IMG/VR virus record: IMGVR_UViG_3300025141_000022
Location: 96,001-160,000 of that record
Reading direction: 5' to 3' (one strand)
DNA length: 64,000 bases
Origin: a virus
This document shows positions 1 through 64,000 of this stretch, in pieces; within the stretch, counting starts at the first letter, position 1; the number at the start of each line of letters is the position of its first letter. The notes beneath the pieces are model-generated. The model was not told where the DNA came from, searched no databases, and saw only the letters and a program-made list of their open reading frames with translations. The position numbers and the translations under genes were made by a program.

Positions 1-1
1 T

Positions 2-172
2 GCGGGCGCACAAAGTGTTTCTTTAAGCAAGTTGCCTTTTGAGCAGTGGGCAGATCAGGTAGTTCAGATGTCGGGTAGAATGTCAGTTAATGAATTGCCA
101 AAATATATTAATTATTATGATGCCTGGATGGCTGGTGTGGCTCCAGAATCTATCATTGATACAATAAAATAA
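2..172 (+). CDS. 3' end of a hypothetical protein cut by the window edge
   Basis: Open frame from base 2 (AGAQSVSLSKLPFEQWADQ...DTIK) to TAA 170-172; the next gene starts at 187. Confidence 0.55.
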   Translation, partial: AGAQSVSLSKLPFEQWADQVVQMSGRMSVNELPKYINYYDAWMAGVAPESIIDTIK

Positions 173-186
173 AAAGGAATAATATT

Positions 187-513
187 ATGAAAATTACAAA
201 AGCACAACTTAAGCGAATAATTTTAGAAGAACTTAAAGCCGTGACAGAACTTGACAAACTTGATGATCAGGATCCGACTGCAGAAAGGCCCCCGGAGTCC
301 ACCATGGATACATCAAAGATTGATCGAACTGGTGCCAAAGCTGGTGAAGAGATGCGTGACGTACAACTGGCAACAAAGTATTTGAAGAAAATCGACAACC
401 ATAAAGAATTCGGACAACTACTCGCAGCCGTTCTAAAGCATGCCGAACAAGATCCACAGATGCAGGCTGTTCTTAAAAGAATGTTTCAACGCCGTCGAGA
501 TGTGGGAGTATAG
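187..513 (+). CDS. Putative internal head protein with MKITK-type leader
   Basis: N-terminus MKITKAQLKRIILEE is shared with ORFs at 991, 1339 (internal) and 6311; AAGGA RBS upstream. Confidence 0.7.
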   Translation: MKITKAQLKRIILEELKAVTELDKLDDQDPTAERPPESTMDTSKIDRTGAKAGEEMRDVQLATKYLKKIDNHKEFGQLLAAVLKHAEQDPQMQAVLKRMFQRRRDVGV

Positions 514-523
514 GGAGAACACA

Positions 524-994
524 GTGGCTAAAAGAAAAAATGTAAAGAGAATTGACCCGAGATACTTTTTGGATGAAACAGTGCATAGAGGGCTGGATGA
601 AGGTGTCGTAAAAAAGCCCTTTGGAGACACCATGATCACGCACGACGATTATGAGCAGTCTGACGAGCCTCCTCGCGATGACACTGGTGAGCCGCCCCTC
701 ACACAACGCTCGCAACGTAAACTTAGCCACGATCATATGCTGGCAAGAATTAACGATGCAAAGCTATACCTCCAACAACAAGAGGACCCAGTTGCGTCAG
801 AACTCTCGCAGGAGCTTGATGGCGTAATACACACTATGGAGTTGCTAAATGATTATTTTATGGGTGATATGCCCGCAGACGCGAATCCATTGAGCCGAAG
901 ACCTCCCGGTGGAGGACTCGGTGGTCCGGGTAAAGGCCCCAGGCATATGCGCGGAGACTCGGGAGGCGGCTACCCAGAAGAGGAGATGTCGTGA
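524..994 (+). CDS. Putative internal head protein with DPRYFLxE leader (GTG start at 524)
   Basis: GGGAG RBS at 513-517, then GTG 524. The N-terminus AKRKNVKRIDPRYFLDE matches ORF 13199 (KNNKRRDPRYFLNE). Confidence 0.7.
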   Translation: MAKRKNVKRIDPRYFLDETVHRGLDEGVVKKPFGDTMITHDDYEQSDEPPRDDTGEPPLTQRSQRKLSHDHMLARINDAKLYLQQQEDPVASELSQELDGVIHTMELLNDYFMGDMPADANPLSRRPPGGGLGGPGKGPRHMRGDSGGGYPEEEMS

Positions 995-1704
995 AAATCA
1001 CAAAAGCAAAATTAAAAGAAATCATTATGGAAGAGATCGTTAAAGAGTCTCTAGATGATTATCATTTCGGTTTTGACCCAACACACAATCAGCCAAAAAT
1101 TAGTTCTGCTCAGGCAGCAGAAGAGGCGCTGTGGCACTGGTATGAAGAAGCGTTTATGAATAATGCGATGCCTCTTCTATTAGAATCATACCCCGAGGTT
1201 GCAGGTTATAGTCCATCTAATCCATCAGAGCTTCTTGATGTGCTATCAGATCTTAATCGACAATTTAAAGAAAATACAGTGGGCAGACACTCTCAGGAAG
1301 ACGATCCTATGATGAATGCACCAATGATGGAGAACAAAATGAAGATTACAAAAAAAGAATTTAGACAGATTGTCTTGGAAGAGTTGAGAGAGTGCATGTG
1401 TGATTCTGCACCTATTGTTGAGTACGAGACAGAAGAAGGCGAGATCGAAAGAATAGTAAACAAGTTACGTCAAGCTATGATGCACAAGTCAGAGCAAGAG
1501 GTAGGCCCGGCAGTTCAGGCCCTCAGAATGTTTATTGATTCTCTTGAAATGGCACAATCCGAGGAAGAGCTTGACCAGTTGGTACAAGACCTATCTGGCT
1601 CATCAGTACCAGAGTTTGAGGCGTCCCCAATAGTCGAAAGTACGATGCCGCTTGCGATGCTAAAAGAGGTCTTAAAGAGGCATTTTAGCACGCTTTTGAA
1701 ATAA
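991..1704 (+). CDS. Putative internal head protein with two MKITK-type leaders
   Basis: GTG start overlaps the upstream TGA. MKITKAKLKEIIMEE at the N-terminus and MKITKKEFRQIVLEE at 1339. Confidence 0.7.
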   Translation: MKITKAKLKEIIMEEIVKESLDDYHFGFDPTHNQPKISSAQAAEEALWHWYEEAFMNNAMPLLLESYPEVAGYSPSNPSELLDVLSDLNRQFKENTVGRHSQEDDPMMNAPMMENKMKITKKEFRQIVLEELRECMCDSAPIVEYETEEGEIERIVNKLRQAMMHKSEQEVGPAVQALRMFIDSLEMAQSEEELDQLVQDLSGSSVPEFEASPIVESTMPLAMLKEVLKRHFSTLLK

Positions 1705-1709
1705 AAATA

Positions 1710-1738
1710 TTGACATTATAACGTAACTGTGTTAATAT
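1710..1738 (+). promoter_or_regulatory. sigma70-type promoter (early/middle)
   Basis: TTGACA 1710-1715, 17-bp spacer, TGn-TAATAT 1733-1738, intergenic. Confidence 0.7.
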
Positions 1739-1762
1739 TTAGTTGTGAATTGCATCGAGGCC

Positions 1763-1855
1763 ATGCCGGCCAGCGCCCTGCTGGCTATTATTTGTAGTTA
1801 CCTAGCTATGTTTGCGCTAGGGTGGCTTATTGGCGTGTCCACTAAGGAGAGTTAA
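1763..1855 (+). CDS. 30-aa single-pass membrane peptide (not in the ORF track)
   Basis: GAGG 1757-1760, ATG 1763, MPASALLAIICSYLAMFALGWLIGVSTKES, TAA 1853-1855. It fills the gap between the promoter and the Mre11-Rad50 gene. Confidence 0.55.
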   Translation: MPASALLAIICSYLAMFALGWLIGVSTKES

Positions 1856-1856
1856 A

Positions 1857-4800
1857 TTGAAGTTCGCACACATTGCTGATACGCATATTAAAAATTTAAA
1901 ATATCATTATGAGTATAAGGTTGTTTTTGAACAACTCTATAAAAGACTAAAAGAAGAAAAAGTTGATTGCATCGTCCACTGTGGTGATATTGCACACACA
2001 AAGACACAGATTTCACCAGAGTTTGTGGAGTTGTGCTCTGACTTTTTTCGAAACCTTGAGTCAATCGCACCCACATATATTATTTTGGGAAACCACGATG
2101 GCAATCTAAAGAATAGTAGTCGCCAAGACGCACTTACGCCTATTGTGGAGGCTCTTGAATTGCCAAATCTTCATTTGCTGAAGAATTCTGGCGAGACACA
2201 TATCAACAATGATGTCTGCTTGAATGTTCTATCAGTATTTGACGAAGACAATTGGATGGCACCTACGGAGTCTGATAAAATTAATATTGCCCTTTACCAT
2301 GGTTCTATTTCTGGCGTAAAAACAGATATTGGATGGGTCATGGAACACGGAGAGCACGACATATCCATTTTCGATAAATTTGATTTTGCTTTTCTGGGAG
2401 ATATCCATAAAACAAATCAAGCCATAGATCGAGAAGGGAGGATACGCTATCCCGGTAGTACAATTCAGCAAAACCATGGAGAAACAAATGATAAGGGTAT
2501 TCTTATTTGGGACATCCACAACAAGCAAGACTGGGATGTATACCATATCGCATTTGAAAATCCAAAGCCGTTTGTCACAATTGAATTAACGCCAAAAGGA
2601 AGACTTAGAAAAAACAAAAAGATCCCCACCGGCGCACGTCTAAGACTAGTATCTAATAATAACCTGCCTTTAGATAAAATGAAGAAGGCCGTTGAAGTTG
2701 CAAAGCATAGATACAATCCAGAATCTATTACTTTTTTAAATCGCGCCGCAGGCTCAAGGGGAAATGTTGATGATTTGACTGGCAATATGATGAAGACCAA
2801 TCTTCGTGATATGGCTGTACAAGAAAAGTTTATTCGCGAATATCTGAAAGATTATGAACTTGAGGAAGGTGCCATACAAAAGGTGTTCGATCTGAACAAG
2901 AAGTATAATAAGCTTGTCGAAGACGGAGAAGAAGTTTCCAGAAATATTAATTGGAAATTGCAGTCGTTAGAGTGGGACAATCTATTTAACTACGGAAAGG
3001 GGAACCGAATTGGGTTTGATAAGTTAAATGGAATTGTTGGTATCTTTGGCAAAAATTATTCTGGTAAATCTTCTATCATTGATAGTGTATTGTATACCTT
3101 ATTCAATTCTACCTCAAAGAATGAACGTAAGAATCTTAATATTATTAACCAAAATTGCGATGTGGGGCGAGGAAGATTACGAATTAAAATCGGAGACGAA
3201 GAATACCAAATCGAGAGAACATCTGAAAAGTACATTAGAAAGCTTAAAGGAGAGACAACGCAGGAGGCAAAAACGGACCTAGAGTTTACAAGCACGAATA
3301 GAATTCTTGGCGAAGACAAGGTTCACAACGGCTTGACAAGAAACGAAACAGACAAGAATATTCGCAAAATGTTTGGAACACTAGATGACTTCTTGCTGAC
3401 TTCGATGGCCAGTCAAAATGAGTCCTTGGCCTTTATTAAAGAGGGTTCAACTCGACGCAAGGAAATTCTTGCTAAATTTTTAGATCTTGAAATATTTGAT
3501 AAGAAGTTCAAGATGGCCAAGGAGGACGTTGCAGATCTTCGCGGAGCTATCCGCCGCCTTCAAGGTCGCGATTTTGATGAAGACATCGATGTTGCATCGC
3601 AAGAACTGCTCATGGCCGAAGAAGAGATCGAGGTCCACAAGAAAGAGTGCCAAGACTGTGAGGTTACGATTGAGCAGCTAAAAGAAACGCTAAAGCTGGT
3701 TGAAGAAAAGATTTCTTCTATCCCGCAAGAAGTTATCGATATCGTTCAGGTAAAAGATGATTTTAATGCCAAACAAGAACAAACCACCTCGTTGAAGTCT
3801 AAAATTGAGGTACTATACGCTGATCGAAAGATCAAGCAAGAACTGTTCTCTAAAATTAATGATTTCACCAGCAAATATGATATCGATGAACTGAAAGATA
3901 AAAAGCAAAAAATTGATGAGATAGAGGAGTCGATAGAAAATGTCTTGGTCAGCTTACATCGAGAACAGCAAGAGCAGAGCCGTAATAAGAAAAAGGAACA
4001 GCTACTGAAAGAGCATGAATATGATCCCGACTGTACATATTGTTGTGAAAATAAGTTTGTCAAAGAGGCTCATGTTGCTGTAGCCAACATTGTGCTTAAT
4101 GAAAGGAAAATAAAGTCTTTCACGTTGAGTGTTGATTCTTACCGCGATGACCTTGAGGCAATGAAGCCGCAACAAGTTAGTGACCGAATTGACAAATATA
4201 ATCATATACTAGAAAGTAGAGCAGAGTTATCAAACGAAATAGCAAATTTGAATATTTCAATTGAGAGAAACAAGCTAGCTGCAGAAAGGACACAAAGGGA
4301 ATCAGCCGAACTACAAGAAAAGTTGGATTTATACGAAAAAAATAAAGAAGCCATCGAAAGTATGCAAAAGTTGATCAAACTCAGACAGGGCACGATGAAG
4401 AAGATAGATATTAATGCAGCTTCTTTAAAGGTTTGCCAAGAAGAATTGGCAGATTTGTATATGGCGCAAGGCTCGTGTGAGCAGAAGCTACAACACTTAG
4501 AGGATCTGAAGGAAGAGTTTGAGAACTTGCAAGAAGAGTATTCTGCCTATGACTTGTTCATGCGCAGCATGCACACTAGCGGAATTTCTTATGATATTAT
4601 CAAAAAGAAGTTGCCCGCAATTAATAATGAGATTGCTAAAGTATTAGCCAATGTTGTAAATTTTGAAGTCTTTTTTGAAGACGATGGCAAAAGACTCAAC
4701 ATCTTTATTAAACATCCACAATATGAGCCGCGCCCATTAGAGATGGGATCAGGTGCAGAAAAGTCTATCGCAGCTATGGCAATTCGACTGTCTTTACTTT

Positions 4801-5018
4801 CTGTGTCTAATTTACCAAAGGGCGATCTATTTATATTAGATGAACCCGGCACTGCCTTAGATGCCGACAACATGGAAGGATTTGTTAGAATTTTAGATAT
4901 GGTTAAGAATTACTACAAGACAGTGTTGTTGATTTCGCACATGGATACGCTAAAGGACGTGGCAGATGTTGTAATTGCAATAGAAAAGAAAGACGGATTT
5001 GCCAATGTCAACGTCTAA
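1857..5018 (+). CDS. Fused Mre11/SbcD (gp47) nuclease and Rad50/SbcC (gp46) ATPase
   Basis: TTG 1857 after an AAGGAG RBS. Phosphoesterase motifs HIADTH, HCGDIAH, ILGNHD, FLGDIH; Walker A GKNYSGKSS; CTYC zinc hook in coiled coil; signature MGSGAEK; Walker B FILDEP; H-loop LISH. Confidence 0.93.
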   Translation: MKFAHIADTHIKNLKYHYEYKVVFEQLYKRLKEEKVDCIVHCGDIAHTKTQISPEFVELCSDFFRNLESIAPTYIILGNHDGNLKNSSRQDALTPIVEALELPNLHLLKNSGETHINNDVCLNVLSVFDEDNWMAPTESDKINIALYHGSISGVKTDIGWVMEHGEHDISIFDKFDFAFLGDIHKTNQAIDREGRIRYPGSTIQQNHGETNDKGILIWDIHNKQDWDVYHIAFENPKPFVTIELTPKGRLRKNKKIPTGARLRLVSNNNLPLDKMKKAVEVAKHRYNPESITFLNRAAGSRGNVDDLTGNMMKTNLRDMAVQEKFIREYLKDYELEEGAIQKVFDLNKKYNKLVEDGEEVSRNINWKLQSLEWDNLFNYGKGNRIGFDKLNGIVGIFGKNYSGKSSIIDSVLYTLFNSTSKNERKNLNIINQNCDVGRGRLRIKIGDEEYQIERTSEKYIRKLKGETTQEAKTDLEFTSTNRILGEDKVHNGLTRNETDKNIRKMFGTLDDFLLTSMASQNESLAFIKEGSTRRKEILAKFLDLEIFDKKFKMAKEDVADLRGAIRRLQGRDFDEDIDVASQELLMAEEEIEVHKKECQDCEVTIEQLKETLKLVEEKISSIPQEVIDIVQVKDDFNAKQEQTTSLKSKIEVLYADRKIKQELFSKINDFTSKYDIDELKDKKQKIDEIEESIENVLVSLHREQQEQSRNKKKEQLLKEHEYDPDCTYCCENKFVKEAHVAVANIVLNERKIKSFTLSVDSYRDDLEAMKPQQVSDRIDKYNHILESRAELSNEIANLNISIERNKLAAERTQRESAELQEKLDLYEKNKEAIESMQKLIKLRQGTMKKIDINAASLKVCQEELADLYMAQGSCEQKLQHLEDLKEEFENLQEEYSAYDLFMRSMHTSGISYDIIKKKLPAINNEIAKVLANVVNFEVFFEDDGKRLNIFIKHPQYEPRPLEMGSGAEKSIAAMAIRLSLLSVSNLPKGDLFILDEPGTALDADNMEGFVRILDMVKNYYKTVLLISHMDTLKDVADVVIAIEKKDGFANVNV

Positions 5019-5256
5019 GAAGTATATTATCTTACCGTATGATGGAAATGAACAGAGATTAAGCTTAGAAAACGTTGAAACAAAATTAACAACTCACGTT
5101 AAGATGGATGACATCCATAAATTTTTAAGATATGTCCACTCGCTTGAGGATCTTGCGTTCGCTGTAAAAGATTTAGAATACGAAAAATATAAAAAATACT
5201 TCAATAAAATCGAGAATGTTAATTTTTGTTATGCAATACCCGCCGAGAAGGACTAA
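4999..5256 (+). CDS. Hypothetical protein
   Basis: 85-aa ORF overlapping the upstream stop; no recognised motif. Confidence 0.55.
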   Translation: MPMSTSKKYIILPYDGNEQRLSLENVETKLTTHVKMDDIHKFLRYVHSLEDLAFAVKDLEYEKYKKYFNKIENVNFCYAIPAEKD

Positions 5257-5259
5257 TTA
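5252..5259 (+). promoter_or_regulatory. Putative phage late promoter (aCTAnTTA)
   Basis: ACTAATTA 22 bp before the lysis-like cassette; the same motif recurs before most structural operons. Confidence 0.6.
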
Positions 5260-5280
5260 TAGTATACTTTTGGAGGTATA

Positions 5281-5472
5281 GTGATGAAAAAAGGATATTT
5301 AGATAAAATAATGGAGAGAGTAATCTCTCGTAAATTATTCACATTCTTAACCGCAACTGGACTTATGTTGTGGTCTGATTTGGCATCAGAAACCTGGGGT
5401 ATGATTGCGATGGTGTACATCGGAACTCAGGGTGCGATTGACGCTATGAAGGCGTATAGGCACGGAGAATAG
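5281..5472 (+). CDS. Holin-like small membrane protein
   Basis: 63 aa with an SRKL motif followed by two hydrophobic helices; GGAGG RBS; adjacent GTG/ATG start codons. Confidence 0.55.
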   Translation: MMKKGYLDKIMERVISRKLFTFLTATGLMLWSDLASETWGMIAMVYIGTQGAIDAMKAYRHGE

Positions 5473-5473
5473 A

Positions 5474-5878
5474 ATGACTTGGCTAGCATTTACAGTTGCT
5501 ATGAAAAAGGCATGGGTTTGGTGCAAGCACCATTGGAAGATTGTAGCCATTGGTATTTGGACCTTGGTTGTGTATTTGATTGCGCGTGGAAACGTGCGTA
5601 ATTATAAAAAAGTTCTTGAGCAAACGATTAAAAGCTATGAGGCTGAGCGGGATGCAGTAGACAAAACATATCAAGAAGAACTTGATAGAAGAAATCAGGC
5701 GCTTAAAAAACACAATGAGGCGCTGAGACTTTTAGAAGAAAAATACAGCAACGCTGAGGAAGAGCTATCTTATGAAAAAAGAGCGAGGTTTACAGAATTG
5801 ATGAAAATGCACGATGAAGATCCGCAAACAATTAATGAATTGCTTCAGAGGGAGTTTGGGTTTACTTATGTGGAATAA
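5474..5878 (+). CDS. Membrane-anchored coiled-coil protein, i-spanin (Rz)-like
   Basis: N-terminal TM segment (IVAIGIWTLVVYLIA) followed by about 90 aa of charged heptad-like sequence; follows the holin-like gene. Confidence 0.5.
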   Translation: MTWLAFTVAMKKAWVWCKHHWKIVAIGIWTLVVYLIARGNVRNYKKVLEQTIKSYEAERDAVDKTYQEELDRRNQALKKHNEALRLLEEKYSNAEEELSYEKRARFTELMKMHDEDPQTINELLQREFGFTYVE

Positions 5879-6314
5879 ATTTTTAGCAATATTTCTAAGC
5901 TTTAATCTTGCAGTACCGATGACAGCGTTTGCAGAAGATCCTCAATTTACCAATTTGGAAATAGGAGAGGCGGCGCCTTTTGCTGGAACTTTGTTCAACC
6001 CAGCGGCTGTATCTGAGTTGATAGTTGATAGTCAATTTTCTATGGATGAGTGTGATTTACGCATACAATTTGAAAAAGATCGGATCGCAGCACAATACCA
6101 ACTGCAGTTGGACATTTTACAAGCTAGTTATGATGGTTTACAAGAAAGGCACACTCTTTTGATGGACATCAAGCAAGAAGAAATTGATACTTATAGGGAT
6201 ATGGCCCTAGAGAGGCCAAATCGGAACAACCATTGGTGGCTAGCCGGTGGCGTCCTATCGGGTATTGGATTAACAATAGGAGTCCTTTGGGCCACACAGG
6301 AGATACAACAATGA
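5868..6314 (+). CDS. Exported protein with signal peptide, coiled coil and C-terminal TM helix
   Basis: ATG 5868 overlaps the upstream gene. Signal peptide MWNKFLAIFLSFNLAVPMTAFA/EDP; C-terminal WWLAGGVLSGIGLTIGVLWA. Confidence 0.6.
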   Translation: MWNKFLAIFLSFNLAVPMTAFAEDPQFTNLEIGEAAPFAGTLFNPAAVSELIVDSQFSMDECDLRIQFEKDRIAAQYQLQLDILQASYDGLQERHTLLMDIKQEEIDTYRDMALERPNRNNHWWLAGGVLSGIGLTIGVLWATQEIQQ

Positions 6315-6631
6315 AAATATCAAAAGGTAGATTAAAGCAACTTATCATGGAAGAGATGAGCTATATAGAAGAGGGCGGAGAAGCCGGCCACTTAGAGCCC
6401 GTGCGCTCATTTGATAGACTCTTTGAAAAAGGCGCCGCTGGTGACGTTTTTGCAGAAGCTGTAGCAAATGAGTTAATGCTAGATGAAGAAGAAGATTTTC
6501 TGGCTATGCGAGGTAGCATTCAACGTGCGTTGGTAGATTGGTATAGACGCCATCAAAGTCAGAGATATCCAACCGGCGCCACCCCTGGTGCCCCGATGCA
6601 AGAAACTAACAAGAAAAAGCGTGGGAAATGA
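6311..6631 (+). CDS. Putative internal head protein with MKISK-type leader (ATG 6311)
   Basis: AGGAG RBS at 6298-6302; N-terminus MKISKGRLKQLIMEE. Confidence 0.7.
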   Translation: MKISKGRLKQLIMEEMSYIEEGGEAGHLEPVRSFDRLFEKGAAGDVFAEAVANELMLDEEEDFLAMRGSIQRALVDWYRRHQSQRYPTGATPGAPMQETNKKKRGK

Positions 6632-7023
6632 AAAAGAAGGATGGTCGTTACATAGCTAATATGGAAAAAGCCATTGCAAAAAAATATGGCATGGAAGCAA
6701 CTATCAATCCTAAGTTTTATTGGAATTCGGACAAAGAAAAAGACTATCTGGAGCAGCTAAAGGAGGCGGTCGAACTCGACCGTGAACAGGAGCACAAAAC
6801 AGAAAAGGTCGAAATAAACGGTGTTTTAATTTCTAAAAAACTACTTAATAAAGAGACAGAACGCAAGTGTCCTGTTTGCAGTATCTATTCATTTGATGTT
6901 AGAGATGATGTTTATATGAGTAAATACGATTGTTGCTGGAAGTGCTACATACAACATGTAGAAGACAGAGAGGAACGATGGCAATCAGGATGGCGCCCAG
7001 AGTCAACAAAAAAGGAAGTTTAA
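6628..7023 (+). CDS. Hypothetical protein with probable zinc site
   Basis: CPVC...CCWKC cysteine cluster. Confidence 0.65.
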   Translation: MKKKDGRYIANMEKAIAKKYGMEATINPKFYWNSDKEKDYLEQLKEAVELDREQEHKTEKVEINGVLISKKLLNKETERKCPVCSIYSFDVRDDVYMSKYDCCWKCYIQHVEDREERWQSGWRPESTKKEV

Positions 7024-7026
7024 ATA

Positions 7027-7581
7027 ATGGCGGATACATTAGAAATCATAAGAGCAATTTCACAAGCCCAAGCAGCTTCATATGACGGTGCCCATGATGA
7101 AAGATATTCATGGGACGGTGAAGCACATAAGGTTGGCCTAAGAAGGGAAGAAGGAGACATCATCCTAGATTCCAGAGTCAATGACGGTTATGCAATTAAA
7201 TATCATGGAGATCGACTTTGTATCCACTACCATGCAGAACCCCCGCTAAAAGAAGTACATGGAAGCCAATTTGAAGCAGATGTTGAAAGTACCATCTCTT
7301 CAATCGCCTCCTTCTTAAAAAAGGAATATAAGGCTGCAACCGGAAATTCATTGTCCTTAACAGCCGAAGGAGAAGTTGATATACTAGTACAAAATACCTC
7401 TAGAGTTCGTACAATTGTGCAGGCTCATAGGTATTATAAAATCGGAGGCTTAAGTGATGTCGAGTCAGTCCCAACAGTCGAAAGACCTGATGAGAGAAAA
7501 ATTGACAAAGCCTTTAAAGATTGGTTGGCGCTAGGGGACGGCCCAAAGCCTAAAAATGTAACAAGAAAGGGGAAACAATAG
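7027..7581 (+). CDS. Hypothetical protein
   Basis: 184-aa ORF tightly packed with its neighbours, AAGGA RBS. Confidence 0.65.
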   Translation: MADTLEIIRAISQAQAASYDGAHDERYSWDGEAHKVGLRREEGDIILDSRVNDGYAIKYHGDRLCIHYHAEPPLKEVHGSQFEADVESTISSIASFLKKEYKAATGNSLSLTAEGEVDILVQNTSRVRTIVQAHRYYKIGGLSDVESVPTVERPDERKIDKAFKDWLALGDGPKPKNVTRKGKQ

Positions 7582-7779
7582 ATGGTCTTAGAAGAGTTGC
7601 AAGAAATTATCAATGCTCTCTCAAAAGCCGCCGGTGATGCAGATAAGTTTGACAATAAGAACAATGCATCTGCAGGCCGCCGCGTTCGAAAAGCCGCAAT
7701 GGAAGCAATTAAAGATTTGCGAGCATTAAGAAAGAGTGTTATTGAGGAATTAAACGAAAGAAAAGAAGACAAAGAATAG
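7582..7779 (+). CDS. Histone H1-like Hc1-family small DNA-binding protein
   Basis: DADKFDNKNNASAGRRVRKAAMEAIKDLRALRKSV resembles the Hc1 core pattern (K.EKGNKAA..R.RK.S..L.K..K..RK.S) of Chlamydia and Bacteroidota. Confidence 0.7.
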   Translation: MVLEELQEIINALSKAAGDADKFDNKNNASAGRRVRKAAMEAIKDLRALRKSVIEELNERKEDKE

Positions 7780-7789
7780 TTAGTGTACA

Positions 7790-9379
7790 ATGTCTTTTGA
7801 ACTTTCAAAAAAAGAAATATTATCTGAAATCGTTAAAGCCGGCAAAAGTCCGAAGTACTTCTTAAACAGTTATGCTAAGATATCCCATCCTATGCATGGG
7901 CTTATTAGTTTTAAGACTTACGATTTTCAAGATCAGTTATTAGAAGATTTCAATGATTATAGATTCAATGTAATCTTGAAAGCTCGCCAGCTTGGCATAT
8001 CCACGATTACAGCAGGGTACATTGCGTGGATGATGATGTTTCATCGCGATAAGAACATCCTTGTAATTGCTACAAAGTTTACAACCGCCGCGAATTTGGT
8101 TAAAAAGGTAAAGGCAATAATTAAGTATTTGCCAGAATGGATGCAAATCGCAAATATAAGTATAGATAATAGAACATCATTTGAGCTTTCAAACGGCTCA
8201 CAGATTAAAGCCTCTTCGACATCGGGTGATGCTGGTCGTTCAGAGGCTCTTTCTTTGTTGGTAGTTGATGAGGCCGCTCACGTTGAAGGATTAGAAGAGT
8301 TGTGGACTGGCCTGTATCCTACACTATCAACTGGTGGCCGCTGTATCGCACTATCGACTCCCAATGGGGTGGGTAACTGGTTTCACAAAACGTATATTGA
8401 GGCAGAAGAAGGCTCAAATGACTTTCATTGTTCTCTTTTGCGATGGGATGTTCATCCTGATCGTGGTATGGGCTGGTTTGAAAAAGAAACTAGAAACATG
8501 TCCCGAAGAGAAATTGCACAGGAGTTAGAGTGCAACTTTAATACATCTGGCGAAACCGTAATACACCCCGAAGATATACAAAGATTAATGGAGGCAACAT
8601 ATGAGCCAAAACACAGAACAGGGTTTGACAGGAATTATTGGATCTGGGAAGAATATGATCCAGAATTTAGTTACTTATTGGTGGCAGATGTTGCCCGAGG
8701 AGACGGCGCAGATTACTCTGTGTTTCATGTACTTAAATTGGAGACAATGGAGTTTATAGCAGAATACCAAGGAAAGCCAAATCTTGATATGTATGCCAAT
8801 ATTCTCAATCAGGTAGGTCGAGAATACGGAAACTGCTTACTGGTTGTCGAAAATAACAGTCTAGGAATCTCAATTTTAGAAAAGCTCAAAGATTTAGAAT
8901 ATCCAAATATCTATTTTTCGATTAAGTCTACTCATGAATATGTGGAGCAATATCAAGCCGAGGGTATGAGCAATTCTGTGCCGGGATTTACTACGTCATC
9001 GAAGACTAGACCATTAATAATTGCAAAATTAGAGGAATTCATTCGAAATAAACTAATTACTATATATTCTTCCAGAACTCTGAATGAAATGACCACTTTT
9101 ATTTGGAACAATGGAAAGCCACAATCTATGAGAGGTTATAATGATGATCTGATAATTGCGTTGGCTATTGCTTGTTGGGTTAAAGATACAGCTTTAGAAG
9201 TTAACCAAAAAGATGTACAATATAAGAAAGCATTTTTAGGCTCTCTTTCTAAGGCAAATTCGCAGCTTAACACCACTATACCCGGCATGCACGGATATAA
9301 AGGCAAATCCGCTACCGACAGGGCAAGAAAGCAGCACGAAAAAATAGTTCACCAATTTCCATGGATATTCAAAGGTTAA
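7790..9379 (+). CDS. terL: Terminase large subunit (T4 gp17-like)
   Basis: LKARQLGIST (Walker A region), LLVVDEAAH (Walker B), LSTPNG coupling motif, nuclease motifs ADVARGDGADYS and NDDL. Confidence 0.95.
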   Translation: MSFELSKKEILSEIVKAGKSPKYFLNSYAKISHPMHGLISFKTYDFQDQLLEDFNDYRFNVILKARQLGISTITAGYIAWMMMFHRDKNILVIATKFTTAANLVKKVKAIIKYLPEWMQIANISIDNRTSFELSNGSQIKASSTSGDAGRSEALSLLVVDEAAHVEGLEELWTGLYPTLSTGGRCIALSTPNGVGNWFHKTYIEAEEGSNDFHCSLLRWDVHPDRGMGWFEKETRNMSRREIAQELECNFNTSGETVIHPEDIQRLMEATYEPKHRTGFDRNYWIWEEYDPEFSYLLVADVARGDGADYSVFHVLKLETMEFIAEYQGKPNLDMYANILNQVGREYGNCLLVVENNSLGISILEKLKDLEYPNIYFSIKSTHEYVEQYQAEGMSNSVPGFTTSSKTRPLIIAKLEEFIRNKLITIYSSRTLNEMTTFIWNNGKPQSMRGYNDDLIIALAIACWVKDTALEVNQKDVQYKKAFLGSLSKANSQLNTTIPGMHGYKGKSATDRARKQHEKIVHQFPWIFKG

Positions 9380-9387
9380 AATAAAAA

Positions 9388-11376
9388 ATGGCAGATAGAA
9401 GAAGAAACCCAAGAAACCCGAGTTCAGAATTATTCGGCAGACTCACTAGACTATTTTCTGGTCCGCTGGTTAATTATCGGGCACAAGACATCAGAAGGTA
9501 CAGGCGCCGCCACCTAGATAAATTTAATTTTAAGTCTAGCAGCGGCCAAGAATTTAGAAAATCATCTTATAATCCATATGCTTCCTTGCAAACGGAGCTT
9601 ATGGTTAACCAAGATCGTGCGCTAAGATATGTTGATTTTGATCAGATGGAGTATACTCCAGAAATTGCTTCTGCGCTAGATATATACGCTGACGAAATGA
9701 CAACATACTCTGATTTGCAGAGAATGTTGTCTATCGATTGTCCAAACGAAGAGATCAAGGTTGTTCTTGATAGTTTATATCAGAGCGTAATGAACCTAGA
9801 GTTTAATTTGTTCGGCTGGTGTCGGACCATGTGTAAGTACGGAGACTTTTTTCTTTATCTCGATATCGATGAGGGAATGGGCGTCCGCGCCACAATTGGA
9901 TTGCCAGCTAACGAAGTAGAAAGGTTAGAGGGAGAAGACAAAACAAATCCAAATTATGTACAATATCAGTGGAACTCTGGCGGGCTAACATTCGAGAACT
10001 GGCAGATTGCCCACTTTAGGATTCTTGGAAATGATAAATATGCTCCATATGGAACATCTGTTCTAGAACCGGCACGAAGAATTTGGAGACAACTTACATT
10101 ACTAGAAGACGCCATGATGGCATATCGAATTGTTCGTTCTCCTGAGAGAAGGGTGTTTTACATTGATGTTGGCAACATTTCTCCACAAGATGTCGAAACT
10201 TATATGCAGAAAGCCATTACTCAGCTAAAGAGAAATCAAGTGGTTGATACAGAATCCGGCCGCGTTGACTTACGTTATAATCCAATGAGTATCGAAGAGG
10301 ATTATTTTATCCCCGTCAGGGGCCAAACAAGTTCGCGAATTGAAAATCTTCCAGGCGGGACATATACGGGTGATATTGAGGACGTTAAGTATTTGCGCGA
10401 AAAGCTGTTCTCGGCACTGAAGATCCCAATGTCATATTTGGCTCAGGGCGAGGGTGCCGCAGAGGATAAAACAACATTAGCACAAAAGGATATTCGATTT
10501 GCTAGAACTATTCAGAGGCTTCAGCGTGTTATAATTAGCGAATTGGAAAAAATTGGTATCGTCCACCTTTATACCCTAGGGTATCGTGGTGATGACTTGA
10601 TTTCTTTCAAACTTCGCCTAAATAACCCTTCTAAGATTGCTGAATTACAAGAATTGGAACACTGGAGGACAAAGTTCGAAGTTGCCGGCGGAGCCACAGA
10701 AGGATTCTTTTCTCGTCGCTGGGTCGCTAAAAAGTTATTCAATATGACTGACGAAGAATTCATCAGAAACCAGAGAGAAATGTTCTTTGATAGAAGATTT
10801 GATGCTCAACTTGAAGCTGAGTCTGAAGCTGTTGCGGCAGAAGCTACAGCCGCCGCCGGCGGTGGTGAAGACCTTGGCCTAGGCGATGAGGAGGGCGGAG
10901 ACGAAGATCTCGGCCTAGGCGGCGAAGAGGATCTTGGCGGCGAAGAGGATCTTGGCGGCGAAGAAGAAGGTGGAGAAGAAGATGTCCTATTGGCCGAGCC
11001 TGCTAAGAGAAAAGATGATATCGATGGTGATATTGTTAGGACCAGAACTGGCAGAAAAGCATATAAGCCAAAGGGTTCTAACAAGGTGTACACACGCGGC
11101 TCCAAAGGCAAAGGGTATGTGCCCGAGACATCTCCAGACTACGCCGGGAGTGCTCGCCAGCGCAGTATTCAAGGCCAATATGGCAGAGAGGTGGCGAGAG
11201 CCACCCTAAGAAACACTCATAAGGGCGCTCAAGACATGTTTAGTCTTGGAAAAGGGATTTACGAAGGATATGAAACTAATTATAGTTCGGAAGAAGAGAA
11301 GATATTTGAAGCCAGTAAAACGGTGAAAGATCTAATCATAGAATTGGAGCTTAAACAGAATGAAGACAAAACATAA
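9388..11376 (+). CDS. gp20: Portal protein (T4 gp20-like) with long low-complexity C-terminal tail
   Basis: MLEDAMMAYRIVRSPERRVFYIDVGN-type motif (here LLEDAMM...), EDYFIPVRG, DVKYLREKLFSALKIP; follows the terminase. Confidence 0.95.
   Translation: MADRRRNPRNPSSELFGRLTRLFSGPLVNYRAQDIRRYRRRHLDKFNFKSSSGQEFRKSSYNPYASLQTELMVNQDRALRYVDFDQMEYTPEIASALDIYADEMTTYSDLQRMLSIDCPNEEIKVVLDSLYQSVMNLEFNLFGWCRTMCKYGDFFLYLDIDEGMGVRATIGLPANEVERLEGEDKTNPNYVQYQWNSGGLTFENWQIAHFRILGNDKYAPYGTSVLEPARRIWRQLTLLEDAMMAYRIVRSPERRVFYIDVGNISPQDVETYMQKAITQLKRNQVVDTESGRVDLRYNPMSIEEDYFIPVRGQTSSRIENLPGGTYTGDIEDVKYLREKLFSALKIPMSYLAQGEGAAEDKTTLAQKDIRFARTIQRLQRVIISELEKIGIVHLYTLGYRGDDLISFKLRLNNPSKIAELQELEHWRTKFEVAGGATEGFFSRRWVAKKLFNMTDEEFIRNQREMFFDRRFDAQLEAESEAVAAEATAAAGGGEDLGLGDEEGGDEDLGLGGEEDLGGEEDLGGEEEGGEEDVLLAEPAKRKDDIDGDIVRTRTGRKAYKPKGSNKVYTRGSKGKGYVPETSPDYAGSARQRSIQGQYGREVARATLRNTHKGAQDMFSLGKGIYEGYETNYSSEEEKIFEASKTVKDLIIELELKQNEDKT
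10918..10964 (+). repeat. 18-bp in-frame tandem repeat (GGEEDL) in the portal tail
   Basis: ggcggcgaagaggatctt twice exactly (10918-10935, 10936-10953) plus a partial third copy. Confidence 0.85.
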
Positions 11377-12184
11377 CAAGAAACGTAATACAGCTTTTTT
11401 ATATGAAGCATTGGTAAAAGAGTTGACCAAAACGTTCATTTCTAATGAATTGGATAGGAGAGATAAGGTGTTGGACATCCTTAAGGAGCACTTTAGAAAG
11501 GGTTCGGTCCTACACAAAGAGTTAGAACTGTATAAAGCACTAACCGATTCTCACAATCTGAGTCCCAGAGTTGCGGAAAGGATGCTCTCTGAGGTGAAAA
11601 AAGTATATTTTTCATTTAGTAAAGAAGAGATCTTTGATGAGCAAACAGAAGTTATAAATAAAACAAACAAGACGCTTGGGAAAAATGTCTTTTCTAATTT
11701 TGTTCCAAATTATAAGAGTCTAGCAACAATATCTCAGATATTCAGCGATGCAGTTCCTGTGAAAAAGCGCGTAGTTCTAGAGGAAGGCTTGATTCAGAAC
11801 ATAACGGCACCCAAGCGTGTTAAGAAAAAGGAAAATTTAGTGCCTATAGACAACCTAGTTTATAAAACTTTTGTTGATAAATTTAACAAAGAATATACTG
11901 GTGTTTTGCACGAAGAACAGAAGACTTTATTGAATAATTATATTGTATCTTTTAAAGATAATAGTTTAGAATTAAAAGTTTATCTCAACGAGGAACTTGG
12001 AAGACTGAAAGAAGAAGTGACAAAGTGCGCCTTAGCACCAGAAGTTAAATCAGATAATTCTATGGCCAACTCCGTGTCTTCTGTTCTTGAAATGATTGAG
12101 GAATTCCGCACTCAGCCAGTAAATGATAAAATGGTGGAAAGAATTTTAAAGATTCAACAACTGGTTCGTGAGGTACAAAGCTAA
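11360..12184 (+). CDS. Conserved hypothetical head-morphogenesis protein
   Basis: 274 aa overlapping the portal stop; basic N-terminus KHNKKRNTAFLYEAL; helical composition. Confidence 0.7.
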   Translation: MKTKHNKKRNTAFLYEALVKELTKTFISNELDRRDKVLDILKEHFRKGSVLHKELELYKALTDSHNLSPRVAERMLSEVKKVYFSFSKEEIFDEQTEVINKTNKTLGKNVFSNFVPNYKSLATISQIFSDAVPVKKRVVLEEGLIQNITAPKRVKKKENLVPIDNLVYKTFVDKFNKEYTGVLHEEQKTLLNNYIVSFKDNSLELKVYLNEELGRLKEEVTKCALAPEVKSDNSMANSVSSVLEMIEEFRTQPVNDKMVERILKIQQLVREVQS

Positions 12185-12753
12185 TGGCAGTTACAATTAA
12201 AGTCGGAGCCGAAGCGAACGCTCCCGAAGCCGCCGCAGCAGAAGCTCTCCCAGTGCAGGCCACAATGGAGTTGAATATGCGTAAGTCACTTAATGGTGAT
12301 GTTATGATATTCGATCATCCAGATATAGATATTGTAATTTTGACAGAAAAAAGAAAAGTGTTGGCCTTAGCAAAAGATTTGATGTCTGATACTGTATACG
12401 AAACACAAGATCATCTTTTTAAGTATCTGTATAAAAAGGGCATAGTTGTTATAGATAGCGTCAAAGGCGGTAACGTATATGGTTCGATTGAAGGAATCAT
12501 CCAAGAATCAATACAAGAAGGAGTTGACGCAGTTCAGAGCGCTATTTTTACAATTGGTAAATTCATAGAAGAAGAGCGCCCATACTTCGAATATGAACAG
12601 AAATACAAGCAGCAAGAAGATGAATATCTTGTAGATCCAGATGCTGAACACTCTACAGAGCTTGGTGAGATTCCGCATTCTGATAAGAAGGGATCGATTA
12701 GGCCAGGATGGGTACGAGGCCCATATGGAATGTACGATCTGTATAGGGCGTAA
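12184..12753 (+). CDS. Hypothetical protein
   Basis: 189-aa ORF translationally coupled (TAATG) to the upstream gene. Confidence 0.7.
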   Translation: MAVTIKVGAEANAPEAAAAEALPVQATMELNMRKSLNGDVMIFDHPDIDIVILTEKRKVLALAKDLMSDTVYETQDHLFKYLYKKGIVVIDSVKGGNVYGSIEGIIQESIQEGVDAVQSAIFTIGKFIEEERPYFEYEQKYKQQEDEYLVDPDAEHSTELGEIPHSDKKGSIRPGWVRGPYGMYDLYRA

Positions 12754-12763
12754 CGGAGTGTAG

Positions 12764-13078
12764 ATGGAATTAATTTGGTTTGTCCTCGCGGCATACGGAC
12801 TAACTCAAATATTGATTTATGGCTCTATATTCGACAAGATTAGACCAACAACTGGAAGGCTTGGCGAGCTATTTAGCTGTCCTATGTGCCTAGGCTTTTG
12901 GGTTGGTGCATTTTTGTTTGGCATTAATGGATATACAGAACTATTTACGTTTGAGTATACTATTGCTAATTTATTTATTTTAGGCTGGCTTTCTTCGGGT
13001 ACCTCATATACCCTCAATATGCTCATCGGAGATCAAGGATTTAGACATGAAAAGACAAACGTGGACAGGAGGATTTAG
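12764..13078 (+). CDS. DUF1360-like membrane protein with CxxC
   Basis: Three hydrophobic segments and ELFSCPMCLGFWVG; CGGAG RBS. Confidence 0.65.
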   Translation: MELIWFVLAAYGLTQILIYGSIFDKIRPTTGRLGELFSCPMCLGFWVGAFLFGINGYTELFTFEYTIANLFILGWLSSGTSYTLNMLIGDQGFRHEKTNVDRRI

Positions 13079-13102
13079 ACATGAAAAGACAAACGTGGAC
13101 AG
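13036..13102 (+). repeat. Exact 33-bp direct repeat with 34-bp period
   Basis: aggatttagacatgaaaagacaaacgtggacag at 13036-13068 and 13070-13102. Confidence 0.92.
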
Positions 13103-13206
13103 CGAAGTGGATGCTTCAACCAGTTAGACACTGTTGCAAAGGCAAGATAATCACGCGGGTAGCGCCCGCACATTTTTTTAATAAACGGAGATACAGTAAT
13201 GAGTAG
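13081..13206 (+). CDS. 41-aa basic peptide with CC motif (not in the ORF track)
   Basis: GGAGG RBS 13068-13072, ATG 13081, MKRQTWTAKWMLQPVRHCCKGKIITRVAPAHFFNKRRYSNE, TAG 13204-13206. Confidence 0.45.
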   Translation: MKRQTWTAKWMLQPVRHCCKGKIITRVAPAHFFNKRRYSNE

Positions 13207-13747
13207 ATGGGGAAAACCAACCAAAAATAACAAGAGAAGAGATCCAAGATACTTCTTGAACGAACAAGAGGAAAAGGAAGCACAGCGCGATCCATCAGGT
13301 GGCGCCCCAGCTGCCCAATTGGATGAAAAAGAAGTTCTACCACTAATCCAAAGCTTCTATAAGGCTATGCGCGCAGCCCGCGATGGGGTGCAATCTTCCC
13401 GTAAAGCTTTAGGCGATGACTGGGTTAAAAAACAAGCCCAAAAATATTCCCAAAGAGCCGGCGATCAAGAACAAAATCTTAAGATGTGGTTTCAAACCAC
13501 GGTGGGCGACGGCATGTGGCGCGCCGCTCGTGCCATGGCTCCTGTTTATGCTGACATTAGAAAAGGCGCCCGAGGATCTGCTAACTCGATAGATATCATC
13601 GCACACCATGCTGGCGACATGGCAGAGAAATTTTTGCAACAAACAAAGGGCATGAAAGCCAAAATGGCATTTCTAGAACAATTTGACGAGTTAACCAAAG
13701 AGTATTTTGAAAACACTGAGAGATTTGGAAAGGGACACATACTGTGA
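13199..13747 (+). CDS. Putative internal head protein with DPRYFLxE leader
   Basis: MSRWGKPTKNNKRRDPRYFLNE; CGGAG RBS; lies directly upstream of the prohead protease. Confidence 0.7.
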   Translation: MSRWGKPTKNNKRRDPRYFLNEQEEKEAQRDPSGGAPAAQLDEKEVLPLIQSFYKAMRAARDGVQSSRKALGDDWVKKQAQKYSQRAGDQEQNLKMWFQTTVGDGMWRAARAMAPVYADIRKGARGSANSIDIIAHHAGDMAEKFLQQTKGMKAKMAFLEQFDELTKEYFENTERFGKGHIL

Positions 13748-14352
13748 AAGTACTTTTACGAGAATACTATGAATTATGTGAAGGCGGTGTTTGCCAAGAT
13801 CTTTTAACTGAAGATGAAAAGAGATATGTGGCAAACGGCGGCTTAATTTTGACTGGAAAACTACAAGAAGCAGATGTGCAAAACGGGAACGGCCGTGTGT
13901 ATCCGCAAAGAGTATTACAGAGAGAAATGCAAAATTACCAAAAACTTGTAAAAGAAAGAAGAGCCCTTGGAGAGTTAGATCATCCTGAAGATTCAGTTAT
14001 TAACCTTAAGAACGCATCTCATATGGTTACAGAGGTGTGGTGGGATGGTTCTGCGGTTATGGGTAAAGTTAAAGTTTTAAATACGCCATCTGGCAAAATA
14101 TTACAAGAATTAGTGAGTGATGGTGTTAAGCTGGGAATTTCGTCCCGTGGCTTGGGATCTGTTAGCGAATCACAAGGGAGAACAATTGTCGAAGACGATT
14201 TCACATTAATCTGTTTTGACTTCGTATCAGAACCATCAACGCCAAATGCATTTATGCTTAAAGAAAATAAGAATGCGCCAAATATTTTTACCAAAGCAGA
14301 CAAAATCAATCGCGCATTAAACGACATATTGGGAGATTATGACAATGAGTAA
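13744..14352 (+). CDS. gp21: Prohead core protease (T4 gp21-like)
   Basis: QEADVQNGNGRVYP, ALGELDHP, LGISSRGLGS, FDFVSEPSTPNA. Confidence 0.95.
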   Translation: MKVLLREYYELCEGGVCQDLLTEDEKRYVANGGLILTGKLQEADVQNGNGRVYPQRVLQREMQNYQKLVKERRALGELDHPEDSVINLKNASHMVTEVWWDGSAVMGKVKVLNTPSGKILQELVSDGVKLGISSRGLGSVSESQGRTIVEDDFTLICFDFVSEPSTPNAFMLKENKNAPNIFTKADKINRALNDILGDYDNE

Positions 14353-15361
14353 AAAGAACTTTTCTTCATATGATGATATTCATAGGCTACATGAAGGATT
14401 TAGAAAATGGATAGGTGAGGAACGTGGACCCCCCTCCCCGCTTGGATCCGAAGAAGATGATTCGGGGATTGCTGCCGATGTTGAGCAGGCATATAAATCC
14501 GGCCCAGCATCCGTCCGCGCTTTCATGAACACACCAGAAGGTTCAGATCCGAAAGTTAGACAATTCTTGCATCGAGCACAAGCTGAATATGACGGTTCGG
14601 CATCGGACGACGATATTTCAATCTCGCAGGATGGTGCTAAATCTTTGATGGATATGGTTCCGACTCAAAAATATATTGACCTTATGCAGTCGGTATCCTT
14701 TCCTTTGGGAAGTGTCGGCACTCTTAAAAAGGCAATCGAATCTAAGAAGGGTTTTGGCCCAATTTCGGTTTCGGACCAGTACGTCCTAGATGGACACCAT
14801 CGTTGGTCGGGCCAGTTTGCAATTACGCCAGACGGAACGATCTCGGCTACTAACATCTCGCTCCCTGGAGATGCCCAGCAAAAATTAGCTTCGCTGCAGC
14901 TAGCAATTGCAGCTATTGATCCAAATGCGAAAGATCCGCACCCATCTAAAGGCGGCAGCGCTGCAACGAATATATTAGGAAAAGGCGCCAAAGAGATTTA
15001 CAAAAAGATTTTGGCCAACGTTAACAACCAGACTGATAAAAAGGCCCCCGGCCCACTCCTGAATGATGCCATGATTTCTGAAATTGCACAGTCTCAGGAT
15101 CCAGTTATTTTACAATGGGCGGGCTTGAAGCCTGGACAGGCGACTGAGCCCCAGCAGATCAGAGACGCAATTGCTCAAAGGGTAGCTAATAATCTAGCAC
15201 AGCTTCCCAATTTTGCTGCCGGTGCCCCTGATCGCCCCGACATGCCTCAGCTAGATCATGATTCGATTGGTGGTGCAAAAGGATACCAAAAGATTAAAAG
15301 CCGCCTCGCAACAGGCGATCTAAATGTTGTACCTCCGTTTGATAAAGGAAAGACAGGATAG
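14345..15361 (+). CDS. ParB/Srx-like domain protein, possibly virion-internal
   Basis: YVLDGHHRW motif preceded by MVPTQKYIDL; N-terminal FRKWIGEE resembles the W/F-K-x-F/W-I-x-E leaders. Confidence 0.6.
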   Translation: MSKKNFSSYDDIHRLHEGFRKWIGEERGPPSPLGSEEDDSGIAADVEQAYKSGPASVRAFMNTPEGSDPKVRQFLHRAQAEYDGSASDDDISISQDGAKSLMDMVPTQKYIDLMQSVSFPLGSVGTLKKAIESKKGFGPISVSDQYVLDGHHRWSGQFAITPDGTISATNISLPGDAQQKLASLQLAIAAIDPNAKDPHPSKGGSAATNILGKGAKEIYKKILANVNNQTDKKAPGPLLNDAMISEIAQSQDPVILQWAGLKPGQATEPQQIRDAIAQRVANNLAQLPNFAAGAPDRPDMPQLDHDSIGGAKGYQKIKSRLATGDLNVVPPFDKGKTG

Positions 15362-15363
15362 TT

Positions 15364-15795
15364 ATGAACAAGACAGAATTAAAGAAGATGTTGAAGCCAC
15401 TAATTAAAGAGTGCATAAAAGAAGCAATATTTGAAGAAGGTGTTCTATCTGGCATTATAACAGAAGTTACGCAAGGACTAGGCTCGACTCAGCAAGTGGT
15501 TACAGCCTCTCCACCCGCACAAGAGCCAGTTGTGGATGAAGCACTTCTAGAAGCCGAGAGGTCAAGAAAGGCCAAACAACAAGAAACAAGAAAAAAGATG
15601 CTAGCCGCCATTGGAAAAAGCACAATGATGGACTCTGGCATGGACTTGTTTGAGGGCACCGAGCCACTACGCGAAGGTGGGGTGCCAAACGCTACTCCAT
15701 CTAAAGGGCCTTTGTCTGGCACCGCACCATCGGATGCAGGAGTTGATATTTCATCTTTGTTTAATAGCAATTGGAAGAAGTTGGCCCAAGGATAA
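15364..15795 (+). CDS. Hypothetical head-region protein
   Basis: MNKTELKKMLKPLIKECIKEAIFEE, a variant of the MKITK leader; C-terminal NWKKLAQG. Confidence 0.7.
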   Translation: MNKTELKKMLKPLIKECIKEAIFEEGVLSGIITEVTQGLGSTQQVVTASPPAQEPVVDEALLEAERSRKAKQQETRKKMLAAIGKSTMMDSGMDLFEGTEPLREGGVPNATPSKGPLSGTAPSDAGVDISSLFNSNWKKLAQG

Positions 15796-15799
15796 TCAC

Positions 15800-16075
15800 A
15801 TGAAGAAGCACCACAATTTAAAAGTAACGCCCCGCAGAAACGAATCCCAAGAAAGGATGATCCGCCGGTTTACCAAAAAGGTTAAAAAAGCTGGAATTAT
15901 TGAAGAGGTAAGGGAACGCAGATTTTACAAGAAGCCTTCGCAGCGCAAGAGAGAAGAGGCTGAACGCCGCAGAAGAGTTCTTGAAAAAGCACAGAGAAAA
16001 GCGCGAGAAAAAGAGAAAAGAGCAACTAATTATAAGCACAGCCGTAAAAATAATAATAGAGGAAGGAGAAGATAA
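15800..16075 (+). CDS. rpsU: Phage-encoded 30S ribosomal protein bS21 (ATG 15800, 91 aa)
   Basis: KVTPRRNESQERMIRRFTKKVKKAGIIEEVRERRFYKKPSQRKREEA matches the bS21 pattern (V.V...ES.E..LRRFK..V.K.G...E.R.R..YEKPS..R); AAGGA RBS. Confidence 0.9.
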   Translation: MKKHHNLKVTPRRNESQERMIRRFTKKVKKAGIIEEVRERRFYKKPSQRKREEAERRRRVLEKAQRKAREKEKRATNYKHSRKNNNRGRRR

Positions 16076-16501
16076 ATGGCATTCAATCGTCACGCAAAAA
16101 ATATGGTCGGAAATGTGTATGGGCCAGGAATTAGCCATGTTGGCTCTTATCAGGTTTCATGTCGCCCCTATATAACCGGCTCATCAGGTCTTGCCGCTGG
16201 ACAAGAAGCACAACACAAGTTTCCAGCAGTTTCAAGAAGTATTACAGTGATAAATCACGCAAATACCGCTCTTAGAGTACATTTTAATAATACGGGTTCC
16301 GGCCGCGTAGTTGATGGACTACACTATATAGAACTAGATAGCGATGAGGACTCTATCACAATGAATGTCCGCGCCAAAGAAATTTGGATTTCCTCTGCAG
16401 ACGACGGCGGCAGCAACAGAGTCTATAGAGTCGTCGCAGAACTAACTACAATTAGAACAGAAGAAATGTACGCCATGACTGGTTCAGGCTTAACAGATTA
16501 A
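16076..16501 (+). CDS. Probable beta-rich virion structural protein
   Basis: Strong AGGAG RBS, Gly/Ser/beta-strand composition, heads the fibre gene cluster. Confidence 0.55.
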   Translation: MAFNRHAKNMVGNVYGPGISHVGSYQVSCRPYITGSSGLAAGQEAQHKFPAVSRSITVINHANTALRVHFNNTGSGRVVDGLHYIELDSDEDSITMNVRAKEIWISSADDGGSNRVYRVVAELTTIRTEEMYAMTGSGLTD

Positions 16502-16516
16502 AAGGAGATTTAGATA

Positions 16517-17233
16517 ATGGGATTTGGAAGCGGAGGCGGCTTTAAGGGCGGCGGAACAAACTTATCAGACTTAGATGTAGATTCTGGTACTATAAGCGTA
16601 GATACAGACAATAACAGGGTGGGCATTGGAACAACATCTCCGAGCCATACACTTGTTGTGGACTCCAATAGCGGCGAAGAAGGATTGCAGGTCAATGGAG
16701 CGCGGAATCAATATGCCGCAAGCATCCGTTCAAGCACGCGGACTGGAGAGGGCTACGGCCCCTACTTTCGCGGTGGAACCAACTCGTCTGATGCGGCATT
16801 GACAATCGATAGTGCAGACGGCACATCCAACTACCTGAAGATTCGCGGTGATGGCAACGTAGGGATTGGAACGGCAAGTCCTGACTGCACACTTCATGTC
16901 GCAGGAGCAGCAGCGTTCTCTGGACCAAGTGAGACGTTTGCCACGTTCAGTGCATCAGACACCACTCCATCAGTTTCGTCTGCTAACTTATTCAAGACGC
17001 ACGCTAGCACGCAGACTTTAACAATGTTTGATGATGGCATCACCGGCCAAACAATCACGATCATTTCAACAGCCGCTGTTACATATGATGTGACAAGCAC
17101 CAACTTAAAAGGCGGCTCGACAAACATAACAACTGCTAATGGTGATGTCACTCAATGGATTTTTGACGGAACGAACTGGTATCTATTATCTTGGATGGAC
17201 GTTAGTGCAAATTTATCTAGCGGCGGATTTTAA
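16517..17233 (+). CDS. Short fibre/adhesin-like virion protein
   Basis: Two VGIGT.SP repeats typical of phage fibres; shares an approximately 85-aa module with ORF 17252. Confidence 0.75.
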   Translation: MGFGSGGGFKGGGTNLSDLDVDSGTISVDTDNNRVGIGTTSPSHTLVVDSNSGEEGLQVNGARNQYAASIRSSTRTGEGYGPYFRGGTNSSDAALTIDSADGTSNYLKIRGDGNVGIGTASPDCTLHVAGAAAFSGPSETFATFSASDTTPSVSSANLFKTHASTQTLTMFDDGITGQTITIISTAAVTYDVTSTNLKGGSTNITTANGDVTQWIFDGTNWYLLSWMDVSANLSSGGF

Positions 17234-17251
17234 TAGATTAAGGAGTAACCA

Positions 17252-20200
17252 ATGTCGAAATATGGATGGGCGTATATATCACTTGATACACTGCAATCTA
17301 ACGGTTCCCCGACCGGCTCATTGCAGTTTTATGTTAACAAGACTACAACTTCAGGAAGCCAAAAGCTGCTATGGCTTACGGCATCAAACACTTTTGTTGT
17401 TGGTGCTCCCCATACATATGATATTGGCGCAACTAACCCAAGTGGTCCAGGCTGCGCTATGCAGGTTATTGGTGATGTTCATGTCACCGGAGCAATTAGA
17501 GCAACAGAATATTACGTTCAAACAGTATCTTCTAGCGTAACATATGCGGCCGGCTCACATAAATTTGGTGATGATTCCAACGATATACATCAAGTTACTG
17601 GTAGTTTAAGATTAGCAGCGGCTAGTGCGCTCATGGTCAGTGGGAGCACCACTTTGGGCGATGCCGCATCCGATGTTACCACCTTAACCGGCCAAGTTAC
17701 TGCCTCTGCCGGCGTTCTTCTTAATAGTACTTTAGATGTTGCCGGAAACACAACTTTGGGCAACGCGAATACTGATGTAGTAACATCGACGGCGCAACTA
17801 ACAGCATCTTCAGGATTAGTTGTGCTTGGGTCTGACGGATTGGTTGTTGCCAATGCGATCCCGGCACAATTCTTAGGAAACACAACCTTGGGGAACGCTG
17901 CCTCCGACGTTATTACTATGACAGGCCAACTGACGGCCTCAGCACCAGTTCTTCTTTCTGGTGAAGAAATTAAACTTGGAAATGCTGCCGCCGATGTTGT
18001 TACGCTGGTTGGTCAGATGACCGCATCGGCCGGAACTCAATTTGTCGGTCCTGCAGAATTTCAAGGCAACGTATCTCTCGGTAATGCTGCAGCCGATAAA
18101 ATCACGTTAACAGGCCAGATGACCGCATCGGCCGGAACTCAATTTGGCGGACCTGCAGATTTTCAAGGTAATGTAACCCTAGGTAACGCTGTTTCTGATG
18201 TTATCACTGTAACAGGTCAAGTCACTTCTTCACATGAAGCTTTGTGGAGTTCAAACTTTATAATGAACGACGACAAAAAGCTTTATTTTGGAATCGGAAA
18301 AGATGCCCACATTGAATATGACGAAGACGGCGCAGACATCTTAAGAATCTCTGGACCAACCGTGGGAACCGCAATTAGCGGCTCAGTGGCTCTAAATGCT
18401 AGCCAGTACTTAAACTTTGGAGCCCTATTCGGAACAAATGGATATGGAATCAGAGATAACAGTGGTGTAATTGAATTTAAGAGTTCTGGCGGAACTTGGG
18501 AGACAATCGCTGATACGGACAATTCAGGCTCTGCCTTGGTTCACTCTACTGCACTCATGGTGACTGAGGGAGACTTAAGAGTTTCTGGTTCAGCCACTCT
18601 TGGTAACGCCGCCGCAGATGTTATTACGATGGTGGGTCAACTAACTGCCTCCAATGGAGTTTCTTTCACCGGGCCAGATATTAATTTTGGAAATGCGGCC
18701 TCAGATGTTATTACACTAACAGGCCAAATGACAGCCTCTAATGGAGTTCAATTCACGGGCCCTGTAGATTTTCAAGGTAATGCAACTCTTGGCAATGCTG
18801 CTTCAGATGTTGTTACAATAACTAGTCAGGTCACGGCATCAAATGGAGTTCAGTTTTCCGGGCCTACAGATTTCCAGGGCAATGTGACTCTTGGTAATGC
18901 TGTTTCTGATATCGTCACATTGACAAGCCAACTCACTGCATCTACCGGGATTCGTTTAAACGATGATGTAAGACTAGCTCTTGGTACAGATTCCGACGCC
19001 GACTTGAGGCATAATGGGACCAATCTTGTTTTTGATAACTCCACTGGACACTTTATTGTTGATAACAGAGCAGTTGATAAAGATATTAGACTTATTCTGG
19101 GTACCGATACCGCCGATACTAAGTTTGCAGTTAGGGATAATAGCGGCAACAACCTATTTGCTGTCGGCGGCAATGGCAATCATACTATCGGCAACACAGC
19201 AGCCGACGTTATTACTATAACGGGCCAAGTTACTGCTTCTAACGGTGTTCTCCTTAATAGCACTTTAGATGTTGCTGGCAATACAACCTTGGGTAATGCC
19301 GCATCCGATGTTATCACTCTAACGGGCCAAGTTACCTCTTCAGCAGGGATGTTGTTAAATTCCCACATCTCAGCCAGCTTTGTTACAGCGTCATACTTTA
19401 AGGGAGATGGTTCCCAGCTTACAAATGTTAGTGCTGTTGGTACTTCTGGCTCTGCTTTATTGCATTCTACTACTCATATGGTGACTGAAGGTGCCCTAGG
19501 CGTATCTGGTTCTTCTGTTCTTATGGGGTCAGTGGGGATTGGGACGGACAGCCCTTCTCACACTTTACAAGTTGATTCGAATTCTGGGGTAGAGGGCCTG
19601 CAAGTTAATGGCGCCCAGAACCAATATGTTGCCAGTTTTAGGGCGAATACAACCACAGGAAAATCCTATGGCCCTTATGTGCGCGGAGGTACGAACTCTT
19701 CCGATGCTGCATTGATAGTAGAAAATGCCACTGGAACAACATCATTCCTCAAAATAACTGGTGAGGGCAAACTCGGTATCGGTGTTTCAGATCCAGATCA
19801 ACAGCTTGAAGTAGGGGGGAACATACATCTTTCCAGCGAAGTGACTGCTCCATCTGCTCCCTCCGCCGGCGATGGTGGTATTCTATATGTTAAGGCAAAC
19901 GGAAAACTGTATTGGATCTCTGATGATGTAGCGGAGACAGATCTCACGGCCGGCGGAGGAGGCTCAGCCTCTGGGTCCGCCGAAGTTCATTCTACCACAT
20001 TTATGGTGACCCAAGGGGCCTTGAGGTGTTCAGGTTCAGCCACATTGGGTGACGCTGCCTCAGACGTTGTTACACTAACCGGTCAAGTTACCGCTTCTGC
20101 AGGAACGTTCTTAAATGGTCATCAGATCATCAAAAGAGTCGCAAAAACATCAAATTATAGCGCCGGCGCCACTGATTATTTGATTGGAGTTAATTCCGCC

Positions 20201-20422
20201 GGCGGCACTGTGGATATTACAATCCCTTCTGCTGGTAGTACTGCTGCAGGACGAACTCTTGTAATTAAAGATGAGGGCGGATCGTCAGCATCCAATAGAA
20301 TTCGAATTACAGGCTCTAATGACGGAGACTTGATTGACGGCTCTCAGTATGTTGATTTAGAATCCGCATATGCGGCCTTGACGCTGTACTGTGACGGTTC
20401 TAATAAGTGGTATATTCTCTAA
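17252..20422 (+). CDS. Long modular fibre protein (1056 aa)
   Basis: 13 copies of (T/V)LGNAAxDVITLTGQxTAS, plus GDGSQLTN, VGIGTDSP and a C-terminal IKDEGG...IDG...L...W cap domain. Confidence 0.8.
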   Translation: MSKYGWAYISLDTLQSNGSPTGSLQFYVNKTTTSGSQKLLWLTASNTFVVGAPHTYDIGATNPSGPGCAMQVIGDVHVTGAIRATEYYVQTVSSSVTYAAGSHKFGDDSNDIHQVTGSLRLAAASALMVSGSTTLGDAASDVTTLTGQVTASAGVLLNSTLDVAGNTTLGNANTDVVTSTAQLTASSGLVVLGSDGLVVANAIPAQFLGNTTLGNAASDVITMTGQLTASAPVLLSGEEIKLGNAAADVVTLVGQMTASAGTQFVGPAEFQGNVSLGNAAADKITLTGQMTASAGTQFGGPADFQGNVTLGNAVSDVITVTGQVTSSHEALWSSNFIMNDDKKLYFGIGKDAHIEYDEDGADILRISGPTVGTAISGSVALNASQYLNFGALFGTNGYGIRDNSGVIEFKSSGGTWETIADTDNSGSALVHSTALMVTEGDLRVSGSATLGNAAADVITMVGQLTASNGVSFTGPDINFGNAASDVITLTGQMTASNGVQFTGPVDFQGNATLGNAASDVVTITSQVTASNGVQFSGPTDFQGNVTLGNAVSDIVTLTSQLTASTGIRLNDDVRLALGTDSDADLRHNGTNLVFDNSTGHFIVDNRAVDKDIRLILGTDTADTKFAVRDNSGNNLFAVGGNGNHTIGNTAADVITITGQVTASNGVLLNSTLDVAGNTTLGNAASDVITLTGQVTSSAGMLLNSHISASFVTASYFKGDGSQLTNVSAVGTSGSALLHSTTHMVTEGALGVSGSSVLMGSVGIGTDSPSHTLQVDSNSGVEGLQVNGAQNQYVASFRANTTTGKSYGPYVRGGTNSSDAALIVENATGTTSFLKITGEGKLGIGVSDPDQQLEVGGNIHLSSEVTAPSAPSAGDGGILYVKANGKLYWISDDVAETDLTAGGGGSASGSAEVHSTTFMVTQGALRCSGSATLGDAASDVVTLTGQVTASAGTFLNGHQIIKRVAKTSNYSAGATDYLIGVNSAGGTVDITIPSAGSTAAGRTLVIKDEGGSSASNRIRITGSNDGDLIDGSQYVDLESAYAALTLYCDGSNKWYIL

Positions 20423-20526
20423 AAAATATTTTATTCAATTAATCGCTATATAGTGGCGACTCTTGGAATCTTTTTAAATTGTGTAAAAAAAGCTGAAAAG
20501 TAGATCGGATATTTCATAGAGATGCG

Positions 20527-20534
20527 ACTAAATA
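20527..20534 (+). promoter_or_regulatory. Putative late promoter (ACTAAATA variant)
   Basis: Intergenic, 84 bp before ORF 20618; resembles the T4-type late promoter TATAAATA. Confidence 0.55.
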
Positions 20535-20617
20535 TAAGTGAAGAGAGTGGGGGTGCTTTCGCGAGTGCCGCTCGTTCATTCGGGTTTTTTATTTAAATAA
20601 TGGAGGGAAACAAATAA

Positions 20618-21997
20618 ATGGCTTATAAAGTAAATATAGGATCATTTGACAGTGTTGGGCAAATAACAGCTTCCGCTGGCATAATGATCGCAGACGATCA
20701 AAAGATTGTTCTCGGAGCAAACGAGGACTCTACGATTGAGTATGATGAAAATGGGGCTAATGCGGTTCGTTGGACTATTCCAACAGCCGGATTATGGCTT
20801 TCGGGGAATGTTAGTTTTGCAGATGGATCATTTGACGTTGATATTGCGTCTCACGATACTAGCAATGGTCTTAAGCTTGGCGGCGTGCTCGTCTCAGCGA
20901 CCGCTGCTGAACTAAACAAGCTTGACGGCTACAGTGGAACAACTGGCGAGCTTAACTATGTGGACACCGGTGTGTCTGTTGGTACTGTTGCTGCTTCTAA
21001 AGCAGTCGTAGTGGACGCCAACAAAGAAATTACTGGCTTCACAGCTATTACTGCATCGTTCTTTAAGGGCGACGGTTCTCAGCTTACAAATCTGCCTGCT
21101 GGCGGTGGTTCTGGTTCTGCCAATATTCACGCAGACGACTTCATGGTATCTGAAGGGGTTTTGAGATGTTCAGGATCGGCTATTTTTGGTAATGCCGCTG
21201 CTGATGTTGTTTCAGTGGTCGGACAGATGACAGCTTCTGCTGGCGTGTTGTTCACAGGCCCAGACATCAAGTTTGGTAATGCTGCTGCTGATGTTGTTTC
21301 AGTGGTCGGACAGATGACAGCTTCTGCTGGCGTGTTGTTCACAGGCCCAGACATCAAGTTTGGTAATGCTGCTGCTGATGTTGTTACGTTAACTGCACAG
21401 GTAACTGCTTCTGCTGGTGTCAAGTGTTCATCAACTTTTGAAGTTGCTGGAGCCGCAGAATTTGATGGTGATGTCGAACTAGGTAATGCTGGAGCAGACA
21501 CAATTGACATCAAGGGACAGGCATCAGCTTCTGCTGGTCTTTCTATCAAAGACGACATCAAGCTTGGGTTTGGTAGCAACGATGATGGTCAGATCTGGTA
21601 TGATGAAACCGGCGCAAACATTATGCGTTTTGCTATTCCAGCAGGCGGACTTGCTATGAGTGGTACCGTTGATATGGTTGAGAGTGCAATTATCTCTCAG
21701 GCAAAATTGCGTGGTGCTTCGGTTTCTGGCGATACAACAATTGCTGATAACAACTACTACACAATCTGGGTAGTCAACACATCTGGTGGATCACACACCA
21801 TCACTTTGCCAACTGCGGCTGATAACCTAGGTCGTGTTATTATCGTTAAAGATGGTAGTGGCCACGCCGCTAGCAACGCTCTGACAGTTGATGGAGAAAG
21901 TTCCGAAACCATCGATGGTCAAGCTAGCATCACTATTGATTCAGCCTATGGTGCTGTATCATTATGGTGTAATGGCTCTGCATGGCTTATCTGGTAA
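20618..21997 (+). CDS. Modular fibre protein, paralog of ORF 17252
   Basis: Four GNAxAD repeat units, ATAAELNKLDG and GDGSQLTNL motifs, same C-terminal cap type (TLPTAA...IIVKD...TIDG...L...W). Confidence 0.8.
   Translation: MAYKVNIGSFDSVGQITASAGIMIADDQKIVLGANEDSTIEYDENGANAVRWTIPTAGLWLSGNVSFADGSFDVDIASHDTSNGLKLGGVLVSATAAELNKLDGYSGTTGELNYVDTGVSVGTVAASKAVVVDANKEITGFTAITASFFKGDGSQLTNLPAGGGSGSANIHADDFMVSEGVLRCSGSAIFGNAAADVVSVVGQMTASAGVLFTGPDIKFGNAAADVVSVVGQMTASAGVLFTGPDIKFGNAAADVVTLTAQVTASAGVKCSSTFEVAGAAEFDGDVELGNAGADTIDIKGQASASAGLSIKDDIKLGFGSNDDGQIWYDETGANIMRFAIPAGGLAMSGTVDMVESAIISQAKLRGASVSGDTTIADNNYYTIWVVNTSGGSHTITLPTAADNLGRVIIVKDGSGHAASNALTVDGESSETIDGQASITIDSAYGAVSLWCNGSAWLIW
21185..21385 (+). 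repeat. 87-bp in-frame tandem repeat (29 aa), about 2.3 copies
   Basis: 21185-21271 and 21272-21358 differ at one base (gcc/gct); a third partial copy starts at 21359. Confidence 0.92.
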
Positions 21998-22018
21998 ATC
22001 AAAGATAGATACACTTCT

Positions 22019-22050
22019 GAGGGCACCTTCTATGGGTGCCCTCTTTTTTA
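22019..22050 (+). terminator. Intrinsic terminator after the fibre genes
   Basis: GAGGGCACC-ttctatg-GGTGCCCTC followed by a T run. Confidence 0.88.
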
Positions 22051-22080
22051 CATCAAAAACGGCTTTAAAAGATTTAAGTT

Positions 22081-22088
22081 ACTATTTA
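22081..22088 (+). promoter_or_regulatory. Putative late promoter of the scaffold/capsid operon
   Basis: ACTATTTA between the terminator and ORF 22151. Confidence 0.6.
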
Positions 22089-22150
22089 TTTTTGACAGAA
22101 AACCATTTTTTTGAGTAATAGTGTTTTTTTTTATTTTTAGGAGATTATAG

Positions 22151-23254
22151 ATGTCATCAATGTTACAGCAGGCTATTATAGACGCATCGGCCTTAAGAGA
22201 GGCCGCCGTTAAAAACGCAGAAGCCGCTATTATTGAAAAGTACACACACGAAATTAAGAATGCCGTAGATTCCCTTTTGGAACAAGAGGAAGAATTAGGG
22301 CTAGAAGAAGATCCTTTGGCTATGGAAGAGCCTGGAGCCGAAGAAGCTCCTGCCGCAGTTCCCGAAGCCCCAGCGGCGCACACCGAGGGAGAAAATCTTT
22401 GCCCCTGCCCAGAAGATGAGGAGGAAGTGGAGATTGTTTTTGATGAGTTGGCAAGCCAATTTGCTGCAGAACAGGATGTTGGCAAGTCTCATGAAGAGTT
22501 AGCCGGCGGCATTCCACAAGCCGCGCCCCCTACACCTCTAGGAGAGGGCAATAAGAAGGAAGAAGAAGTTGTCGAAGAAGAATTAGTCGAAGAAGGCGAC
22601 GAAAATGTCGAAATCTCAGAGGAGCTATTAAAAAGTGTTATTTTTGAACTCACTGAAGACGAAAATGTTGAACTAGATGACGACAAGGTTAAAGAAATAG
22701 CAGAAAAGCTAGCTGTAGATATTAAAGTTGTGCCAAATGCACCAAATGCAGCCGCTCAGTTTACACCATCTGGCGAACAAGAGCATGCAGCCGACTTAGA
22801 ATTGGCCGCTCAGCAAGATGACGAGTTAGCTGAAGAAAACGACGAACTCAAGAAAGCTGTAAAAGAACTTGAGGAAAATATTAAAGATTTAAAAACTGAA
22901 AACAAGAGATATAAAGATACTGTTTTGCAATTAAAGGATAAATTTGACGAAGTGAATCTTTCAAATGCAAAACTACTATATACGAACCGAGTATTGGAAA
23001 GCACCTCCTTGAATGAGCGACAAAAAGAACAAATTGTCGAAACTCTTTCAAATGCCAGTTCGATTAGCGAGGCGAAGGTTATTTTTGAAACACTTCAAAG
23101 CACAGTGGGAGCTTCTACTAAGAAAACTCCACAATCACTGAGCGAAGCTGTGACAAGAGGAGCCTCAACCATGCTGCCTAGAAGGCAAAAAAGACAAAAT
23201 GTTAACGATCCAACAACGACTAGATGGAGACAACTAGCCGGGATCGAAAAATAA
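22151..23254 (+). CDS. Prohead core scaffold protein (gp22-like)
   Basis: Highly acidic with many L/I-x-E sites, coiled coil, C-terminal RWRQLAGI, immediately upstream of the capsid gene. Confidence 0.8.
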   Translation: MSSMLQQAIIDASALREAAVKNAEAAIIEKYTHEIKNAVDSLLEQEEELGLEEDPLAMEEPGAEEAPAAVPEAPAAHTEGENLCPCPEDEEEVEIVFDELASQFAAEQDVGKSHEELAGGIPQAAPPTPLGEGNKKEEEVVEEELVEEGDENVEISEELLKSVIFELTEDENVELDDDKVKEIAEKLAVDIKVVPNAPNAAAQFTPSGEQEHAADLELAAQQDDELAEENDELKKAVKELEENIKDLKTENKRYKDTVLQLKDKFDEVNLSNAKLLYTNRVLESTSLNERQKEQIVETLSNASSISEAKVIFETLQSTVGASTKKTPQSLSEAVTRGASTMLPRRQKRQNVNDPTTTRWRQLAGIEK

Positions 23255-23271
23255 AAAGGAGAAAACAAAAT

Positions 23272-25131
23272 ATGTCTGTATTAGAACGTTTGACAGAAGG
23301 TATCGTTGAACGCAATCTTGGCCAGGAAGGTGCTGCTCTACTTAAGAAGTGGGAAAGAACCGGACTGCTTGAGGGTGTTCGTAACGATCATGAAAAACAA
23401 ACAATGGCTCGCTTGCTTGAAAATCAAGCTAGAGAGCTTCTACGCGAATCTTCTACCATGGCCGCTGGCGATGTTGAAGGTTTTGCAGCCGTTGCATTTC
23501 CGATTGTTCGGCGTGTATTCGGTGGCTTGATTGCTAACGATCTCGTTAGTGTTCAGCCAATGAGCCTCCCATCGGGACTTATCTTCTTCCTAGATTTTAA
23601 GTATTCCCCAGATGCTGGTGGCAACGCCAGTGGTGGTGATTTCCCCCGTGTCGGTGTCAATGAGGATACATCACTTTATGGTGGTGGCCGAGTTGGTGCT
23701 CAGATCACAGGTGGTGTTGATCTAACTCCATCTGGTTCAACAGTTGCAGGTGCTGGCGCTTCACGCGATCACAGTTTCTACAACTTAGGTTCAGGTTACT
23801 CTAGCCCAACGGCTTCGGTTGACTTGACCATCACTTGTATCGCATCCGGTACTCTCGGAGCAGTTACTTCTAGTAACATGGTGTCCTTGACACATGCTTC
23901 TATTGGTGCTAGCACCGTTACAACCTCTCTTGAGGAGCTTTGCCGATACGATCCAGATCTTTCTGGTTCCGTCGTCACAGTTTGTACAGCACCCGGTGTT
24001 GCTGGCTTAAGCCAGATGAACCGCCTCAACTTAATCGCAATGCAACCCGCTCAGGGTGATGAGATTGATGTTGGTAAGGCTAAGTTGGTTCGTCGTCTGA
24101 CTCACCTTCGTGGTAAGTCTGCTGCTGCAGCTACAACTTCACCTGAAGGTCTGTCTCTAATCAACGCAACCGACACATCTCTTGTGTTCGTTTTCGAAGG
24201 TGGAACAGGTCTGAACGAGGGCGCAGTTGCTGGTGAGACAACTGGTACCATGACGGTCGATTTCCCAATTGATGATGACTTCATTGCAGGTCCATCCGTT
24301 GGTTCGGTTGTTGGTGATGCTACATGGGGACTGGAAGCCAATCCAGACATCCCAGAGATTGACATCGACGTTAGTTCGGTGGCTATCACTGCGATGACCA
24401 AGAAGCTCAAGGCTAAGTGGTCACCAGAGTTGGGGCAGGATCTTAACGCCTACCACAACTTGGATGCAGAGGTTGAGCTAACTGGTATTCTTTCTGAGCA
24501 AGTTGCTCTTGAAATTGATCGTGAGATTCTCAACGATCTTGTTCAGGGTGCTGCTGCCGGAACTTATTACTGGTCACGCCGCCCCGGTCGATTCACCGAC
24601 CGTGTTACTGGTAGACACATTAATGTCCTAGGTGAAGGTACTTCAGCTACGGATGTCGGTGGACCTGAGTTCACTGGTAATGTGTCTGAGTGGTATGAGA
24701 CACTTGTTGAGACAATCAACGATGTTTCCGCTCAAATTCATCGTAAGACTCTACGCGGTGGAGCTAACTTCTTGGTGGTTTCCCCAGAAGTTGCTAACAT
24801 CCTTGAGTTCACAAGTGGATTCCGCGCTAGCGTAACCCATGATGATGATAAGGGCTCTGTTGGAGCAGTTAAGGCTGGCTCTATTTCTAAGAAGTGGGAC
24901 GTTTGGGTTGACCCATACTTCCCCCGCAATGTGATCCTTGTTGGTCGTCGCGGAAGCAGCTTCCTAGAAAGCGGCTATGTTTACGCTCCATATGTACCAC
25001 TACAGATGACTCCCACCATCTTTGGACCAGAGGACTTCGTGCCCCGTAAGGGCGTGATGACTCGCTATGCCAAGAAGATGGTACGTCCAGATATGTATGG
25101 TGTAGTCGTTGTCCAGAACTTGTTAGGCTAG
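23272..25131 (+). CDS. gp23: Major capsid protein (T4 gp23-like), 619 aa from ATG 23272
   Basis: LVSVQPMSLPSGLIFFLDF, KKLKAKWSPELGQDLNAYHNLDAEVEL, EIDREIL, YAPYVPL, PRKGVMTRYA; AGGAG RBS. Confidence 0.97.
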   Translation: MSVLERLTEGIVERNLGQEGAALLKKWERTGLLEGVRNDHEKQTMARLLENQARELLRESSTMAAGDVEGFAAVAFPIVRRVFGGLIANDLVSVQPMSLPSGLIFFLDFKYSPDAGGNASGGDFPRVGVNEDTSLYGGGRVGAQITGGVDLTPSGSTVAGAGASRDHSFYNLGSGYSSPTASVDLTITCIASGTLGAVTSSNMVSLTHASIGASTVTTSLEELCRYDPDLSGSVVTVCTAPGVAGLSQMNRLNLIAMQPAQGDEIDVGKAKLVRRLTHLRGKSAAAATTSPEGLSLINATDTSLVFVFEGGTGLNEGAVAGETTGTMTVDFPIDDDFIAGPSVGSVVGDATWGLEANPDIPEIDIDVSSVAITAMTKKLKAKWSPELGQDLNAYHNLDAEVELTGILSEQVALEIDREILNDLVQGAAAGTYYWSRRPGRFTDRVTGRHINVLGEGTSATDVGGPEFTGNVSEWYETLVETINDVSAQIHRKTLRGGANFLVVSPEVANILEFTSGFRASVTHDDDKGSVGAVKAGSISKKWDVWVDPYFPRNVILVGRRGSSFLESGYVYAPYVPLQMTPTIFGPEDFVPRKGVMTRYAKKMVRPDMYGVVVVQNLLG

Positions 25132-25162
25132 TCCGAAACACGATTTGAACAGCAAATCATTT

Positions 25163-25205
25163 AAGCCCCCACATTAGTTTTAATGTGGGGGCTTTCTGTT
25201 TATTG
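25163..25205 (+). terminator. Intrinsic terminator after the capsid gene
   Basis: AAGCCCCCACATTA-gttt-TAATGTGGGGGCTT (14-bp perfect stem) followed by a T-rich tract. Confidence 0.92.
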
Positions 25206-25207
25206 AA

Positions 25208-25215
25208 ACTACTTA
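25208..25215 (+). promoter_or_regulatory. Putative late promoter of the neck operon
   Basis: ACTACTTA immediately after the terminator, 20 bp before ATG 25236. Confidence 0.6.
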
Positions 25216-25235
25216 ATGTAGGAGATTCTATATAA

Positions 25236-26522
25236 ATGCCAACAACCCTAAGCCCCTCAAGTGACACTAATACCATTGTTTTGCCCATTACGGGCTCTGT
25301 AACGGAAGTTGCTTCTGCTTGTCCGTTTGGAATCTACACAGGTTCTGCTGATTTTCTATCCGGTGCAACGGATCAGATTGCATACACATACAAGAAATTA
25401 GGCGGAGATGTATTAGATATAGAGTTGTCTTCTTCACAAGTTTATGCGGCATATGAAGAGGCCGTATTAGAATATTCATACATCGTAAACATACACCAGA
25501 CCAAAAACACTCTTTCCACTTATTTAGGCCACACAACAGGTACATTTAATCATAATGGAGAGCTTAAATCAGGAACTTTGTCTTCTAGCTTAAGTGGAAC
25601 CCACGCTGCACTTAAATATCCAAAATACGAGATATCGTATGCAAGAAGAGTTTCTGACGCATTCTCAGGAGAGGCCGCCGTTGGTGGAAGTCAGACAATG
25701 TATTCTGCCTCGTTCAGTATTACGGCCAGTCGTCAGGATTATGATCTACAGAATATCATTTCTGGCGCTGCTGAGTCCAATTATGACGATGGAACTGGCA
25801 AAACAGTGCCATACGCAGGAAAAGTGGGTTCCAAAAAGGTTAAAATTCACAAAGTCTATTATAAAACTCCAAATGTTATGTGGAGATTCTTCGGGTATTA
25901 TGGCGGCGTTAACACGGTTGGAAATCTTGGTAATTATGGTATGTTTTCGGACGACTCAACGTTCCAGATTATTCCGTCTTGGCAGAACAAGATGCAGGCG
26001 ATAACATATGAGGATAATATCTTCACTAGGGTGTCGCACTATTCGTATGAGATTGTCAATAACAAATTAAGGTTGTTTCCAACGCCCCAGGGGCCCACTG
26101 CTGATACATTTTGGGTGACGTTTACGATCCCCGAAGATCCTTTCGTAGATGATTCTGATGTAGATCATGGTATTAGCGGAATCAACAATATGAACACTAT
26201 GCCATTTGAAAATATACCTTATGGGAATATCAACTCAATCGGAAAGCAATGGATTAGGCGATTTGCTCTATCATTAACAAAGGAAATGTTAGGTCAAGTT
26301 AGAGGAAAATTTGCAACTATCCCCATACCCGGCGAATCCGTCACTCTCAATGCAGCAGAATTGTTATCTCAAGCAAAAGAGGAGCAAGAAAAGCTCCGAG
26401 AAGAGCTTAAGACAGTATTGGATGAACTTACTTATGCAAAGATTATGGAAACAGATGCCCAAATGATGGATTCTGCTGGAAAGATACAGGAAAAAGTGCC
26501 ATTGGCGATCTTTGTAGGATAG
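25236..26522 (+). CDS. Neck protein / head-tail adaptor (gp13-like)
   Basis: LGGDVLDIEL...AYEEAVLEY at the N-terminus; QWIRRFALSLTKEMLGQVRGKF...PG..VTLN at the C-terminus; position after the capsid gene. Confidence 0.8.
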   Translation: MPTTLSPSSDTNTIVLPITGSVTEVASACPFGIYTGSADFLSGATDQIAYTYKKLGGDVLDIELSSSQVYAAYEEAVLEYSYIVNIHQTKNTLSTYLGHTTGTFNHNGELKSGTLSSSLSGTHAALKYPKYEISYARRVSDAFSGEAAVGGSQTMYSASFSITASRQDYDLQNIISGAAESNYDDGTGKTVPYAGKVGSKKVKIHKVYYKTPNVMWRFFGYYGGVNTVGNLGNYGMFSDDSTFQIIPSWQNKMQAITYEDNIFTRVSHYSYEIVNNKLRLFPTPQGPTADTFWVTFTIPEDPFVDDSDVDHGISGINNMNTMPFENIPYGNINSIGKQWIRRFALSLTKEMLGQVRGKFATIPIPGESVTLNAAELLSQAKEEQEKLREELKTVLDELTYAKIMETDAQMMDSAGKIQEKVPLAIFVG

Positions 26523-26535
26523 GGAGGGATAGAGC

Positions 26536-27036
26536 ATGTCACAAGACGACAATAATAAATGGTCCCAGCCCGCAGCGCCGCCGCCACCAATGTTTGTTGG
26601 CAAAAAAGAGCGTGATTTAGTAAAACAGGTCAATGATGAGCTAATAGAAAGAGTGATTGGCCAGCAGGTAATTTACTATCCTATTGATATGGGCAGCACC
26701 AACTTTCACTCAGTTTATGGTGAAGCTATTAATAAGAGCTTTTTGCCACCAGTTAGAGTATACGCCTTGATTGAATTTGATGGCATTAGCACCAAATACA
26801 GTAATAAGATAGGTTTGGACAAGGAAATGTCAATTACAGTGCATTTTCACAAGAGAAGATTAACCGAAGATCAAGATTTATTTGTCCGCGAGGGTGATTT
26901 TGTTCTTTACGGAGATACATATTATGAGATAGTAACATTAGCTGAACCAAAACAGATGTTCGGTCAAATAGACCACAGAATGGAAATATCGGCTAAGTGT
27001 ATTAGAGCTAGAGAGGGTCTTTTCAATGCCGGCTAA
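26536..27036 (+). CDS. Head-closure neck protein (gp14-like)
   Basis: ELIERVIGQQVIYY..., VYGE, REGDFVLY; synteny between gp13-like and gp15-like genes. Confidence 0.7.
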   Translation: MSQDDNNKWSQPAAPPPPMFVGKKERDLVKQVNDELIERVIGQQVIYYPIDMGSTNFHSVYGEAINKSFLPPVRVYALIEFDGISTKYSNKIGLDKEMSITVHFHKRRLTEDQDLFVREGDFVLYGDTYYEIVTLAEPKQMFGQIDHRMEISAKCIRAREGLFNAG

Positions 27037-27850
27037 AGAAATAGAACTTCAACCATCCTCGTTGCAAACGATTGATGAAGCTTTATTTGAACTAATTGAT
27101 GAGACAATGCGTATTTTCTCAACTACTAACGATGGATGGAAAAAAGTCCCTGTTTTATGGGCTTCAGCCGAGCGTGCATATCAAATTAAGCACAACAAAG
27201 AGCTTAGAGACTCCAAAGGGGTATTAAAGTTGCCTTTAATAACTGTTGAAAGAACAGCAGTTTCTAAAAGCTTAACCAGAAAGGGTGCCCTGTATGCGAA
27301 TGTGCCAGAATATGGCCCAGAGGGCGGCGCGATTACAATAGGTAGGAGAATAAAGCAGGACAAGACTGCTAATTTCCAAAATGCCGACGCAAAATATAAA
27401 AGAGGACAAATTAACTTTCCTAGAAAAAGCAAAAAGGTTGTATATGAGACATTATCAATACCATTGCCGAAATATATTGATTTGACGTATGAAGTCACGA
27501 TCCAGACTGAATATCAACAACAAATGAATGAGGTCTTAACACCATTTCTGACCAGAACAGGTTCAATTAATTATTTCACTCTTAGGAAGAACGGGCACCT
27601 TTATGAAGGGTTTATTGACGAGGATATCTCTCAAGACAACAACACATCGGATCTTGGTGAAGAAGAAAGGACTTACAAGTCAACGATTACTATCAAAGTT
27701 TTGGGCCATATTATTGGAGACGAAAACAACCAAGAGAAGCCAAAAATTGTTGTCAGAGAGAACGCAGTCCACGTTAGAATCCCCAGAGAACATGTACTTT
27801 TAGAGGACGAACACCCAGATGATTGGAAAGGCGGCTTTTATCGAGAGTAA
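27026..27850 (+). CDS. Tail sheath stabiliser / tail terminator (gp15-like)
   Basis: KVPVLWASAERAYQIK...KLPLITVER, P.YIDLTYEVTI; precedes the sheath gene. Confidence 0.75.
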   Translation: MPAKEIELQPSSLQTIDEALFELIDETMRIFSTTNDGWKKVPVLWASAERAYQIKHNKELRDSKGVLKLPLITVERTAVSKSLTRKGALYANVPEYGPEGGAITIGRRIKQDKTANFQNADAKYKRGQINFPRKSKKVVYETLSIPLPKYIDLTYEVTIQTEYQQQMNEVLTPFLTRTGSINYFTLRKNGHLYEGFIDEDISQDNNTSDLGEEERTYKSTITIKVLGHIIGDENNQEKPKIVVRENAVHVRIPREHVLLEDEHPDDWKGGFYRE

Positions 27851-27883
27851 AAATAGTAATTTTGGATTTTTGACTTTCTATAG

Positions 27884-27891
27884 ACTATTTA
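27884..27891 (+). promoter_or_regulatory. Putative late promoter of the sheath gene
   Basis: ACTATTTA in the 27851-27971 intergenic gap. Confidence 0.6.
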
Positions 27892-27971
27892 CTATCGAAC
27901 AATATGTAAGTGTGTTTGCTAAAAAAACATATTATTTTTAGTTACTAGTATCAACGAGGAGAATACAAATA

Positions 27972-30878
27972 ATGTCAGTAAAGAAATTTCGCTTTGTATC
28001 ACCAGGAATTTTTATTAACGAAGTTGATAATTCCCAATTACCAGCGCCCGAAAGAGCTTTTGGACCGGTGATTATCGGAAGAACAACGAGAGGCCCAGGA
28101 ATGAGGCCAGTTAAAGTCAATTCCTTTTCGGAATTTGTGGAAACTTTTGGGACACCAGTCGGTGGCAAGGCCGGCGGTGATGTGTGGCGAGATGGAAACA
28201 GAGTTGGGCCCACATATGCTGCATACGCGGCTCAAGCGTGGCTTAGAGCCAATACAGGACCAGTTACCATGGTTCGTCTTCTTGGAACCGAAAATGCCGA
28301 TAAAACAAATAGTGGCCGTGCTGGCTGGGAAACTAGCGCCGGCGTTTCGCCAGATCAATCTGCTGGTGGAGCCTATGGACTCTGGGTTGTTAACTCTGGT
28401 TCGACCACAAACGGAGTTACTGGCTCTCTAGCTGCTGTTTGGTACTTAGATCAGGGCTCTATTGAACTTACAGGGACAATTCGCGGCCAAGCCGCAGGCC
28501 ATGGCTCCTCGACAATGGGTGGCACTAGCGTTCAAGGCACCGGTGTTCTAATCGAATCAATTGGGACTTCTAAAGAATTCAAGGCCATTATTAAGAATTC
28601 ATCCGGCGCAGTTGTACACACAACAGCGTTCAACTTCGACCCTGATTCTGACAAATACGTTCGTAAAAGATTCAATACAAATCCGCAACTTTGCAACTCT
28701 AGTATTGCTACAGATCAGAAGACTTATTGGCTTGGTGAAACTTTTGAAAGACACCTTGACGAATATGTTACTGGATCCGCCGCCGGCGAAAACTACGGTG
28801 TACTTCTCGGCCTCGAAAGCGGAAGTTATGAATGGAAGGACAACAGAGGTCCGTTTCAGAATGCAAGAACAGGCTATTTTATTAGTCAGGACATTACCAC
28901 AAATAGTGGCAGCTATAGCCCCGAAGCTATGCAGAAGCTGTTCTACTTTGTCGGACTTGATCATGGAGCATGGTTGCAAGACAACCTTAAAGTGTCGATT
29001 GAGGATATTAAAGCTTCTAGCAACTCCTCAACGCAATATGGCTCATTTTCAGTTGTACTTCGTAGAGTAAATGACCACGACGGCGCCGTCCAAATCGTAG
29101 AAAGATTTTCAAGCTGCAACTTAAACCCTAATTCGATTGATTATGTTGCAAGAAAGATCGGTGATCAGTATGCATCTTGGAGCGATACCGAGAATAGGTA
29201 TATCTGGCATGGAATTTACCAGAACCGCTCTAGATTCCTCAGAATCGTCATGAACCAAGATGTTGATAATGGAACAACGGACGCAACATACCTCCCATAT
29301 GGTATTTATGGCCCAGTTCGACCCACAGGATTCACGGTCCTCAGTGGCTCAGACAGCCTGTCTACTTATGGAAGCGACACAGCTAGTACAGCGTTAGGAA
29401 ACCATTGGGTCAGAGGTTCAGACGATATCGTGAACTCCCTAGGTGCCACAGAGACAGGAAGTATAGCTTCAGATGTGTTTGTGAACGTTGGCGGAGTAGG
29501 AACGGCCGCTGCACCAAGATTGTCCTTCACGGGCTCTTTTAGGTGGCCAGAGATTCCATTGCGCCAGACCGCTTCAGCTACAACTGAGTACTTTGGTGCC
29601 GATACAACCAAATACGGTGCAACCGTATCCCGACACGAAGAGAGTGTTTCAGATGTCGTCCGCCCGTTGCCAGTTAGTTTGGGAGAAACTTACAGCTTTA
29701 CTCCAGATAACTTGGCGACCGAGTACTCTTGGGTATTCTCTCTAGATGACGTTATTATTTCGGGAAGTCAGGCGCATTATAGCTCTGGATCCCGTGTTGC
29801 TGGAACATCAGCTACCGCTGTCAGTGGAACATATCAAGAAATTATTGATAATGATTATAACAGATTTACTTCTGTCTTCTTCGGCGGCTTCGACGGCTTG
29901 AACATTAAGGAAGCAGAACCTTTCGCCAACCGAGTGCTAGATGCATCTGAAAGTCAAGTTGACAACTATGCATTTCACACTTTGCGCCGCGCAATTTACG
30001 CAGTCGCAGATCCAGAGGTGATAGAGTGTAACTTAATGGCCATGCCCGGTGTTACAAATGAAACCATGACCAAGCATCTGCTTGACACATGTGAAGACCG
30101 GGCCGACGCATTGGCAGTTATCGACTTGAAGGGTGATTATAAACCTTTCACCGAAAACAGCAATTCTGAAGCTTCTAGAGTTGGAAATGTGACCACCACG
30201 ATTCTAAATCTTAAGCAGCGTGGAATTAACAGCAGCTACGGTTGTTCCTACTATCCATGGGTACAAATCAGAGACACTGAGAGCAGCAAGCTATTGTTCT
30301 GTCCTCCATCTGTAGTAGCTCTTGGTACTTTTGGTAGCTCTCAGAGAAGAAGCGAGATTTGGTTCGCACCAGCAGGCTTCAATCGCGGAGGGTTGACTGA
30401 AGGTTCAGCCGGCATCCCAGTTGTGGGTGTGCGTGAAAGGCTAACTTCGAAGCAGAGAGATGATCTATACGAAGCGAATATTAACCCAATTGCTACATTC
30501 CCAGCAGAAGGAATTGTTATCTTTGGTCAGAAGACTCTACAAGTGACTCCTTCCGCTCTAGATAGAGTTAATGTGCGCCGATTGATGATCTACTTGAAGA
30601 AGCAAATTTCAAGATTCGCGGCTGAGATCCTGTTCGATCAGAACGTCCAAACTACATGGGATAGATTTACCGGAAAGGTGAACCCATTCTTGGATAGTGT
30701 CAAGTCTAGACTAGGACTAACCGAATACAAGGTGGTGCTTGATAGTACAACGACAACGCCAGACTTGATTGACAGAAACGTTCTATATGCCAAGATTTTC
30801 TTGAAGCCAGCTAGAGCAATTGAATTTATCGCGATTGACTTTGTTATCACGAATACCGGAGCTTCTTTCGAAGATTAA
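27972..30878 (+). CDS. gp18: Contractile tail sheath protein (gp18-like)
   Basis: SPGIFINEVDNS at the N-terminus; WFAPAGFNRG, NINPI, IFGQKTL, LDRVNVRRL, KPARAIEFI at the C-terminus. Confidence 0.96.
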   Translation: MSVKKFRFVSPGIFINEVDNSQLPAPERAFGPVIIGRTTRGPGMRPVKVNSFSEFVETFGTPVGGKAGGDVWRDGNRVGPTYAAYAAQAWLRANTGPVTMVRLLGTENADKTNSGRAGWETSAGVSPDQSAGGAYGLWVVNSGSTTNGVTGSLAAVWYLDQGSIELTGTIRGQAAGHGSSTMGGTSVQGTGVLIESIGTSKEFKAIIKNSSGAVVHTTAFNFDPDSDKYVRKRFNTNPQLCNSSIATDQKTYWLGETFERHLDEYVTGSAAGENYGVLLGLESGSYEWKDNRGPFQNARTGYFISQDITTNSGSYSPEAMQKLFYFVGLDHGAWLQDNLKVSIEDIKASSNSSTQYGSFSVVLRRVNDHDGAVQIVERFSSCNLNPNSIDYVARKIGDQYASWSDTENRYIWHGIYQNRSRFLRIVMNQDVDNGTTDATYLPYGIYGPVRPTGFTVLSGSDSLSTYGSDTASTALGNHWVRGSDDIVNSLGATETGSIASDVFVNVGGVGTAAAPRLSFTGSFRWPEIPLRQTASATTEYFGADTTKYGATVSRHEESVSDVVRPLPVSLGETYSFTPDNLATEYSWVFSLDDVIISGSQAHYSSGSRVAGTSATAVSGTYQEIIDNDYNRFTSVFFGGFDGLNIKEAEPFANRVLDASESQVDNYAFHTLRRAIYAVADPEVIECNLMAMPGVTNETMTKHLLDTCEDRADALAVIDLKGDYKPFTENSNSEASRVGNVTTTILNLKQRGINSSYGCSYYPWVQIRDTESSKLLFCPPSVVALGTFGSSQRRSEIWFAPAGFNRGGLTEGSAGIPVVGVRERLTSKQRDDLYEANINPIATFPAEGIVIFGQKTLQVTPSALDRVNVRRLMIYLKKQISRFAAEILFDQNVQTTWDRFTGKVNPFLDSVKSRLGLTEYKVVLDSTTTTPDLIDRNVLYAKIFLKPARAIEFIAIDFVITNTGASFED

Positions 30879-30901
30879 TAGATGATTTTTGAAACTAAGA
30901 C

Positions 30902-30909
30902 ACTAATTA
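30902..30909 (+). promoter_or_regulatory. Putative late promoter of the tube gene
   Basis: ACTAATTA, followed by a GAGGAG RBS and ATG 30935. Confidence 0.62.
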
Positions 30910-30934
30910 AGATTAAGAGGAGAACAACAAACTA

Positions 30935-31486
30935 ATGTCAGCAAACTTTTGGGGCAACCCTGAACTAGAACCAAAAAGAGCGTATAGATACACTCTAGAA
31001 ATCCCCGAATTGGATGGTGCCAAATGGATTGTAAAAAAGGTCAAGAAGCCTTCTTTTACGGTTACTGAAGCAGAGCATTCTTTCATTAATCATAAATTTT
31101 ACTATCCTGGCCGCGTTGAGTGGGACAAGATCTCACTTACAATTGTAGATCCCATCTCTCCTGACGCAACTCAGAATTTGATGTCAATCCTCTCAGCAGC
31201 TGGCTATGTGTTTCCAGAAACAGAAGCTGATGCACTCTCAACCACGATTACCAAAAATGAAGCTTATCAAGCTCTCGGTGGTCAGGTTATTATTAGACAA
31301 ATTAGTGGCGGAGAAGTCGGAAATCCTCAGTCAACAGTAATTGAAAAGTGGACTTTAAAGAATTGTTTCATTACAAGTGTTGATTTTGGAGAATTAGATT
31401 ATGATTCTGATGATTTGGTTAACATTGAGATAGAAATAAGGTATGATTGGGCTGTATTTGAAAAGCCTGAAGGGGAAAGTCCCTGA
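30935..31486 (+). CDS. gp19: Tail tube protein (gp19-like)
   Basis: EPKRAYRY..., KKPS, YYPGRVEWDKISLT, WTLKNCFITSVDFGELDY, I.IRYD; follows the sheath gene. Confidence 0.9.
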   Translation: MSANFWGNPELEPKRAYRYTLEIPELDGAKWIVKKVKKPSFTVTEAEHSFINHKFYYPGRVEWDKISLTIVDPISPDATQNLMSILSAAGYVFPETEADALSTTITKNEAYQALGGQVIIRQISGGEVGNPQSTVIEKWTLKNCFITSVDFGELDYDSDDLVNIEIEIRYDWAVFEKPEGESP

Positions 31487-31536
31487 TAATTTGGGCACCC
31501 TTTAAATATATAACAAATAAAACACAAGAGGTATAA

Positions 31537-32397
31537 ATGCCAAGAAATAATAGATCACGCACCGGATTACCGGATGAAATGCCTGATCGCAAGCAACCAG
31601 AAGGCTCCGCACCTACAGCCTCTGGACTAGACTTTGTTGCACCTACAGAGTTTGTAGAGCTTCCCAGTGGAGGTAGATTTTACGGAGAAGGGCATCCACT
31701 ACACGGGCAAGACACTATTGAAATTAAATATATGACAACAAAGCAAGAAGATATTCTTACTTCACAAACGTTGTTAAAAAAAGGCGTTGCGATCAACCGA
31801 ATGTTGCAGTCTCTTTTGGTCACTCCAGAACTTGACGTTAAAGATCTGTTAATTGGAGATAAGAACGCCCTAACCGTAGCAGCCAGAATTAGTGGTTACG
31901 GGCCTGATTATAAAGTTCAATTGACGTGCCCTAGCTGTAATCATGTTGGCGAAGCGGCTGTAGACTTACAGCAAAGCATCACTGTAGTGGATGGTACCGA
32001 TTGGGGCGAATTAGCTATTGAAAATGGTGAAAACAACACTTTTATTATAACTTTACCTAAAACTGGCGTTCGCCAACAGGTCCGTCTAATGAATGGCCAT
32101 GACGAAGCTAGAATTGTGGAAGAAGCCAAAAAACAAAAGAAGCACAAATTGGCAGTTTCGACACTAAGTGATCAAATGAAGAGGGTTACAGTATCCGTAA
32201 ACGACATCACAGACAGGGCTAGAATTTCTGATTTTATCAGTAAAATGCCAGCTTTGGACGCAAGATATTTTCGAAAAGCTTATCAAAAAGCCACTCCCTC
32301 AGTTAGATTGATGCACGATCATGTTTGCCCGCAATGCGACTACGAGTCAGACCTGGAGGTTCCGCTTCAGGCGGAGTTTTTTTGGCCTCAGTCTTAA
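31537..32397 (+). CDS. Baseplate hub / tail assembly chaperone (gp26-like)
   Basis: VELPSGG.FY, MTTKQEDIL, DLLIGDKNAL.VAARI.GYG, two CxxC pairs (CPSC, CPQC), C-terminal EVPLQAEFFWP. Confidence 0.8.
   Translation: MPRNNRSRTGLPDEMPDRKQPEGSAPTASGLDFVAPTEFVELPSGGRFYGEGHPLHGQDTIEIKYMTTKQEDILTSQTLLKKGVAINRMLQSLLVTPELDVKDLLIGDKNALTVAARISGYGPDYKVQLTCPSCNHVGEAAVDLQQSITVVDGTDWGELAIENGENNTFIITLPKTGVRQQVRLMNGHDEARIVEEAKKQKKHKLAVSTLSDQMKRVTVSVNDITDRARISDFISKMPALDARYFRKAYQKATPSVRLMHDHVCPQCDYESDLEVPLQAEFFWPQS
32377..32383 (+). promoter_or_regulatory. Putative programmed frameshift site (T7 run)
   Basis: GAG TTT TTT TGG near the chaperone stop; the +1 frame continues FF-GLSLKYMKSVYEQFF into the next ORF. 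Confidence 0.55.
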
Positions 32398-32401
32398 ATA
32401 T

Positions 32402-32581
32402 ATGAAATCTGTGTACGAACAGTTTTTTGCGCTGAAGTATCACGGTGGCTGGAGTTTTATTGAGGCTTATAATTTGCCGCTAGGGCTAAGAAAGTGGTTT
32501 GTGGAGCGCTTAATACAAGAAATAGAAAAAGAATCAGAAGCGATTCAGAAAGCCAGCAAGAAGAACAACAGAAGCCGATGA
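32402..32581 (+). CDS. Small tail chaperone C-terminal part (gp51/GT-like), probably the frameshift extension of the upstream gene
   Basis: YEQFFALKYHGGWSFIEAYNLPLGLRKWFVERL; no clear RBS before ATG 32402; frame is open across the T7 run. Confidence 0.65.
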   Translation: MKSVYEQFFALKYHGGWSFIEAYNLPLGLRKWFVERLIQEIEKESEAIQKASKKNNRSR

Positions 32582-32587
32582 GAGGTG

Positions 32588-32623
32588 AGCCAGAAAAACT
32601 CTTTCTGGCTTTTCTTTTTTTTT
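32588..32623 (+). terminator. Intrinsic terminator
   Basis: AGCCAGAAA-aactc-TTTCTGGCT followed by a long T tract. Confidence 0.85.
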
Positions 32624-32631
32624 ACTACATA

Positions 32632-32639
32632 CCTATTTA
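32632..32639 (+). promoter_or_regulatory. Putative late promoter of the tape-measure operon
   Basis: CCTATTTA right after the terminator and 18 bp before ATG 32658. Confidence 0.55.
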
Positions 32640-32657
32640 TTACTAGGGGAACTATAT

Positions 32658-33014
32658 ATGAATCCTATTAAAGAAGACAAAATAGCGCCAATTATTATTG
32701 ATCTAAATATTGCCGCAAAGCAAGAAATTAATGAAAGTGTTCTAAAAATGCTTGGTTCGTGGATTGAGCTTATATTGGGAAGAATGTTTGATAAGACCCC
32801 TAGCAGAAGCCAGAGGCTTAGAAATGTACGAATTAGAGGCAATAGGGCCCAAATAGACTCTTTCGCTAATGCTGTTCAAGGAGAGGCCAAGTTTATTAAA
32901 GCTTATCACAGATATGGATTAGATGATCCAAGAACGTACAAGACCAAAGCCAGTTTATCTAAAGCTGTGAGAAAATTTGAACAAGCTACAAAGTTAAAAT
33001 GGCCTTTTGACTAG
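32658..33014 (+). CDS. Hypothetical tail-region protein
   Basis: 118-aa ORF with GGGGA RBS between the chaperone and tape measure genes. Confidence 0.65.
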   Translation: MNPIKEDKIAPIIIDLNIAAKQEINESVLKMLGSWIELILGRMFDKTPSRSQRLRNVRIRGNRAQIDSFANAVQGEAKFIKAYHRYGLDDPRTYKTKASLSKAVRKFEQATKLKWPFD

Positions 33015-33026
33015 GAGGTATAAATA

Positions 33027-35666
33027 ATGGCAGAATACACTCCTGAACAGTTAGCCAGTATGAAAAACCAGATGGAGCAGCTAGAAGCGCTGTCCCGTCG
33101 TCAACGACTCAATGAATCCGAAGCCCAACAGTTACGAGAGCTTCAGAGAAAATTGGGTGCTGATATTGCAAGATCCAAACGAGAGTTGGTGGCTGATTCA
33201 GAAAAACAACTGGCCATCGAAAAAGAGTTATTAAGCGTTGCAGATAACGCTGCTGAGCGGATTGCCGGCCGCATTGACGTTGCCGAAGCAGAATACGATT
33301 TACAAAGAAACAAATTACAGCTTTTGCAGACCGAATTAGAGGCTCTTTATGAGGCCGATGATATCAATGAAGAGTTGATCGCAAAGAAAACAGCAGAACT
33401 CCAGTTTCAACGAGACATCACCGCCGAGACAAAAAAGACAGCCCAAGCGGTGTCGAATGTTGAAAAGGCTACCGAAAGAGTCATAGGTTCAACCCTAGGA
33501 ATTAGTGATGCGTGGGAAGATACCGTCTGGGGCTCAATAATCAGCGCCGAGGACGGTTTATCACAATTTGGTGATACGCTTAAGTCAACTTTCGGTGATG
33601 TAGACAAGATGATGGGCTCCCTAACCATGGCTGTGGTTGAGCAATCAGTATCCTTTGCGCTGATGGAGGATGACGTATTAGCCGGCTTTAACAAGGCCAC
33701 TATGGCTGGAGGCAGCTATAACACCATGATACAGGACTTGGCTGACTCAAATAGACAAATTGGCGCTTCAATGCAGGATGTTGCCGACACTACTCAAACC
33801 CTACATTTAGAAATGAGTCGATTTTCGCTCATGAGCACGGGGGCGAAGCAGGAAATGGCTGATTTTGCTATAGGGATGGAAGTGGCCGGCGTAGCGGGCG
33901 GCACCACAGCGGCTTTCCTAGATAATGCAATGCTGACTTTTGGCAAAACTGGCGCAGAGGCTATGGAGATGCAGGAGAGCATATTGGGTTTTGCTGACGC
34001 GCTTGGTGTTGCCGGCGAAGACATGATGGCAGCTTTTATCCAGGCCACCCCTCGCTTGGCGGAATTTGGCGCCGAAGGCGAAAAGGTTTTTAAGGAGTTG
34101 GCGGCACAGGCGAAAGCCACAGGAGTAGAGGTAAATTCATTAATTGGTATTGCCCAAAGTTTTGACACATATGAATCAGCAGCCCAATCAGTTGGTCAGC
34201 TAAACGCTATTATGGGAGGCCCTCTCCTGAATACAACAGAAATGTTGCTGGCTACAGACTCCGAGAGAATTGATATGCTTGCTCAGTCGATGGAAGCTGG
34301 CGAATTGCAATGGAATCAGATGAATCGTTTCCAAAAGAAGGCTGTTGCAAACGCTGCTGGAATTACTGACATGGCACAAGCAGAAGCTATGTTTTCCCGA
34401 GGCGCAGCGGGCTTACGAGAGCACCAAGCTGCCGTTGAAGCTGAGGCCCTTGCACAAGAAGAACAGAATCGCATGCAAAAGGAAAATGTTACAATGATGA
34501 ACCAAGTCATGCTCACTATGCAGGAACTGGCAGTTGCAATTCGTCCATTAATAGAATTTTTTGGAGCTTTAGCCCGTGGCGCTTCCGCAGTCGAAAACTC
34601 TACCGGTCTTGTAACGGTTGCCGTTCGCACCAGCATCGGCGCTTGGATGGCCTACAAAGCTATCCTGATCGCGACTGGTACCACGAAGGCATCGGTCAAG
34701 GGCTTAACTTGGGCCCTGACCGCTGCGGAAATTAAACAAAATGCCGTCGCACGTTTCGGTTGGCTACTCAGGCTGAAGGATAATGTTACTACCGGTATCT
34801 CGAATTCTATCAAAGCTGTCTCTATCGGACTCTCCGCCGGCTACACCGGTGTTAAGGCAGGTGAAAATATCGTGGAAAACGCTGGCTGGGTTGCAAAGAC
34901 AGCCTCTACCGCCGCAGAGTGGGCTGGCATCGCTGCGAGAAAAGTAAAGAATGTACTCGTTGGAATTTCCACACTCCTCACAGGCGCTGAAGGGGCAGCA
35001 ATAGGCGGTCTTACACTTGCAAAGGGCGGGCTCATCACCGCAACTTGGGGCGTGGTCACCGCTACCTGGGCCTCGACCGTCGCGTTCTTGGCCAGCCCAA
35101 TTGGATGGGTCGTTGCCGGCGTTGCGCTACTTGTTGCTGCACTTGTTGGTTTGGTAATGTGGTTTGGTAACGTAGAAGCGGCCTGGGATGCGATGGTGAC
35201 TGGCATGAAAGCAGTGGCCAAGGTCATGGCCGCTGTCATCCTCTCACCGTTTAATCTTCTCATTGCAATGGCCAATACCGCAGTTGCGGCTGCCGATAAG
35301 GTCATGCCAGGCGATCAGTCTGGCTGGAAGTTAGACTACCTCGCCCTTCCTAAATTTGCAGCAGGTACCGATGATTTCGCAGAAGGCGGCGCGGCCGTGG
35401 TCGGTGAAAGGGGCGCAGAAATGGTAGTTCTACCACCACATTCGGCAGTTATCAACAATCAAAACACTGAAAAGATGGCCAATGCTACGCAAAACCGAGC
35501 AGCTGCCCCAGTTGCAGCCGCCGCCGCAGGACAAGGGGCAGCCCCCGCAGGCCCGCAAGCACCAGCAGGCCCAACCACGGTTATACTACAGATGAGTGAT
35601 CGAGAAGTTGGCCGCGTAGTTATCGACGCAATTAGAAGAAGCCAAGTTCTAAATGTGCAGACTTAG
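33027..35666 (+). CDS. Tape measure protein
   Basis: 879 aa, Ala-rich and helical, hydrophobic segments near the C-terminus, terminal PKFAAG...VVGERGAEMV motif, position after tube and chaperones. Confidence 0.85.
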   Translation: MAEYTPEQLASMKNQMEQLEALSRRQRLNESEAQQLRELQRKLGADIARSKRELVADSEKQLAIEKELLSVADNAAERIAGRIDVAEAEYDLQRNKLQLLQTELEALYEADDINEELIAKKTAELQFQRDITAETKKTAQAVSNVEKATERVIGSTLGISDAWEDTVWGSIISAEDGLSQFGDTLKSTFGDVDKMMGSLTMAVVEQSVSFALMEDDVLAGFNKATMAGGSYNTMIQDLADSNRQIGASMQDVADTTQTLHLEMSRFSLMSTGAKQEMADFAIGMEVAGVAGGTTAAFLDNAMLTFGKTGAEAMEMQESILGFADALGVAGEDMMAAFIQATPRLAEFGAEGEKVFKELAAQAKATGVEVNSLIGIAQSFDTYESAAQSVGQLNAIMGGPLLNTTEMLLATDSERIDMLAQSMEAGELQWNQMNRFQKKAVANAAGITDMAQAEAMFSRGAAGLREHQAAVEAEALAQEEQNRMQKENVTMMNQVMLTMQELAVAIRPLIEFFGALARGASAVENSTGLVTVAVRTSIGAWMAYKAILIATGTTKASVKGLTWALTAAEIKQNAVARFGWLLRLKDNVTTGISNSIKAVSIGLSAGYTGVKAGENIVENAGWVAKTASTAAEWAGIAARKVKNVLVGISTLLTGAEGAAIGGLTLAKGGLITATWGVVTATWASTVAFLASPIGWVVAGVALLVAALVGLVMWFGNVEAAWDAMVTGMKAVAKVMAAVILSPFNLLIAMANTAVAAADKVMPGDQSGWKLDYLALPKFAAGTDDFAEGGAAVVGERGAEMVVLPPHSAVINNQNTEKMANATQNRAAAPVAAAAAGQGAAPAGPQAPAGPTTVILQMSDREVGRVVIDAIRRSQVLNVQT

Positions 35667-35684
35667 TGAAAAGTTTAGCCAATA

Positions 35685-35692
35685 ACTAGTTA
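35685..35692 (+). promoter_or_regulatory. Putative late promoter of the baseplate genes
   Basis: ACTAGTTA followed by an AGGAG RBS and ATG 35713. Confidence 0.55.
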
Positions 35693-35712
35693 GGACAGGA
35701 GAGAATATACTA

Positions 35713-36738
35713 ATGTCATCAGGTCGTGGTCATTTCGATATCTTAGGTAAACAATTTTGGGAAGTAAAAGAAGATTTTGCTGGAGGCTGGGATAATCAAC
35801 GAGTCTCAGATGGCAGCACCACATTGGCTGTATCCAACAGGCATTGGACTTGGCTCCATTTTGGGCATGTACCTACTGGCAACGTTGTTAGTTTTAAAGC
35901 ATTTGTGACAGGATTCACTCAAACATTTGAACAAGTTTGGGAAGAAACTAACTCTTATGGTCGAATGGATCCAATTAAGACTTTTACAAGGACTGGAAGA
36001 AAAATTAGCCTTCAGTGGTCTGTTGTTGCTGAATCCCGCGACGATGCTTTTAGAAATATAGATCGCTGCAACGCGCTAGCGCATCTTCAATATCCCATGT
36101 ACAGTGAAGATGGAATTATGCAGGCTGCACCCCTAATAAGGGTTAGGTGGATAAATATGATTAAAAATGCCGGCCATGGCTCGACTGACGGTGGTGGTGG
36201 AACCAGTGGCCACCCCGGCCCGAATAACGGCGGAGTTGGCGGAGATACTTACGGTCTAGTTTGCACAATGAGTGGATTTACATGGGAGCCAGACATGGAA
36301 ATGGGCTTTGTTGAGGGCCACGCAACCGATGGAGATGAGGGTTATCCGGCCATGGCCCCTAAATATATTAAAATGAGCACGGAACTTACTGTGCTGCACA
36401 CACACAAGTTGGGATGGAATGAAGACAAGACTCCCCGGATAGAAACCGAGACTAACAGTTACTTTGGCGCCGGCAACTTCCCCATGATGTCAGGTATGCC
36501 CTATGCAGACCCAGATGGCAGCAAAGCCCGCGCTGCAATAGAAGACTTCTTGGAAGCGGCCAGTTCTATTGGCGATGATATTGAAGAAGCCGGCGGGCTG
36601 AGCAATTATCTGGGGAACGAGCTTGGTGATATATCGGATGATCTTGTGTCGCTCATTGAGGGTGGTGCGGAGATGGCTAGCCCGGGCGTGTCCGCCATTG
36701 GAGGACTTCTTGGCCTAGGCGGTGATGACAATGATTAA
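35713..36738 (+). CDS. Baseplate tail-tube initiator (gp48/gp54-like)
   Basis: FKAFVTGFTQTF...W....YGRMDPIKTF..TGRKISL.W tube-like motif; follows the tape measure gene. Confidence 0.65.
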   Translation: MSSGRGHFDILGKQFWEVKEDFAGGWDNQRVSDGSTTLAVSNRHWTWLHFGHVPTGNVVSFKAFVTGFTQTFEQVWEETNSYGRMDPIKTFTRTGRKISLQWSVVAESRDDAFRNIDRCNALAHLQYPMYSEDGIMQAAPLIRVRWINMIKNAGHGSTDGGGGTSGHPGPNNGGVGGDTYGLVCTMSGFTWEPDMEMGFVEGHATDGDEGYPAMAPKYIKMSTELTVLHTHKLGWNEDKTPRIETETNSYFGAGNFPMMSGMPYADPDGSKARAAIEDFLEAASSIGDDIEEAGGLSNYLGNELGDISDDLVSLIEGGAEMASPGVSAIGGLLGLGGDDND

Positions 36739-36755
36739 TAAAAGAGGACACAAAC

Positions 36756-37124
36756 ATGGCTGTTAACAATTCTAAATCAAATAGATATAATAGAAGAAAA
36801 AAAATCACTAACACCGGCGGCAGCACTCAACAGAATCGCCGCATTTATTCTGGAGCCCCAGGATCTGGCAGAATTACGCAATTTCAAACGCCCATTTTGC
36901 TACAGCCCAGTGCGCAACAGGTAGCCAAACTAAAACTGAAAGTTCACCACTGGGCAATTGGGGATAAATATTGGAAATTAGCACAAGAACACTATGGAAA
37001 CCCAGGCTACTGGTGGGTTATAGCAGCATTTAATAGAAAGCCCACAGAAGCACATGTCCACATTGGTTGTCCAATAATAGTGCCTCACCCTCTCGATAAA
37101 ATTCTACAATATATGGGTGTATAA
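36756..37124 (+). CDS. LysM-like baseplate wedge protein (gp53-like)
   Basis: GDKYWKLAQEHYGNPGYWWVIAAFN...IG..I.VP. Confidence 0.75.
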   Translation: MAVNNSKSNRYNRRKKITNTGGSTQQNRRIYSGAPGSGRITQFQTPILLQPSAQQVAKLKLKVHHWAIGDKYWKLAQEHYGNPGYWWVIAAFNRKPTEAHVHIGCPIIVPHPLDKILQYMGV

Positions 37125-37143
37125 GCCCTATACTTAAATCAAA

Positions 37144-40100
37144 ATGTTAAAATCGATAAAAAACACAATCAAACGTTTCTGGTGGGATATAGTCGCTACA
37201 CATCGGCTTTTGTTCCACCCCTTCACGAAGCCGGGAACAAAAGCCGACATGGTATGGTCTTGGTGCCTGTTTATTTTGTTTGTCATCTTCTTCCCCGAGC
37301 AATCGGGAGATGTTCAGCTTGCGCACCCCCTCCTCGCCGGCGTTGTCATCCTCGGCGGCATAGGAACCACCGGCTACGCAGCCTACGAGGGCCATAACGC
37401 TTATGAAGCGTATGAGGAAGCAGAAGAGAGAGCCAGAATCGCAGCCGCCCGCGAAGCAGAACGAGCAGAAGCCCAAGCTCGAATGGATGCGGCCCAAAGC
37501 GATCTGGGCCAAGCTGAAGGAAACCGTAGAAAAGTTCAAAGATTTCTAAACGTTTATATTAAAGAAATGTCTGACATATCCTCTCGCTGGCATCGACAAG
37601 GTGGCTGGCAAGGCATGTGGGAAAATTTTGGAATAGTGGAGTCTGAGTCGCCCGGCACTATAATTGATCAAATAAGCCAACGAGGTGTAAAAGAGTTTAT
37701 GACTCTTACACCCGTACAAATGTCTTTGCTGCAGCCGATGTTTCGAATATGGGTTGACGCGTCGATAATATCTCCAGCCAATCTTGCTGCGCCTTCGCCT
37801 GGGCAGGGATATACTCTAGGACAAGCGTGGCAAACCATGCAATCCTGGGCTGGTGGGGCAGCTAATGACGCCGGAAACTATGTGCAGTTGAAGTTTCCAG
37901 ATCGTTTAGCGCCGTCCGACATAGAGGCAATTCTTGACGGTGAACAAACTCGACCAAGTGGAGTGTGGTTTATATCGTTTGACTGGAAGTGGAAGGACAT
38001 TGGCAATACACCGACCATGGAAAATACCATGTTTGATTGCACGCTTAAATTTGGTTGTGAGAGCTTGGCGGCCCTCGACGCACCGCAAGATCCAACTAAT
38101 CCTAGAACTAACTTTAAAGAACTTCTAAGGCCGGTGAACCCAGGAACCGCAGTCGGTTGCCGAATACAGGTCGGATGGTCGCCGCCTATAGAGACAGATA
38201 TTATCGATGGGGATCTATCAGACGCAATTCAAAATATGCAAAAAATATTTGATTGCAACATGACCGGCTATAACATTGATTTTAAAGAAAATGGAACTAT
38301 TGAAGTAGAAGTTAAATACATAGCCGGCATTGATAAGGCAAACGCAGAGCCGGGAAACGATCTGCTCACTAGAGTAAGTCAAACCTATGAGGATCGTCAA
38401 GAAGATCATGACAAAACGAGAGAGGATGCTGGCCTCACTATGGGCAGCGGAGAGGGCGGCACTGAAGAAGTAATAACTATCCTTAGAGCGCTCGCATCCA
38501 CTGCGGGCTCAGATGGCCTTCGCACCGCAGAACAATCCGGCGCAACCCGCGCAAACGTAGCACGCTTGCAGGAGATATCCGGCTACTTTCAGCCACACCT
38601 TGCCGGCGGCGATTCGAGCGCCATCGCCGGGCTCTCGTCGGACTCAATCAACGCCATTATGGGCAGTGAAACGACAAACGATGACGGCACCTATCCGGCT
38701 CCAGGTCTTAACGAAACTTATGATGGTGATCCTCGTGCATTGGCCGGTTTTGTTCTTCAACGCGCCGGCGATCTCTTCACCCTTGACGGACAACTTAAAG
38801 GAGGCACAACCGCAGCTGATCTAGAGTCGATAGTCAGATCAGTCGAAGCGGTACAACACTTTCAAGGTCAAACATTTCGTTCAGGATATCGAAATCGCAT
38901 GGCCGCAGCGTATTCGGCTATCATTAATTATCTTCATGAGAACGGTAAGATCTACATGGCCGATCTTGACATCGATCATTTAGTAGAATTAAACCAGGGC
39001 ACCCTGAGTGATCCTGATTACATAGATTCTATTGAGGTAAGCAAGGTAACCGGCCTAGGCACCCACTCGGAGGCCATGTTCGACGGGGCCCTGGAGGCGA
39101 TTGGAGACACCATTGAGGTAAATGAAGAATCTCGTCGCGGCGACACTTATGGTGCCGCATGGGATGCTAACTTGACTCAATATGCTAAAGTTAACGCCGA
39201 GGACAGGACCGTCCGCGCAATGTGGTTTTATATGGGTGATGTCCTTGATTATGCTTTTGACAGACGATTCTGGGCAAGAGATGCGCAGCATTTTCACGCT
39301 CTTGTCGGGCCGCTAACACTAGCAGTTCATAAGGCAGGAGAGTCACCTGTTCCCGTTGCTATAAATTTAGCCGATATACCCGTAAACCTTCCTTCGTTCA
39401 TGGTTTTCATGCAGCGCCAAATGGAGCGCAGAGGAGGTGGAAACGCTAGAGGCCAATCTGTGGTTCAAGGGCCTCTGACAGTGAAAACTTTTGTTCAGGA
39501 TCTTTTTCATGATGTAATCGTTAAGCGCCTCGGTGCCGCCGCAGACGGCGCCAGTGGAATCCGCGCATCGGCAGATCATAGCAGTGATGGCATCTTGCAA
39601 GTAGATGTTATGACATTCATGACGGTTCCCTTCGATGATGGAACGTATCTCTTCGATGAGGGCGTAAGAACAAACCTCAGCCCCACCACAGATATCCCGA
39701 TGATCTTTAGTCATCATGTACAGGACGTTCAGAGTTATTATTACATGTTTGCAGCCTCCAACAGAGCAGAAAACTGTACGGGCGATGAAGACGCAGATCA
39801 GTTGGTGCCAATTTATCATTTACGCTATGGCAGAGAGAATGGAATCGTTAAAAATATAAAATTTACACGGGAAGACACAAAGTATTTTCAAGAGGGTGTA
39901 ATCCAGGCGGCTTTTGGAGACAATACGGCCGATAGTTCGATAACCACTCAGATACGAGCCGGCTCTGCCCCGAGCTTGCTAAAGTATGTATACAGGTTGG
40001 AAGCAACGCTTTTCGGCAATGTACTTTTCCATCCTGGGTGTAAAATATACCTCAAGCCTGAATACCCAGGCACTCCGATGGATTCTGGTATTATTGCAGA

Positions 40101-40299
40101 TCTTGGCTTGGGAGGTTACTATTTTATTACATCGTGTGAAAGCTTTTTAGAGGCTGGAAAGTTTGAAACTAAAATTAAGGGATACTTAGAATTGGTGTAT
40201 ACCGGCACAGCACATGGCTCTGGACAGTTTAATAGCGTGGTGGACGCATTTGGCGCTGGCACTTTTGAGGGCGGGGCCACAGGGGTTGCTGGTGAATAG
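37144..40299 (+). CDS. Large baseplate hub-like protein (gp27/GpD-like C-terminus)
   Basis: C-terminal YGRENGIVKNIKF, ATLFGNVLFHPG.KIYL, GGYYFITSCES..EAGKFET.IKG; position after the LysM gene. The start site is uncertain. Confidence 0.6.
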   Translation: MLKSIKNTIKRFWWDIVATHRLLFHPFTKPGTKADMVWSWCLFILFVIFFPEQSGDVQLAHPLLAGVVILGGIGTTGYAAYEGHNAYEAYEEAEERARIAAAREAERAEAQARMDAAQSDLGQAEGNRRKVQRFLNVYIKEMSDISSRWHRQGGWQGMWENFGIVESESPGTIIDQISQRGVKEFMTLTPVQMSLLQPMFRIWVDASIISPANLAAPSPGQGYTLGQAWQTMQSWAGGAANDAGNYVQLKFPDRLAPSDIEAILDGEQTRPSGVWFISFDWKWKDIGNTPTMENTMFDCTLKFGCESLAALDAPQDPTNPRTNFKELLRPVNPGTAVGCRIQVGWSPPIETDIIDGDLSDAIQNMQKIFDCNMTGYNIDFKENGTIEVEVKYIAGIDKANAEPGNDLLTRVSQTYEDRQEDHDKTREDAGLTMGSGEGGTEEVITILRALASTAGSDGLRTAEQSGATRANVARLQEISGYFQPHLAGGDSSAIAGLSSDSINAIMGSETTNDDGTYPAPGLNETYDGDPRALAGFVLQRAGDLFTLDGQLKGGTTAADLESIVRSVEAVQHFQGQTFRSGYRNRMAAAYSAIINYLHENGKIYMADLDIDHLVELNQGTLSDPDYIDSIEVSKVTGLGTHSEAMFDGALEAIGDTIEVNEESRRGDTYGAAWDANLTQYAKVNAEDRTVRAMWFYMGDVLDYAFDRRFWARDAQHFHALVGPLTLAVHKAGESPVPVAINLADIPVNLPSFMVFMQRQMERRGGGNARGQSVVQGPLTVKTFVQDLFHDVIVKRLGAAADGASGIRASADHSSDGILQVDVMTFMTVPFDDGTYLFDEGVRTNLSPTTDIPMIFSHHVQDVQSYYYMFAASNRAENCTGDEDADQLVPIYHLRYGRENGIVKNIKFTREDTKYFQEGVIQAAFGDNTADSSITTQIRAGSAPSLLKYVYRLEATLFGNVLFHPGCKIYLKPEYPGTPMDSGIIADLGLGGYYFITSCESFLEAGKFETKIKGYLELVYTGTAHGSGQFNSVVDAFGAGTFEGGATGVAGE

Positions 40300-40310
40300 G
40301 AAGGATTTTC

Positions 40311-41795
40311 ATGGGAAGTAAATATTCAAACAAATCGTCTGTTGATAACAAAGAGAAATCAACGCGCACGCTTTTTCTTAACCGGAAGCGATATCGCCGC
40401 TACGGACACCCATATGATCAGCGCGTAGGCAAGGATCACACTATGCAAGTGCCAGAAAGCATAGTCCAATATCAGCCGGCTATAGATTTAATATATGAAA
40501 AGCCGCTTTATGGCAAAGTAGATCCTGAAGGAAATGCTATACAGCCGATAAAGTCAAAATTAGCCATGCTTTGGATGGGTGGAGGAACCCATGGCGATTT
40601 TTCTGGAAATGTGCCACTAGCTCTTGATTTTATTGCGCATGCACAAAAAGATTTCTTTAGAGAGTGGAATGATGCAGTAAAAGCCGGCAAAACAAAAACG
40701 AAAGAGGGACTTTTTGTTAACCCCACAGTTGCTCGCGGCGCAGCAGATTTTGTCGTACAGTATCAAGAGCACATCACCACACAAATGTCCTATTTCACCG
40801 GTGACTATCTTACATCTATAACAACCCCCTACAAGCACCGCGCACTAAATATCAGCACTTTCGACCATTTTGTTAAGGAATTTTTACGCAGTATAGACGA
40901 TCCTAGATTTCCAACAAAGATAACAAAAACTGCGTTCGCGATATGCGAAGATTCAGAGCCCAGAAACACTGCCTTGATGTTTGATATAGGTGCTGGCAAA
41001 GTTGGAGATGATAATATCAAATATATGTGGCTAGAAGATCCAAATTGGGAAATGTTTATGAAATTAGCCGCTAGATATGGGTTTGTTGTAGATAAAAATA
41101 TCCCATGGAGATTTATAGCGGATTTAGGTTCCCAGCCTATGGCTGAGTATATGGATATGTATGAAACGAATATAGATTTATTGTGGTACACGCACTATGA
41201 TCGAGTTTATGCAGGCGACTTAACTACGCTTAAAGCACAATTGTCGCTAGCGTATAACAATTATGTGGCCCAATATCCCTATATAAAGAAGACAGATACA
41301 ACATGGATTGGAAAATCTGGCGTTTATACTAATATGGATATGATTTCGGGAGTTTGGCCAACTCCCGCTGCCACGTCAATAAAATATGAAATACTTCCAC
41401 AGTTAATATATCGCACTCCCACATCACAGCAAGAACTTGAGCTTCAATATACTGATAGTGACTGGATGCAGCTTTATATTCAAATTAGAAATATTGAATT
41501 AGGATATCCTTTTGATGATATAAAAATGCATTATGTTGCCGATGTTGCAGAACAATTGTGGAAAGCACTTGACATCACGCAAGGAATGCAGTATATTAAT
41601 ACTACATTTGCGGAGTATCATCTTGAAGAACATGATTTCAACGATAAATATTATAGCAACAACGCAGAAGAGGCACTGCAAGATGCGAGCGCTCGACCCG
41701 CAACTAGTGCCAATGGCAATTTTACGACTGGTGGTTCACGAGAATCGACCAATATTGGCGGCGGTGGTGCTGGAGGTGCTTCTGGAGGGTATTAA
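40311..41795 (+). CDS. Hypothetical protein, last gene of the structural block
   Basis: 494-aa ORF with AGGAAGG RBS; no recognised motif. Confidence 0.65.
   Translation: MGSKYSNKSSVDNKEKSTRTLFLNRKRYRRYGHPYDQRVGKDHTMQVPESIVQYQPAIDLIYEKPLYGKVDPEGNAIQPIKSKLAMLWMGGGTHGDFSGNVPLALDFIAHAQKDFFREWNDAVKAGKTKTKEGLFVNPTVARGAADFVVQYQEHITTQMSYFTGDYLTSITTPYKHRALNISTFDHFVKEFLRSIDDPRFPTKITKTAFAICEDSEPRNTALMFDIGAGKVGDDNIKYMWLEDPNWEMFMKLAARYGFVVDKNIPWRFIADLGSQPMAEYMDMYETNIDLLWYTHYDRVYAGDLTTLKAQLSLAYNNYVAQYPYIKKTDTTWIGKSGVYTNMDMISGVWPTPAATSIKYEILPQLIYRTPTSQQELELQYTDSDWMQLYIQIRNIELGYPFDDIKMHYVADVAEQLWKALDITQGMQYINTTFAEYHLEEHDFNDKYYSNNAEEALQDASARPATSANGNFTTGGSRESTNIGGGGAGGASGGY
41569..41597 (+). promoter_or_regulatory. 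sigma70-type promoter inside ORF 40311, facing the PolA/tubulin operon
   Basis: TTGACA 41569-41574, 17-bp spacer, TATATT 41592-41597. Confidence 0.6.
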
Positions 41796-43012
41796 TGCTT
41801 TTTCAGGCACTTGATAATAAGAAAGAATGTGTAGGGATATATTGTAACGGAGAGCTTCTCTTCTCAGATTTGCAAATGTCTGCATTGACCGCGACATGGG
41901 ACTATTCTCAACTTTTGGAAAATCAAGAACAAATAGAATACGCACACCTGTATTGTGGAAAAACTCTAGACGAGGCATGTCCAGAACACTTAGATACTCT
42001 TTGGGAAGATTCAAAACAGAAGTTAAGAGCATTTTTGCGCTCATTTCACGAAGCCAAGCTTTCATTAGACGATAACTGTTTTTACGATTTGGTACCAGAT
42101 CAGTTTTTGATGGAATATTACGAATGCAGAAACAAGATTACAAACTACGTTTTAAATAATTACGAGCGTCCTGATAATTATGAATTTTTAGCTAACTTGA
42201 CGAGAGTAACCAATCAGATTGCTACTAATAAATTAAATATTGATAAGAGCAGTCTTCGACCGTTGATGTACAAATTAAAGGTTCGAAATTTTATGAAAAA
42301 GTTGGACATTGTACGACCTTATGTTGAGTATAATATTTTCGGGACAAAAACAGGCCGACTAACGACAAAGAAAAATACCTTTCCAATATTAACATTAGAT
42401 AAGGAATATCGTAGAATATTAAAACCAGCAAACGATTGGTTTGTAGAACTGGATTTTAATGCTGCGGAGTTGAGAACTATGTTGGCGCTATCGGGATTAC
42501 AGCAGCCACAAGAAGATATTCATGAATGGAATATAAAAAACGTGTTTAAAGAAAATATCACAAGAGACGAAGCTAAGACAAGAATTTTTGCTTGGCTTTA
42601 TGGGTCCGAAAAAGAAAGTAAGCGCCTATCTACTATAGATGCTAAAGAAATACTTAGACAAACGTACCAAAGAGAGGGAATTGTTAGCAAGCATTGGACC
42701 GGCTCACATGTCAGAACACGATTCGGTCGGACCATTCCTAGCGATAACCATCATGCTCTCTCTTATATTATTCAAAGTAGTTGTGTCGATAACGTCAATC
42801 GGCAACTCATCAAAATCCACGATAGACTTGCTAACAATACAACAAGAGTTGCATTCACCCTACACGACTCCATCGTCCTTGATGTCCCCAATGCCGAAAG
42901 AGGACTCATCCCAGAATTAATTAAATTATTTTCGAATACCGATCTTGGCAACTTTAAAGTTAATATTAGTGCTGGTAAAAATTTTGGAAATTTAAAGAGG
43001 TTAAATTTATGA
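41795..43012 (+). CDS. Minimal family-A DNA polymerase (polymerase domain only)
   Basis: TKTGRLTT, motif A ELDFNAAELRTM, motif B RDEAKTRIFAWLYG, IIQSSCVD, motif C FTLHDSIVLD; only 405 aa. Confidence 0.85.
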   Translation: MLFQALDNKKECVGIYCNGELLFSDLQMSALTATWDYSQLLENQEQIEYAHLYCGKTLDEACPEHLDTLWEDSKQKLRAFLRSFHEAKLSLDDNCFYDLVPDQFLMEYYECRNKITNYVLNNYERPDNYEFLANLTRVTNQIATNKLNIDKSSLRPLMYKLKVRNFMKKLDIVRPYVEYNIFGTKTGRLTTKKNTFPILTLDKEYRRILKPANDWFVELDFNAAELRTMLALSGLQQPQEDIHEWNIKNVFKENITRDEAKTRIFAWLYGSEKESKRLSTIDAKEILRQTYQREGIVSKHWTGSHVRTRFGRTIPSDNHHALSYIIQSSCVDNVNRQLIKIHDRLANNTTRVAFTLHDSIVLDVPNAERGLIPELIKLFSNTDLGNFKVNISAGKNFGNLKRLNL

Positions 43013-43845
43013 ATATTGTTGGTTTAGGTCAGGCCGGTTGCGCAGTTGCGAGGAAATTTGCTAATTATCCTCAATATAGCGTTTATCAAATCGATGCCGG
43101 GATAAAGGGTGCTAAAAAAGATGGCATTTTTAATGTTCCCAAGCTATCTGGCGCTGAAGCGTATGAGGAAAGCTTTCCATCCACAAAGACGTTTTTTAAG
43201 AATGTGTCAGGCGATGTCTTATTCATTCTTGCGGGCTCTGGACACATTTCAGGTGCATCATTGAGAGTTCTTGAACATCTTAGGAGGCACAATGTTAGTA
43301 TTCTGTATATTCGGCCAGATACAACTTTGTTGCGCGGAGAAAGAAAGTTAATCGAAAGAATAACCTTCAATGTTTTGCAGCAATACACCAGATCGGGTGT
43401 TTTCAATAAAATGTACATAATCAACAATGTCGATTTAGAGAAAATTGTTGGCGATGTTCCACTAACAGAACACCACGATAGAATAAACGAGCTAATCACA
43501 TCCACAGTGCATATGGTTAACGTATATAGTCATGTCGAGCCAGTGTATGATTATCCTGTCGAAGATGACACCAAAGCTCGTATAGCTACAATTGGACTAC
43601 TAGATGTGAACACTGGCGAAGAAAAGTTGTTTTTTCCACTTGACTCGGTTACGGAGAAGTGTTATTATTATGCTATAAGTGATGAATCACTTAATACCGA
43701 TGCGACACTGCATAGGAAGATAACAGAGCAAATCAAAGAGAAAACTACAGAAGAACTTAATATTGGCTACTCTATTTATTCAACAGAGTATGATCAAAAT
43801 TATGGGTATTTAATTGCTAATTCTTCTGAAATTCAACTAGAATAG
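43009..43845 (+). CDS. Divergent tubulin/FtsZ-family (PhuZ/TubZ-like) protein
   Basis: N-terminal IVGLGQAGCAVA T1 loop; signature position reads LAGSGHISGAS instead of GGGTGSG; IINNVDL in the expected downstream position. Confidence 0.65.
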   Translation: MNIVGLGQAGCAVARKFANYPQYSVYQIDAGIKGAKKDGIFNVPKLSGAEAYEESFPSTKTFFKNVSGDVLFILAGSGHISGASLRVLEHLRRHNVSILYIRPDTTLLRGERKLIERITFNVLQQYTRSGVFNKMYIINNVDLEKIVGDVPLTEHHDRINELITSTVHMVNVYSHVEPVYDYPVEDDTKARIATIGLLDVNTGEEKLFFPLDSVTEKCYYYAISDESLNTDATLHRKITEQIKEKTTEELNIGYSIYSTEYDQNYGYLIANSSEIQLE

Positions 43846-43853
43846 GTGGTACA

Positions 43854-44114
43854 ATGAAGCAATACAAAGGAACATTTTTAAAAAAGAATGGGGAAACGAG
43901 AGAGATGAGATTTCTAAGGCTAAGTGATTTGCCAAAAGAATTTCTCGACTCTAAACTAAAAGGCGGATCAAACAAAAAGTCAAAACTGTCCGAAGGTTCA
44001 GAACTTGTGTGGGACATCGACAGTAATGGCTTTAGGGTTTTTAATTGGGATTCCGTCCAAGGAAATATTGAAGAAAATGAAATTGAAGAATTTAATACAG
44101 AATCTGCGGGATAG
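43854..44114 (+). CDS. Small SH3-fold (WYL_2/DUF2693-like) protein
   Basis: F.KKNGETREM...LVWDID..GFRVFNWD pattern. Confidence 0.65.
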   Translation: MKQYKGTFLKKNGETREMRFLRLSDLPKEFLDSKLKGGSNKKSKLSEGSELVWDIDSNGFRVFNWDSVQGNIEENEIEEFNTESAG

Positions 44115-44364
44115 GCTACCTTCTTGGAGTCGCGTCCTTAAGGTGCTTTCTATTACTATTAGATTGGCGTTGTTGGGTGTCCTCTGTTGGACAGTATATC
44201 ACGCTTATATCTCTGGATATGAGAAAGGCCGCAGAGTTGGTCAATGCGAGGCGGGATGTTTGATAATGGACGGACAGCTAGACAGCGTTGATGACGACGG
44301 GATTTGCTGGTGTGTCCCGATAGAAAACGAAGAGGTTTTCATCGCACCGGTACCAGAAATTTAA
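44077..44364 (+). CDS. Membrane protein with Cys-rich C-terminal part (ATG 44077)
   Basis: TM segment ITIRLALLGVLCWTVY, then CEAGC...DGICWC. Confidence 0.5.
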   Translation: MKLKNLIQNLRDRLPSWSRVLKVLSITIRLALLGVLCWTVYHAYISGYEKGRRVGQCEAGCLIMDGQLDSVDDDGICWCVPIENEEVFIAPVPEI

Positions 44365-44373
44365 AAAAAATGC

Positions 44374-44402
44374 TTGACAACAAGAACAGAATACGATATA
44401 TT
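44374..44402 (+). promoter_or_regulatory. sigma70-type promoter of the SSB gene
   Basis: A-tract UP element, TTGACA 44374-44379, 17-bp spacer, TATATT 44397-44402. Confidence 0.75.
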
Positions 44403-44473
44403 ATAAGAAGCAAAACGAGATATTTGTCGTTTTGACTATAGGCACGACAGCCACATAAACAAATAAGGAGAAA

Positions 44474-45277
44474 ATGAAAATGTCACTTGATATGAAGAAA
44501 ATGAGGTCTAAACTAGAAAACCTCCAAAATCGCGGATCTGGGGAGCGCAATACTTTTTGGCGTCCACAGGAAGGCGAACAAACGGTACGAATTGTACCAA
44601 CTGCTGATGGCGATCCTTTCAAGGATTTCCATTTCCACTATCTAGAGGTAGATGGCAAGCGCCAATCTGTCCTTTGTCCAAAGAAGAACTTTGGAGAGAA
44701 GTGTCCCATTTGTAATTTTGCTACACAGCTTTTTCAAGAGGGTACTCCCGATAGTATCAAAATGGCGAAAACTCTTTTTGCACGCCAGCGTTTCTTTAGC
44801 CCAGTACTTGTACGAGGTGAAGAGGAATCTGGTGTCCGTGTCTGGGGGTATGGCAAGATGGCATACGAATCCCTCCTAAATCTTGTTCTGAATCCAGACT
44901 ACGGAGACATTACGGATGTTGATGACGGTACTGACCTAAACATCCATTATGGCCGGCCCGCCGGTGCTCAATTCCCTCAAACTAAGATTCAGCCTCGCCG
45001 CCGAACATCAACGTTATGCGATGAAGCGGTTGGAGGCCCCGAGCGATGTGCCGAATTGCTAGAGAGTATTCCTGATTTCGACACCTTGTTTGAACGTCGA
45101 ACCGCTGAAGACGTTCAAGCGGTTCTGGATGAGTTCATGGACTCACCAGAGGCTGGTGGAGAAACCACGAAGTACGCCGGTACTAAAACCGACACCTCTA
45201 ACGTGACAACTGCTTCAAGCGTAGACCGCGCTTTTGAAGAATTGTCCACTCAACTTGGTGTTGCTTCGGGCTCATAG
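44474..45277 (+). CDS. gp32: Single-stranded DNA-binding protein (T4 gp32-like)
   Basis: FWRPQEGEQTVRIVP, CPKKNFGEKCPIC zinc site, RFFSPVLVRGEE.SGV.VW.YGK, acidic tail. Confidence 0.85.
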   Translation: MKMSLDMKKMRSKLENLQNRGSGERNTFWRPQEGEQTVRIVPTADGDPFKDFHFHYLEVDGKRQSVLCPKKNFGEKCPICNFATQLFQEGTPDSIKMAKTLFARQRFFSPVLVRGEEESGVRVWGYGKMAYESLLNLVLNPDYGDITDVDDGTDLNIHYGRPAGAQFPQTKIQPRRRTSTLCDEAVGGPERCAELLESIPDFDTLFERRTAEDVQAVLDEFMDSPEAGGETTKYAGTKTDTSNVTTASSVDRAFEELSTQLGVASGS

Positions 45278-45306
45278 TACCCTTCCCCCCTTGGGGGGTC
45301 CGCAGG

Positions 45307-45337
45307 GAGGCACGGGATTACAGGTGCCTCACTTTTT
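45307..45337 (+). terminator. Hairpin / probable terminator after the SSB gene
   Basis: GAGGCAC-gggattacag-GTGCCTC followed by acttttt. Confidence 0.6.
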
Positions 45338-45375
45338 CGGGGGAACAAATAACATAATTTGGTATAGGAGGTTTT

Positions 45376-45663
45376 ATGTTTAAGAATATTATTACAGCAC
45401 TTATGCTCATGTGTGCGACCAGTGGTCCAGCCATGGCAGACGGATTTAACCCTGGAGACAGGCTTAAGGTGATCGAGCGAGCCACTGGGCTGCAGCTTCA
45501 TCACAGACCGCCACCACCACGACCTAGGCCGCATCCACGTCAGCATCCACCGAGAGCCGCTGTGGCGCCTATTGTGGTGACGGTTGTAGTATTGGCGACC
45601 ATCGTTATTGTTGCTAGTGCGACCCCACATCCACACCCGCACCCACATCAAGGAGTTCACTAA
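45376..45663 (+). CDS. Small exported Pro/His-rich membrane protein
   Basis: AGGAGG RBS; signal peptide ending PAMA/D; PPPPRPRPHP linker; TM segment VAPIVVTVVVLATIVIVA; PHPHPHPH tail. Confidence 0.6.
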   Translation: MFKNIITALMLMCATSGPAMADGFNPGDRLKVIERATGLQLHHRPPPPRPRPHPRQHPPRAAVAPIVVTVVVLATIVIVASATPHPHPHPHQGVH

Positions 45664-45664
45664 A

Positions 45665-46792
45665 ATGGCAAGAGCTAAGAAATCAAACGGAGCAGGCAAA
45701 CTTTCAATCACGCAAATGCGAGATCTAATTAACAAGAAGGCCGGCCAAAATGTTGCCCACGATCTAAAAGATGAGAATCCTACTGAGGTTAAAGAATGGA
45801 TCCCAACTGGCTCGCGCTGGCTGGACTCTATTGTCTGTAGAGGTAAACTAGCCGGGATCCCAGTTGGTAAGGTTGTTGAGATTGCCGGCTTAGAAGCAAC
45901 TGGTAAAAGTTATATGGCCGCGCAGGTTGCAGCCAATGCACAGAAGCTGGGAATCGACGTTATTTATTTTGATAGCGAGTCTGCTATTGATCCAACCTTC
46001 CTTGAGAGGGCCGGCTGCGATCTAGACAAACTTTTGTATGTTCAAGCAACTTCAGTTGAGTTTGTTCTAGAGACTATCGAAGAGTTGCTGGGTTCTAACG
46101 ACAATCGCATGCTATTTGTATGGGATTCGCTAGCCCTCACTCCATCGGTATCTGACGTTGAAGGCGACTTTAATCCACTTTCATCGATGGCTGTCAAGGC
46201 AAGAATCTTGGCAAAGGGCATGTCTAAGCTTACAGTGCCCATTGCGAACTCTCAGAGCACGTTCCTTGTCCTTAACCAGCTTAAGACCAATATTACCCGA
46301 TCTCCATCAGAAGCGCTTACAACGCCTTATATGACGCCTGGAGGGAAGGCTATGATCTATGCCTACTCACTTCGAATTTGGCTGACTGGTCGCAAAGCTA
46401 AAGCTAGCTTTGTGTTGGATGATAAAGGGTTCCGTATCGGCTCAGAGGTCAAAGTAAAGCTTGAAAAATCTCGCTTTGGAACGCAGGGTAGACAATGTAA
46501 TTTTCGCATTCTATGGGGAGACTCAATTGGAGTGCAGGACGAAGAAAGTTGGTTTGACGCCATTGGTGGTTCGCACAGACTTAAACGTTCCGGCGCTTGG
46601 TACGAATTGCTAGACAAGCAAGGCGAGACAATTGGCCCAAAGTTTCAGGCCGCTAAATGGGTAGAGAGACTTGAGGACGAGACATTTAGAAAGAATGTCA
46701 TGGAGATCATGGACGAAGAAGTGATCATGAAGTTTGATAAGCGTGTGGGAAATGCTTCTGATTTTTACGAATCTGAAGAAAATTCAAAATAA
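45665..46792 (+). CDS. recA: RecA/UvsX recombinase (ATG 45665)
   Basis: WIPTGSRWLD, Walker A GLEATGKS, YFDSESAID, VWDSLA, LNQLKTN, TPGGKA, KSRFG. Confidence 0.95.
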   Translation: MARAKKSNGAGKLSITQMRDLINKKAGQNVAHDLKDENPTEVKEWIPTGSRWLDSIVCRGKLAGIPVGKVVEIAGLEATGKSYMAAQVAANAQKLGIDVIYFDSESAIDPTFLERAGCDLDKLLYVQATSVEFVLETIEELLGSNDNRMLFVWDSLALTPSVSDVEGDFNPLSSMAVKARILAKGMSKLTVPIANSQSTFLVLNQLKTNITRSPSEALTTPYMTPGGKAMIYAYSLRIWLTGRKAKASFVLDDKGFRIGSEVKVKLEKSRFGTQGRQCNFRILWGDSIGVQDEESWFDAIGGSHRLKRSGAWYELLDKQGETIGPKFQAAKWVERLEDETFRKNVMEIMDEEVIMKFDKRVGNASDFYESEENSK

Positions 46793-46828
46793 ATTAAATA
46801 AAAAATGAATATATTAGGCTCCCAAGCG

Positions 46829-46836
46829 TCTAATTA
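46829..46836 (+). promoter_or_regulatory. Possible late promoter
   Basis: TCTAATTA in the intergenic gap before ORF 46864. Confidence 0.4.
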
Positions 46837-46863
46837 TTACATATGATAAAAGGAGAGAATATC

Positions 46864-47253
46864 ATGAATAGACTTATCTGTATTGTTGGATTGGCAGTGG
46901 GACTCATCGGCTCAACAGGATGCGCGACAGCGCATGCCCATCCGGTGGTAACCGCACATGTTGGTGTTACAACAACCCATGGAACAGCGCACGTTGGTAC
47001 TCACAACCACCAAGCTAGACCTCAGCGGCCTGGACCCAATTATGTGTGGCGTTCCGGTACCGGCTGGGTATACCGTGCGCCTACTCGCACCCACAGGCCC
47101 AACAACGCCCAGAACTGTAGACGACAAACTTGGGTGCCGGGACATTATGTTGGCCGAGGCCACCATCGTCGGTGGGTACATGGGCGATATATCTCTGTGT
47201 GTGCCACCCGCTATAATAATACTAGCGATCCGTGGCGATGTCATAGGCGGTAA
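46864..47253 (+). CDS. Putative lipoprotein with YXWGXW-like repeats (ATG 46864)
   Basis: AGGAG RBS; signal LICIVGLAVGLIGSTG/C; PGPNYVWRSGTGW and TWVPGHYVGRGHHRRWVHGRY. Confidence 0.6.
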   Translation: MNRLICIVGLAVGLIGSTGCATAHAHPVVTAHVGVTTTHGTAHVGTHNHQARPQRPGPNYVWRSGTGWVYRAPTRTHRPNNAQNCRRQTWVPGHYVGRGHHRRWVHGRYISVCATRYNNTSDPWRCHRR

Positions 47254-47266
47254 TATAAAATAATTC

Positions 47267-47295
47267 TTGACTTAGAGCCTCCCATGTGTTATTAT
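47267..47295 (+). promoter_or_regulatory. sigma70-type promoter with extended -10
   Basis: TTGACT 47267-47272, 17-bp spacer, TGn-TATTAT 47290-47295. Confidence 0.72.
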
Positions 47296-47317
47296 ATTAG
47301 CACCATGGGAGGTTTTT

Positions 47318-47740
47318 GTGTCTGAAAGAGAAATAGAGCCGAGTGTTTTGTATACTGGCCGCAACAAAAGATATATTGAATATGCTAGACGGATTGCAGA
47401 GAAATCCCAGTCCCCTGATTATCGCCATGGCGCTTTGCTGGTAAAAGGCGGCCAAGTGATTAACAGTTCCTACAACAAGAATTCGTATAAGGGGTGGGCG
47501 ACACGATTCAGAGATCGATTTAGTGGCCACGCTACCCATCACGCAGAGTTGGGATGTATTCTTGGCGTAGATAGAGCAAACATAAAAGGCTCTACAATTT
47601 ATGTAGCTAGGATAGGCAAGAAAGGCGATTTGAGGATGTCTAAACCTTGCCCCATGTGTACTGAAATTCTAAAGAACATGGGCGTGAGAAAAGTAGTCTA
47701 TTCTATCTCAGAGGGGCAAATTGATTGTGAAAAATTATGA
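47318..47740 (+). CDS. Zn-dependent cytidine/dCMP deaminase-superfamily protein
   Basis: HHAELGCI and SKPCPMC zinc ligands; RHGALLVKGG N-terminal strand. Confidence 0.85.
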   Translation: MSEREIEPSVLYTGRNKRYIEYARRIAEKSQSPDYRHGALLVKGGQVINSSYNKNSYKGWATRFRDRFSGHATHHAELGCILGVDRANIKGSTIYVARIGKKGDLRMSKPCPMCTEILKNMGVRKVVYSISEGQIDCEKL

Positions 47741-47976
47741 AAGTTGGTGACTTAGTTAAATGGAGTATTGACCCGTCTTATTGGGGCATTATTTTAGAGA
47801 AATCTCTTGCTATGGATGTTTATGAATCTCATCAATTACACTCCATGGAAATGTCGCCGCACGAACAGGTATATAAGATATGGTGGTACCCATTTGCTAA
47901 GAATATTGGCGTATTTACAACTACAGATTTAATACTATTCTCGGAGGGAGAAAATGAAAAGACTTTTGATTATTGA
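47737..47976 (+). CDS. Small hypothetical protein (KVGDLV, SH3/KOW-like start)
   Basis: MKVGDLVKW...GIILE; coupled start and stop overlaps. Confidence 0.55.
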   Translation: MKVGDLVKWSIDPSYWGIILEKSLAMDVYESHQLHSMEMSPHEQVYKIWWYPFAKNIGVFTTTDLILFSEGENEKTFDY

Positions 47977-48922
47977 TGCTTTGAACATGTATTTCAGAGC
48001 GTATATTGTAGATCCAAGTTTGTCTACAAATGGCCAACCAATTGGCGGCATTAAAGGGTTTACTAAGATTCTACAAAAACAGATTCGTGAAAGCAAGCCT
48101 GACGAAGTGATTATATGTTGGGATGGCCAAGGCGGCTCTCAAAGGAGGAAGGCTCAAAACAAGGGCTATAAAGAAGGCCGAAAGCCAATTCGCCTTAATC
48201 GCGAAATTAGAAACCTTTCTGAGAATGAAGAAGTCGCAAACAAAGTTTGGCAGCAGACAAGGCTCATTGAATATTTGAACAACTTGTCCATTATTCAGTT
48301 GATGTTACCGGGGGTAGAGGCCGATGACATCATTAGCTATGTCTGCCAGATGCCGCATTATGCAGATTGGCAAAAAGTGATTGTGTCTTCAGATAAAGAC
48401 TTTATCCAACTTTGTGACGACACTACTGTTCTCTATCGGCCAATCCAGAAGCAGGTTCTGAACTCCACTCGGATTGTTGAAGATTATGGAATACATCCAG
48501 TTAATTTTGCCATGGCCCGCGCCATTGCTGGAGATAAGTCTGACAACCTCCCTGGAGTCGGTGGTGTTGGCTTGCCAACTATCGCTAAGAGGCTTCCATT
48601 TCTAAAAGAAAATAAAACTTACACAATTGATGACATTACTAATTACTGTAAGGAAGTCGAAAGCAATCTTAAGGTATACAGCACCATTCTTGAAAAAAGA
48701 GATTTGATTCATGACAATTACAAAATTATGCAACTGTACGCACCCTCTATCAGTCCACAGGGCAAAAACAAGGTAAAGTATGATGTTGAAAATTTTGTTT
48801 TTGAATTGAATCAGACAGAAATCAAGAAGATGATGATAGAAGATGGTTTCGGCGCTCTAGATCTAACTGATTTGTTTACAGCCATGAAAAGAATTGTGGC
48901 TGAGAGCAAAAAAACAAACTAA
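47954..48922 (+). CDS. 5'-3' exonuclease / flap endonuclease (T4 RNase H-like)
   Basis: LLIIDALN, CWDGQGGS, GVEADDII, SSDKDFIQL, GDKSDNLPGVGGVG (H3TH motif). Confidence 0.93.
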   Translation: MKRLLIIDALNMYFRAYIVDPSLSTNGQPIGGIKGFTKILQKQIRESKPDEVIICWDGQGGSQRRKAQNKGYKEGRKPIRLNREIRNLSENEEVANKVWQQTRLIEYLNNLSIIQLMLPGVEADDIISYVCQMPHYADWQKVIVSSDKDFIQLCDDTTVLYRPIQKQVLNSTRIVEDYGIHPVNFAMARAIAGDKSDNLPGVGGVGLPTIAKRLPFLKENKTYTIDDITNYCKEVESNLKVYSTILEKRDLIHDNYKIMQLYAPSISPQGKNKVKYDVENFVFELNQTEIKKMMIEDGFGALDLTDLFTAMKRIVAESKKTN

Positions 48923-48925
48923 TTA
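48918..48925 (+). promoter_or_regulatory. Putative late promoter inside the replication region
   Basis: ACTAATTA overlapping the exonuclease stop, 5 bp before ATG 48931. Confidence 0.5.
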
Positions 48926-48930
48926 TTATC

Positions 48931-49761
48931 ATGATGGACGCTTTTCTAGATAAATGGAAATCATATAAAACTGCCGACTTCGAACTGAAAGAACTTGTAG
49001 ACCCTGAATCGGTAGCTACCTCGTCCTTTGAGGTACAGGATAGTCTACATTCCGCTTTTTGGTCAACTGAGGGCAAACTGGACCCAAAAGTTCGAAAACG
49101 ACTAATCAGAATAGCTAAGAACTTTATTAAGGACTTGGAACTTTCCGAACTTGAGATAGAAGACCTGACATTTACAGGATCACTAGCGAACTACAACTGG
49201 TCTAAATATTCAGATATAGACTTGCACATAATTGTTGATTTTTCAGCCCTTGAGGGTGACCAAGAGTTACTCAATAATTACTTTAATGCTAAGAGAGCGT
49301 ATTGGAACATGAAGCACGCGATTATGATGCATGACTTCGAAGTGGAAATATACGTTCAAGATTCCAACGAACCACATACGGCATCCGGCTTATACTCCGT
49401 ATACTTTGATGAATGGATCAATACGCCGCAAAAACAAGACCCCGTTATCGATCACACAAATATAAAGGTTAAAGCAGCTGCCTTGATGGATCAGATAGAC
49501 ACAGCACAAGAAATGTTCAATGACGGCGCGTACAAAAAGGTTATTGAGTATGTTGAAAAATTGCGAGAAAAAATTAAGAAATTTAGAACCTCTGGTTTAA
49601 ATAATGGTGGCGAATACTCTATAGAAAATTTAGCATTTAAAGCTTTACGAAGAAATGGGTATTTAGGTAAACTATCGGATTTGAGAATTGCGTCATATGA
49701 TGAATTGATGTCTCTACATCCCGAAATGATAACCATATTAGTTGGGGAGGATGCAGGATGA
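48931..49761 (+). CDS. Pol-beta-superfamily nucleotidyltransferase
   Basis: FTGSLANYNWSKYSDIDLHI (GS...DxD) and EVEIYVQD third acidic site. Confidence 0.85.
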   Translation: MMDAFLDKWKSYKTADFELKELVDPESVATSSFEVQDSLHSAFWSTEGKLDPKVRKRLIRIAKNFIKDLELSELEIEDLTFTGSLANYNWSKYSDIDLHIIVDFSALEGDQELLNNYFNAKRAYWNMKHAIMMHDFEVEIYVQDSNEPHTASGLYSVYFDEWINTPQKQDPVIDHTNIKVKAAALMDQIDTAQEMFNDGAYKKVIEYVEKLREKIKKFRTSGLNNGGEYSIENLAFKALRRNGYLGKLSDLRIASYDELMSLHPEMITILVGEDAG

Positions 49762-50369
49762 ATAAAAAGTGGAAAAACTTCATTAATGAAAAAGTTTGGG
49801 CCGATTACGAAGAGCCCAAAGGTCAATGGAAAGACGTACCATTATCAGATCTTGAACACGATCCCGATGAATATGATTTAACTGACGAAATGTATAACCT
49901 AATTGCCACAGCATATGCTAAAATCGGCGGTCATGTAAATATTAAAGGCCCAGCAGATGTTCCAGATAAATATGATCAGTGGTCAGCGGTCGATTTGGAT
50001 GGTGATCCTGAACCTGACGCTTTGCGAGTGGCATCAACCAAGCCGGCCGGAACAAAACTTACGGTTTCGGGCCACGATGGTACTCGTATAGCAAAAAATG
50101 CCTACACTGACAAAACTGCAGACATGCTTAAGAAGGATGGATATTTCGCGGAGATGTCTGACGCCATCGCGCACATTATGATTACCAGATACAATATCGA
50201 GTCGGTCAACGATAAAGAAACAGTCGAGAAAGTTTTAGGCAAATCGGTCGATTGGGTCGGCCCTCACCCAGAGGGTAAATACCCAGAGCACACCGGGTGG
50301 TATGTTCGTAAGTTGAGCGGCAAGGTTAGTCACATGAAGATTATGCTTGGAAAGCCAAAGGTAGGATAA
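49758..50369 (+). CDS. Putative internal head protein with KWKNFINE leader
   Basis: N-terminus MNKKWKNFINE; GGAGG RBS. Confidence 0.65.
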   Translation: MNKKWKNFINEKVWADYEEPKGQWKDVPLSDLEHDPDEYDLTDEMYNLIATAYAKIGGHVNIKGPADVPDKYDQWSAVDLDGDPEPDALRVASTKPAGTKLTVSGHDGTRIAKNAYTDKTADMLKKDGYFAEMSDAIAHIMITRYNIESVNDKETVEKVLGKSVDWVGPHPEGKYPEHTGWYVRKLSGKVSHMKIMLGKPKVG

Positions 50370-50371
50370 AT

Positions 50372-52894
50372 ATGAATATTAACAAATGGCGTAATTTCCT
50401 GAATGAAAAGAAGGAGCGCCTCCTAAGAGAAATTACAGAAGACGAGATGGAACATATTCGTGACGCTCTCGACAATATGGACAGCGGCGAAGACTTAGCT
50501 TTTTCAGAGTTGTTTGGCGACAGGACAAGAATTGTTCTCGACTTTAAAACAGCAGATAGCGAAAGCGAGTTGGGAAGATTTATTAACCTTTTTGACGTGC
50601 TTGGATACGAAGTCGATTGGCAGAAAGGACTAATATCAGCGACAAAAACATTGCAAAACACAAGCCCAGGAGGTATGTCCGACCGCATGCTCGCCATGAC
50701 ACATGGTGGTACTGGTGGCAAGGAGGATAGACAACGAAAGATCCAGATGAAGATCGGAAAGTTCTTCGCAAAGATTTATGATTTAGCCACAAAACAAAAG
50801 AAACTAGTTGATCAGGTTTTCAATTCTAAAGAAGCAGCGAGCCTCAAGGCTCAATATTCAACCACCGTAACAGGCGAAATGGACTGGTGGAAAAATAAAC
50901 AAGCAAGGCACCTGACAGGCAACCACATCGAGGCTGGCTTAGGAGAAGAGTTGGCAGCTAGGCACTATCAGCTATACGATCAGTTGAATATGTACGTTGG
51001 CATTGACTATGGAAATGCTTTTGTAAGAGATCCATCCAGAGCAAAGAATTATATGGAGTACTGGCAAAAGAATGCCGGATACATCAAGAAGAATATAGAC
51101 AAAGCCACAAGTAATGAATACTCTATTGTTGTCACTAGGCACCCTGTTGATATTTTGCGCATGAGCGACTTTAACGCCATCCAATCTTGTCATTCGCCAC
51201 CATCTAGAGGAGGTGGAGCACACTATGAGTATTACAAATGTGCAGTAGCCGAAGCTCATGGCCATGGCGCTGTGGCTTATGTGCTCAACACAGAAGACTT
51301 GTTGCACGCTACAAATACTAGTAATATAGACAGCGCAGAACAGGAGATCCAAGATGGTGAACTTTTTGCAGATGATGTCAGAGGTAGCCACGTTGGAGCC
51401 AGCATGGATCTAACACCAATATCTCGTTTGCGGCTAAGACAAGTTAGACATTACGCATCAGATGATGTTCTTAACTCTCAAATGGGTATGGGCACGCAGA
51501 TAGCCGTGCCTGAAATGCGTATCTATGGTGAGAAGATTCCTGGTTTCAGGCAACGCATCATGAAATGGGCGAGAGAGAACCAAGAGCAGGCACTCGCCAA
51601 CGCCCCTAAAAGAGATGGCAGAATTGATCTGGGCCGATTCATTAAGTTTGGTGGCTCACAAGAGGACAACCAAATTGCTACTCTTCTCGGAGATTTGTAT
51701 GGACACGGAAGGCTTCCGCCGGCGGCACAGAAACAGGTATTTATTGGCAATATTATTAAAGATACTCGCACCGAAGACAATTTGGATGTTAATCTTGTTG
51801 GCGGCATCTTAGAACAGTATGAACAAGCCTGCGCAGAGATAACAGATGAGTGGAACAATAGAATGCAGGCTTGCGAGGTTGAAGCTAGAGTCGAAGACGA
51901 TGGTGGCGGCAGCGTTTACATTGCCCTATATGCTTCCATGATTATCAAGTGGGACGAAGACGATTTTATCGGACTGCCAAATTATATGGACTCGCAATAT
52001 GCAGTTGGCGAACTAAATGATATAGGATACAGTTGGTTTGAAGACAAGGGTATCAGATCCCAAGTTTCTTATAAACGTTCCCAAGGTGAGGACTTCCACA
52101 AGACATACATTATGCAGAAAATGGACATCGAAGCTGAAATGATACCTGAAATGGCGCAGCAAGCCTATGCTTATGACCCCGATGGGTTTGAGGATTTCTG
52201 TGTCGAGGTTAACAAAATTGATGACATGTACGATGGCATTAAAGAATACCTTGAGCGCTATTATAAGCGCGAGGGCTATATGGCTGGCGGTCAATTCATG
52301 AAGCTGGCATTGAATATTGAACATGGTGACCTTGATCCAGATTTCTGGGAAGTTGAGCTTGACGATCCATATGATCCAGAAGAAGCATATGAAGCCATGG
52401 CAAAAGTAAACTTGGAATTGGATCCCGGCTTGTATGTGATGGCATCTGGGTTTCCAATGACACCCGAAGATATGGTAAATGTATTGAACTCCCGAGAGTT
52501 CAGAACCAAGTTCCGCACAGAAGTACTAAAAGAGCCTATGAAATATGTGGGCACAGAAATGTTCTTATCCCTTCACGATGACACCAAAGCTAGTGTAGGC
52601 CGTCAGGTCAGCGCCGATGGATCTGGACGGACCAGCAAGATGTCTAATGCTGTTGACTTCGACTTTGTTATTAAGGTTACACAAGACGATCCCGAGATAT
52701 TAACTAAGGTTTTTGCACGGACTGTTGAGTATATGGACGATGAAGGCGAATTTTATGATCTCGCCAACCAAACTATAAAGGGTATAATGAGAGATCAGGT
52801 TCGTGATCGATACGCGGATCCCAAAGAGGAACCCCAAGGACTTTCCGAGTCTCATAAAGTAATGAACAGTTGGAGAAAGTTTTTAAATGGCTAA
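50372..52894 (+). CDS. 840-aa hypothetical protein with leader motif at both ends
   Basis: N-terminal MNINKWRNFLNE; C-terminal LSESHKVMNSWRKFLNG. Confidence 0.7.
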   Translation: MNINKWRNFLNEKKERLLREITEDEMEHIRDALDNMDSGEDLAFSELFGDRTRIVLDFKTADSESELGRFINLFDVLGYEVDWQKGLISATKTLQNTSPGGMSDRMLAMTHGGTGGKEDRQRKIQMKIGKFFAKIYDLATKQKKLVDQVFNSKEAASLKAQYSTTVTGEMDWWKNKQARHLTGNHIEAGLGEELAARHYQLYDQLNMYVGIDYGNAFVRDPSRAKNYMEYWQKNAGYIKKNIDKATSNEYSIVVTRHPVDILRMSDFNAIQSCHSPPSRGGGAHYEYYKCAVAEAHGHGAVAYVLNTEDLLHATNTSNIDSAEQEIQDGELFADDVRGSHVGASMDLTPISRLRLRQVRHYASDDVLNSQMGMGTQIAVPEMRIYGEKIPGFRQRIMKWARENQEQALANAPKRDGRIDLGRFIKFGGSQEDNQIATLLGDLYGHGRLPPAAQKQVFIGNIIKDTRTEDNLDVNLVGGILEQYEQACAEITDEWNNRMQACEVEARVEDDGGGSVYIALYASMIIKWDEDDFIGLPNYMDSQYAVGELNDIGYSWFEDKGIRSQVSYKRSQGEDFHKTYIMQKMDIEAEMIPEMAQQAYAYDPDGFEDFCVEVNKIDDMYDGIKEYLERYYKREGYMAGGQFMKLALNIEHGDLDPDFWEVELDDPYDPEEAYEAMAKVNLELDPGLYVMASGFPMTPEDMVNVLNSREFRTKFRTEVLKEPMKYVGTEMFLSLHDDTKASVGRQVSADGSGRTSKMSNAVDFDFVIKVTQDDPEILTKVFARTVEYMDDEGEFYDLANQTIKGIMRDQVRDRYADPKEEPQGLSESHKVMNSWRKFLNG

Positions 52895-53081
52895 GTTGAT
52901 ATTGCCGTTGCTCATCTTGTCTGCATGTCATAAGAAAGCAGCAACGGAGCCCGAAACATATATAATAAGAGATGACGTATTAGAATCTTTAAACGAAGAT
53001 GCATTTGATTCTTTGCCAGAGGCAGAACAGGACGATACAGCATCACCGGAAGAACAAGACTTATTAGACGAGGAATCTTAA
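52887..53081 (+). CDS. Small lipoprotein
   Basis: MAKLILPLLILSA/C lipobox, acidic mature part. Confidence 0.7.
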   Translation: MAKLILPLLILSACHKKAATEPETYIIRDDVLESLNEDAFDSLPEAEQDDTASPEEQDLLDEES

Positions 53082-53085
53082 ACTA

Positions 53086-53529
53086 ATGGAACTTATTTCT
53101 ACTCACTTTTGCAAGGCTGCAAATGTTGGCTATCATGGTAATTTATTTGGCGGCACAATGCTCGCTTGGCTGGACGAGGCCGGTGCAATATTTGCCTGCC
53201 AAGCATGCGACACACCACGGATGGTGACTAAACGGATTTCCGAAGTAGTGTTTAACAAGCCTGTTCGTCCTGGCCAAATCATTAAAATCTATGGTGAAGT
53301 TAAAATGGTTGGAAACCGTTCTATCGTGATTCGGCTGGAAGCCCGGCGACATAGCGTGTACAACGGTTCTCAGAGAACTGTTTTGACCACTGACATGACT
53401 TTTGTTCGAATTGATGGTGATGGAGAAGCAATTCCTATTAGCGATAAAGTGAAGAGCAAGTATAATGTCGATAACAAGCCTCTCTTGGTGGAGGAACAGG
53501 TTGATGCATATGAACATGGTGGAGATTGA
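53086..53529 (+). CDS. Acyl-CoA thioesterase (HotDog fold, YciA-like)
   Basis: N..GNLFGGTMLAWLDEAG, V.F.KPVRPGQII, VGNRSIVI, TFVRID..G..IP. Confidence 0.88.
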   Translation: MELISTHFCKAANVGYHGNLFGGTMLAWLDEAGAIFACQACDTPRMVTKRISEVVFNKPVRPGQIIKIYGEVKMVGNRSIVIRLEARRHSVYNGSQRTVLTTDMTFVRIDGDGEAIPISDKVKSKYNVDNKPLLVEEQVDAYEHGGD

Positions 53530-53933
53530 GTAATATAGTAGTAATTATGCAAACAGACACAGATCAAATAGGCAAAGCAGTGATTATAAAATGGCCACAT
53601 GTGCTGATTTTAAAAAGATCTATGCAATTAGAAAAGTTCCCAGGTGAATGGGACTTAGCTGGTGGCCACACTATCGAGGGAGAGGATCCACTCGACGGTG
53701 TTTTGAGAGAGGTATGGGAAGAGACAGGGTTTGTGTTATCTAATCCCGAAAAACTTTACAGTGATGGTAGAGAAGCATATTATAAAGTAATTGTTAACAG
53801 CGAGCAAGAAGTTCGATTAAGCAATGAGCACGAAGAGTATGTTTACGCCACACCAGACGAGATAGAATCTTATGAATTGCCTGATAAATATTTAAAGGCA
53901 ATTAGATATGCGCTAAAAGACATTTTAGCTTGA
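53526..53933 (+). CDS. NUDIX hydrolase
   Basis: WDLAGG...GEDPLDGVLREVWEETG Nudix box; LSNEHEEY. Confidence 0.9.
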   Translation: MSNIVVIMQTDTDQIGKAVIIKWPHVLILKRSMQLEKFPGEWDLAGGHTIEGEDPLDGVLREVWEETGFVLSNPEKLYSDGREAYYKVIVNSEQEVRLSNEHEEYVYATPDEIESYELPDKYLKAIRYALKDILA

Positions 53934-53958
53934 CAAAGCGATATAAACCGCTTATAAT
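53930..53958 (+). promoter_or_regulatory. Perfect-consensus sigma70 promoter of the helicase-nrdJ operon
   Basis: TTGACA 53930-53935, 17-bp spacer, TATAAT 53953-53958. Confidence 0.85.
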
Positions 53959-53986
53959 AAATAACAATCTTTAATACGAGGGATAC

Positions 53987-55348
53987 ATGGCAGAAGGACT
54001 CAACTTTGGTCATTACGGAAAAAACTTCCAAGAAGGGCTATGCCAGCTAATTTTACAAGATCGGCCTTTTGCAGATCAGATAACCGAGGTATTGGATATT
54101 GATTTTCTGGAGTTAAAGTATCTTCAGATTTTCACGAAAAAGATTTTTGAGTACAGGGAAAAGTACTCTGTCCACCCAAGCTACAAGATCATGACTACGA
54201 TTTTGCGCTCCGGTCTTGAAGAAGAGAACGAAGCTAGCAAGATTCAAGTTAGGGACTTCTTTACTCGTATTTATAACACAGAGGTAGAAGGTGCTGATTA
54301 TATTAAGGAAACCGCTTTAGACTTCTGCAAGAAGCAAGTTCTTAAGGCCGCTATGATAAAATCGGTTAAACTTTTGAAGAATTCGTCGTATGATGAGATT
54401 GCGGCCGAAATTGATAAGGCTTTAAAATTGGGCAGTGATACCAACTTTGGTTATGATTATATTGTCGATTTTGAGGAAAGGTTCCAAATTAAAGCTCGCT
54501 CACCCGTTACAACAGGATGGAAAGAGATAGATGAAATCTGTAAAGGTGGCCTAGGCAGCGGCGAACTTGGAGTTGTTATTGCGCCTACTGGTGCAGGAAA
54601 ATCAATGGTACTGGTCCATATCGGCACAGAAGCACTAAAAGCTGGCAAAACTGTTATACACTATACTTTGGAGTTGGCAGATACAACTATTGGAACTAGA
54701 TATGATAGCTGCCTGACATCTGTTCCGCTACAGACAATTTTTTCTTTCAAAGAACAAATTTATGAAGCAGTGCAGGACATCCCCGGTAGTCTTATTATTA
54801 AAGAGTATCCAACCAAATCGGCGTCTACTCAAACTATTAAAATGCATCTAGAAAAACTAAGACAAAGAGATATAACCCCAGACATGATCATTGTTGATTA
54901 TGGCGATCTTTTAAAGCCAGTTACCGCTTTTAAAGAAAAAAGAATGAACTTGGAATCTATTTACGAAGAACTCCGCGCAATATCGCAGGAGAATAACTGC
55001 CCTGTTTGGACAGCATCTCAAACTAATCGTTCAGGGTTGAATGCGGAGGTGATCACGATGGAGTCTATTAGCGAAGCTTTTAACAAATGCTTTGTTTCAG
55101 ACTTTATATTTTCTGTGTCTAGAACGATTGAAGATAAGACTAACAATACAGGAAGAATTTTTATTGCCAAGAACAGAAATGGACCCGATGGATTAATATA
55201 TCCGATTTTTATGGATCCCGGCCGAGTTAAAATTGAAGTGCTACCTCCGACCGGTGAAACCCCTGGAGAGGTTGCAGCTAAGACTGCAAGAGATCAGTCT
55301 GCACTTCTCAAAGAAAAATACAAGAAATATAGGAGTAAAGAAGAATGA
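53987..55348 (+). CDS. dnaB: Replicative DnaB-family helicase (gp41-like)
   Basis: TGWKEID, GELGVVIAPTGAGKS, YTLEL, IIVDYGDLL, VWTASQTNR, KNRNG. Confidence 0.92.
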   Translation: MAEGLNFGHYGKNFQEGLCQLILQDRPFADQITEVLDIDFLELKYLQIFTKKIFEYREKYSVHPSYKIMTTILRSGLEEENEASKIQVRDFFTRIYNTEVEGADYIKETALDFCKKQVLKAAMIKSVKLLKNSSYDEIAAEIDKALKLGSDTNFGYDYIVDFEERFQIKARSPVTTGWKEIDEICKGGLGSGELGVVIAPTGAGKSMVLVHIGTEALKAGKTVIHYTLELADTTIGTRYDSCLTSVPLQTIFSFKEQIYEAVQDIPGSLIIKEYPTKSASTQTIKMHLEKLRQRDITPDMIIVDYGDLLKPVTAFKEKRMNLESIYEELRAISQENNCPVWTASQTNRSGLNAEVITMESISEAFNKCFVSDFIFSVSRTIEDKTNNTGRIFIAKNRNGPDGLIYPIFMDPGRVKIEVLPPTGETPGEVAAKTARDQSALLKEKYKKYRSKEE

Positions 55349-57780
55349 AGGTGTATACACAACAAGAGGTTATGGCCTCTACGTTAGAGTATTTTGATGA
55401 TGATGATTTAGCAGCAAACGTTTGGGTAACCAAATACGCTCTTAAGGATAAGGCTGGCAACCTGTTGGAAAAAACGCCGGATGCCATGCATCGCCGTTTG
55501 GCTAGCGAGTTTGCTCGTGTTGAGACACATTATGCTGGCGACAGAGCTTTAAGTGAGAGCGAGATCTACGAGTTGCTAAAAGATTTTAAATACATTGTGC
55601 CGCAAGGTTCCCCGATGATGGGAATCGGCAATGATCATGTAAACGTGTCATTGTCTAATTGCGTGGTGGTCGCTAGCCCAGACGACAACATTTCTTCTAT
55701 CCTTGATTCTGGAAAAAGTTTAGCAAACCTTTTTAAACGCCGTTGCGGCGTGGGCATTGACGTATCTACACTACGCCCTGAAGGGGCGCCTGTTAATAAT
55801 TCTGCCGGCACAACTTCTGGTGCTTGGAGTTTCGCAGATTTTTATTCTTATGTATGTAGAATGATTGGCCAAAATGGTCGCAGAGGGGCATTAATGATTA
55901 CAATGGATGTGCGCCATCCTGACATTGAGAACTTCGTTACAATGAAGCAAGATTTGACCAAGGTAACGGGAGCAAATGTATCGGTTAAGATAAGCGATGA
56001 TTTTATGCGAGCAGTCGAGAATAAGGAAACATTCACCCTGCATTTCCCCATAGGCTCAGAGAACCCTAGCCACACAAAGAAGATTAACGCAGAAGAGTTG
56101 TGGAGTAAGATTGTAGAATCTGCCACAAAGACGGCGGAACCGGGCCTTCTCATGTGGGACAACATCACAAAGAATTTGCCCGCAGAAAGTTATGCCGCAT
56201 TTGGCTTCAAGACGTTAACCACCAACCCGTGCGGAGAGATCCCGCTGTCTGCATACGATAGCTGTCGCCTGACTTCCATCAACCTTAAGAACTTTGTTAT
56301 TAAACCTTTTTCTAAATCGGCCTATTTTGATTTTGACAAATTTAGTGATGTAGCCGCAAAGGCAATGAGATTGTCTGACGACTTGGTTGAACTGGAAATA
56401 GAAAAGCTACAGAAGATTGTTTCTGCATGTGATACTGAAGACGAAATGGTACTTTGGGGCAAATTGATGGACGCATGTATCGGTGGCCGCAGAACCGGCT
56501 TAGGAACTCATGGGTTGGCCGACGCGATTGCATGCCTCAGCATGGCCTATGACTCCACTGCTGCGCTAGAGGTAATTGACAAGATATATGGTGCCTTGAA
56601 GCTTGCAGCATACACAGAAAGCTCCAGACTCGCTGAAGAGCGCGGCGCATTTCCAATATTTGATTGGGAGATGGAAAAGGATAACTCCTTTATCAAATCG
56701 CTACCAGAAGAATTACAGTTGATGATGGCTCATGTCGGCCGAAGAAATATCTCTATTTTGACAAACGCCCCAACAGGCTCAGTATCAATTATGTCGCAGA
56801 CCAGTTCTGGTTTGGAGCCTGTATTTAGGAACTCTTATACACGCCGTCGAAAGCTGAGTCACAATGACACAGAAGTCAAGGCAGATTTTGTTGATGAGCT
56901 TGGAGACAAATGGCTTGAATATGCAGTATTTCATCATAATGTCCAGCGCTGGAGAGATATGCATGGTGAGGAAAAAGAACTGCCAGACTTCTTTGTTGAA
57001 AGTGATCAAATTGATTGGGTTCGCCGCATAGACATTCAGGCAGCAATCCAAAGGCATATTGATCACTCAATTAGCTCTACTATTAATTTACCCAAAGATA
57101 CAAATCCAGACACGGTAGGAGAGTTGTATTTTAAAGGTTGGGCAGCCGGCCTAAAGGGAATTACGGTTTATGTTGATGGTTCACGCTCTGGTGTTCTAGT
57201 AACAAACGAAGAATCCGAAGAGTCAGCAGAGCCATTTCCACACCATAAAGCACCAAAGCGTCCCACCGAGCTTTCATGTAAGATCCATCACGCGACGATT
57301 CAAGGAGAAAAGTGGACTATCCTAGTTGGCCTACTAGAAGGAAAGCCTTATGAGGTTATGGGAGGTCTTGCTACCTATGTTGAAATTCCAACAAAATACA
57401 CTGAGGGTATTCTAGTAAAGCACCCCAGAAAGTCAATGAATTCAAAGTATGATTTGCGCTTTGGTGAAAATGAAGACGAATTTGTCGTAAAGGACATTGT
57501 TAAAGTTTTTGACAATCCAAACCATTCTGCATTTACCAGAATGATTTCTTTGGGCCTCCGCCATGGAGCCAATGTACAATATGTTGTAGAGCAGATGCAG
57601 AAGGACCGTGACAGCGATATGTTTTCGTTTGTGAAGTGTGTAGCCCGTGTGCTCAAAAACTATATTGAAGACGGGGCAGAAGCCTCAGATAAAACTTGCC
57701 CTTCATGCAGTGCAGAAGGATTGGTTTACATGGATGGATGCGTTTTATGTAAAGAATGCGGATATTCAAAATGTGGTTGA
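55345..57780 (+). CDS. nrdJ: Class II (B12-dependent) ribonucleotide reductase with C-terminal extension and zinc ribbon
   Basis: SLSNCVV, GRRGALM, TTNPCGEIPL (radical Cys), CRL, APTGSVS, LKGITVYVDGSR; C-terminal CPSC...C.LCKECGYSKC; no NrdB or NrdG adjacent. Confidence 0.92.
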   Translation: MKVYTQQEVMASTLEYFDDDDLAANVWVTKYALKDKAGNLLEKTPDAMHRRLASEFARVETHYAGDRALSESEIYELLKDFKYIVPQGSPMMGIGNDHVNVSLSNCVVVASPDDNISSILDSGKSLANLFKRRCGVGIDVSTLRPEGAPVNNSAGTTSGAWSFADFYSYVCRMIGQNGRRGALMITMDVRHPDIENFVTMKQDLTKVTGANVSVKISDDFMRAVENKETFTLHFPIGSENPSHTKKINAEELWSKIVESATKTAEPGLLMWDNITKNLPAESYAAFGFKTLTTNPCGEIPLSAYDSCRLTSINLKNFVIKPFSKSAYFDFDKFSDVAAKAMRLSDDLVELEIEKLQKIVSACDTEDEMVLWGKLMDACIGGRRTGLGTHGLADAIACLSMAYDSTAALEVIDKIYGALKLAAYTESSRLAEERGAFPIFDWEMEKDNSFIKSLPEELQLMMAHVGRRNISILTNAPTGSVSIMSQTSSGLEPVFRNSYTRRRKLSHNDTEVKADFVDELGDKWLEYAVFHHNVQRWRDMHGEEKELPDFFVESDQIDWVRRIDIQAAIQRHIDHSISSTINLPKDTNPDTVGELYFKGWAAGLKGITVYVDGSRSGVLVTNEESEESAEPFPHHKAPKRPTELSCKIHHATIQGEKWTILVGLLEGKPYEVMGGLATYVEIPTKYTEGILVKHPRKSMNSKYDLRFGENEDEFVVKDIVKVFDNPNHSAFTRMISLGLRHGANVQYVVEQMQKDRDSDMFSFVKCVARVLKNYIEDGAEASDKTCPSCSAEGLVYMDGCVLCKECGYSKCG

Positions 57781-57804
57781 CATCCAACCAGAATGTGATA
57801 TAAT
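57777..57804 (+). promoter_or_regulatory. sigma70-type promoter with extended -10
   Basis: TTGACA 57777-57782, 16-bp spacer, TGa-TATAAT 57799-57804; strong AAGGAGG RBS follows. Confidence 0.75.
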
Positions 57805-57825
57805 ATTAATATAAAGGAGGTAGGT

Positions 57826-58131
57826 ATGATTAAAAACCTAACATTGGCCCCAGAATATGCTGAGGTCGCAGAAATTGATGATGAAGAGTCTGAGAAGGAG
57901 CAGCGTATTGTTGAATATATTCGCTCTTTAAAGACAATCGAAGATGCCATGGAACCCTATAAAGAGCAAAAGCGAGATCTCCGTAAGGAATTTAAAGATC
58001 AGGGCTGGCTTGATGCTGACGAACAGCGCATGGTAACTAAGGCTTATCGGCTTGTTAAAGACGAGACTGATTTAGAGCAGCTAATGGACTTTTATGAAAC
58101 CATCAAGAAGGCTAGAAATGGTAAGGTGTAA
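57826..58131 (+). CDS. Small helical dsDNA-binding protein (T4 DsbA/GapR-like)
   Basis: IVEYIRSLKTIEDAMEPYKEQKRDLRKEFKDQG...AYRLVK resembles the DsbA/DUF2312 pattern. Confidence 0.5.
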   Translation: MIKNLTLAPEYAEVAEIDDEESEKEQRIVEYIRSLKTIEDAMEPYKEQKRDLRKEFKDQGWLDADEQRMVTKAYRLVKDETDLEQLMDFYETIKKARNGKV

Positions 58132-58133
58132 AA

Positions 58134-58358
58134 ATGCGTCAACAGCCATACAGCCACTTGTTGTCTAAAATAAACATTACAGATAGGTGTTCTGTTATTG
58201 CAGGAGATCATTATTATCTTCCAACCGGAACTGTTAGGGCGATGGTTGGAGATAATGTCTCTGTTGATTTTTATTGCAAATATTGTGATAAGCGCATAAC
58301 AGAGTTTTTAACCAAAGCACAATACAATACTTATAAAAAACAACTTAAACAGGAGTAG
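58134..58358 (+). CDS. Hypothetical protein
   Basis: 74 aa, FYCKYC motif. Confidence 0.55.
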   Translation: MRQQPYSHLLSKINITDRCSVIAGDHYYLPTGTVRAMVGDNVSVDFYCKYCDKRITEFLTKAQYNTYKKQLKQE

Positions 58359-58663
58359 TGATGAGATTTTCGCCGCTAAACAGAAATATTCATATTGAAT
58401 TGAAATCCTCTGAGGATGAGCATACAACAGAATCTGGCCTTTTACTGCCCGAGGACTATAAGCCAAAGTCAGAGTACGCGCTTGCGAGGGTCATTGATGT
58501 GGCCCCTGACTGCAAGTTATCGGTATTTGACTCATCGGCCCGCTTGCGCACGTCTGGAATGTATGTCGTCGTATTGGAGTCGATGGTTGAGGAGATTACT
58601 TACGCTGGCAAGACATTTCACGTTGTGCTAGAAAATCATGTCGTTGGGCTACTACAGTCGTGA
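58358..58663 (+). CDS. groES: GroES-like co-chaperonin
   Basis: RFSPLNRNIHIE, mobile loop TTESGLLLP, ARVIDV, C-terminal VVLENHVVG. Confidence 0.75.
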   Translation: MMRFSPLNRNIHIELKSSEDEHTTESGLLLPEDYKPKSEYALARVIDVAPDCKLSVFDSSARLRTSGMYVVVLESMVEEITYAGKTFHVVLENHVVGLLQS

Positions 58664-59523
58664 GGGACTCGGTTTATGAATATGATGAGTTAGTTATAGG
58701 GTTTACCTATAATGCTGTGTTGTATTCGTACTTAAACGAGTTGCCAATAGTTGGCGTAGTGTATAGACCACCAATTATATTTGAGACAGCCGGTACAAGG
58801 CTTAAACGAGATATGTACGAGGAGATGATTTTTCTCCTATCGCTGTCAGGGCTGGCTCCGTTTTCAAACATGGTCACTTCAATAAGGCTATCAGAAAATA
58901 ATGTGCTAAATATAGTTGTTGGCGAAACGACCGTGATTAAGGCTAAATTTAATAAACTTACTGTTTTTGATGAAGAGGGCTTGCAGGGCTTTGAGCCACC
59001 CATAAACCAAGAAGTTAAAAAGTATCAAGTTCTGGATTGGTTTAATGTTCGTCGTGGCATGACGCACTCGCATGACTTGTTACGGTCTGATTCTAACTTC
59101 GTTGAGTATGTAAGGTTTTATCCGACAATGAGGCTAGACGGCCACCACCCTGATAAAAAGGATTTGGTCGCCTTTTCAACGATGACGCAGGAAGAGATTG
59201 ATGTATGGGAAGGCTCAGAAGCTCACGCCCGACTCAAAATATTAAAGATGATGAAAGAGGCAGGAATAAGGGGAACAAGGAATGGAAGGAATCCCCTGTA
59301 TCCAGAACGTTCTTCGCAAGAGTATAAATATTATGCCGTATCGATTCAGCATGATTATCGTGAAAAGATACCAATCACTAGAGACAAGTATGAAGATACA
59401 GAAACAGTTTTTCATAATTATCAAACAGCAGATGAGATTTTTGCAGAGAGTGATGATGAAAACAATAAATACAGTTATATAGACAAGCTTCAAAGGATGT
59501 TTTTAGAAAATGGAACAAGGTAA
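58660..59523 (+). CDS. Hypothetical protein, possible degenerate Rossmann N-terminus
   Basis: YDELVIGFTYNAVLY resembles a beta-alpha dinucleotide-binding start but lacks the GxG glycines. Confidence 0.55.
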   Translation: MRDSVYEYDELVIGFTYNAVLYSYLNELPIVGVVYRPPIIFETAGTRLKRDMYEEMIFLLSLSGLAPFSNMVTSIRLSENNVLNIVVGETTVIKAKFNKLTVFDEEGLQGFEPPINQEVKKYQVLDWFNVRRGMTHSHDLLRSDSNFVEYVRFYPTMRLDGHHPDKKDLVAFSTMTQEEIDVWEGSEAHARLKILKMMKEAGIRGTRNGRNPLYPERSSQEYKYYAVSIQHDYREKIPITRDKYEDTETVFHNYQTADEIFAESDDENNKYSYIDKLQRMFLENGTR

Positions 59524-60415
59524 AAAGAACATGTCTTCTTTTCATTTAGCGGGCATAATCCCAGTCGCCGGCCAACCACTTGATTTTGAGATGCCATGGC
59601 ATGATTGTATGCAGCCTCTGGCGCCGGGCTATCTTGCAATTCATCAAGCTGTGATGCAATGCGCGACAGCCGGCTGCGAAACGATTTGGATTATTTGTCA
59701 TCGGGATATGCAGCCGCTTATTCGGCACGAAGTTGGAGAACATGTTCAAGACCCAGTGTGGTTTGGCCGTCCTTCACCATTTGCATCGGAAGAGAGAAAG
59801 ACTATTCCAATATATTATATACCAATACACCCAAAAGATAGAGATAGAAGAGACTGTCTTGGGTGGAGCGTTCTTTACGGTGCCAACTGTGCATACTGGG
59901 TAAGTCGCAAGATGAGCAAATGGGTAATACCTGATATGTATTACACAGCCTTTCCCTATGGAGTTTTTTCACTTAAAGAACTCCGACAACATCGAAAGCA
60001 GATATCGTCCCATGAAAAGTTCTTTCTGACATATCAGGGCGAATCTGTGCAGCAAGGTCAATATTTGGGCTTCACATTCGATGCCGAGGATTTTAAGAAA
60101 ATAAGGGCCCAGCTTCGTAAAGATGGCACGGGCATGTGGTCGGGAGACGAGTTAAAAGACGGCAAATACCCGACTAAAAAATTACCAGTCGAAGAAAGAT
60201 ACTCGGCAAGGTATTTTTCTCTTGACAAAGTATTTAAAAATGTTATATTAGAGGGAGCAAATAAGGCAGAGTTGTCATGGTTCTATGATATAGGATCGTG
60301 GGAAGGCTACTGTAAATTTATTGGTTCTAGTGACCGAGAAAACATAAAAAAACCGTACAATAAAATTTTGAGTTATAGGGAGTTTAACGAAGTTGGATAC
60401 GATATCGAAGATTAA
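59510..60415 (+). CDS. Sugar-phosphate nucleotidyltransferase-like protein (degenerate)
   Basis: LAGIIPVAG...MQPL...AIHQAVMQCATAGCETIWII matches the NTP_transferase N-terminal pattern but lacks GTR/PK. Confidence 0.6.
   Translation: MEQGKKNMSSFHLAGIIPVAGQPLDFEMPWHDCMQPLAPGYLAIHQAVMQCATAGCETIWIICHRDMQPLIRHEVGEHVQDPVWFGRPSPFASEERKTIPIYYIPIHPKDRDRRDCLGWSVLYGANCAYWVSRKMSKWVIPDMYYTAFPYGVFSLKELRQHRKQISSHEKFFLTYQGESVQQGQYLGFTFDAEDFKKIRAQLRKDGTGMWSGDELKDGKYPTKKLPVEERYSARYFSLDKVFKNVILEGANKAELSWFYDIGSWEGYCKFIGSSDRENIKKPYNKILSYREFNEVGYDIED
60222..60249 (+). promoter_or_regulatory. sigma70-type promoter inside ORF 59510, facing dnaE
   Basis: TTGACA 60222-60227, 16-bp spacer, TGt-TATATT 60244-60249. Confidence 0.6.
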
Positions 60416-63400
60416 ATTTGTTGGATTACACGCACATAGTGTTGCTGGATCTATTTTTGATGCAATAGGGTTCCCACAGGAACATATGGATTTTGCATAT
60501 CAAAATGGCTGTGATGCACTAGCCCTGACTGACCATGGTAACATGAATGGGCTTCCGTATCAGGTACTGCATGCTAAAAGAATGCAGGCAGAGGGTAAAA
60601 ACTTTAAACCAATTTTTGGCGTCGAAGCGTATTTTATACCGGATCTGGCCCAATGGCGTGAAGAATATGATCAAGCCATGGCCGACAAGAAACGCGCACG
60701 TTCTCTAAAAAAATCATCTCAATCTGGTGCGACCATTGAAGATGAAAACGCTAGCAAGACGGCTATTAAAGACATCATCCGACGCAGAGCACACTTGGTA
60801 CTGGTGGCTCAAAACCAGACTGGCCTAAATAACCTGTTTAAATTGATTTCGGAATCTTACCAGCCAGAGAATTATTATCGTTATCCTCGAATGGATTATG
60901 CCATGCTTAAGAAATATGGCGAAGGAATTATCGCATCTTCAGCGTGCCTAGGCGGTGTGTATGCCCAAGATTATTGGCAAAGCTGGGAACAGAATGAGGA
61001 TGGCGAGCGCCACTTTAACGAACAAGAGTGTATGCGGCGAATGCGGATTACTACAGAGAAGATGGTAGATATTTTTGGAGATAGGTGGTATGGAGAATTG
61101 CAGTGGAACAACATTGACGATCAGCATCGTTTAAACCAATATATTATTAAGGTTGCCGAAGAGTATGGCGTAGAGCTTGTTACAACTGCTGACAGTCATT
61201 ATCCAAATCCCACCGCGTGGAAAGACCGCGAACTTTATAAGCGTCTAGGTTGGCTAGGTAAGAGTAAACCAGATTACGAAACAAATGAGTTGCCGCCTGG
61301 GGTCGAAGAGATCGGGTATGAACTATATCCTAAAAACGGAGATCAGATTTGGGAGTCTTACAAGAAGTATTCGTCTGATTGTAATTTCGAATATGATGAC
61401 GGTCTTGTTATGCGCTCGATCACCAACACACACATGATTGCGCACGAAAGAATTGATAACTTTATTCCTGACAATACTGTTCGTTTGCCCGATTTTGTGG
61501 TGCCTGAAGACATGACTGCTGATGCCGCTCTTATTAAACTAAGCCTGGAGGGGCTAAAGAATTTAAATCTCCTCCAAGAAGAGGTTTATCGTGATCGTCT
61601 AAAGCGAGAGCTTGACGTTATTGCTGACAGAGGGTTCAGCAAATACTTCCTTACGATGAAAGCCATTTCAGATCGAGCAGCAGACAACATGCTCACTGGC
61701 CCCGGCCGAGGCAGCGCAGCGGGATCGTTAGTAGCCTATGTTTTGGGAATTACTCAGGTAGATCCTATTAAATATGGTTTGCTGTTCTCGCGTTTCTTGC
61801 GCTCAGACGCAACAGACTATCCCGATATTGATTACGATGTGGCTGACCCGATGGTGCTCAAAGAGCGCTTGATCGAGGAGTGGGGAGAAGATACTGTTGC
61901 ACCGATTTCTAACTGGAACACACTCAAGCTCAGAAGCTTAATCAAAGACATTTCCAAGTTTTATGGAATCGAGTTTACGCAAGTTAATTCTGTGACTAGT
62001 AAGATGATCCATGAGGCCATTGGCCCTGCCAAGAAGCGACATGGGATCAAGGCCGGGGTATACAGTCCCACGTTTGAAGAGGTGATGGAATTCAGTACAA
62101 CGCTGCAAGCCTTTTTGAATCAGTATCCATTTGTAAAGACTCACGTCGAAGCTCTGGTTGGCCAAGTTCGTTCATGCTCTCGGCATGCCGGCGGGATCGT
62201 TGTAGCGGAAAACCTAGATCAGTATATGCCGCTGATTAACTCTGGTGGCGTTCGTCAAACACCGTGGTCAGAAGGCCAGAACGTCAGACATCTTGAGCCA
62301 ATGGGGTTTATTAAGTTCGATATTTTAGGACTCTCCACATTGAGAATGATTGACGGAGCGGTTCAACATATTTTACGAAGACATCATGGAATTGAGGACT
62401 GCACATTTGAGCACATTAAGGATTACTATAATCAAAATCTGCATCCTGATGTATTAGACATGAGTGATCAGTCTGTGTACGAGAATATTTTTCATGCCGG
62501 CACATGGGCTGGCATCTTTCAGTTTACTGAAAATGGAGCGCAGCAGTTTTGCACCCGTGCAAAGCCAACAAGCATTATTGATATTGCTGCTATCACATCT
62601 ATTTTTCGACCGGGCCCCCTTAGCGCCAATGTCGATAAGGACTATGTAGAGGCCAAGAGGAGTCCACAATATATTAAATATATTCATCCAATTGTTCAGG
62701 AGATCACCGAAGAAACGTATGGGTTCTTAATCTTTCAGGAGCAAATTGCACTACTCGCTCATAAGCTTGGTAAGGATTTGAGCCTTGATGAAGGTAACGC
62801 GCTTCGTAAACTACTTACTAAGAAGGGTACAGGAAAAGGCAATGATAAGAAAACGATTATTTATAAAAAGTTTATGCAAGGTTGTCAAGATAAGGGCGTC
62901 ACAAAGTCGAACAGTCAAAGATTGTGGGATACTTTTGAGTACTTTTCTGGCTATGGCTTTAATAAGTCACACGCAGTGTCGTACTCAATCCTGTCGTACC
63001 AATGCGCATGGTTGATGAATTATTATCCTGCTGAGTGGATGGCAGCCTTTCTCGACAAAGAGCCAGAGTCTAGAAAGGAAAAGGCCATTAACATAGCTAA
63101 GCGCTTTGGTTTCGATATCGCCCCTCTCAACGTCAACACTTCTGGTGTAGTTTGGGAAATCGATCAGGATCAGAAAACACTAATTCAGCCACTAACTTCG
63201 ATAAAGGGTTTGGGCATCGCGGCAATTGAGCAGATTATTAACAATCGTCCGTTCCAGAGTGTTGAAAGTTTCATCTTTAACGAAGAGATAGTTTACAGCA
63301 AACTAAACAAGAAGGCGCTGGATGTGTTGATTAGAAGCGGCGCAACAGACTGCCTCATTGATGGTAGGTTTACTGGCGCGAGGCACTTCTGGTCTGCTGT

Positions 63401-63848
63401 CGCCGTGGACCGCCCTAGGAAGGAGAAGAATCTAGTCGAAAATATTGAACTCTACTCCCCCGAAGGCGATTTCACAGAGGCTGAAAAAATTCAGTACCTC
63501 GTTGATTTGACTGGAGTGTTCCCCTTGAATAAGGTTATCACACTTGAGGTACAAGAAAGGCTAGAACAGATGTGTGTTCCTCCGTTGGCGGAATATGATC
63601 CAGATTTACATATCGCGTGGTTTGTTCCAAGAAATATTATTCCGCGAAAAACAAAAAACGGTAAAGACTACTGGATTGTAGAGGTTATTGATTCGACAAG
63701 TAAATTGACAAAAATCCGATGTTGGGGAATCCGACCGGGCCGGGACAACTTGCATATAAATAGGCCATATATGGCCAAGCTTGATTACAATCCAGAGTGG
63801 GGATTTTCAACAAGATCACTGAGGCACAATTTTAAACTTCTAGGATAA
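60393..63848 (+). CDS. dnaE: DNA polymerase III alpha subunit (family C)
   Basis: PHP domain LHAHS...ALTDHGNM, GPGRGSAAGSLVAY, YPDIDYD, RHAGG, KFDILGL, FNKSHA, C-terminal HhH/OB region. Confidence 0.96.
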   Translation: MDTISKIKFVGLHAHSVAGSIFDAIGFPQEHMDFAYQNGCDALALTDHGNMNGLPYQVLHAKRMQAEGKNFKPIFGVEAYFIPDLAQWREEYDQAMADKKRARSLKKSSQSGATIEDENASKTAIKDIIRRRAHLVLVAQNQTGLNNLFKLISESYQPENYYRYPRMDYAMLKKYGEGIIASSACLGGVYAQDYWQSWEQNEDGERHFNEQECMRRMRITTEKMVDIFGDRWYGELQWNNIDDQHRLNQYIIKVAEEYGVELVTTADSHYPNPTAWKDRELYKRLGWLGKSKPDYETNELPPGVEEIGYELYPKNGDQIWESYKKYSSDCNFEYDDGLVMRSITNTHMIAHERIDNFIPDNTVRLPDFVVPEDMTADAALIKLSLEGLKNLNLLQEEVYRDRLKRELDVIADRGFSKYFLTMKAISDRAADNMLTGPGRGSAAGSLVAYVLGITQVDPIKYGLLFSRFLRSDATDYPDIDYDVADPMVLKERLIEEWGEDTVAPISNWNTLKLRSLIKDISKFYGIEFTQVNSVTSKMIHEAIGPAKKRHGIKAGVYSPTFEEVMEFSTTLQAFLNQYPFVKTHVEALVGQVRSCSRHAGGIVVAENLDQYMPLINSGGVRQTPWSEGQNVRHLEPMGFIKFDILGLSTLRMIDGAVQHILRRHHGIEDCTFEHIKDYYNQNLHPDVLDMSDQSVYENIFHAGTWAGIFQFTENGAQQFCTRAKPTSIIDIAAITSIFRPGPLSANVDKDYVEAKRSPQYIKYIHPIVQEITEETYGFLIFQEQIALLAHKLGKDLSLDEGNALRKLLTKKGTGKGNDKKTIIYKKFMQGCQDKGVTKSNSQRLWDTFEYFSGYGFNKSHAVSYSILSYQCAWLMNYYPAEWMAAFLDKEPESRKEKAINIAKRFGFDIAPLNVNTSGVVWEIDQDQKTLIQPLTSIKGLGIAAIEQIINNRPFQSVESFIFNEEIVYSKLNKKALDVLIRSGATDCLIDGRFTGARHFWSAVAVDRPRKEKNLVENIELYSPEGDFTEAEKIQYLVDLTGVFPLNKVITLEVQERLEQMCVPPLAEYDPDLHIAWFVPRNIIPRKTKNGKDYWIVEVIDSTSKLTKIRCWGIRPGRDNLHINRPYMAKLDYNPEWGFSTRSLRHNFKLLG

Positions 63849-63851
63849 GAT

Positions 63852-64000
63852 GTGAGTAAAAAATCTAAGATGAGCTTCTTTGAAAGCTTTGATCATACAG
63901 ATAAGTCGGCATGGGCTACGAAAAGACTAAATGATGACGAATTCATTATAAGAAGTAGAGGTTCCCTATCTGGCAGTTGCGAACATTGCGGGCAAGAATA
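63852..64000 (+). CDS. 5' part of a hypothetical protein cut by the window edge
   Basis: GTG 63852, open to the end, contains CEHC. Confidence 0.4.
   Translation, partial: MSKKSKMSFFESFDHTDKSAWATKRLNDDEFIIRSRGSLSGSCEHCGQE

Follow-up and report, generated by a model that had tools for sequence, protein, structure and literature searches.

The window analyzed here, a 64,000-nt stretch (positions 96,001 to 160,000 of IMG/VR record IMGVR_UViG_3300025141_000022), lies within the 185-kb genome of an uncultured marine phage whose head module is of the T4 type, as recognized by matches to the gp20 portal (Portal_T4, E 3e-76), the gp23 capsid family (Table 1) and the gp17 large terminase. The closest isolate has a large terminase identity of just 46%, and no proteomics was found for it. 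Several open reading frames in the window have bodies that are unrelated to one another and share short N-terminal leaders of three families (A, B and C), as a preliminary description of this DNA had noticed. The leaders are present at all eight starts that it named (187, 991, 1339 and 6311 for family A; 524 and 13199 for B; 49758 and 50372 for C), and BLASTP similarity is limited to the N-terminus: in an all-against-all comparison, likeness between members ends after 13–21 residues, with the exception of a 44-residue N-terminal match between A1 and A2.

Table 1. Positions of the leader genes, head-module genes and promoter motifs (window coordinates unless marked otherwise; iE, value obtained with an independent profile).
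Feature	Position	Strand	Remarks
A1, family A leader gene, 108 aa	187..513	+	leader ~187-252; orphan body; iE 2e-9
B1, family B leader gene, 156 aa	524..994	+	GTG start; leader 524-577; iE 4e-11
A2, two-module protein, 237 aa	991..1704	+	GTG start; family A leader 991-1035
A4, family A leader gene, 106 aa	6311..6631	+	iE 3e-6
B2, family B leader gene, 182 aa	13199..13747	+	basic; leader 13199-13264
Prohead protease, gp21 family	13744..14352	+	phrog_207, E 2e-54
340-aa orphan	14339..15361	+	variable slot downstream of protease; weak C-like N-terminus, unsupported by profile
143-aa helical/disordered head-module protein	15364..15795	+	orthologues in 20 loci
Scaffold-like acidic protein	22151..23254	+	upstream of capsid gene; late-type motif before it
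Major capsid protein, gp23 family	23272..25131	+	Pfam Gp23, E 5e-70
Late-type promoter motif	48919..48925	+	12 nt before operon 48931-52894
Family C leader gene, 203 aa	49758..50369	+	leader 49758-49790
Family C leader gene, 840-aa orphan	50372..52894	+	leader 50372-50407
Further late-type motif copies	start 5253, 16026, 30903, 32633, 46830		motif scan
Six extra family C members	genome 90738, 91736, 92347, 93140, 93712, 175237		outside window; regex scan

A six-frame regular expression scan of the whole genome finds family A only at its four named positions and family B only at its two, and adds six N-terminal members of family C outside the window (Table 1). One of the family A positions has to be read differently from the preliminary description: the leader at 1339 is real, yet it is not the start of its own reading frame. 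Since it lies in frame inside the A2 gene (1339-1383, residue 117, with GGAG 8 nt upstream), A2 carries two leader copies. Nine such double-leader reading frames occur in related contigs, and some of their internal copies have no Met. For A1, no Pfam or PHROG family was found above threshold. A4 is flanked by conserved genes (5814-6314 and 6628-7023), and B2 occupies a variable slot directly upstream of the protease gene, with a terminator-like hairpin nearby at 13155-13169.

A profile built from the eight family C members recovers those eight at E<1e-4, which is circular, with the next best candidate no better than E 0.3, a gap that is not. The two weaker members proposed earlier, at 14345 and 48931, obtain no significant score with the leader profile. 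The window C members score weakly (6–8 bits) with a profile built from other phages only; their assignment is backed by their mutual likeness and by the L086 orthologue of the 840-aa protein, which is 37% identical overall and keeps the same 7-residue leader core. In one distant homologue of this protein the start is leader-like but the hydrophobic-x-Glu site is missing, and at its C-terminus the 840-aa protein itself holds a leader-like remnant without the final Glu (52862-52891). The 840-aa protein and a 1094-aa protein of family C type gave no lead in Pfam, PHROGs, PDB or Atlas. Both window C genes sit in the replication region.

The protease encoded next to B2, already called a gp21 homologue in the preliminary description, is 34% identical to T4 gp21 (BLASTP E 1e-26) and matches PDB entry 5JBL at E 3e-19. 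In the alignments its His and Ser fall on the two residues by which the 5JBL chain departs from wild-type T4 gp21. Judged in this way, the protein is a genuine gp21 homologue that retains the catalytic His and Ser. The specificity of gp21 for L/I-x-E is established (PMC9026906). The capsid protein would be matured by the same type of cut: in an N-terminal alignment of eight capsid proteins the known T4 gp23 site falls on a conserved (L/I/V)-x-E followed by A or S, and the predicted cut follows Glu59 (codon 23446-23448), the counterpart in the alignment of Glu65 in T4.

The gene at 15364 had been taken for cargo with a variant family A leader. It instead encodes a conserved helical head-module protein (AF2: helix 3-39, disorder, helix 59-89; pTM 0.22), whose N-terminus bears no more than a resemblance to family A (hhalign E 3e-4, probability 40%). 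With 7 [L/I]-x-E sites against 1.9 expected, it is probably a component of the prohead core; a relationship of this family to T4 gp67/gp68 was considered and profile comparison shows none. The scaffold-like protein at 22151 has 17 such sites against 9.0 expected. Across 31 related loci a fixed order is kept, consisting of homologues of the genes at 12184 and 12764, the protease and homologues of the 15364 gene. Its three gaps hold 0–4 genes each, of which 0–3 are detected leader genes, and some also hold unaccounted sequence. The slot downstream of the protease is filled in relatives by genes with A or C leaders; the 340-aa orphan that fills it here has no homologue in 120 loci.

A late-type promoter motif, ACTA[A/T]TTA(T), has 48 copies on the + strand and 6 on the − strand. 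It stands before the tail tube, sheath and scaffold-like genes, before the family C array and before the 48931-52894 operon, and leader genes are among those that it serves. Sigma-70-like sites in positions 1-16600 are no commoner than in shuffles.

The exact family A pattern is matched in at least 120 IMG/VR contigs, against roughly 1e-4 expected by our own estimate, so the pattern is not a product of chance. Related viral contigs totalling 1.08 Mb contain 272 leaders of family A, 22 of family B and 39 of family C, where the B and C counts carry an ascertainment bias as all loci were retrieved via family A. The 333 leader-bearing reading frames fall into 275 unrelated body clusters, 247 of them singletons. 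The bodies are mostly orphans (nearly none has a Pfam or PHROG family) and mostly acidic, with a median pI of 5.1, and the stretch that follows the leader is rich in Gly, Glu, Asp and Pro. Some bodies are enzymes expected to be active in the infected cell, such as a 5'-3' deoxyribonucleotidase, and one is kinase-like.

Selection on the leaders is at the peptide level. Among 266 distinct leader DNA copies, M1, K2, L8, I11, I12, E14 and E15 are conserved at 94–100%, third-codon positions vary freely (Leu8 is written with at least four codons of two codon families), and the DNA upstream is unconserved save for the ribosome site. This synonymous freedom, together with the unconserved upstream DNA, speaks against the view that the common starts are recombination or translation-start cassettes that shuffle genes at the DNA level with the peptide as a by-product. 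Leader swaps and remnants (the one at 52862-52891 and truncated copies in relatives) do show recombination at or near the leaders, and even so we regard the cassette explanation as hardly credible.

All three families end as the preliminary description had proposed, in the cut motif of the phage's own type of protease, with an invariant Glu and L, I, V or M two residues before it, at P3 (the third residue before the cut). Glu14 is present in 99% of family A copies with I/V/L at P3 in 100%; the Glu is present in 100% of family B with M/L at P3 in 100%, and in 88% of family C with L/I/V at P3 in 95%. The background rate for the motif is 1.85% per residue. The conserved core of family C is the Trp and the final Glu rather than the start, and the leaders look like amphipathic helices. 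A body almost always has its leader: of 39 homologous reading frames without a strict leader, most have a degenerate leader or are cut by a locus edge, and a minority have none.

Five body clusters mix leader families. The B1 body, for instance, is about 86% identical to bodies led by family A in loci L060 and L083, with the break in similarity a few residues past the leader. Because the leader on homologous bodies can be of family A, B or C depending on the phage, the three families seem to be equivalents and not separate addresses. The earlier proposal of targeting tags therefore stands in part: the leaders are portable N-terminal modules tied to the head protease, while the "code" of three parallel addresses falls away.

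The bodies themselves avoid the cut motif. The observed/expected ratio for [L/I]-x-E is 0.90 in 275 non-redundant bodies (95% interval 0.80–0.99). Proteins of these contigs that carry no leader give 1.27–1.30 (1.28 for the controls), and a value as low as that of the bodies is reached by none of 1000 control sets matched in length. The bodies are not depleted in [L/I]-x-D (1.34), [L/I]-x-Q (1.28) or [V/M/F]-x-E (1.04), which makes the deficit specific to L and I at P3, and it persists after trimming and after masking acidic runs. The scaffold-like and core-like proteins are enriched in the same motif, the opposite of the bodies. Avoidance is a population-level signal, and the ten bodies of this genome alone (ratio 1.12) are too few to tell.

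It is useful to set these leaders against known head-directed proteins. The T-even internal proteins Ip1-3 have a capsid-targeting sequence (CTS) and a polymorphic ip hotspot (Mullaney and Black 1996; Repoila et al. 1994; reviews PMC9026906, PMC3012670, PMC12373910). As with the T4 CTS, a short N-terminal leader is the sole similarity among unrelated small proteins, it ends in the cut motif of the phage's own gp21-type protease, and the genes lie in variable hotspots of a phage with a T4-type head module. Unlike the T4 CTS, there are three distinct swappable families of 12–22 residues instead of one, hundreds of body families instead of about 10, hotspots that flank the protease gene, and bodies that are mostly acidic where the T4 internal proteins are basic. 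Nor do the leaders belong to the T4 CTS by sequence. When the six-frame T4 genome is searched with the profiles of the three families, no score exceeds 6 bits, the T4 ip genes are absent from the 14 best-scoring matches listed for each profile, and within real T4 genes the top score is 4 bits (gp67). To the eye, family C recalls gp67 and the start of the T4 capsid protein, but the resemblance is not significant and the Trp-Glu spacing differs.

The propeptides of T4 Alt, gp24, gp23, gp67 and gp68, which gp21 removes, share the hydrophobic-x-Glu motif with the leaders, the capsid site is conserved here and the core-like proteins are site-rich; those T4 propeptides belong to single conserved proteins, while here a portable tag sits on unrelated bodies. 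In the giant phages phiKZ and SPN3US, a diverged gp21 homologue cuts after Glu to remove the N-terminal propeptides of many head-internal ejection or inner-body proteins (PMC5694885, PMC10052503). The giant-phage motif has another P3 residue, no common portable leader is described there, and those cases rest on mass spectrometry. Among other phages, the Flavobacterium phage immuto, which is cultured on Flavobacterium sp. LMO8, has its own leader versions in three families (4, 2 and 3 members), and a 75-aa gene of C-like type directly follows its protease gene. Our leader profiles give one weak A-like match in immuto, six matches in a 484-kb phage, and nothing in Microcystis phage Mel-JY01 or a Synechococcus T4-like phage. 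A tblastn search of 22–25-residue leaders against 50,697 phage records, a method too insensitive for such short queries, returned one weak match in the 484-kb phage and immuto to itself, and tblastn, with the same insensitivity, did not confirm similar leaders in Cellulophaga phages with proteomics.

Taken as a mechanism, the three leaders would be interchangeable N-terminal propeptides. Most likely they attach a large, rapidly changing repertoire of accessory proteins to the prohead core as it assembles, and the gp21-type protease most likely then cuts them off after the invariant Glu of hydrophobic-x-Glu. The bodies would stay inside the head, and thus the virion, after leader removal; they might further be ejected into the host to serve anti-defence or takeover functions, a step that we propose with less confidence. 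We consider it probable, on the sequence evidence, that the leaders are prohead-docking propeptides of this kind, cut by the gp21-type protease with the bodies left in the head, and they most likely amount to a much enlarged version of the T4 "load into head, then clip" tag. The scarcity of the cut motif in the bodies lends indirect support to encapsidation and leader removal. Several observations count against the reading: the leaders lack significant similarity to T4 sequences, most bodies are acidic, some are enzymes with an expected role in the infected cell, both window C genes sit in the replication region, and a distant homologue of the 840-aa protein lacks the cut site. The in-frame internal copies, some of which have no Met, are what one would expect of an endoprotease site rather than of a signal dependent on a free N-terminus.

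The same internal copies, conserved without a free N-terminus, weigh against a role of the leaders as N-terminal tags, of the kind of ClpXP-type N-motifs, by which accessory proteins are marked for degradation and kept short-lived. A start of Met, a basic residue, three hydrophobics, five arbitrary residues and a further hydrophobic is a pattern of the ClpX literature, and several family C starts match it. It is matched neither by families A and B nor by the C members of the window, the conserved core of family C is not at its start, and the link to the protease gene would be left unexplained, so that degradation tags seem very improbable. It is somewhat easier to imagine the leaders as helices by which the proteins dock on something other than the capsid, for example a chaperone, a membrane site, or a hub of replication or transcription, with no proteolysis and with hydrophobic-x-Glu as part of the amphipathic helix. 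Their helix-like character, their lack of homology to the T4 tag, the nucleotide-metabolism or kinase-like bodies and the position of two C genes amid replication genes would all be in keeping with this. We nevertheless judge it unlikely, as it does not account for bodies that have lost [L/I]-x-E selectively yet keep D, Q and K in place of the Glu, for the clustering in slots that flank the protease, or for the late-type promoters common to tail and head genes.

An explanation nearer to the propeptide reading accepts that the leaders reach the prohead and its protease, and differs in the fate of the proteins, which would serve as throw-away accessories of the core or scaffold, be degraded or expelled before the DNA is packaged, and so never reach the next host as cargo. 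The 15364 neighbour and the 22151 scaffold-like protein are indeed helical or disordered and rich in cut sites, and in their small size and acidity many bodies recall T4 gp67 and gp68. The depletion of the cut motif in the bodies runs contrary to what scaffold-like proteins display, the extreme diversity and turnover of the bodies fit accessory effectors better than structural parts, and some bodies are enzymes or kinase-like, which makes disposal quite a doubtful outcome, a little more so than docking outside the capsid.

Extending the preferred reading of cleaved, head-loaded propeptides to the whole group, it is possible, though we advance it tentatively, that an uncultured marine clade with T4-type heads (and more distantly immuto and the 484-kb phage) packages hundreds of unrelated effector families via interchangeable leaders, with cargo that has evolved to avoid the cut motif. 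Such avoidance could mark the protease-exposed, packaged proteome computationally, and the [L/I]-x-E test is a sequence-only means of asking which proteins meet the prohead protease. If the reading is true, the three swappable tags would offer new handles for packaging foreign proteins, and the leaders would flag candidate injected effectors, for anti-defence or host takeover, in sequence "dark matter." Protein delivery with DNA would then be a major modular accessory route in abundant marine phages, and not merely a T-even curiosity of about 10 internal proteins.

The leaders of families A, B and C are real and far beyond chance. As the preliminary description held, they head proteins with unrelated bodies: BLASTP among the members gives alignments limited to the first 13–21 residues (44 for the pair A1 and A2, at 187..513 and 991..1704). 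Scanned in all six frames, the entire genome (a single contig of 184,913 bp, of which the window is bases 96001–160000) shows family A nowhere but at 187, 991, 1339 and 6311 of the window. Family B is limited to 524 and 13199, and family C occurs at 49758 and 50372 as well as in six genes outside the window, five in a tandem array just upstream (genome 90738–94548) and one at genome 175237. Every scanned leader is N-terminal except that at 1339. This is a true family A copy but not, as had been proposed, a separate gene, since it lies in frame within ORF 991–1704, whose protein therefore bears two copies. The two window members of family C score weakly (6–8 bits) with a profile built solely from other phages; for the 840-aa protein at 50372, an orthologue (37% identity) retains the same 7-residue leader core. 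Three weaker assignments can be dropped: no profile supports family C leaders at 14345 or 48931, and 15364, once taken as a family A variant, heads a conserved 143-aa protein whose N-terminus merely resembles that family. Among this genome's bodies are a kinase-like protein and a 5'-3' deoxyribonucleotidase.

The 840-aa protein ends in a leader-like peptide just before its stop, with the Trp core kept and the final Glu absent, possibly left over from a leader gene that once followed and was lost; comparable truncated copies exist in two relatives (L022, L025). A homologue of this protein in L092, at 27% identity, begins in a leader-like way but with Gln in place of both Leu and the final Glu, so that the cut motif is gone. 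Directly upstream of the leader-bearing deoxyribonucleotidase gene lies an orphan of 1094 aa, with a late-type promoter, a start weakly like family C and no Pfam family.

Coordinates of features (window numbering unless stated)
Feature	Position	Match or motif
gp21-type prohead protease	13744-14352	phrog_207, E 2e-54
Candidate late promoter	5253, 16026, 30903, 32633, 46830, 48919	ACTA[A/T]TTA(T)
Membrane-like protein, 104 aa	12764-13078	DUF1360 (weak)
Leader-like C-terminal peptide	52862-52891	
Orphan, 1094 aa	L002:11956-15240 (genome 171956-175240)	
Mre11/Rad50-like fusion, 1062 aa	1830-5018	
Polymerase-like ORF, 1151 aa	60393-63848	PHP-type N-terminus

The exact degenerate family A pattern matched at least 120 IMG/VR contigs, its hits often lying in groups of 2–5. 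In 1.08 Mb of contigs so matched, local profiles found leader ORFs of families A (272), B (22) and C (39), this genome's own leaders included, so the three families co-occur within one phage group. Their bodies form 275 BLAST clusters, 247 of them singletons, and among 69 representative proteins a Pfam family was found in two and a PHROG in one. Most of the 39 homologous ORFs without a strict leader proved on inspection to have a degenerate leader or to be cut by the locus edge; the leader is thus nearly obligatory on its bodies.

One could suppose that what spreads is a DNA cassette. Comparison of 266 distinct DNA copies shows seven residues that are 94–100% conserved with their third-codon positions free to vary, and the ribosome site is the only conserved feature upstream, which excludes a cassette as the main explanation; selection acts on the leader peptide. 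Its extent had been drawn too short: the amphipathic pattern carries on as far as residue 22 or so, and a stretch rich in Gly, Glu, Asp and Pro comes next. Nor is there support for the proposed "code" of three addresses. Five body clusters contain more than one family, and the body of B1 (524–994), which has a family B leader, shares about 86% identity with ORFs of L060 and L083 headed by a family A leader, the homology beginning a few residues past the leader. The families are interchangeable, and such swapping on the same body argues against three different addresses. A second in-frame copy occurs in nine ORFs of relatives, sometimes lacking Met, and the leader can work internally.

The I/L-x-E ending noted earlier for the well-defined leaders holds in a broader form: Glu and an L/I/V/M two residues before it are among the invariant positions (99%/100% in A, 100%/100% in B, 88%/95% in C), compared with a background of 1.85% per residue. 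T4 gp21 cleaves after L/I-x-E (PMC9026906). The gp21 homologue previously reported at 13744 is confirmed, with 34% identity to T4 gp21 (E 1e-26) and a match to PDB 5JBL, and it keeps both the His and the Ser that are swapped out in that inactive crystal construct. The window also encodes a T4-type portal and a gp23-type capsid protein. The gp23 site of the T4 record aligns to a motif conserved among eight capsid proteins, (L/I/V)-x-E with A or S next, and the equivalent site in the window protein is predicted after Glu59.

Gene order around the protease is conserved in 31 protease-containing related loci (homologues of 12184, 12764, protease, 15364, 16076). Each of the three gaps around the protease holds 0–4 genes, 0–3 of which are detected leader genes, and some gaps have further sequence that no detected leader accounts for; in the window the occupants are the family B gene 13199 and the orphan 14339. 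The membrane-like protein is always one slot upstream of the protease in 37 related loci. The 15364 protein, with orthologues in 20 related loci, is modelled by AlphaFold2 as helix 3–39, disorder, helix 59–89 and disorder (pTM 0.22), suggesting a scaffold- or core-like build; no relation to T4 gp67 or gp68 was found.

Bodies exposed to an L/I-x-E protease and needing to survive it are predicted to avoid [L/I]-x-E. With per-protein composition held, the 275 non-redundant bodies, 33,184 residues in all, have an observed/expected ratio of 0.90 (95% bootstrap interval 0.80–0.99), versus 1.27 (large) and 1.30 (small) in non-leader proteins from the same contigs. All 1000 length-matched control sets stayed at 1.09 or above. 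The ratio is 1.17 for the T4 proteome and 1.26 for this genome; this genome's ten bodies alone, too small a sample to tell, give 1.12. The deficit is confined to L (0.86 vs. 1.38) and I (0.96 vs. 1.21) at P3, the third residue before the cut, is seen in each family (A 0.93, B 0.73, C 0.83), and persists after trimming 25 further residues and masking acidic runs. No depletion is seen in the bodies for [L/I]-x-D (1.34), [L/I]-x-Q (1.28), [L/I]-x-K (1.24) or [V/M/F]-x-E (1.04). Sites are enriched in the scaffold-like protein (22151..23254; 17 vs. 9.0 expected), the 15364 protein (7 vs. 1.9) and the capsid propeptide (5 vs. 2.0), the pattern expected for degraded parts. In the bodies of L003–L122, [L/I]-x-D and [L/I]-x-Q are over-represented (about 1.3, controls about 1.0), as though other residues had taken the place of Glu there.

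The candidate late promoter, unlike the T4 late box, has 48 copies on the + strand versus 6 on the − strand genome-wide, 21 of them no more than 60 nt from a gene start. Copies stand before the tail tube, sheath and scaffold-like genes, and also before the family C array, the 48931–52894 operon and the 1094-aa gene heading the deoxyribonucleotidase operon. Clear sigma-70-like promoters lie upstream of the helicase and adjacent genes, and a TTGACA-17-TAATAT site immediately follows the A1-B1-A2 block.

The window's large terminase is closest to that of Flavobacterium phage immuto (46% identity); the phage collection searched held no close cultured relative. The Mre11-like phosphoesterase fused to a Rad50/SMC-like ATPase keeps this form in 33 related loci (about 55% identity); the T4 counterparts are separate genes, 47 and 46. 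From its N-terminal sequence, the 1151-aa ORF looks like a Pol III alpha-type polymerase, not a T4 gp43-type one. The cultured immuto has leader families of its own, with four genes starting FDLKKFLVE-type, two RMQKLAGIITE-type and three A-like, and its protease gene is immediately followed by a 75-aa gene whose start is C-like; no proteomics was found for this phage.

T-even internal proteins are unrelated proteins sharing only an N-terminal leader, which sends them to the prohead core and which gp21 removes; the ip genes, located in a hotspot, counter restriction systems (PMC3012670, PMC9026906, PMC12373910). Searches of T4 ruled out sequence kinship with its leader. The present system differs in its three interchangeable leaders, its far larger number of bodies, most of them acidic, and hotspots that adjoin the protease gene. 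At every testable point of sequence, nonetheless, it appears to work like the T-even leaders, the leader-swap, protease-slot, capsid-site and motif-avoidance results being tests made in this analysis. We consider the most likely mechanism, with somewhat better than even confidence, to be that the leaders would target proteins to the prohead core and then be cleaved off, the bodies staying in the head; going one inference further, the bodies may be injected.

Follow-up and report, generated by a model that had tools for sequence, protein, structure and literature searches.

The genes examined here form a three-gene island between the flap endonuclease (FEN) and DnaB helicase genes in the complete 185-kb genome of an uncultured, marine, T4-like phage; a 64-kb stretch of that genome is referred to below as the window. 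The flap endonuclease/RNase H gene (47954..48922, + strand; Pfam 5_3_exonuc_N, E = 6e-30) ends inside the sequence ACTAATTA. It is followed on the + strand by the ORF of a 276-aa Pol-beta-fold nucleotidyltransferase (NTase; 48931..49761), that of a 203-aa protein (p203; 49758..50369), which overlaps the NTase by 4 nt in an ATGA, and, after a gap of 2 nt, that of an 840-aa protein (p840; 50372..52894). Coordinates, overlap, and gap all agree with the three tightly coupled genes first described behind ACTAATTA. As a closed unit the island does not stand, since the coupling continues onward to four more genes: The end of p840 is overlapped by 8 nt by a 64-aa ORF with a lipoprotein-like N-terminus (52887..53081, +), beyond which lie a thioesterase gene and then a NUDIX gene. 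The replication-region setting is borne out by the flanking genes, with gp32, RecA/UvsX, dCMP deaminase, and FEN upstream and NUDIX, DnaB helicase, and ribonucleotide reductase downstream. The order NTase-p203-p840 is kept only in the closest relative. The window also encodes a prohead core protease of the T4 gp21 family (13744..14352, +; Pfam Peptidase_S77, E = 1.7e-33, 112.5 bits), whose gene adjoins those of the T4-type portal and major head proteins.

The island proteins carry a short terminal peptide, or tag, with the consensus W-[KR]-x-[FY]-[LI]-x-E, which in the NTase takes a variant form. All three leaders read as originally quoted: residues 1-21 of the NTase, with W-K-S-Y, a spacer, and then L-K-E; residues 1-11 of p203, ending in I-N-E; and residues 1-12 of p840, ending in L-N-E. 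Ten proteins of the genome have the pattern aromatic-x-x-aromatic-aliphatic-x-Glu within their first 30 residues, against a shuffle expectation of 0.94 ± 0.97 (maximum 5 in 200 shuffles). The N-terminal tag is found on at least eight unrelated proteins of the genome, with two more showing the variant form. Across about 1 Mb of loci from relatives, 166 ORFs belonging to at least 22 similarity groups are headed by the tag (none in a shuffle). Codon usage varies among the copies, so a repeated DNA segment does not account for the tag. The tagged payloads include the NTase, NUDIX proteins (31 relatives), a 5'(3')-deoxyribonucleotidase and, in one relative, a SAM-lyase-family protein; five tagged genes lie within the structural module, with payloads unrelated to replication, one of them kinase-like. 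In the T4 capsid targeting sequence (CTS), MKTYQEFIAE, targeting depends on positions 4 and 7 and processing on positions 8 and 10 (PMC8442874, PMC9026906). The resemblance of the p203 and p840 leaders to this sequence, noted in the original prediction, holds at the level of spacing: The tag likewise has aromatic, aromatic, aliphatic, and Glu residues at i, i+3, i+4, and i+6. We conclude from these sequence comparisons that the leaders are a real, portable tag under selection, laid out like the T4 CTS.

The tag is position-independent, a property newly recognized here: It occurs at the N-terminus, at the C-terminus, or, as in p840, at both. Among N-terminal tags (n = 144), a Glu stands at +6 after the core in 92%. 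C-terminal tags (n = 81) end the chain 1-3 residues past the core, and in 57 out of 82 a Glu precedes the Trp by 4-7 residues; the residue three before this Glu is often Thr, where T4 prefers Leu or Ile. The conserved Glu is thus on the cargo side of the tag, its position set by the orientation of the tag, which is expected of a cleavable address tag and not of a plain binding motif. In AlphaFold2 models the tags are terminal helices, and the low-confidence linkers that join them to the body hold the proposed cut sites. The C-terminal tag of p840 comprises its last 14 residues (52850..52891), with L-S-E ahead of it at residues 824-826; in the model (pLDDT 88.5), terminal helices at residues 3-11 and 825-839 adjoin low-confidence linkers. 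For the multidomain body between them, fold searches gave no known fold. The p840 family is large (841 clusters at 50% identity; 431 IMG/VR loci) and nearly universal in the clade, and its members have the tag at the C-terminus, the N-terminus, or both.

The first island gene had been read as a Pol-beta NTase, and the catalytic motif, the fold model, and the Foldseek matches all support this identity. The protein has the h-G-[GS] ... D-h-[DE] motif and a third carboxylate, with catalytic residues G83-S84, D95, and D97 together with E137 and E139; G83, S84, D97, and E139 are invariant in the family alignment, and D95 and E137 nearly so. A C-terminal helical bundle bears a conserved basic motif. 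The protein matches phrog_36119 (3e-45), a phage-specific family with 3329 clusters at 90% identity, and scores 20.8 bits against Pfam NTP_transf_2, for which the gathering cut-off is 21. With the AlphaFold2 model (pLDDT 89), Foldseek returned only NTases, led by AAD(9) (6sxj; E = 5.7e-4, TM 0.24, 13% identity), and VIA-align placed the model on the minimal NTases 2rff (Z 7.1, rmsd 4.0 over 102 residues) and 1ylq (Z 6.8). The G-S ... D-x-D motif with a third acidic residue is shared with ANT/AAD enzymes, CD-NTases, TENT5, and minimal MNT-type NTases, and the order of core and then helical bundle with two-domain Pol-beta NTases, from which the protein differs in TM-scores of just 0.2-0.27 and in the basic motif of its helical domain. 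Sequence and model together identify it as a genuine Pol-beta-fold enzyme that is itself tagged.

The closer affinities of the NTase are less sharply defined. The CD-NTase, MenT, and AbiEii families had been put forward for comparison, and none of their profiles matched: No PADLOC CD-NTase family was found at E up to 1, and there was no PADLOC or Pfam AbiEii match. Foldseek matches to CdnE and CdnD range from E = 1e-3 to 5e-2 (TM 0.2-0.25), and profiles of defense or resistance families gave no match. One cyanophage homolog is annotated by its depositors as an aminoglycoside nucleotidyltransferase. For protein AMPylases of the DrrA/SidM type, the region around the catalytic motif gave a PDB match at E = 0.013 (3nku), and one homolog matches SidM_N at E = 5.5e-5, below the cut-off. 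Unlike the window copy, with its spacer before L-K-E, most metagenomic relatives have the canonical tag. Among 120 relatives, 48 have an N-terminal tag, 27 a C-terminal tag, and none both, most of the rest being N-terminal variants that the search pattern missed.

Searches of p203 in Pfam, PHROG, PADLOC, NCBIfam, and the PDB gave no match; its family is represented by 106 metagenomic homologs. In p203 the conserved body begins directly after the Glu that ends the leader. Its relatives have at least four unrelated types of leader, and all of these end at one aligned Glu, with the body following directly. At the same locus in the relative L090, a single ORF with a single tag fuses p203 (58% identity) to the NTase (52% identity), a fusion known from this one contig. 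The two proteins probably work together.

The island is preceded by ACTAATTA (48918..48925, +), a copy of the motif ACTAWTTA and a candidate late promoter, from which the mRNA would be leaderless or nearly so. The FEN gene stops at the TAA within ACTAATTA, 5 nt lie between this motif copy and the NTase ATG at 48931, and there is no Shine-Dalgarno sequence ahead of that ATG. This short gap, as originally described, is confirmed and is kept in relatives: The distance is the same 5 nt in L007 and L090, and in four diverged relatives 5-7 nt separate the motif from the ATG of the first tagged gene downstream of FEN. In the window, ACTAWTTA has 11 matches, all on the + strand, against an expected 4.9 ± 1.95 on both strands (0 out of 100 shuffles reached 11). 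Genome-wide there are 31 copies on the + strand and two on the - strand; 19 of the 31 fall in intergenic DNA, which makes up roughly 7% of the genome. The motif precedes head-region, sheath, tube, and baseplate-region genes as well as tagged genes other than those of the island, and several tagged genes begin 5-8 nt past it. Like the T4 late promoter TATAAATA, which is gp55-dependent and has no -35 element, ACTAWTTA is a single AT-rich 8-bp block, strand-specific and placed directly before structural genes, where it often overlaps the preceding stop codon; it differs in sequence and in lying, in several cases, only 5-8 nt from the ATG. The T4 consensus TATAAATA itself occurs eight times on the + strand and 12 times on the - strand, mostly within genes. 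For a gp55-like late sigma factor we found no Sigma70_r2 match and no PHROG match among the candidates tried, an absence that we count against a place for the tagged proteins in the head. We count in the same way that in relatives the motif is no commoner before tagged ORFs (26 out of 181) than before untagged ones (165 out of 977).

Two sigma-70-type promoters on the + strand bracket the island. The one at 47267..47295 (TTGACT, 17 nt with TG, TATTAT) stands before the dCMP deaminase gene and is the likely start of an early operon; the other, a perfect consensus at 53930..53958 (TTGACA, 17 nt, TATAAT), stands before the DnaB helicase gene and opens the next early-type unit. No + strand terminator-like sites were found between them, so early read-through into the island is likely too. 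Sigma-70-like consensus sites occur almost only outside the structural module. Since ACTAWTTA marks structural genes and sigma-70-like sites mark replication genes, the pattern of motifs indicates that a late promoter of the island's own probably lies within an early operon. The late promoter originally proposed is therefore supported in its likeness to the structural-gene class.

We favor, as a probable reading of the sequence data and of the analogy with T4, that the tagged island proteins are head cargo: docked, cut, and carried with the DNA. We infer docking, cleavage, packaging, injection, late timing, and an enzymatic role along the following lines. The tag, an amphipathic helix with the core W-[KR]-x-[FY]-[LI], would dock the protein to the core of the assembling prohead; the gp21-type protease would cut at the Glu between tag and cargo; and the mature enzyme, freed within the capsid, would exit along with the DNA when the phage next infects. 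On this reading the genes lie in a sigma-70-driven replication operon, and their own ACTAWTTA promoter would supply them late, when proheads form. More tentatively, and with a good deal less confidence, a single address peptide that ocean T4-like phages use at either end or both, with a protease site that depends on its orientation, may load a large, swappable arsenal of acidic enzymes, in which a two-part NTase + p203 and a 93-kDa protein of new fold are injected and act before phage gene expression, for example against host nucleotide-based immunity.

Known head-packaging systems offer several parallels. Like the CTS of T4 IPII and IPIII, which gp21 removes, the tag is a short N-terminal peptide on unrelated proteins; both phages encode a gp21-family protease, and in both systems the cargo sets vary between relatives. 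Compared with the CTS, the tag has a Trp and a basic residue and a longer hydrophobic lead-in, occurs also at the C-terminus, with the Glu then on the upstream side, and reaches much further, into hundreds to thousands of metagenomic proteins. The T4 internal proteins are small, basic, and DNA-associated, whereas the tagged cargo consists of large, acidic enzymes: The predicted mature proteins have a pI of 4.5-5.4 in nine out of 10 cases (7.2 in the other) and masses of 18-122 kDa. We count this acidity against the head-cargo reading, along with mature proteins of 93 and 122 kDa, which would need unfolding for tail passage; neighbors in replication and nucleotide metabolism behind a sigma-70-type promoter, which make early expression in the cytoplasm likely too; and the Thr often found three before the C-terminal Glu, the gene order kept only in the closest relative, and the single-contig fusion.

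The predicted form of p840, large and with removable peptides at both ends, recalls T4 Alt, a packaged and injected ADP-ribosyltransferase that is processed by gp21 and loses propeptides at both ends (PMC9026906). By contrast with Alt, p840 resembles neither ADP-ribosyltransferases nor any solved fold, and the same motif is copied in both of its terminal peptides. Many large, unrelated head proteins with terminal propeptides, as proposed here, are found among the inner-body and ejection proteins of phiKZ and SPN3US and the Dar proteins of P1; these have other cleavage logos, share no tag sequence, and belong to another phage lineage. In giant phages such as phiKZ and SPN3US, a gp21-like protease cuts ejection proteins after Glu, and some giant-phage ejection proteins or P1 Dar proteins counter host defense.

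The tag might instead be a docking motif for a cytoplasmic hub (sliding clamp, gp32, or a nucleotide-metabolism complex at the replisome), with the enzymes acting in replication, unpackaged. Hydrophobic residues spaced i, i+3, i+4 and placement at either end recall PIP-box-type clamp motifs, and the replication-region setting behind a sigma-70-like promoter, the nucleotide-handling payloads, and the acidity of the cargo would all suit such a role. We nevertheless consider it unlikely. A binding motif should keep its residues at either end, yet the Glu is needed on the cargo side alone, and unrelated p203 leaders swap at that same residue; the unrelated payload groups are too many for a single replisome hub, and five tagged genes lie in the structural module with no link to replication. 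The tag also departs from the bacterial beta-clamp motif.

Entry into the prohead need not imply injection: The tagged proteins may be core or scaffold parts, or head-internal enzymes, that are degraded or retained. In T4 the core proteins undergo the same targeting and cutting (PMC9026906), proteins flanking the protease here have similar aromatic-aliphatic-x-Glu sites near their N-termini, p840 is as nearly universal as an assembly factor would be, and acidity suits scaffolds better than DNA-bound internal proteins. This account too seems improbable to us, as the enzyme payloads (NTase, kinase-like, nucleotidase, SAM-lyase-family) have no evident role in assembly and the gene set is very variable between relatives, which is typical of host-interaction cargo. 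A shared N-terminus could also serve expression, as a 5' coding requirement of leaderless mRNAs or a cassette recombination junction, with ACTAATTA merely the end of the FEN gene; the overlap with the FEN stop codon, the missing Shine-Dalgarno sequence, and the tagged genes that begin 5-8 nt past the motif fit this idea. It is very hard to reconcile with the same peptide at C-termini, where no effect on initiation is possible, with tags on p203 and p840, which are internal and translationally coupled, with the varying codons, or with a strand-specific ACTAWTTA that precedes many genes with normal Shine-Dalgarno spacing, and we give it very little credence.

If the tag is a head-loading signal, as we favor, it would be a label, readable from sequence, for proteins brought into cells by abundant ocean phages at the moment of infection; finding them otherwise takes virion proteomics on phages that resist culture. 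Three large uncharacterized families, the NTase family phrog_36119, p203, and p840, become candidate early-acting effectors, and the compact tag could serve to package proteins in engineered phages. Forms with the tag at the C-terminus or at both ends, and with the Glu on the cargo side, would extend the T4 rule of an N-terminal targeting sequence, and these forms also yield a sharp prediction, open to test, on cargo recognition by the prohead core.

In a scan of the whole genome, eight proteins begin with a tag of the form W-[KR]-x-[FY]-[LI]-x-E: the products of a run of five genes immediately before the window, p203 and p840 (the 203-aa and 840-aa proteins of the island), and a member of the 5′(3′)-deoxyribonucleotidase family (282 aa). 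The leader takes a variant form in the Pol-beta-fold nucleotidyltransferase (NTase) of the island and in a protein of 1089 aa: a spacer of four to five residues stands between the Trp/aromatic core and an L-[KR]-E site. For the looser pattern aromatic-x-x-aromatic-aliphatic-x-Glu, the proteome has 10 matches within the first 30 residues, against 0.94 ± 0.97 in shuffles. Codons differ from one copy of the tag to another, and selection therefore acts on the peptide.

We also note where the tagged genes outside the window lie. The five upstream genes stand in a row inside the structural module (L005:4739-8549; genome 90738-94548); the first weakly resembles protein kinases (Pfam Pkinase, E = 6e-6, short of the cut-off), and its ATG follows ACTATTTA at a distance of 8 nt. 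A second island, built like the one in the window (L006:972-4241 and L006:4238-5086, the latter at genome 175237-176085), has ACTAATTA 24 nt before the gene for the 1089-aa protein with the variant leader, which is followed by the tagged deoxyribonucleotidase-family protein (phrog_2643, E = 2e-21).

The island itself lies in the replication region of a single IMG/VR virus of 184,913 bp, rated 100% complete, with almost every gene on the + strand; the window covers bases 96001-160000 of this record. ACTAATTA (48918-48925, + strand) contains a TAA that doubles as the stop codon of the flap endonuclease gene, and the motif lies 5 nt before the ATG at 48931. The ORFs for the NTase (48931-49761), p203 (49758-50369), and p840 (50372-52894) follow on the same strand, the first two overlapping by 4 nt and the last two separated by 2 nt. 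The coordinates, overlaps, and gaps thus bear out the original prediction of a motif ahead of three tightly coupled genes, and the sequence agrees with its distance of 5 nt from the first ATG. The coupling stands, but the unit does not end at 52894, because the string runs on into a 64-aa + strand ORF that overlaps the 3′ end of p840 by 8 nt, and the + strand showed no terminator-like site from the sigma-70-like promoter at 47267 to the one at 53930. Genes for gp32, RecA/UvsX, dCMP deaminase, and the flap endonuclease lie upstream; those for a thioesterase, a NUDIX protein, DnaB helicase, and ribonucleotide reductase lie downstream.

Three further ORFs or groups of ORFs deserve mention. Between RecA/UvsX and dCMP deaminase, a 136-aa ORF (46843-47253) combines a lipoprotein-like signal with a His/Arg/Gly-rich body and matches no family. 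Many small ORFs at genome positions 1-1200 and 180000-184700 share the first seven residues M-K-V-G-D-L-V, as does one within the window (47737-47976), just before the flap endonuclease. The start of a 1120-aa ORF (60486-63848) presumably resembles the PHP domain of bacterial DnaE-type polymerases and not the T4 family-B polymerase.

Among relatives, the tag recurs in all three families of the island. Most of the 106 metagenomic homologues of p203 start with the same tag; distant homologues have quite different leaders, some very near the T4 capsid-targeting sequence (CTS), and all leaders stop at one aligned, nearly invariant Glu, directly after which the conserved body begins. The NTase family comprises 3329 clusters at 90% identity, and among its best 120 relatives the tag is N-terminal in 48, C-terminal in 27, and at both ends in none, the other 45 being mostly N-terminal variants outside the search pattern. 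For p840 (841 clusters at 50% identity; 431 IMG/VR loci), the tag ends most members and also begins a subset, and p840 of the window has both. The DNA surrounding p840 in relatives, about 1 Mb in all, contains 166 N-tagged ORFs in at least 22 similarity groups, versus none in the shuffle; NUDIX proteins account for 31 of the 166. One tagged protein in a Tara relative (L002:7384-8004) belongs to the family of S-adenosylmethionine lyases (Pfam PF23780, E = 5.8e-9), and its gene follows the flap endonuclease and comes directly before the p203 homologue, the place that the NTase occupies in the window.

Some p840 relatives (P0155, P0175, P0186, P0198, P0203, and P0250) and NTase relatives (P0264 and P0357) have an alternative C-terminal module of about 60 residues in place of the Trp tag. 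It is basic, with a G-G-N-K stretch and the extreme C-terminus K-R-S-K-S-A-P-P-G-x-G-G, and is possibly a further portable tail for sorting or DNA binding.

The likeness of the leaders to the T4 CTS, part of the original prediction, extends to the spacing of the key residues. In the T4 sequence, MKTYQEFIAE (PMC8442874), positions 4 and 7 serve targeting and positions 8 and 10 processing (PMC9026906), and these four are spaced exactly like the four conserved positions of the tag. The phage encodes a prohead protease of the T4 gp21 family (13744-14352; Peptidase_S77, E = 1.7e-33), and its terminase, portal, and major head protein are of the T4 type. Processing of both termini has a precedent in T4 Alt (PMC9026906). 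Full-text literature searches on the tag letters, on the CTS together with marine metagenomes, and on DUF6932 returned nothing relevant. The ORFs flanking the prohead protease gene (13199-13747 and 14339-15361), neither with a family match, show tag-like sites of the form aromatic-aliphatic-x-Glu at 20-27 residues from the N-terminus and are candidates for prohead core or scaffold proteins.

Two accounts of the tag, as a removable address label or as a simple binding motif, differ in what they predict for the Glu. N-terminal tags (n = 144) have Glu at +6 in 92%; in C-terminal tags (n = 81) the chain ends 1-3 residues past the core, and in 57 of 82 a Glu precedes the Trp by 4-7 residues. A conserved Glu thus falls between tag and cargo at either end, a placement that is predicted by a removable label and not by a simple binding motif. 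In the AlphaFold2 models of p840 and the NTase (pLDDT 88.5 and 89.1, respectively), the tags lie in terminal helices, connected to the body by low-confidence linkers that contain the proposed cut sites. Cleavage after the tag Glu would leave p203 to begin at residue 12, p840 at residue 13, and the NTase at residue 22, with p840 ending at residue 826. Two features count against packaging: the predicted mature cargo proteins are all acidic, unlike the T4 internal proteins, and two exceed 90 kDa. The observation behind the original prediction holds, and packaging of the tagged proteins as capsid cargo, which we consider moderately probable from the sequences, is its best-supported reading.

What did not hold is a specific association of ACTAATTA with tagged genes: In relatives, the motif is equally common before untagged ORFs. 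Genome-wide, ACTAWTTA occurs 31 times on the + strand (19 intergenic) and twice on the − strand; the window has 11 matches, all +, against 4.9 expected for both strands, and the core motif in relatives is likewise strongly strand-biased (403 vs. 44). It precedes genes of the head region, tail sheath, tube, and baseplate region, as well as the NTase, the tagged 1089-aa gene, and the first of the five upstream tagged genes. To judge from this distribution, it is a general promoter and not a cargo mark. Strong sigma-70-like sites are almost all outside the structural module, before gp32, dCMP deaminase, and DnaB, and since the two promoter classes split the genome this way, a late role appears to be the best reading of the motif. 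No gp55-like late sigma factor was detected, either as a Sigma70_r2 match in the genome or as a PHROG match in five candidate ORFs. The gap between motif and ATG is 5 nt in two relatives (L007 and L090), 7 nt before p840 in two others (L011 and L019), and 8 nt at the first of the five upstream tagged genes; this conserved short distance supports a late transcript that would be leaderless or nearly so. Early read-through into the island is also likely, since the sigma-70-type operon that contains it has no terminator. Perfect sigma-70 consensus promoters (TTGACA, 16-17 nt, TATAAT) lie at 53930-53958, before DnaB helicase, and at 57777-57804, before the gene after ribonucleotide reductase, which suggests that the host RNA polymerase uses the canonical consensus.

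The NTase combines a nucleotidyltransferase core with a helical bundle, and its alignment retains the Pol-beta signature (G83, S84, D97, and E139 invariant; D95 and E137 nearly so). CD-NTases, a comparison that the original prediction had proposed, are among the best Foldseek matches, with AAD(9), TENT5, and ANT (E = 6e-4 to 1e-2, TM 0.2-0.27). PADLOC gave no defence family, and neither NCBIfam nor Pfam at gathering level assigned the NTase to a named family. With VIA-align, minimal NTases score Z = 7.1 and 6.8, and the wide search returned mostly generic helical bundles; likeness to the DrrA AMPylase is weak. Homologues occur without the tag in cultured Maribacter phages, and they also occur in a T4-like cyanophage replication module, so the enzyme is older than its tag.

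For p840, Foldseek against the PDB gave nothing at E ≤ 0.001, the best wide VIA-align score (Z = 5.4) is not meaningful, a profile search of PDB sequences found no match, and BFVD and the ESM Atlas returned only uncharacterised viral proteins and unnamed viral clusters, respectively, the latter with a weak PcfJ lead at 0.88. p203 had no usable ESM Atlas match and no PDB profile match. Cluster look-up for the names of homologues gave only hypothetical metagenomic proteins. Neither p840 nor the island matched any of 50,697 phage records by blastn and tblastn; p203 matched three huge metagenomic phages only. An 887-aa protein (L087:9542-12205; genome 19041-21704) shares the N-terminal motif G-G-V-x-G-H-L-x-H with P0242, a metagenomic protein of 2009 aa. 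Residues 1027-1250 of P0242 correspond to the p840 core, a hint that p840 may also exist in larger, fused forms.

Only the closest relative retains the three-gene order; in the others, the genes are scattered within the same neighbourhood. On one contig (L090), a single ORF with a single tag occupies the island's position between endonuclease and DnaB and combines domains of p203 (58% identity) and the NTase (52% identity), a fusion that suggests that the two proteins may act together. What is new from this locus is the C-terminal and double-ended forms of the tag, the orientation rule for Glu, a tagged NTase family with its p203-NTase fusion, and a conserved promoter geometry in the gap between motif and ATG.
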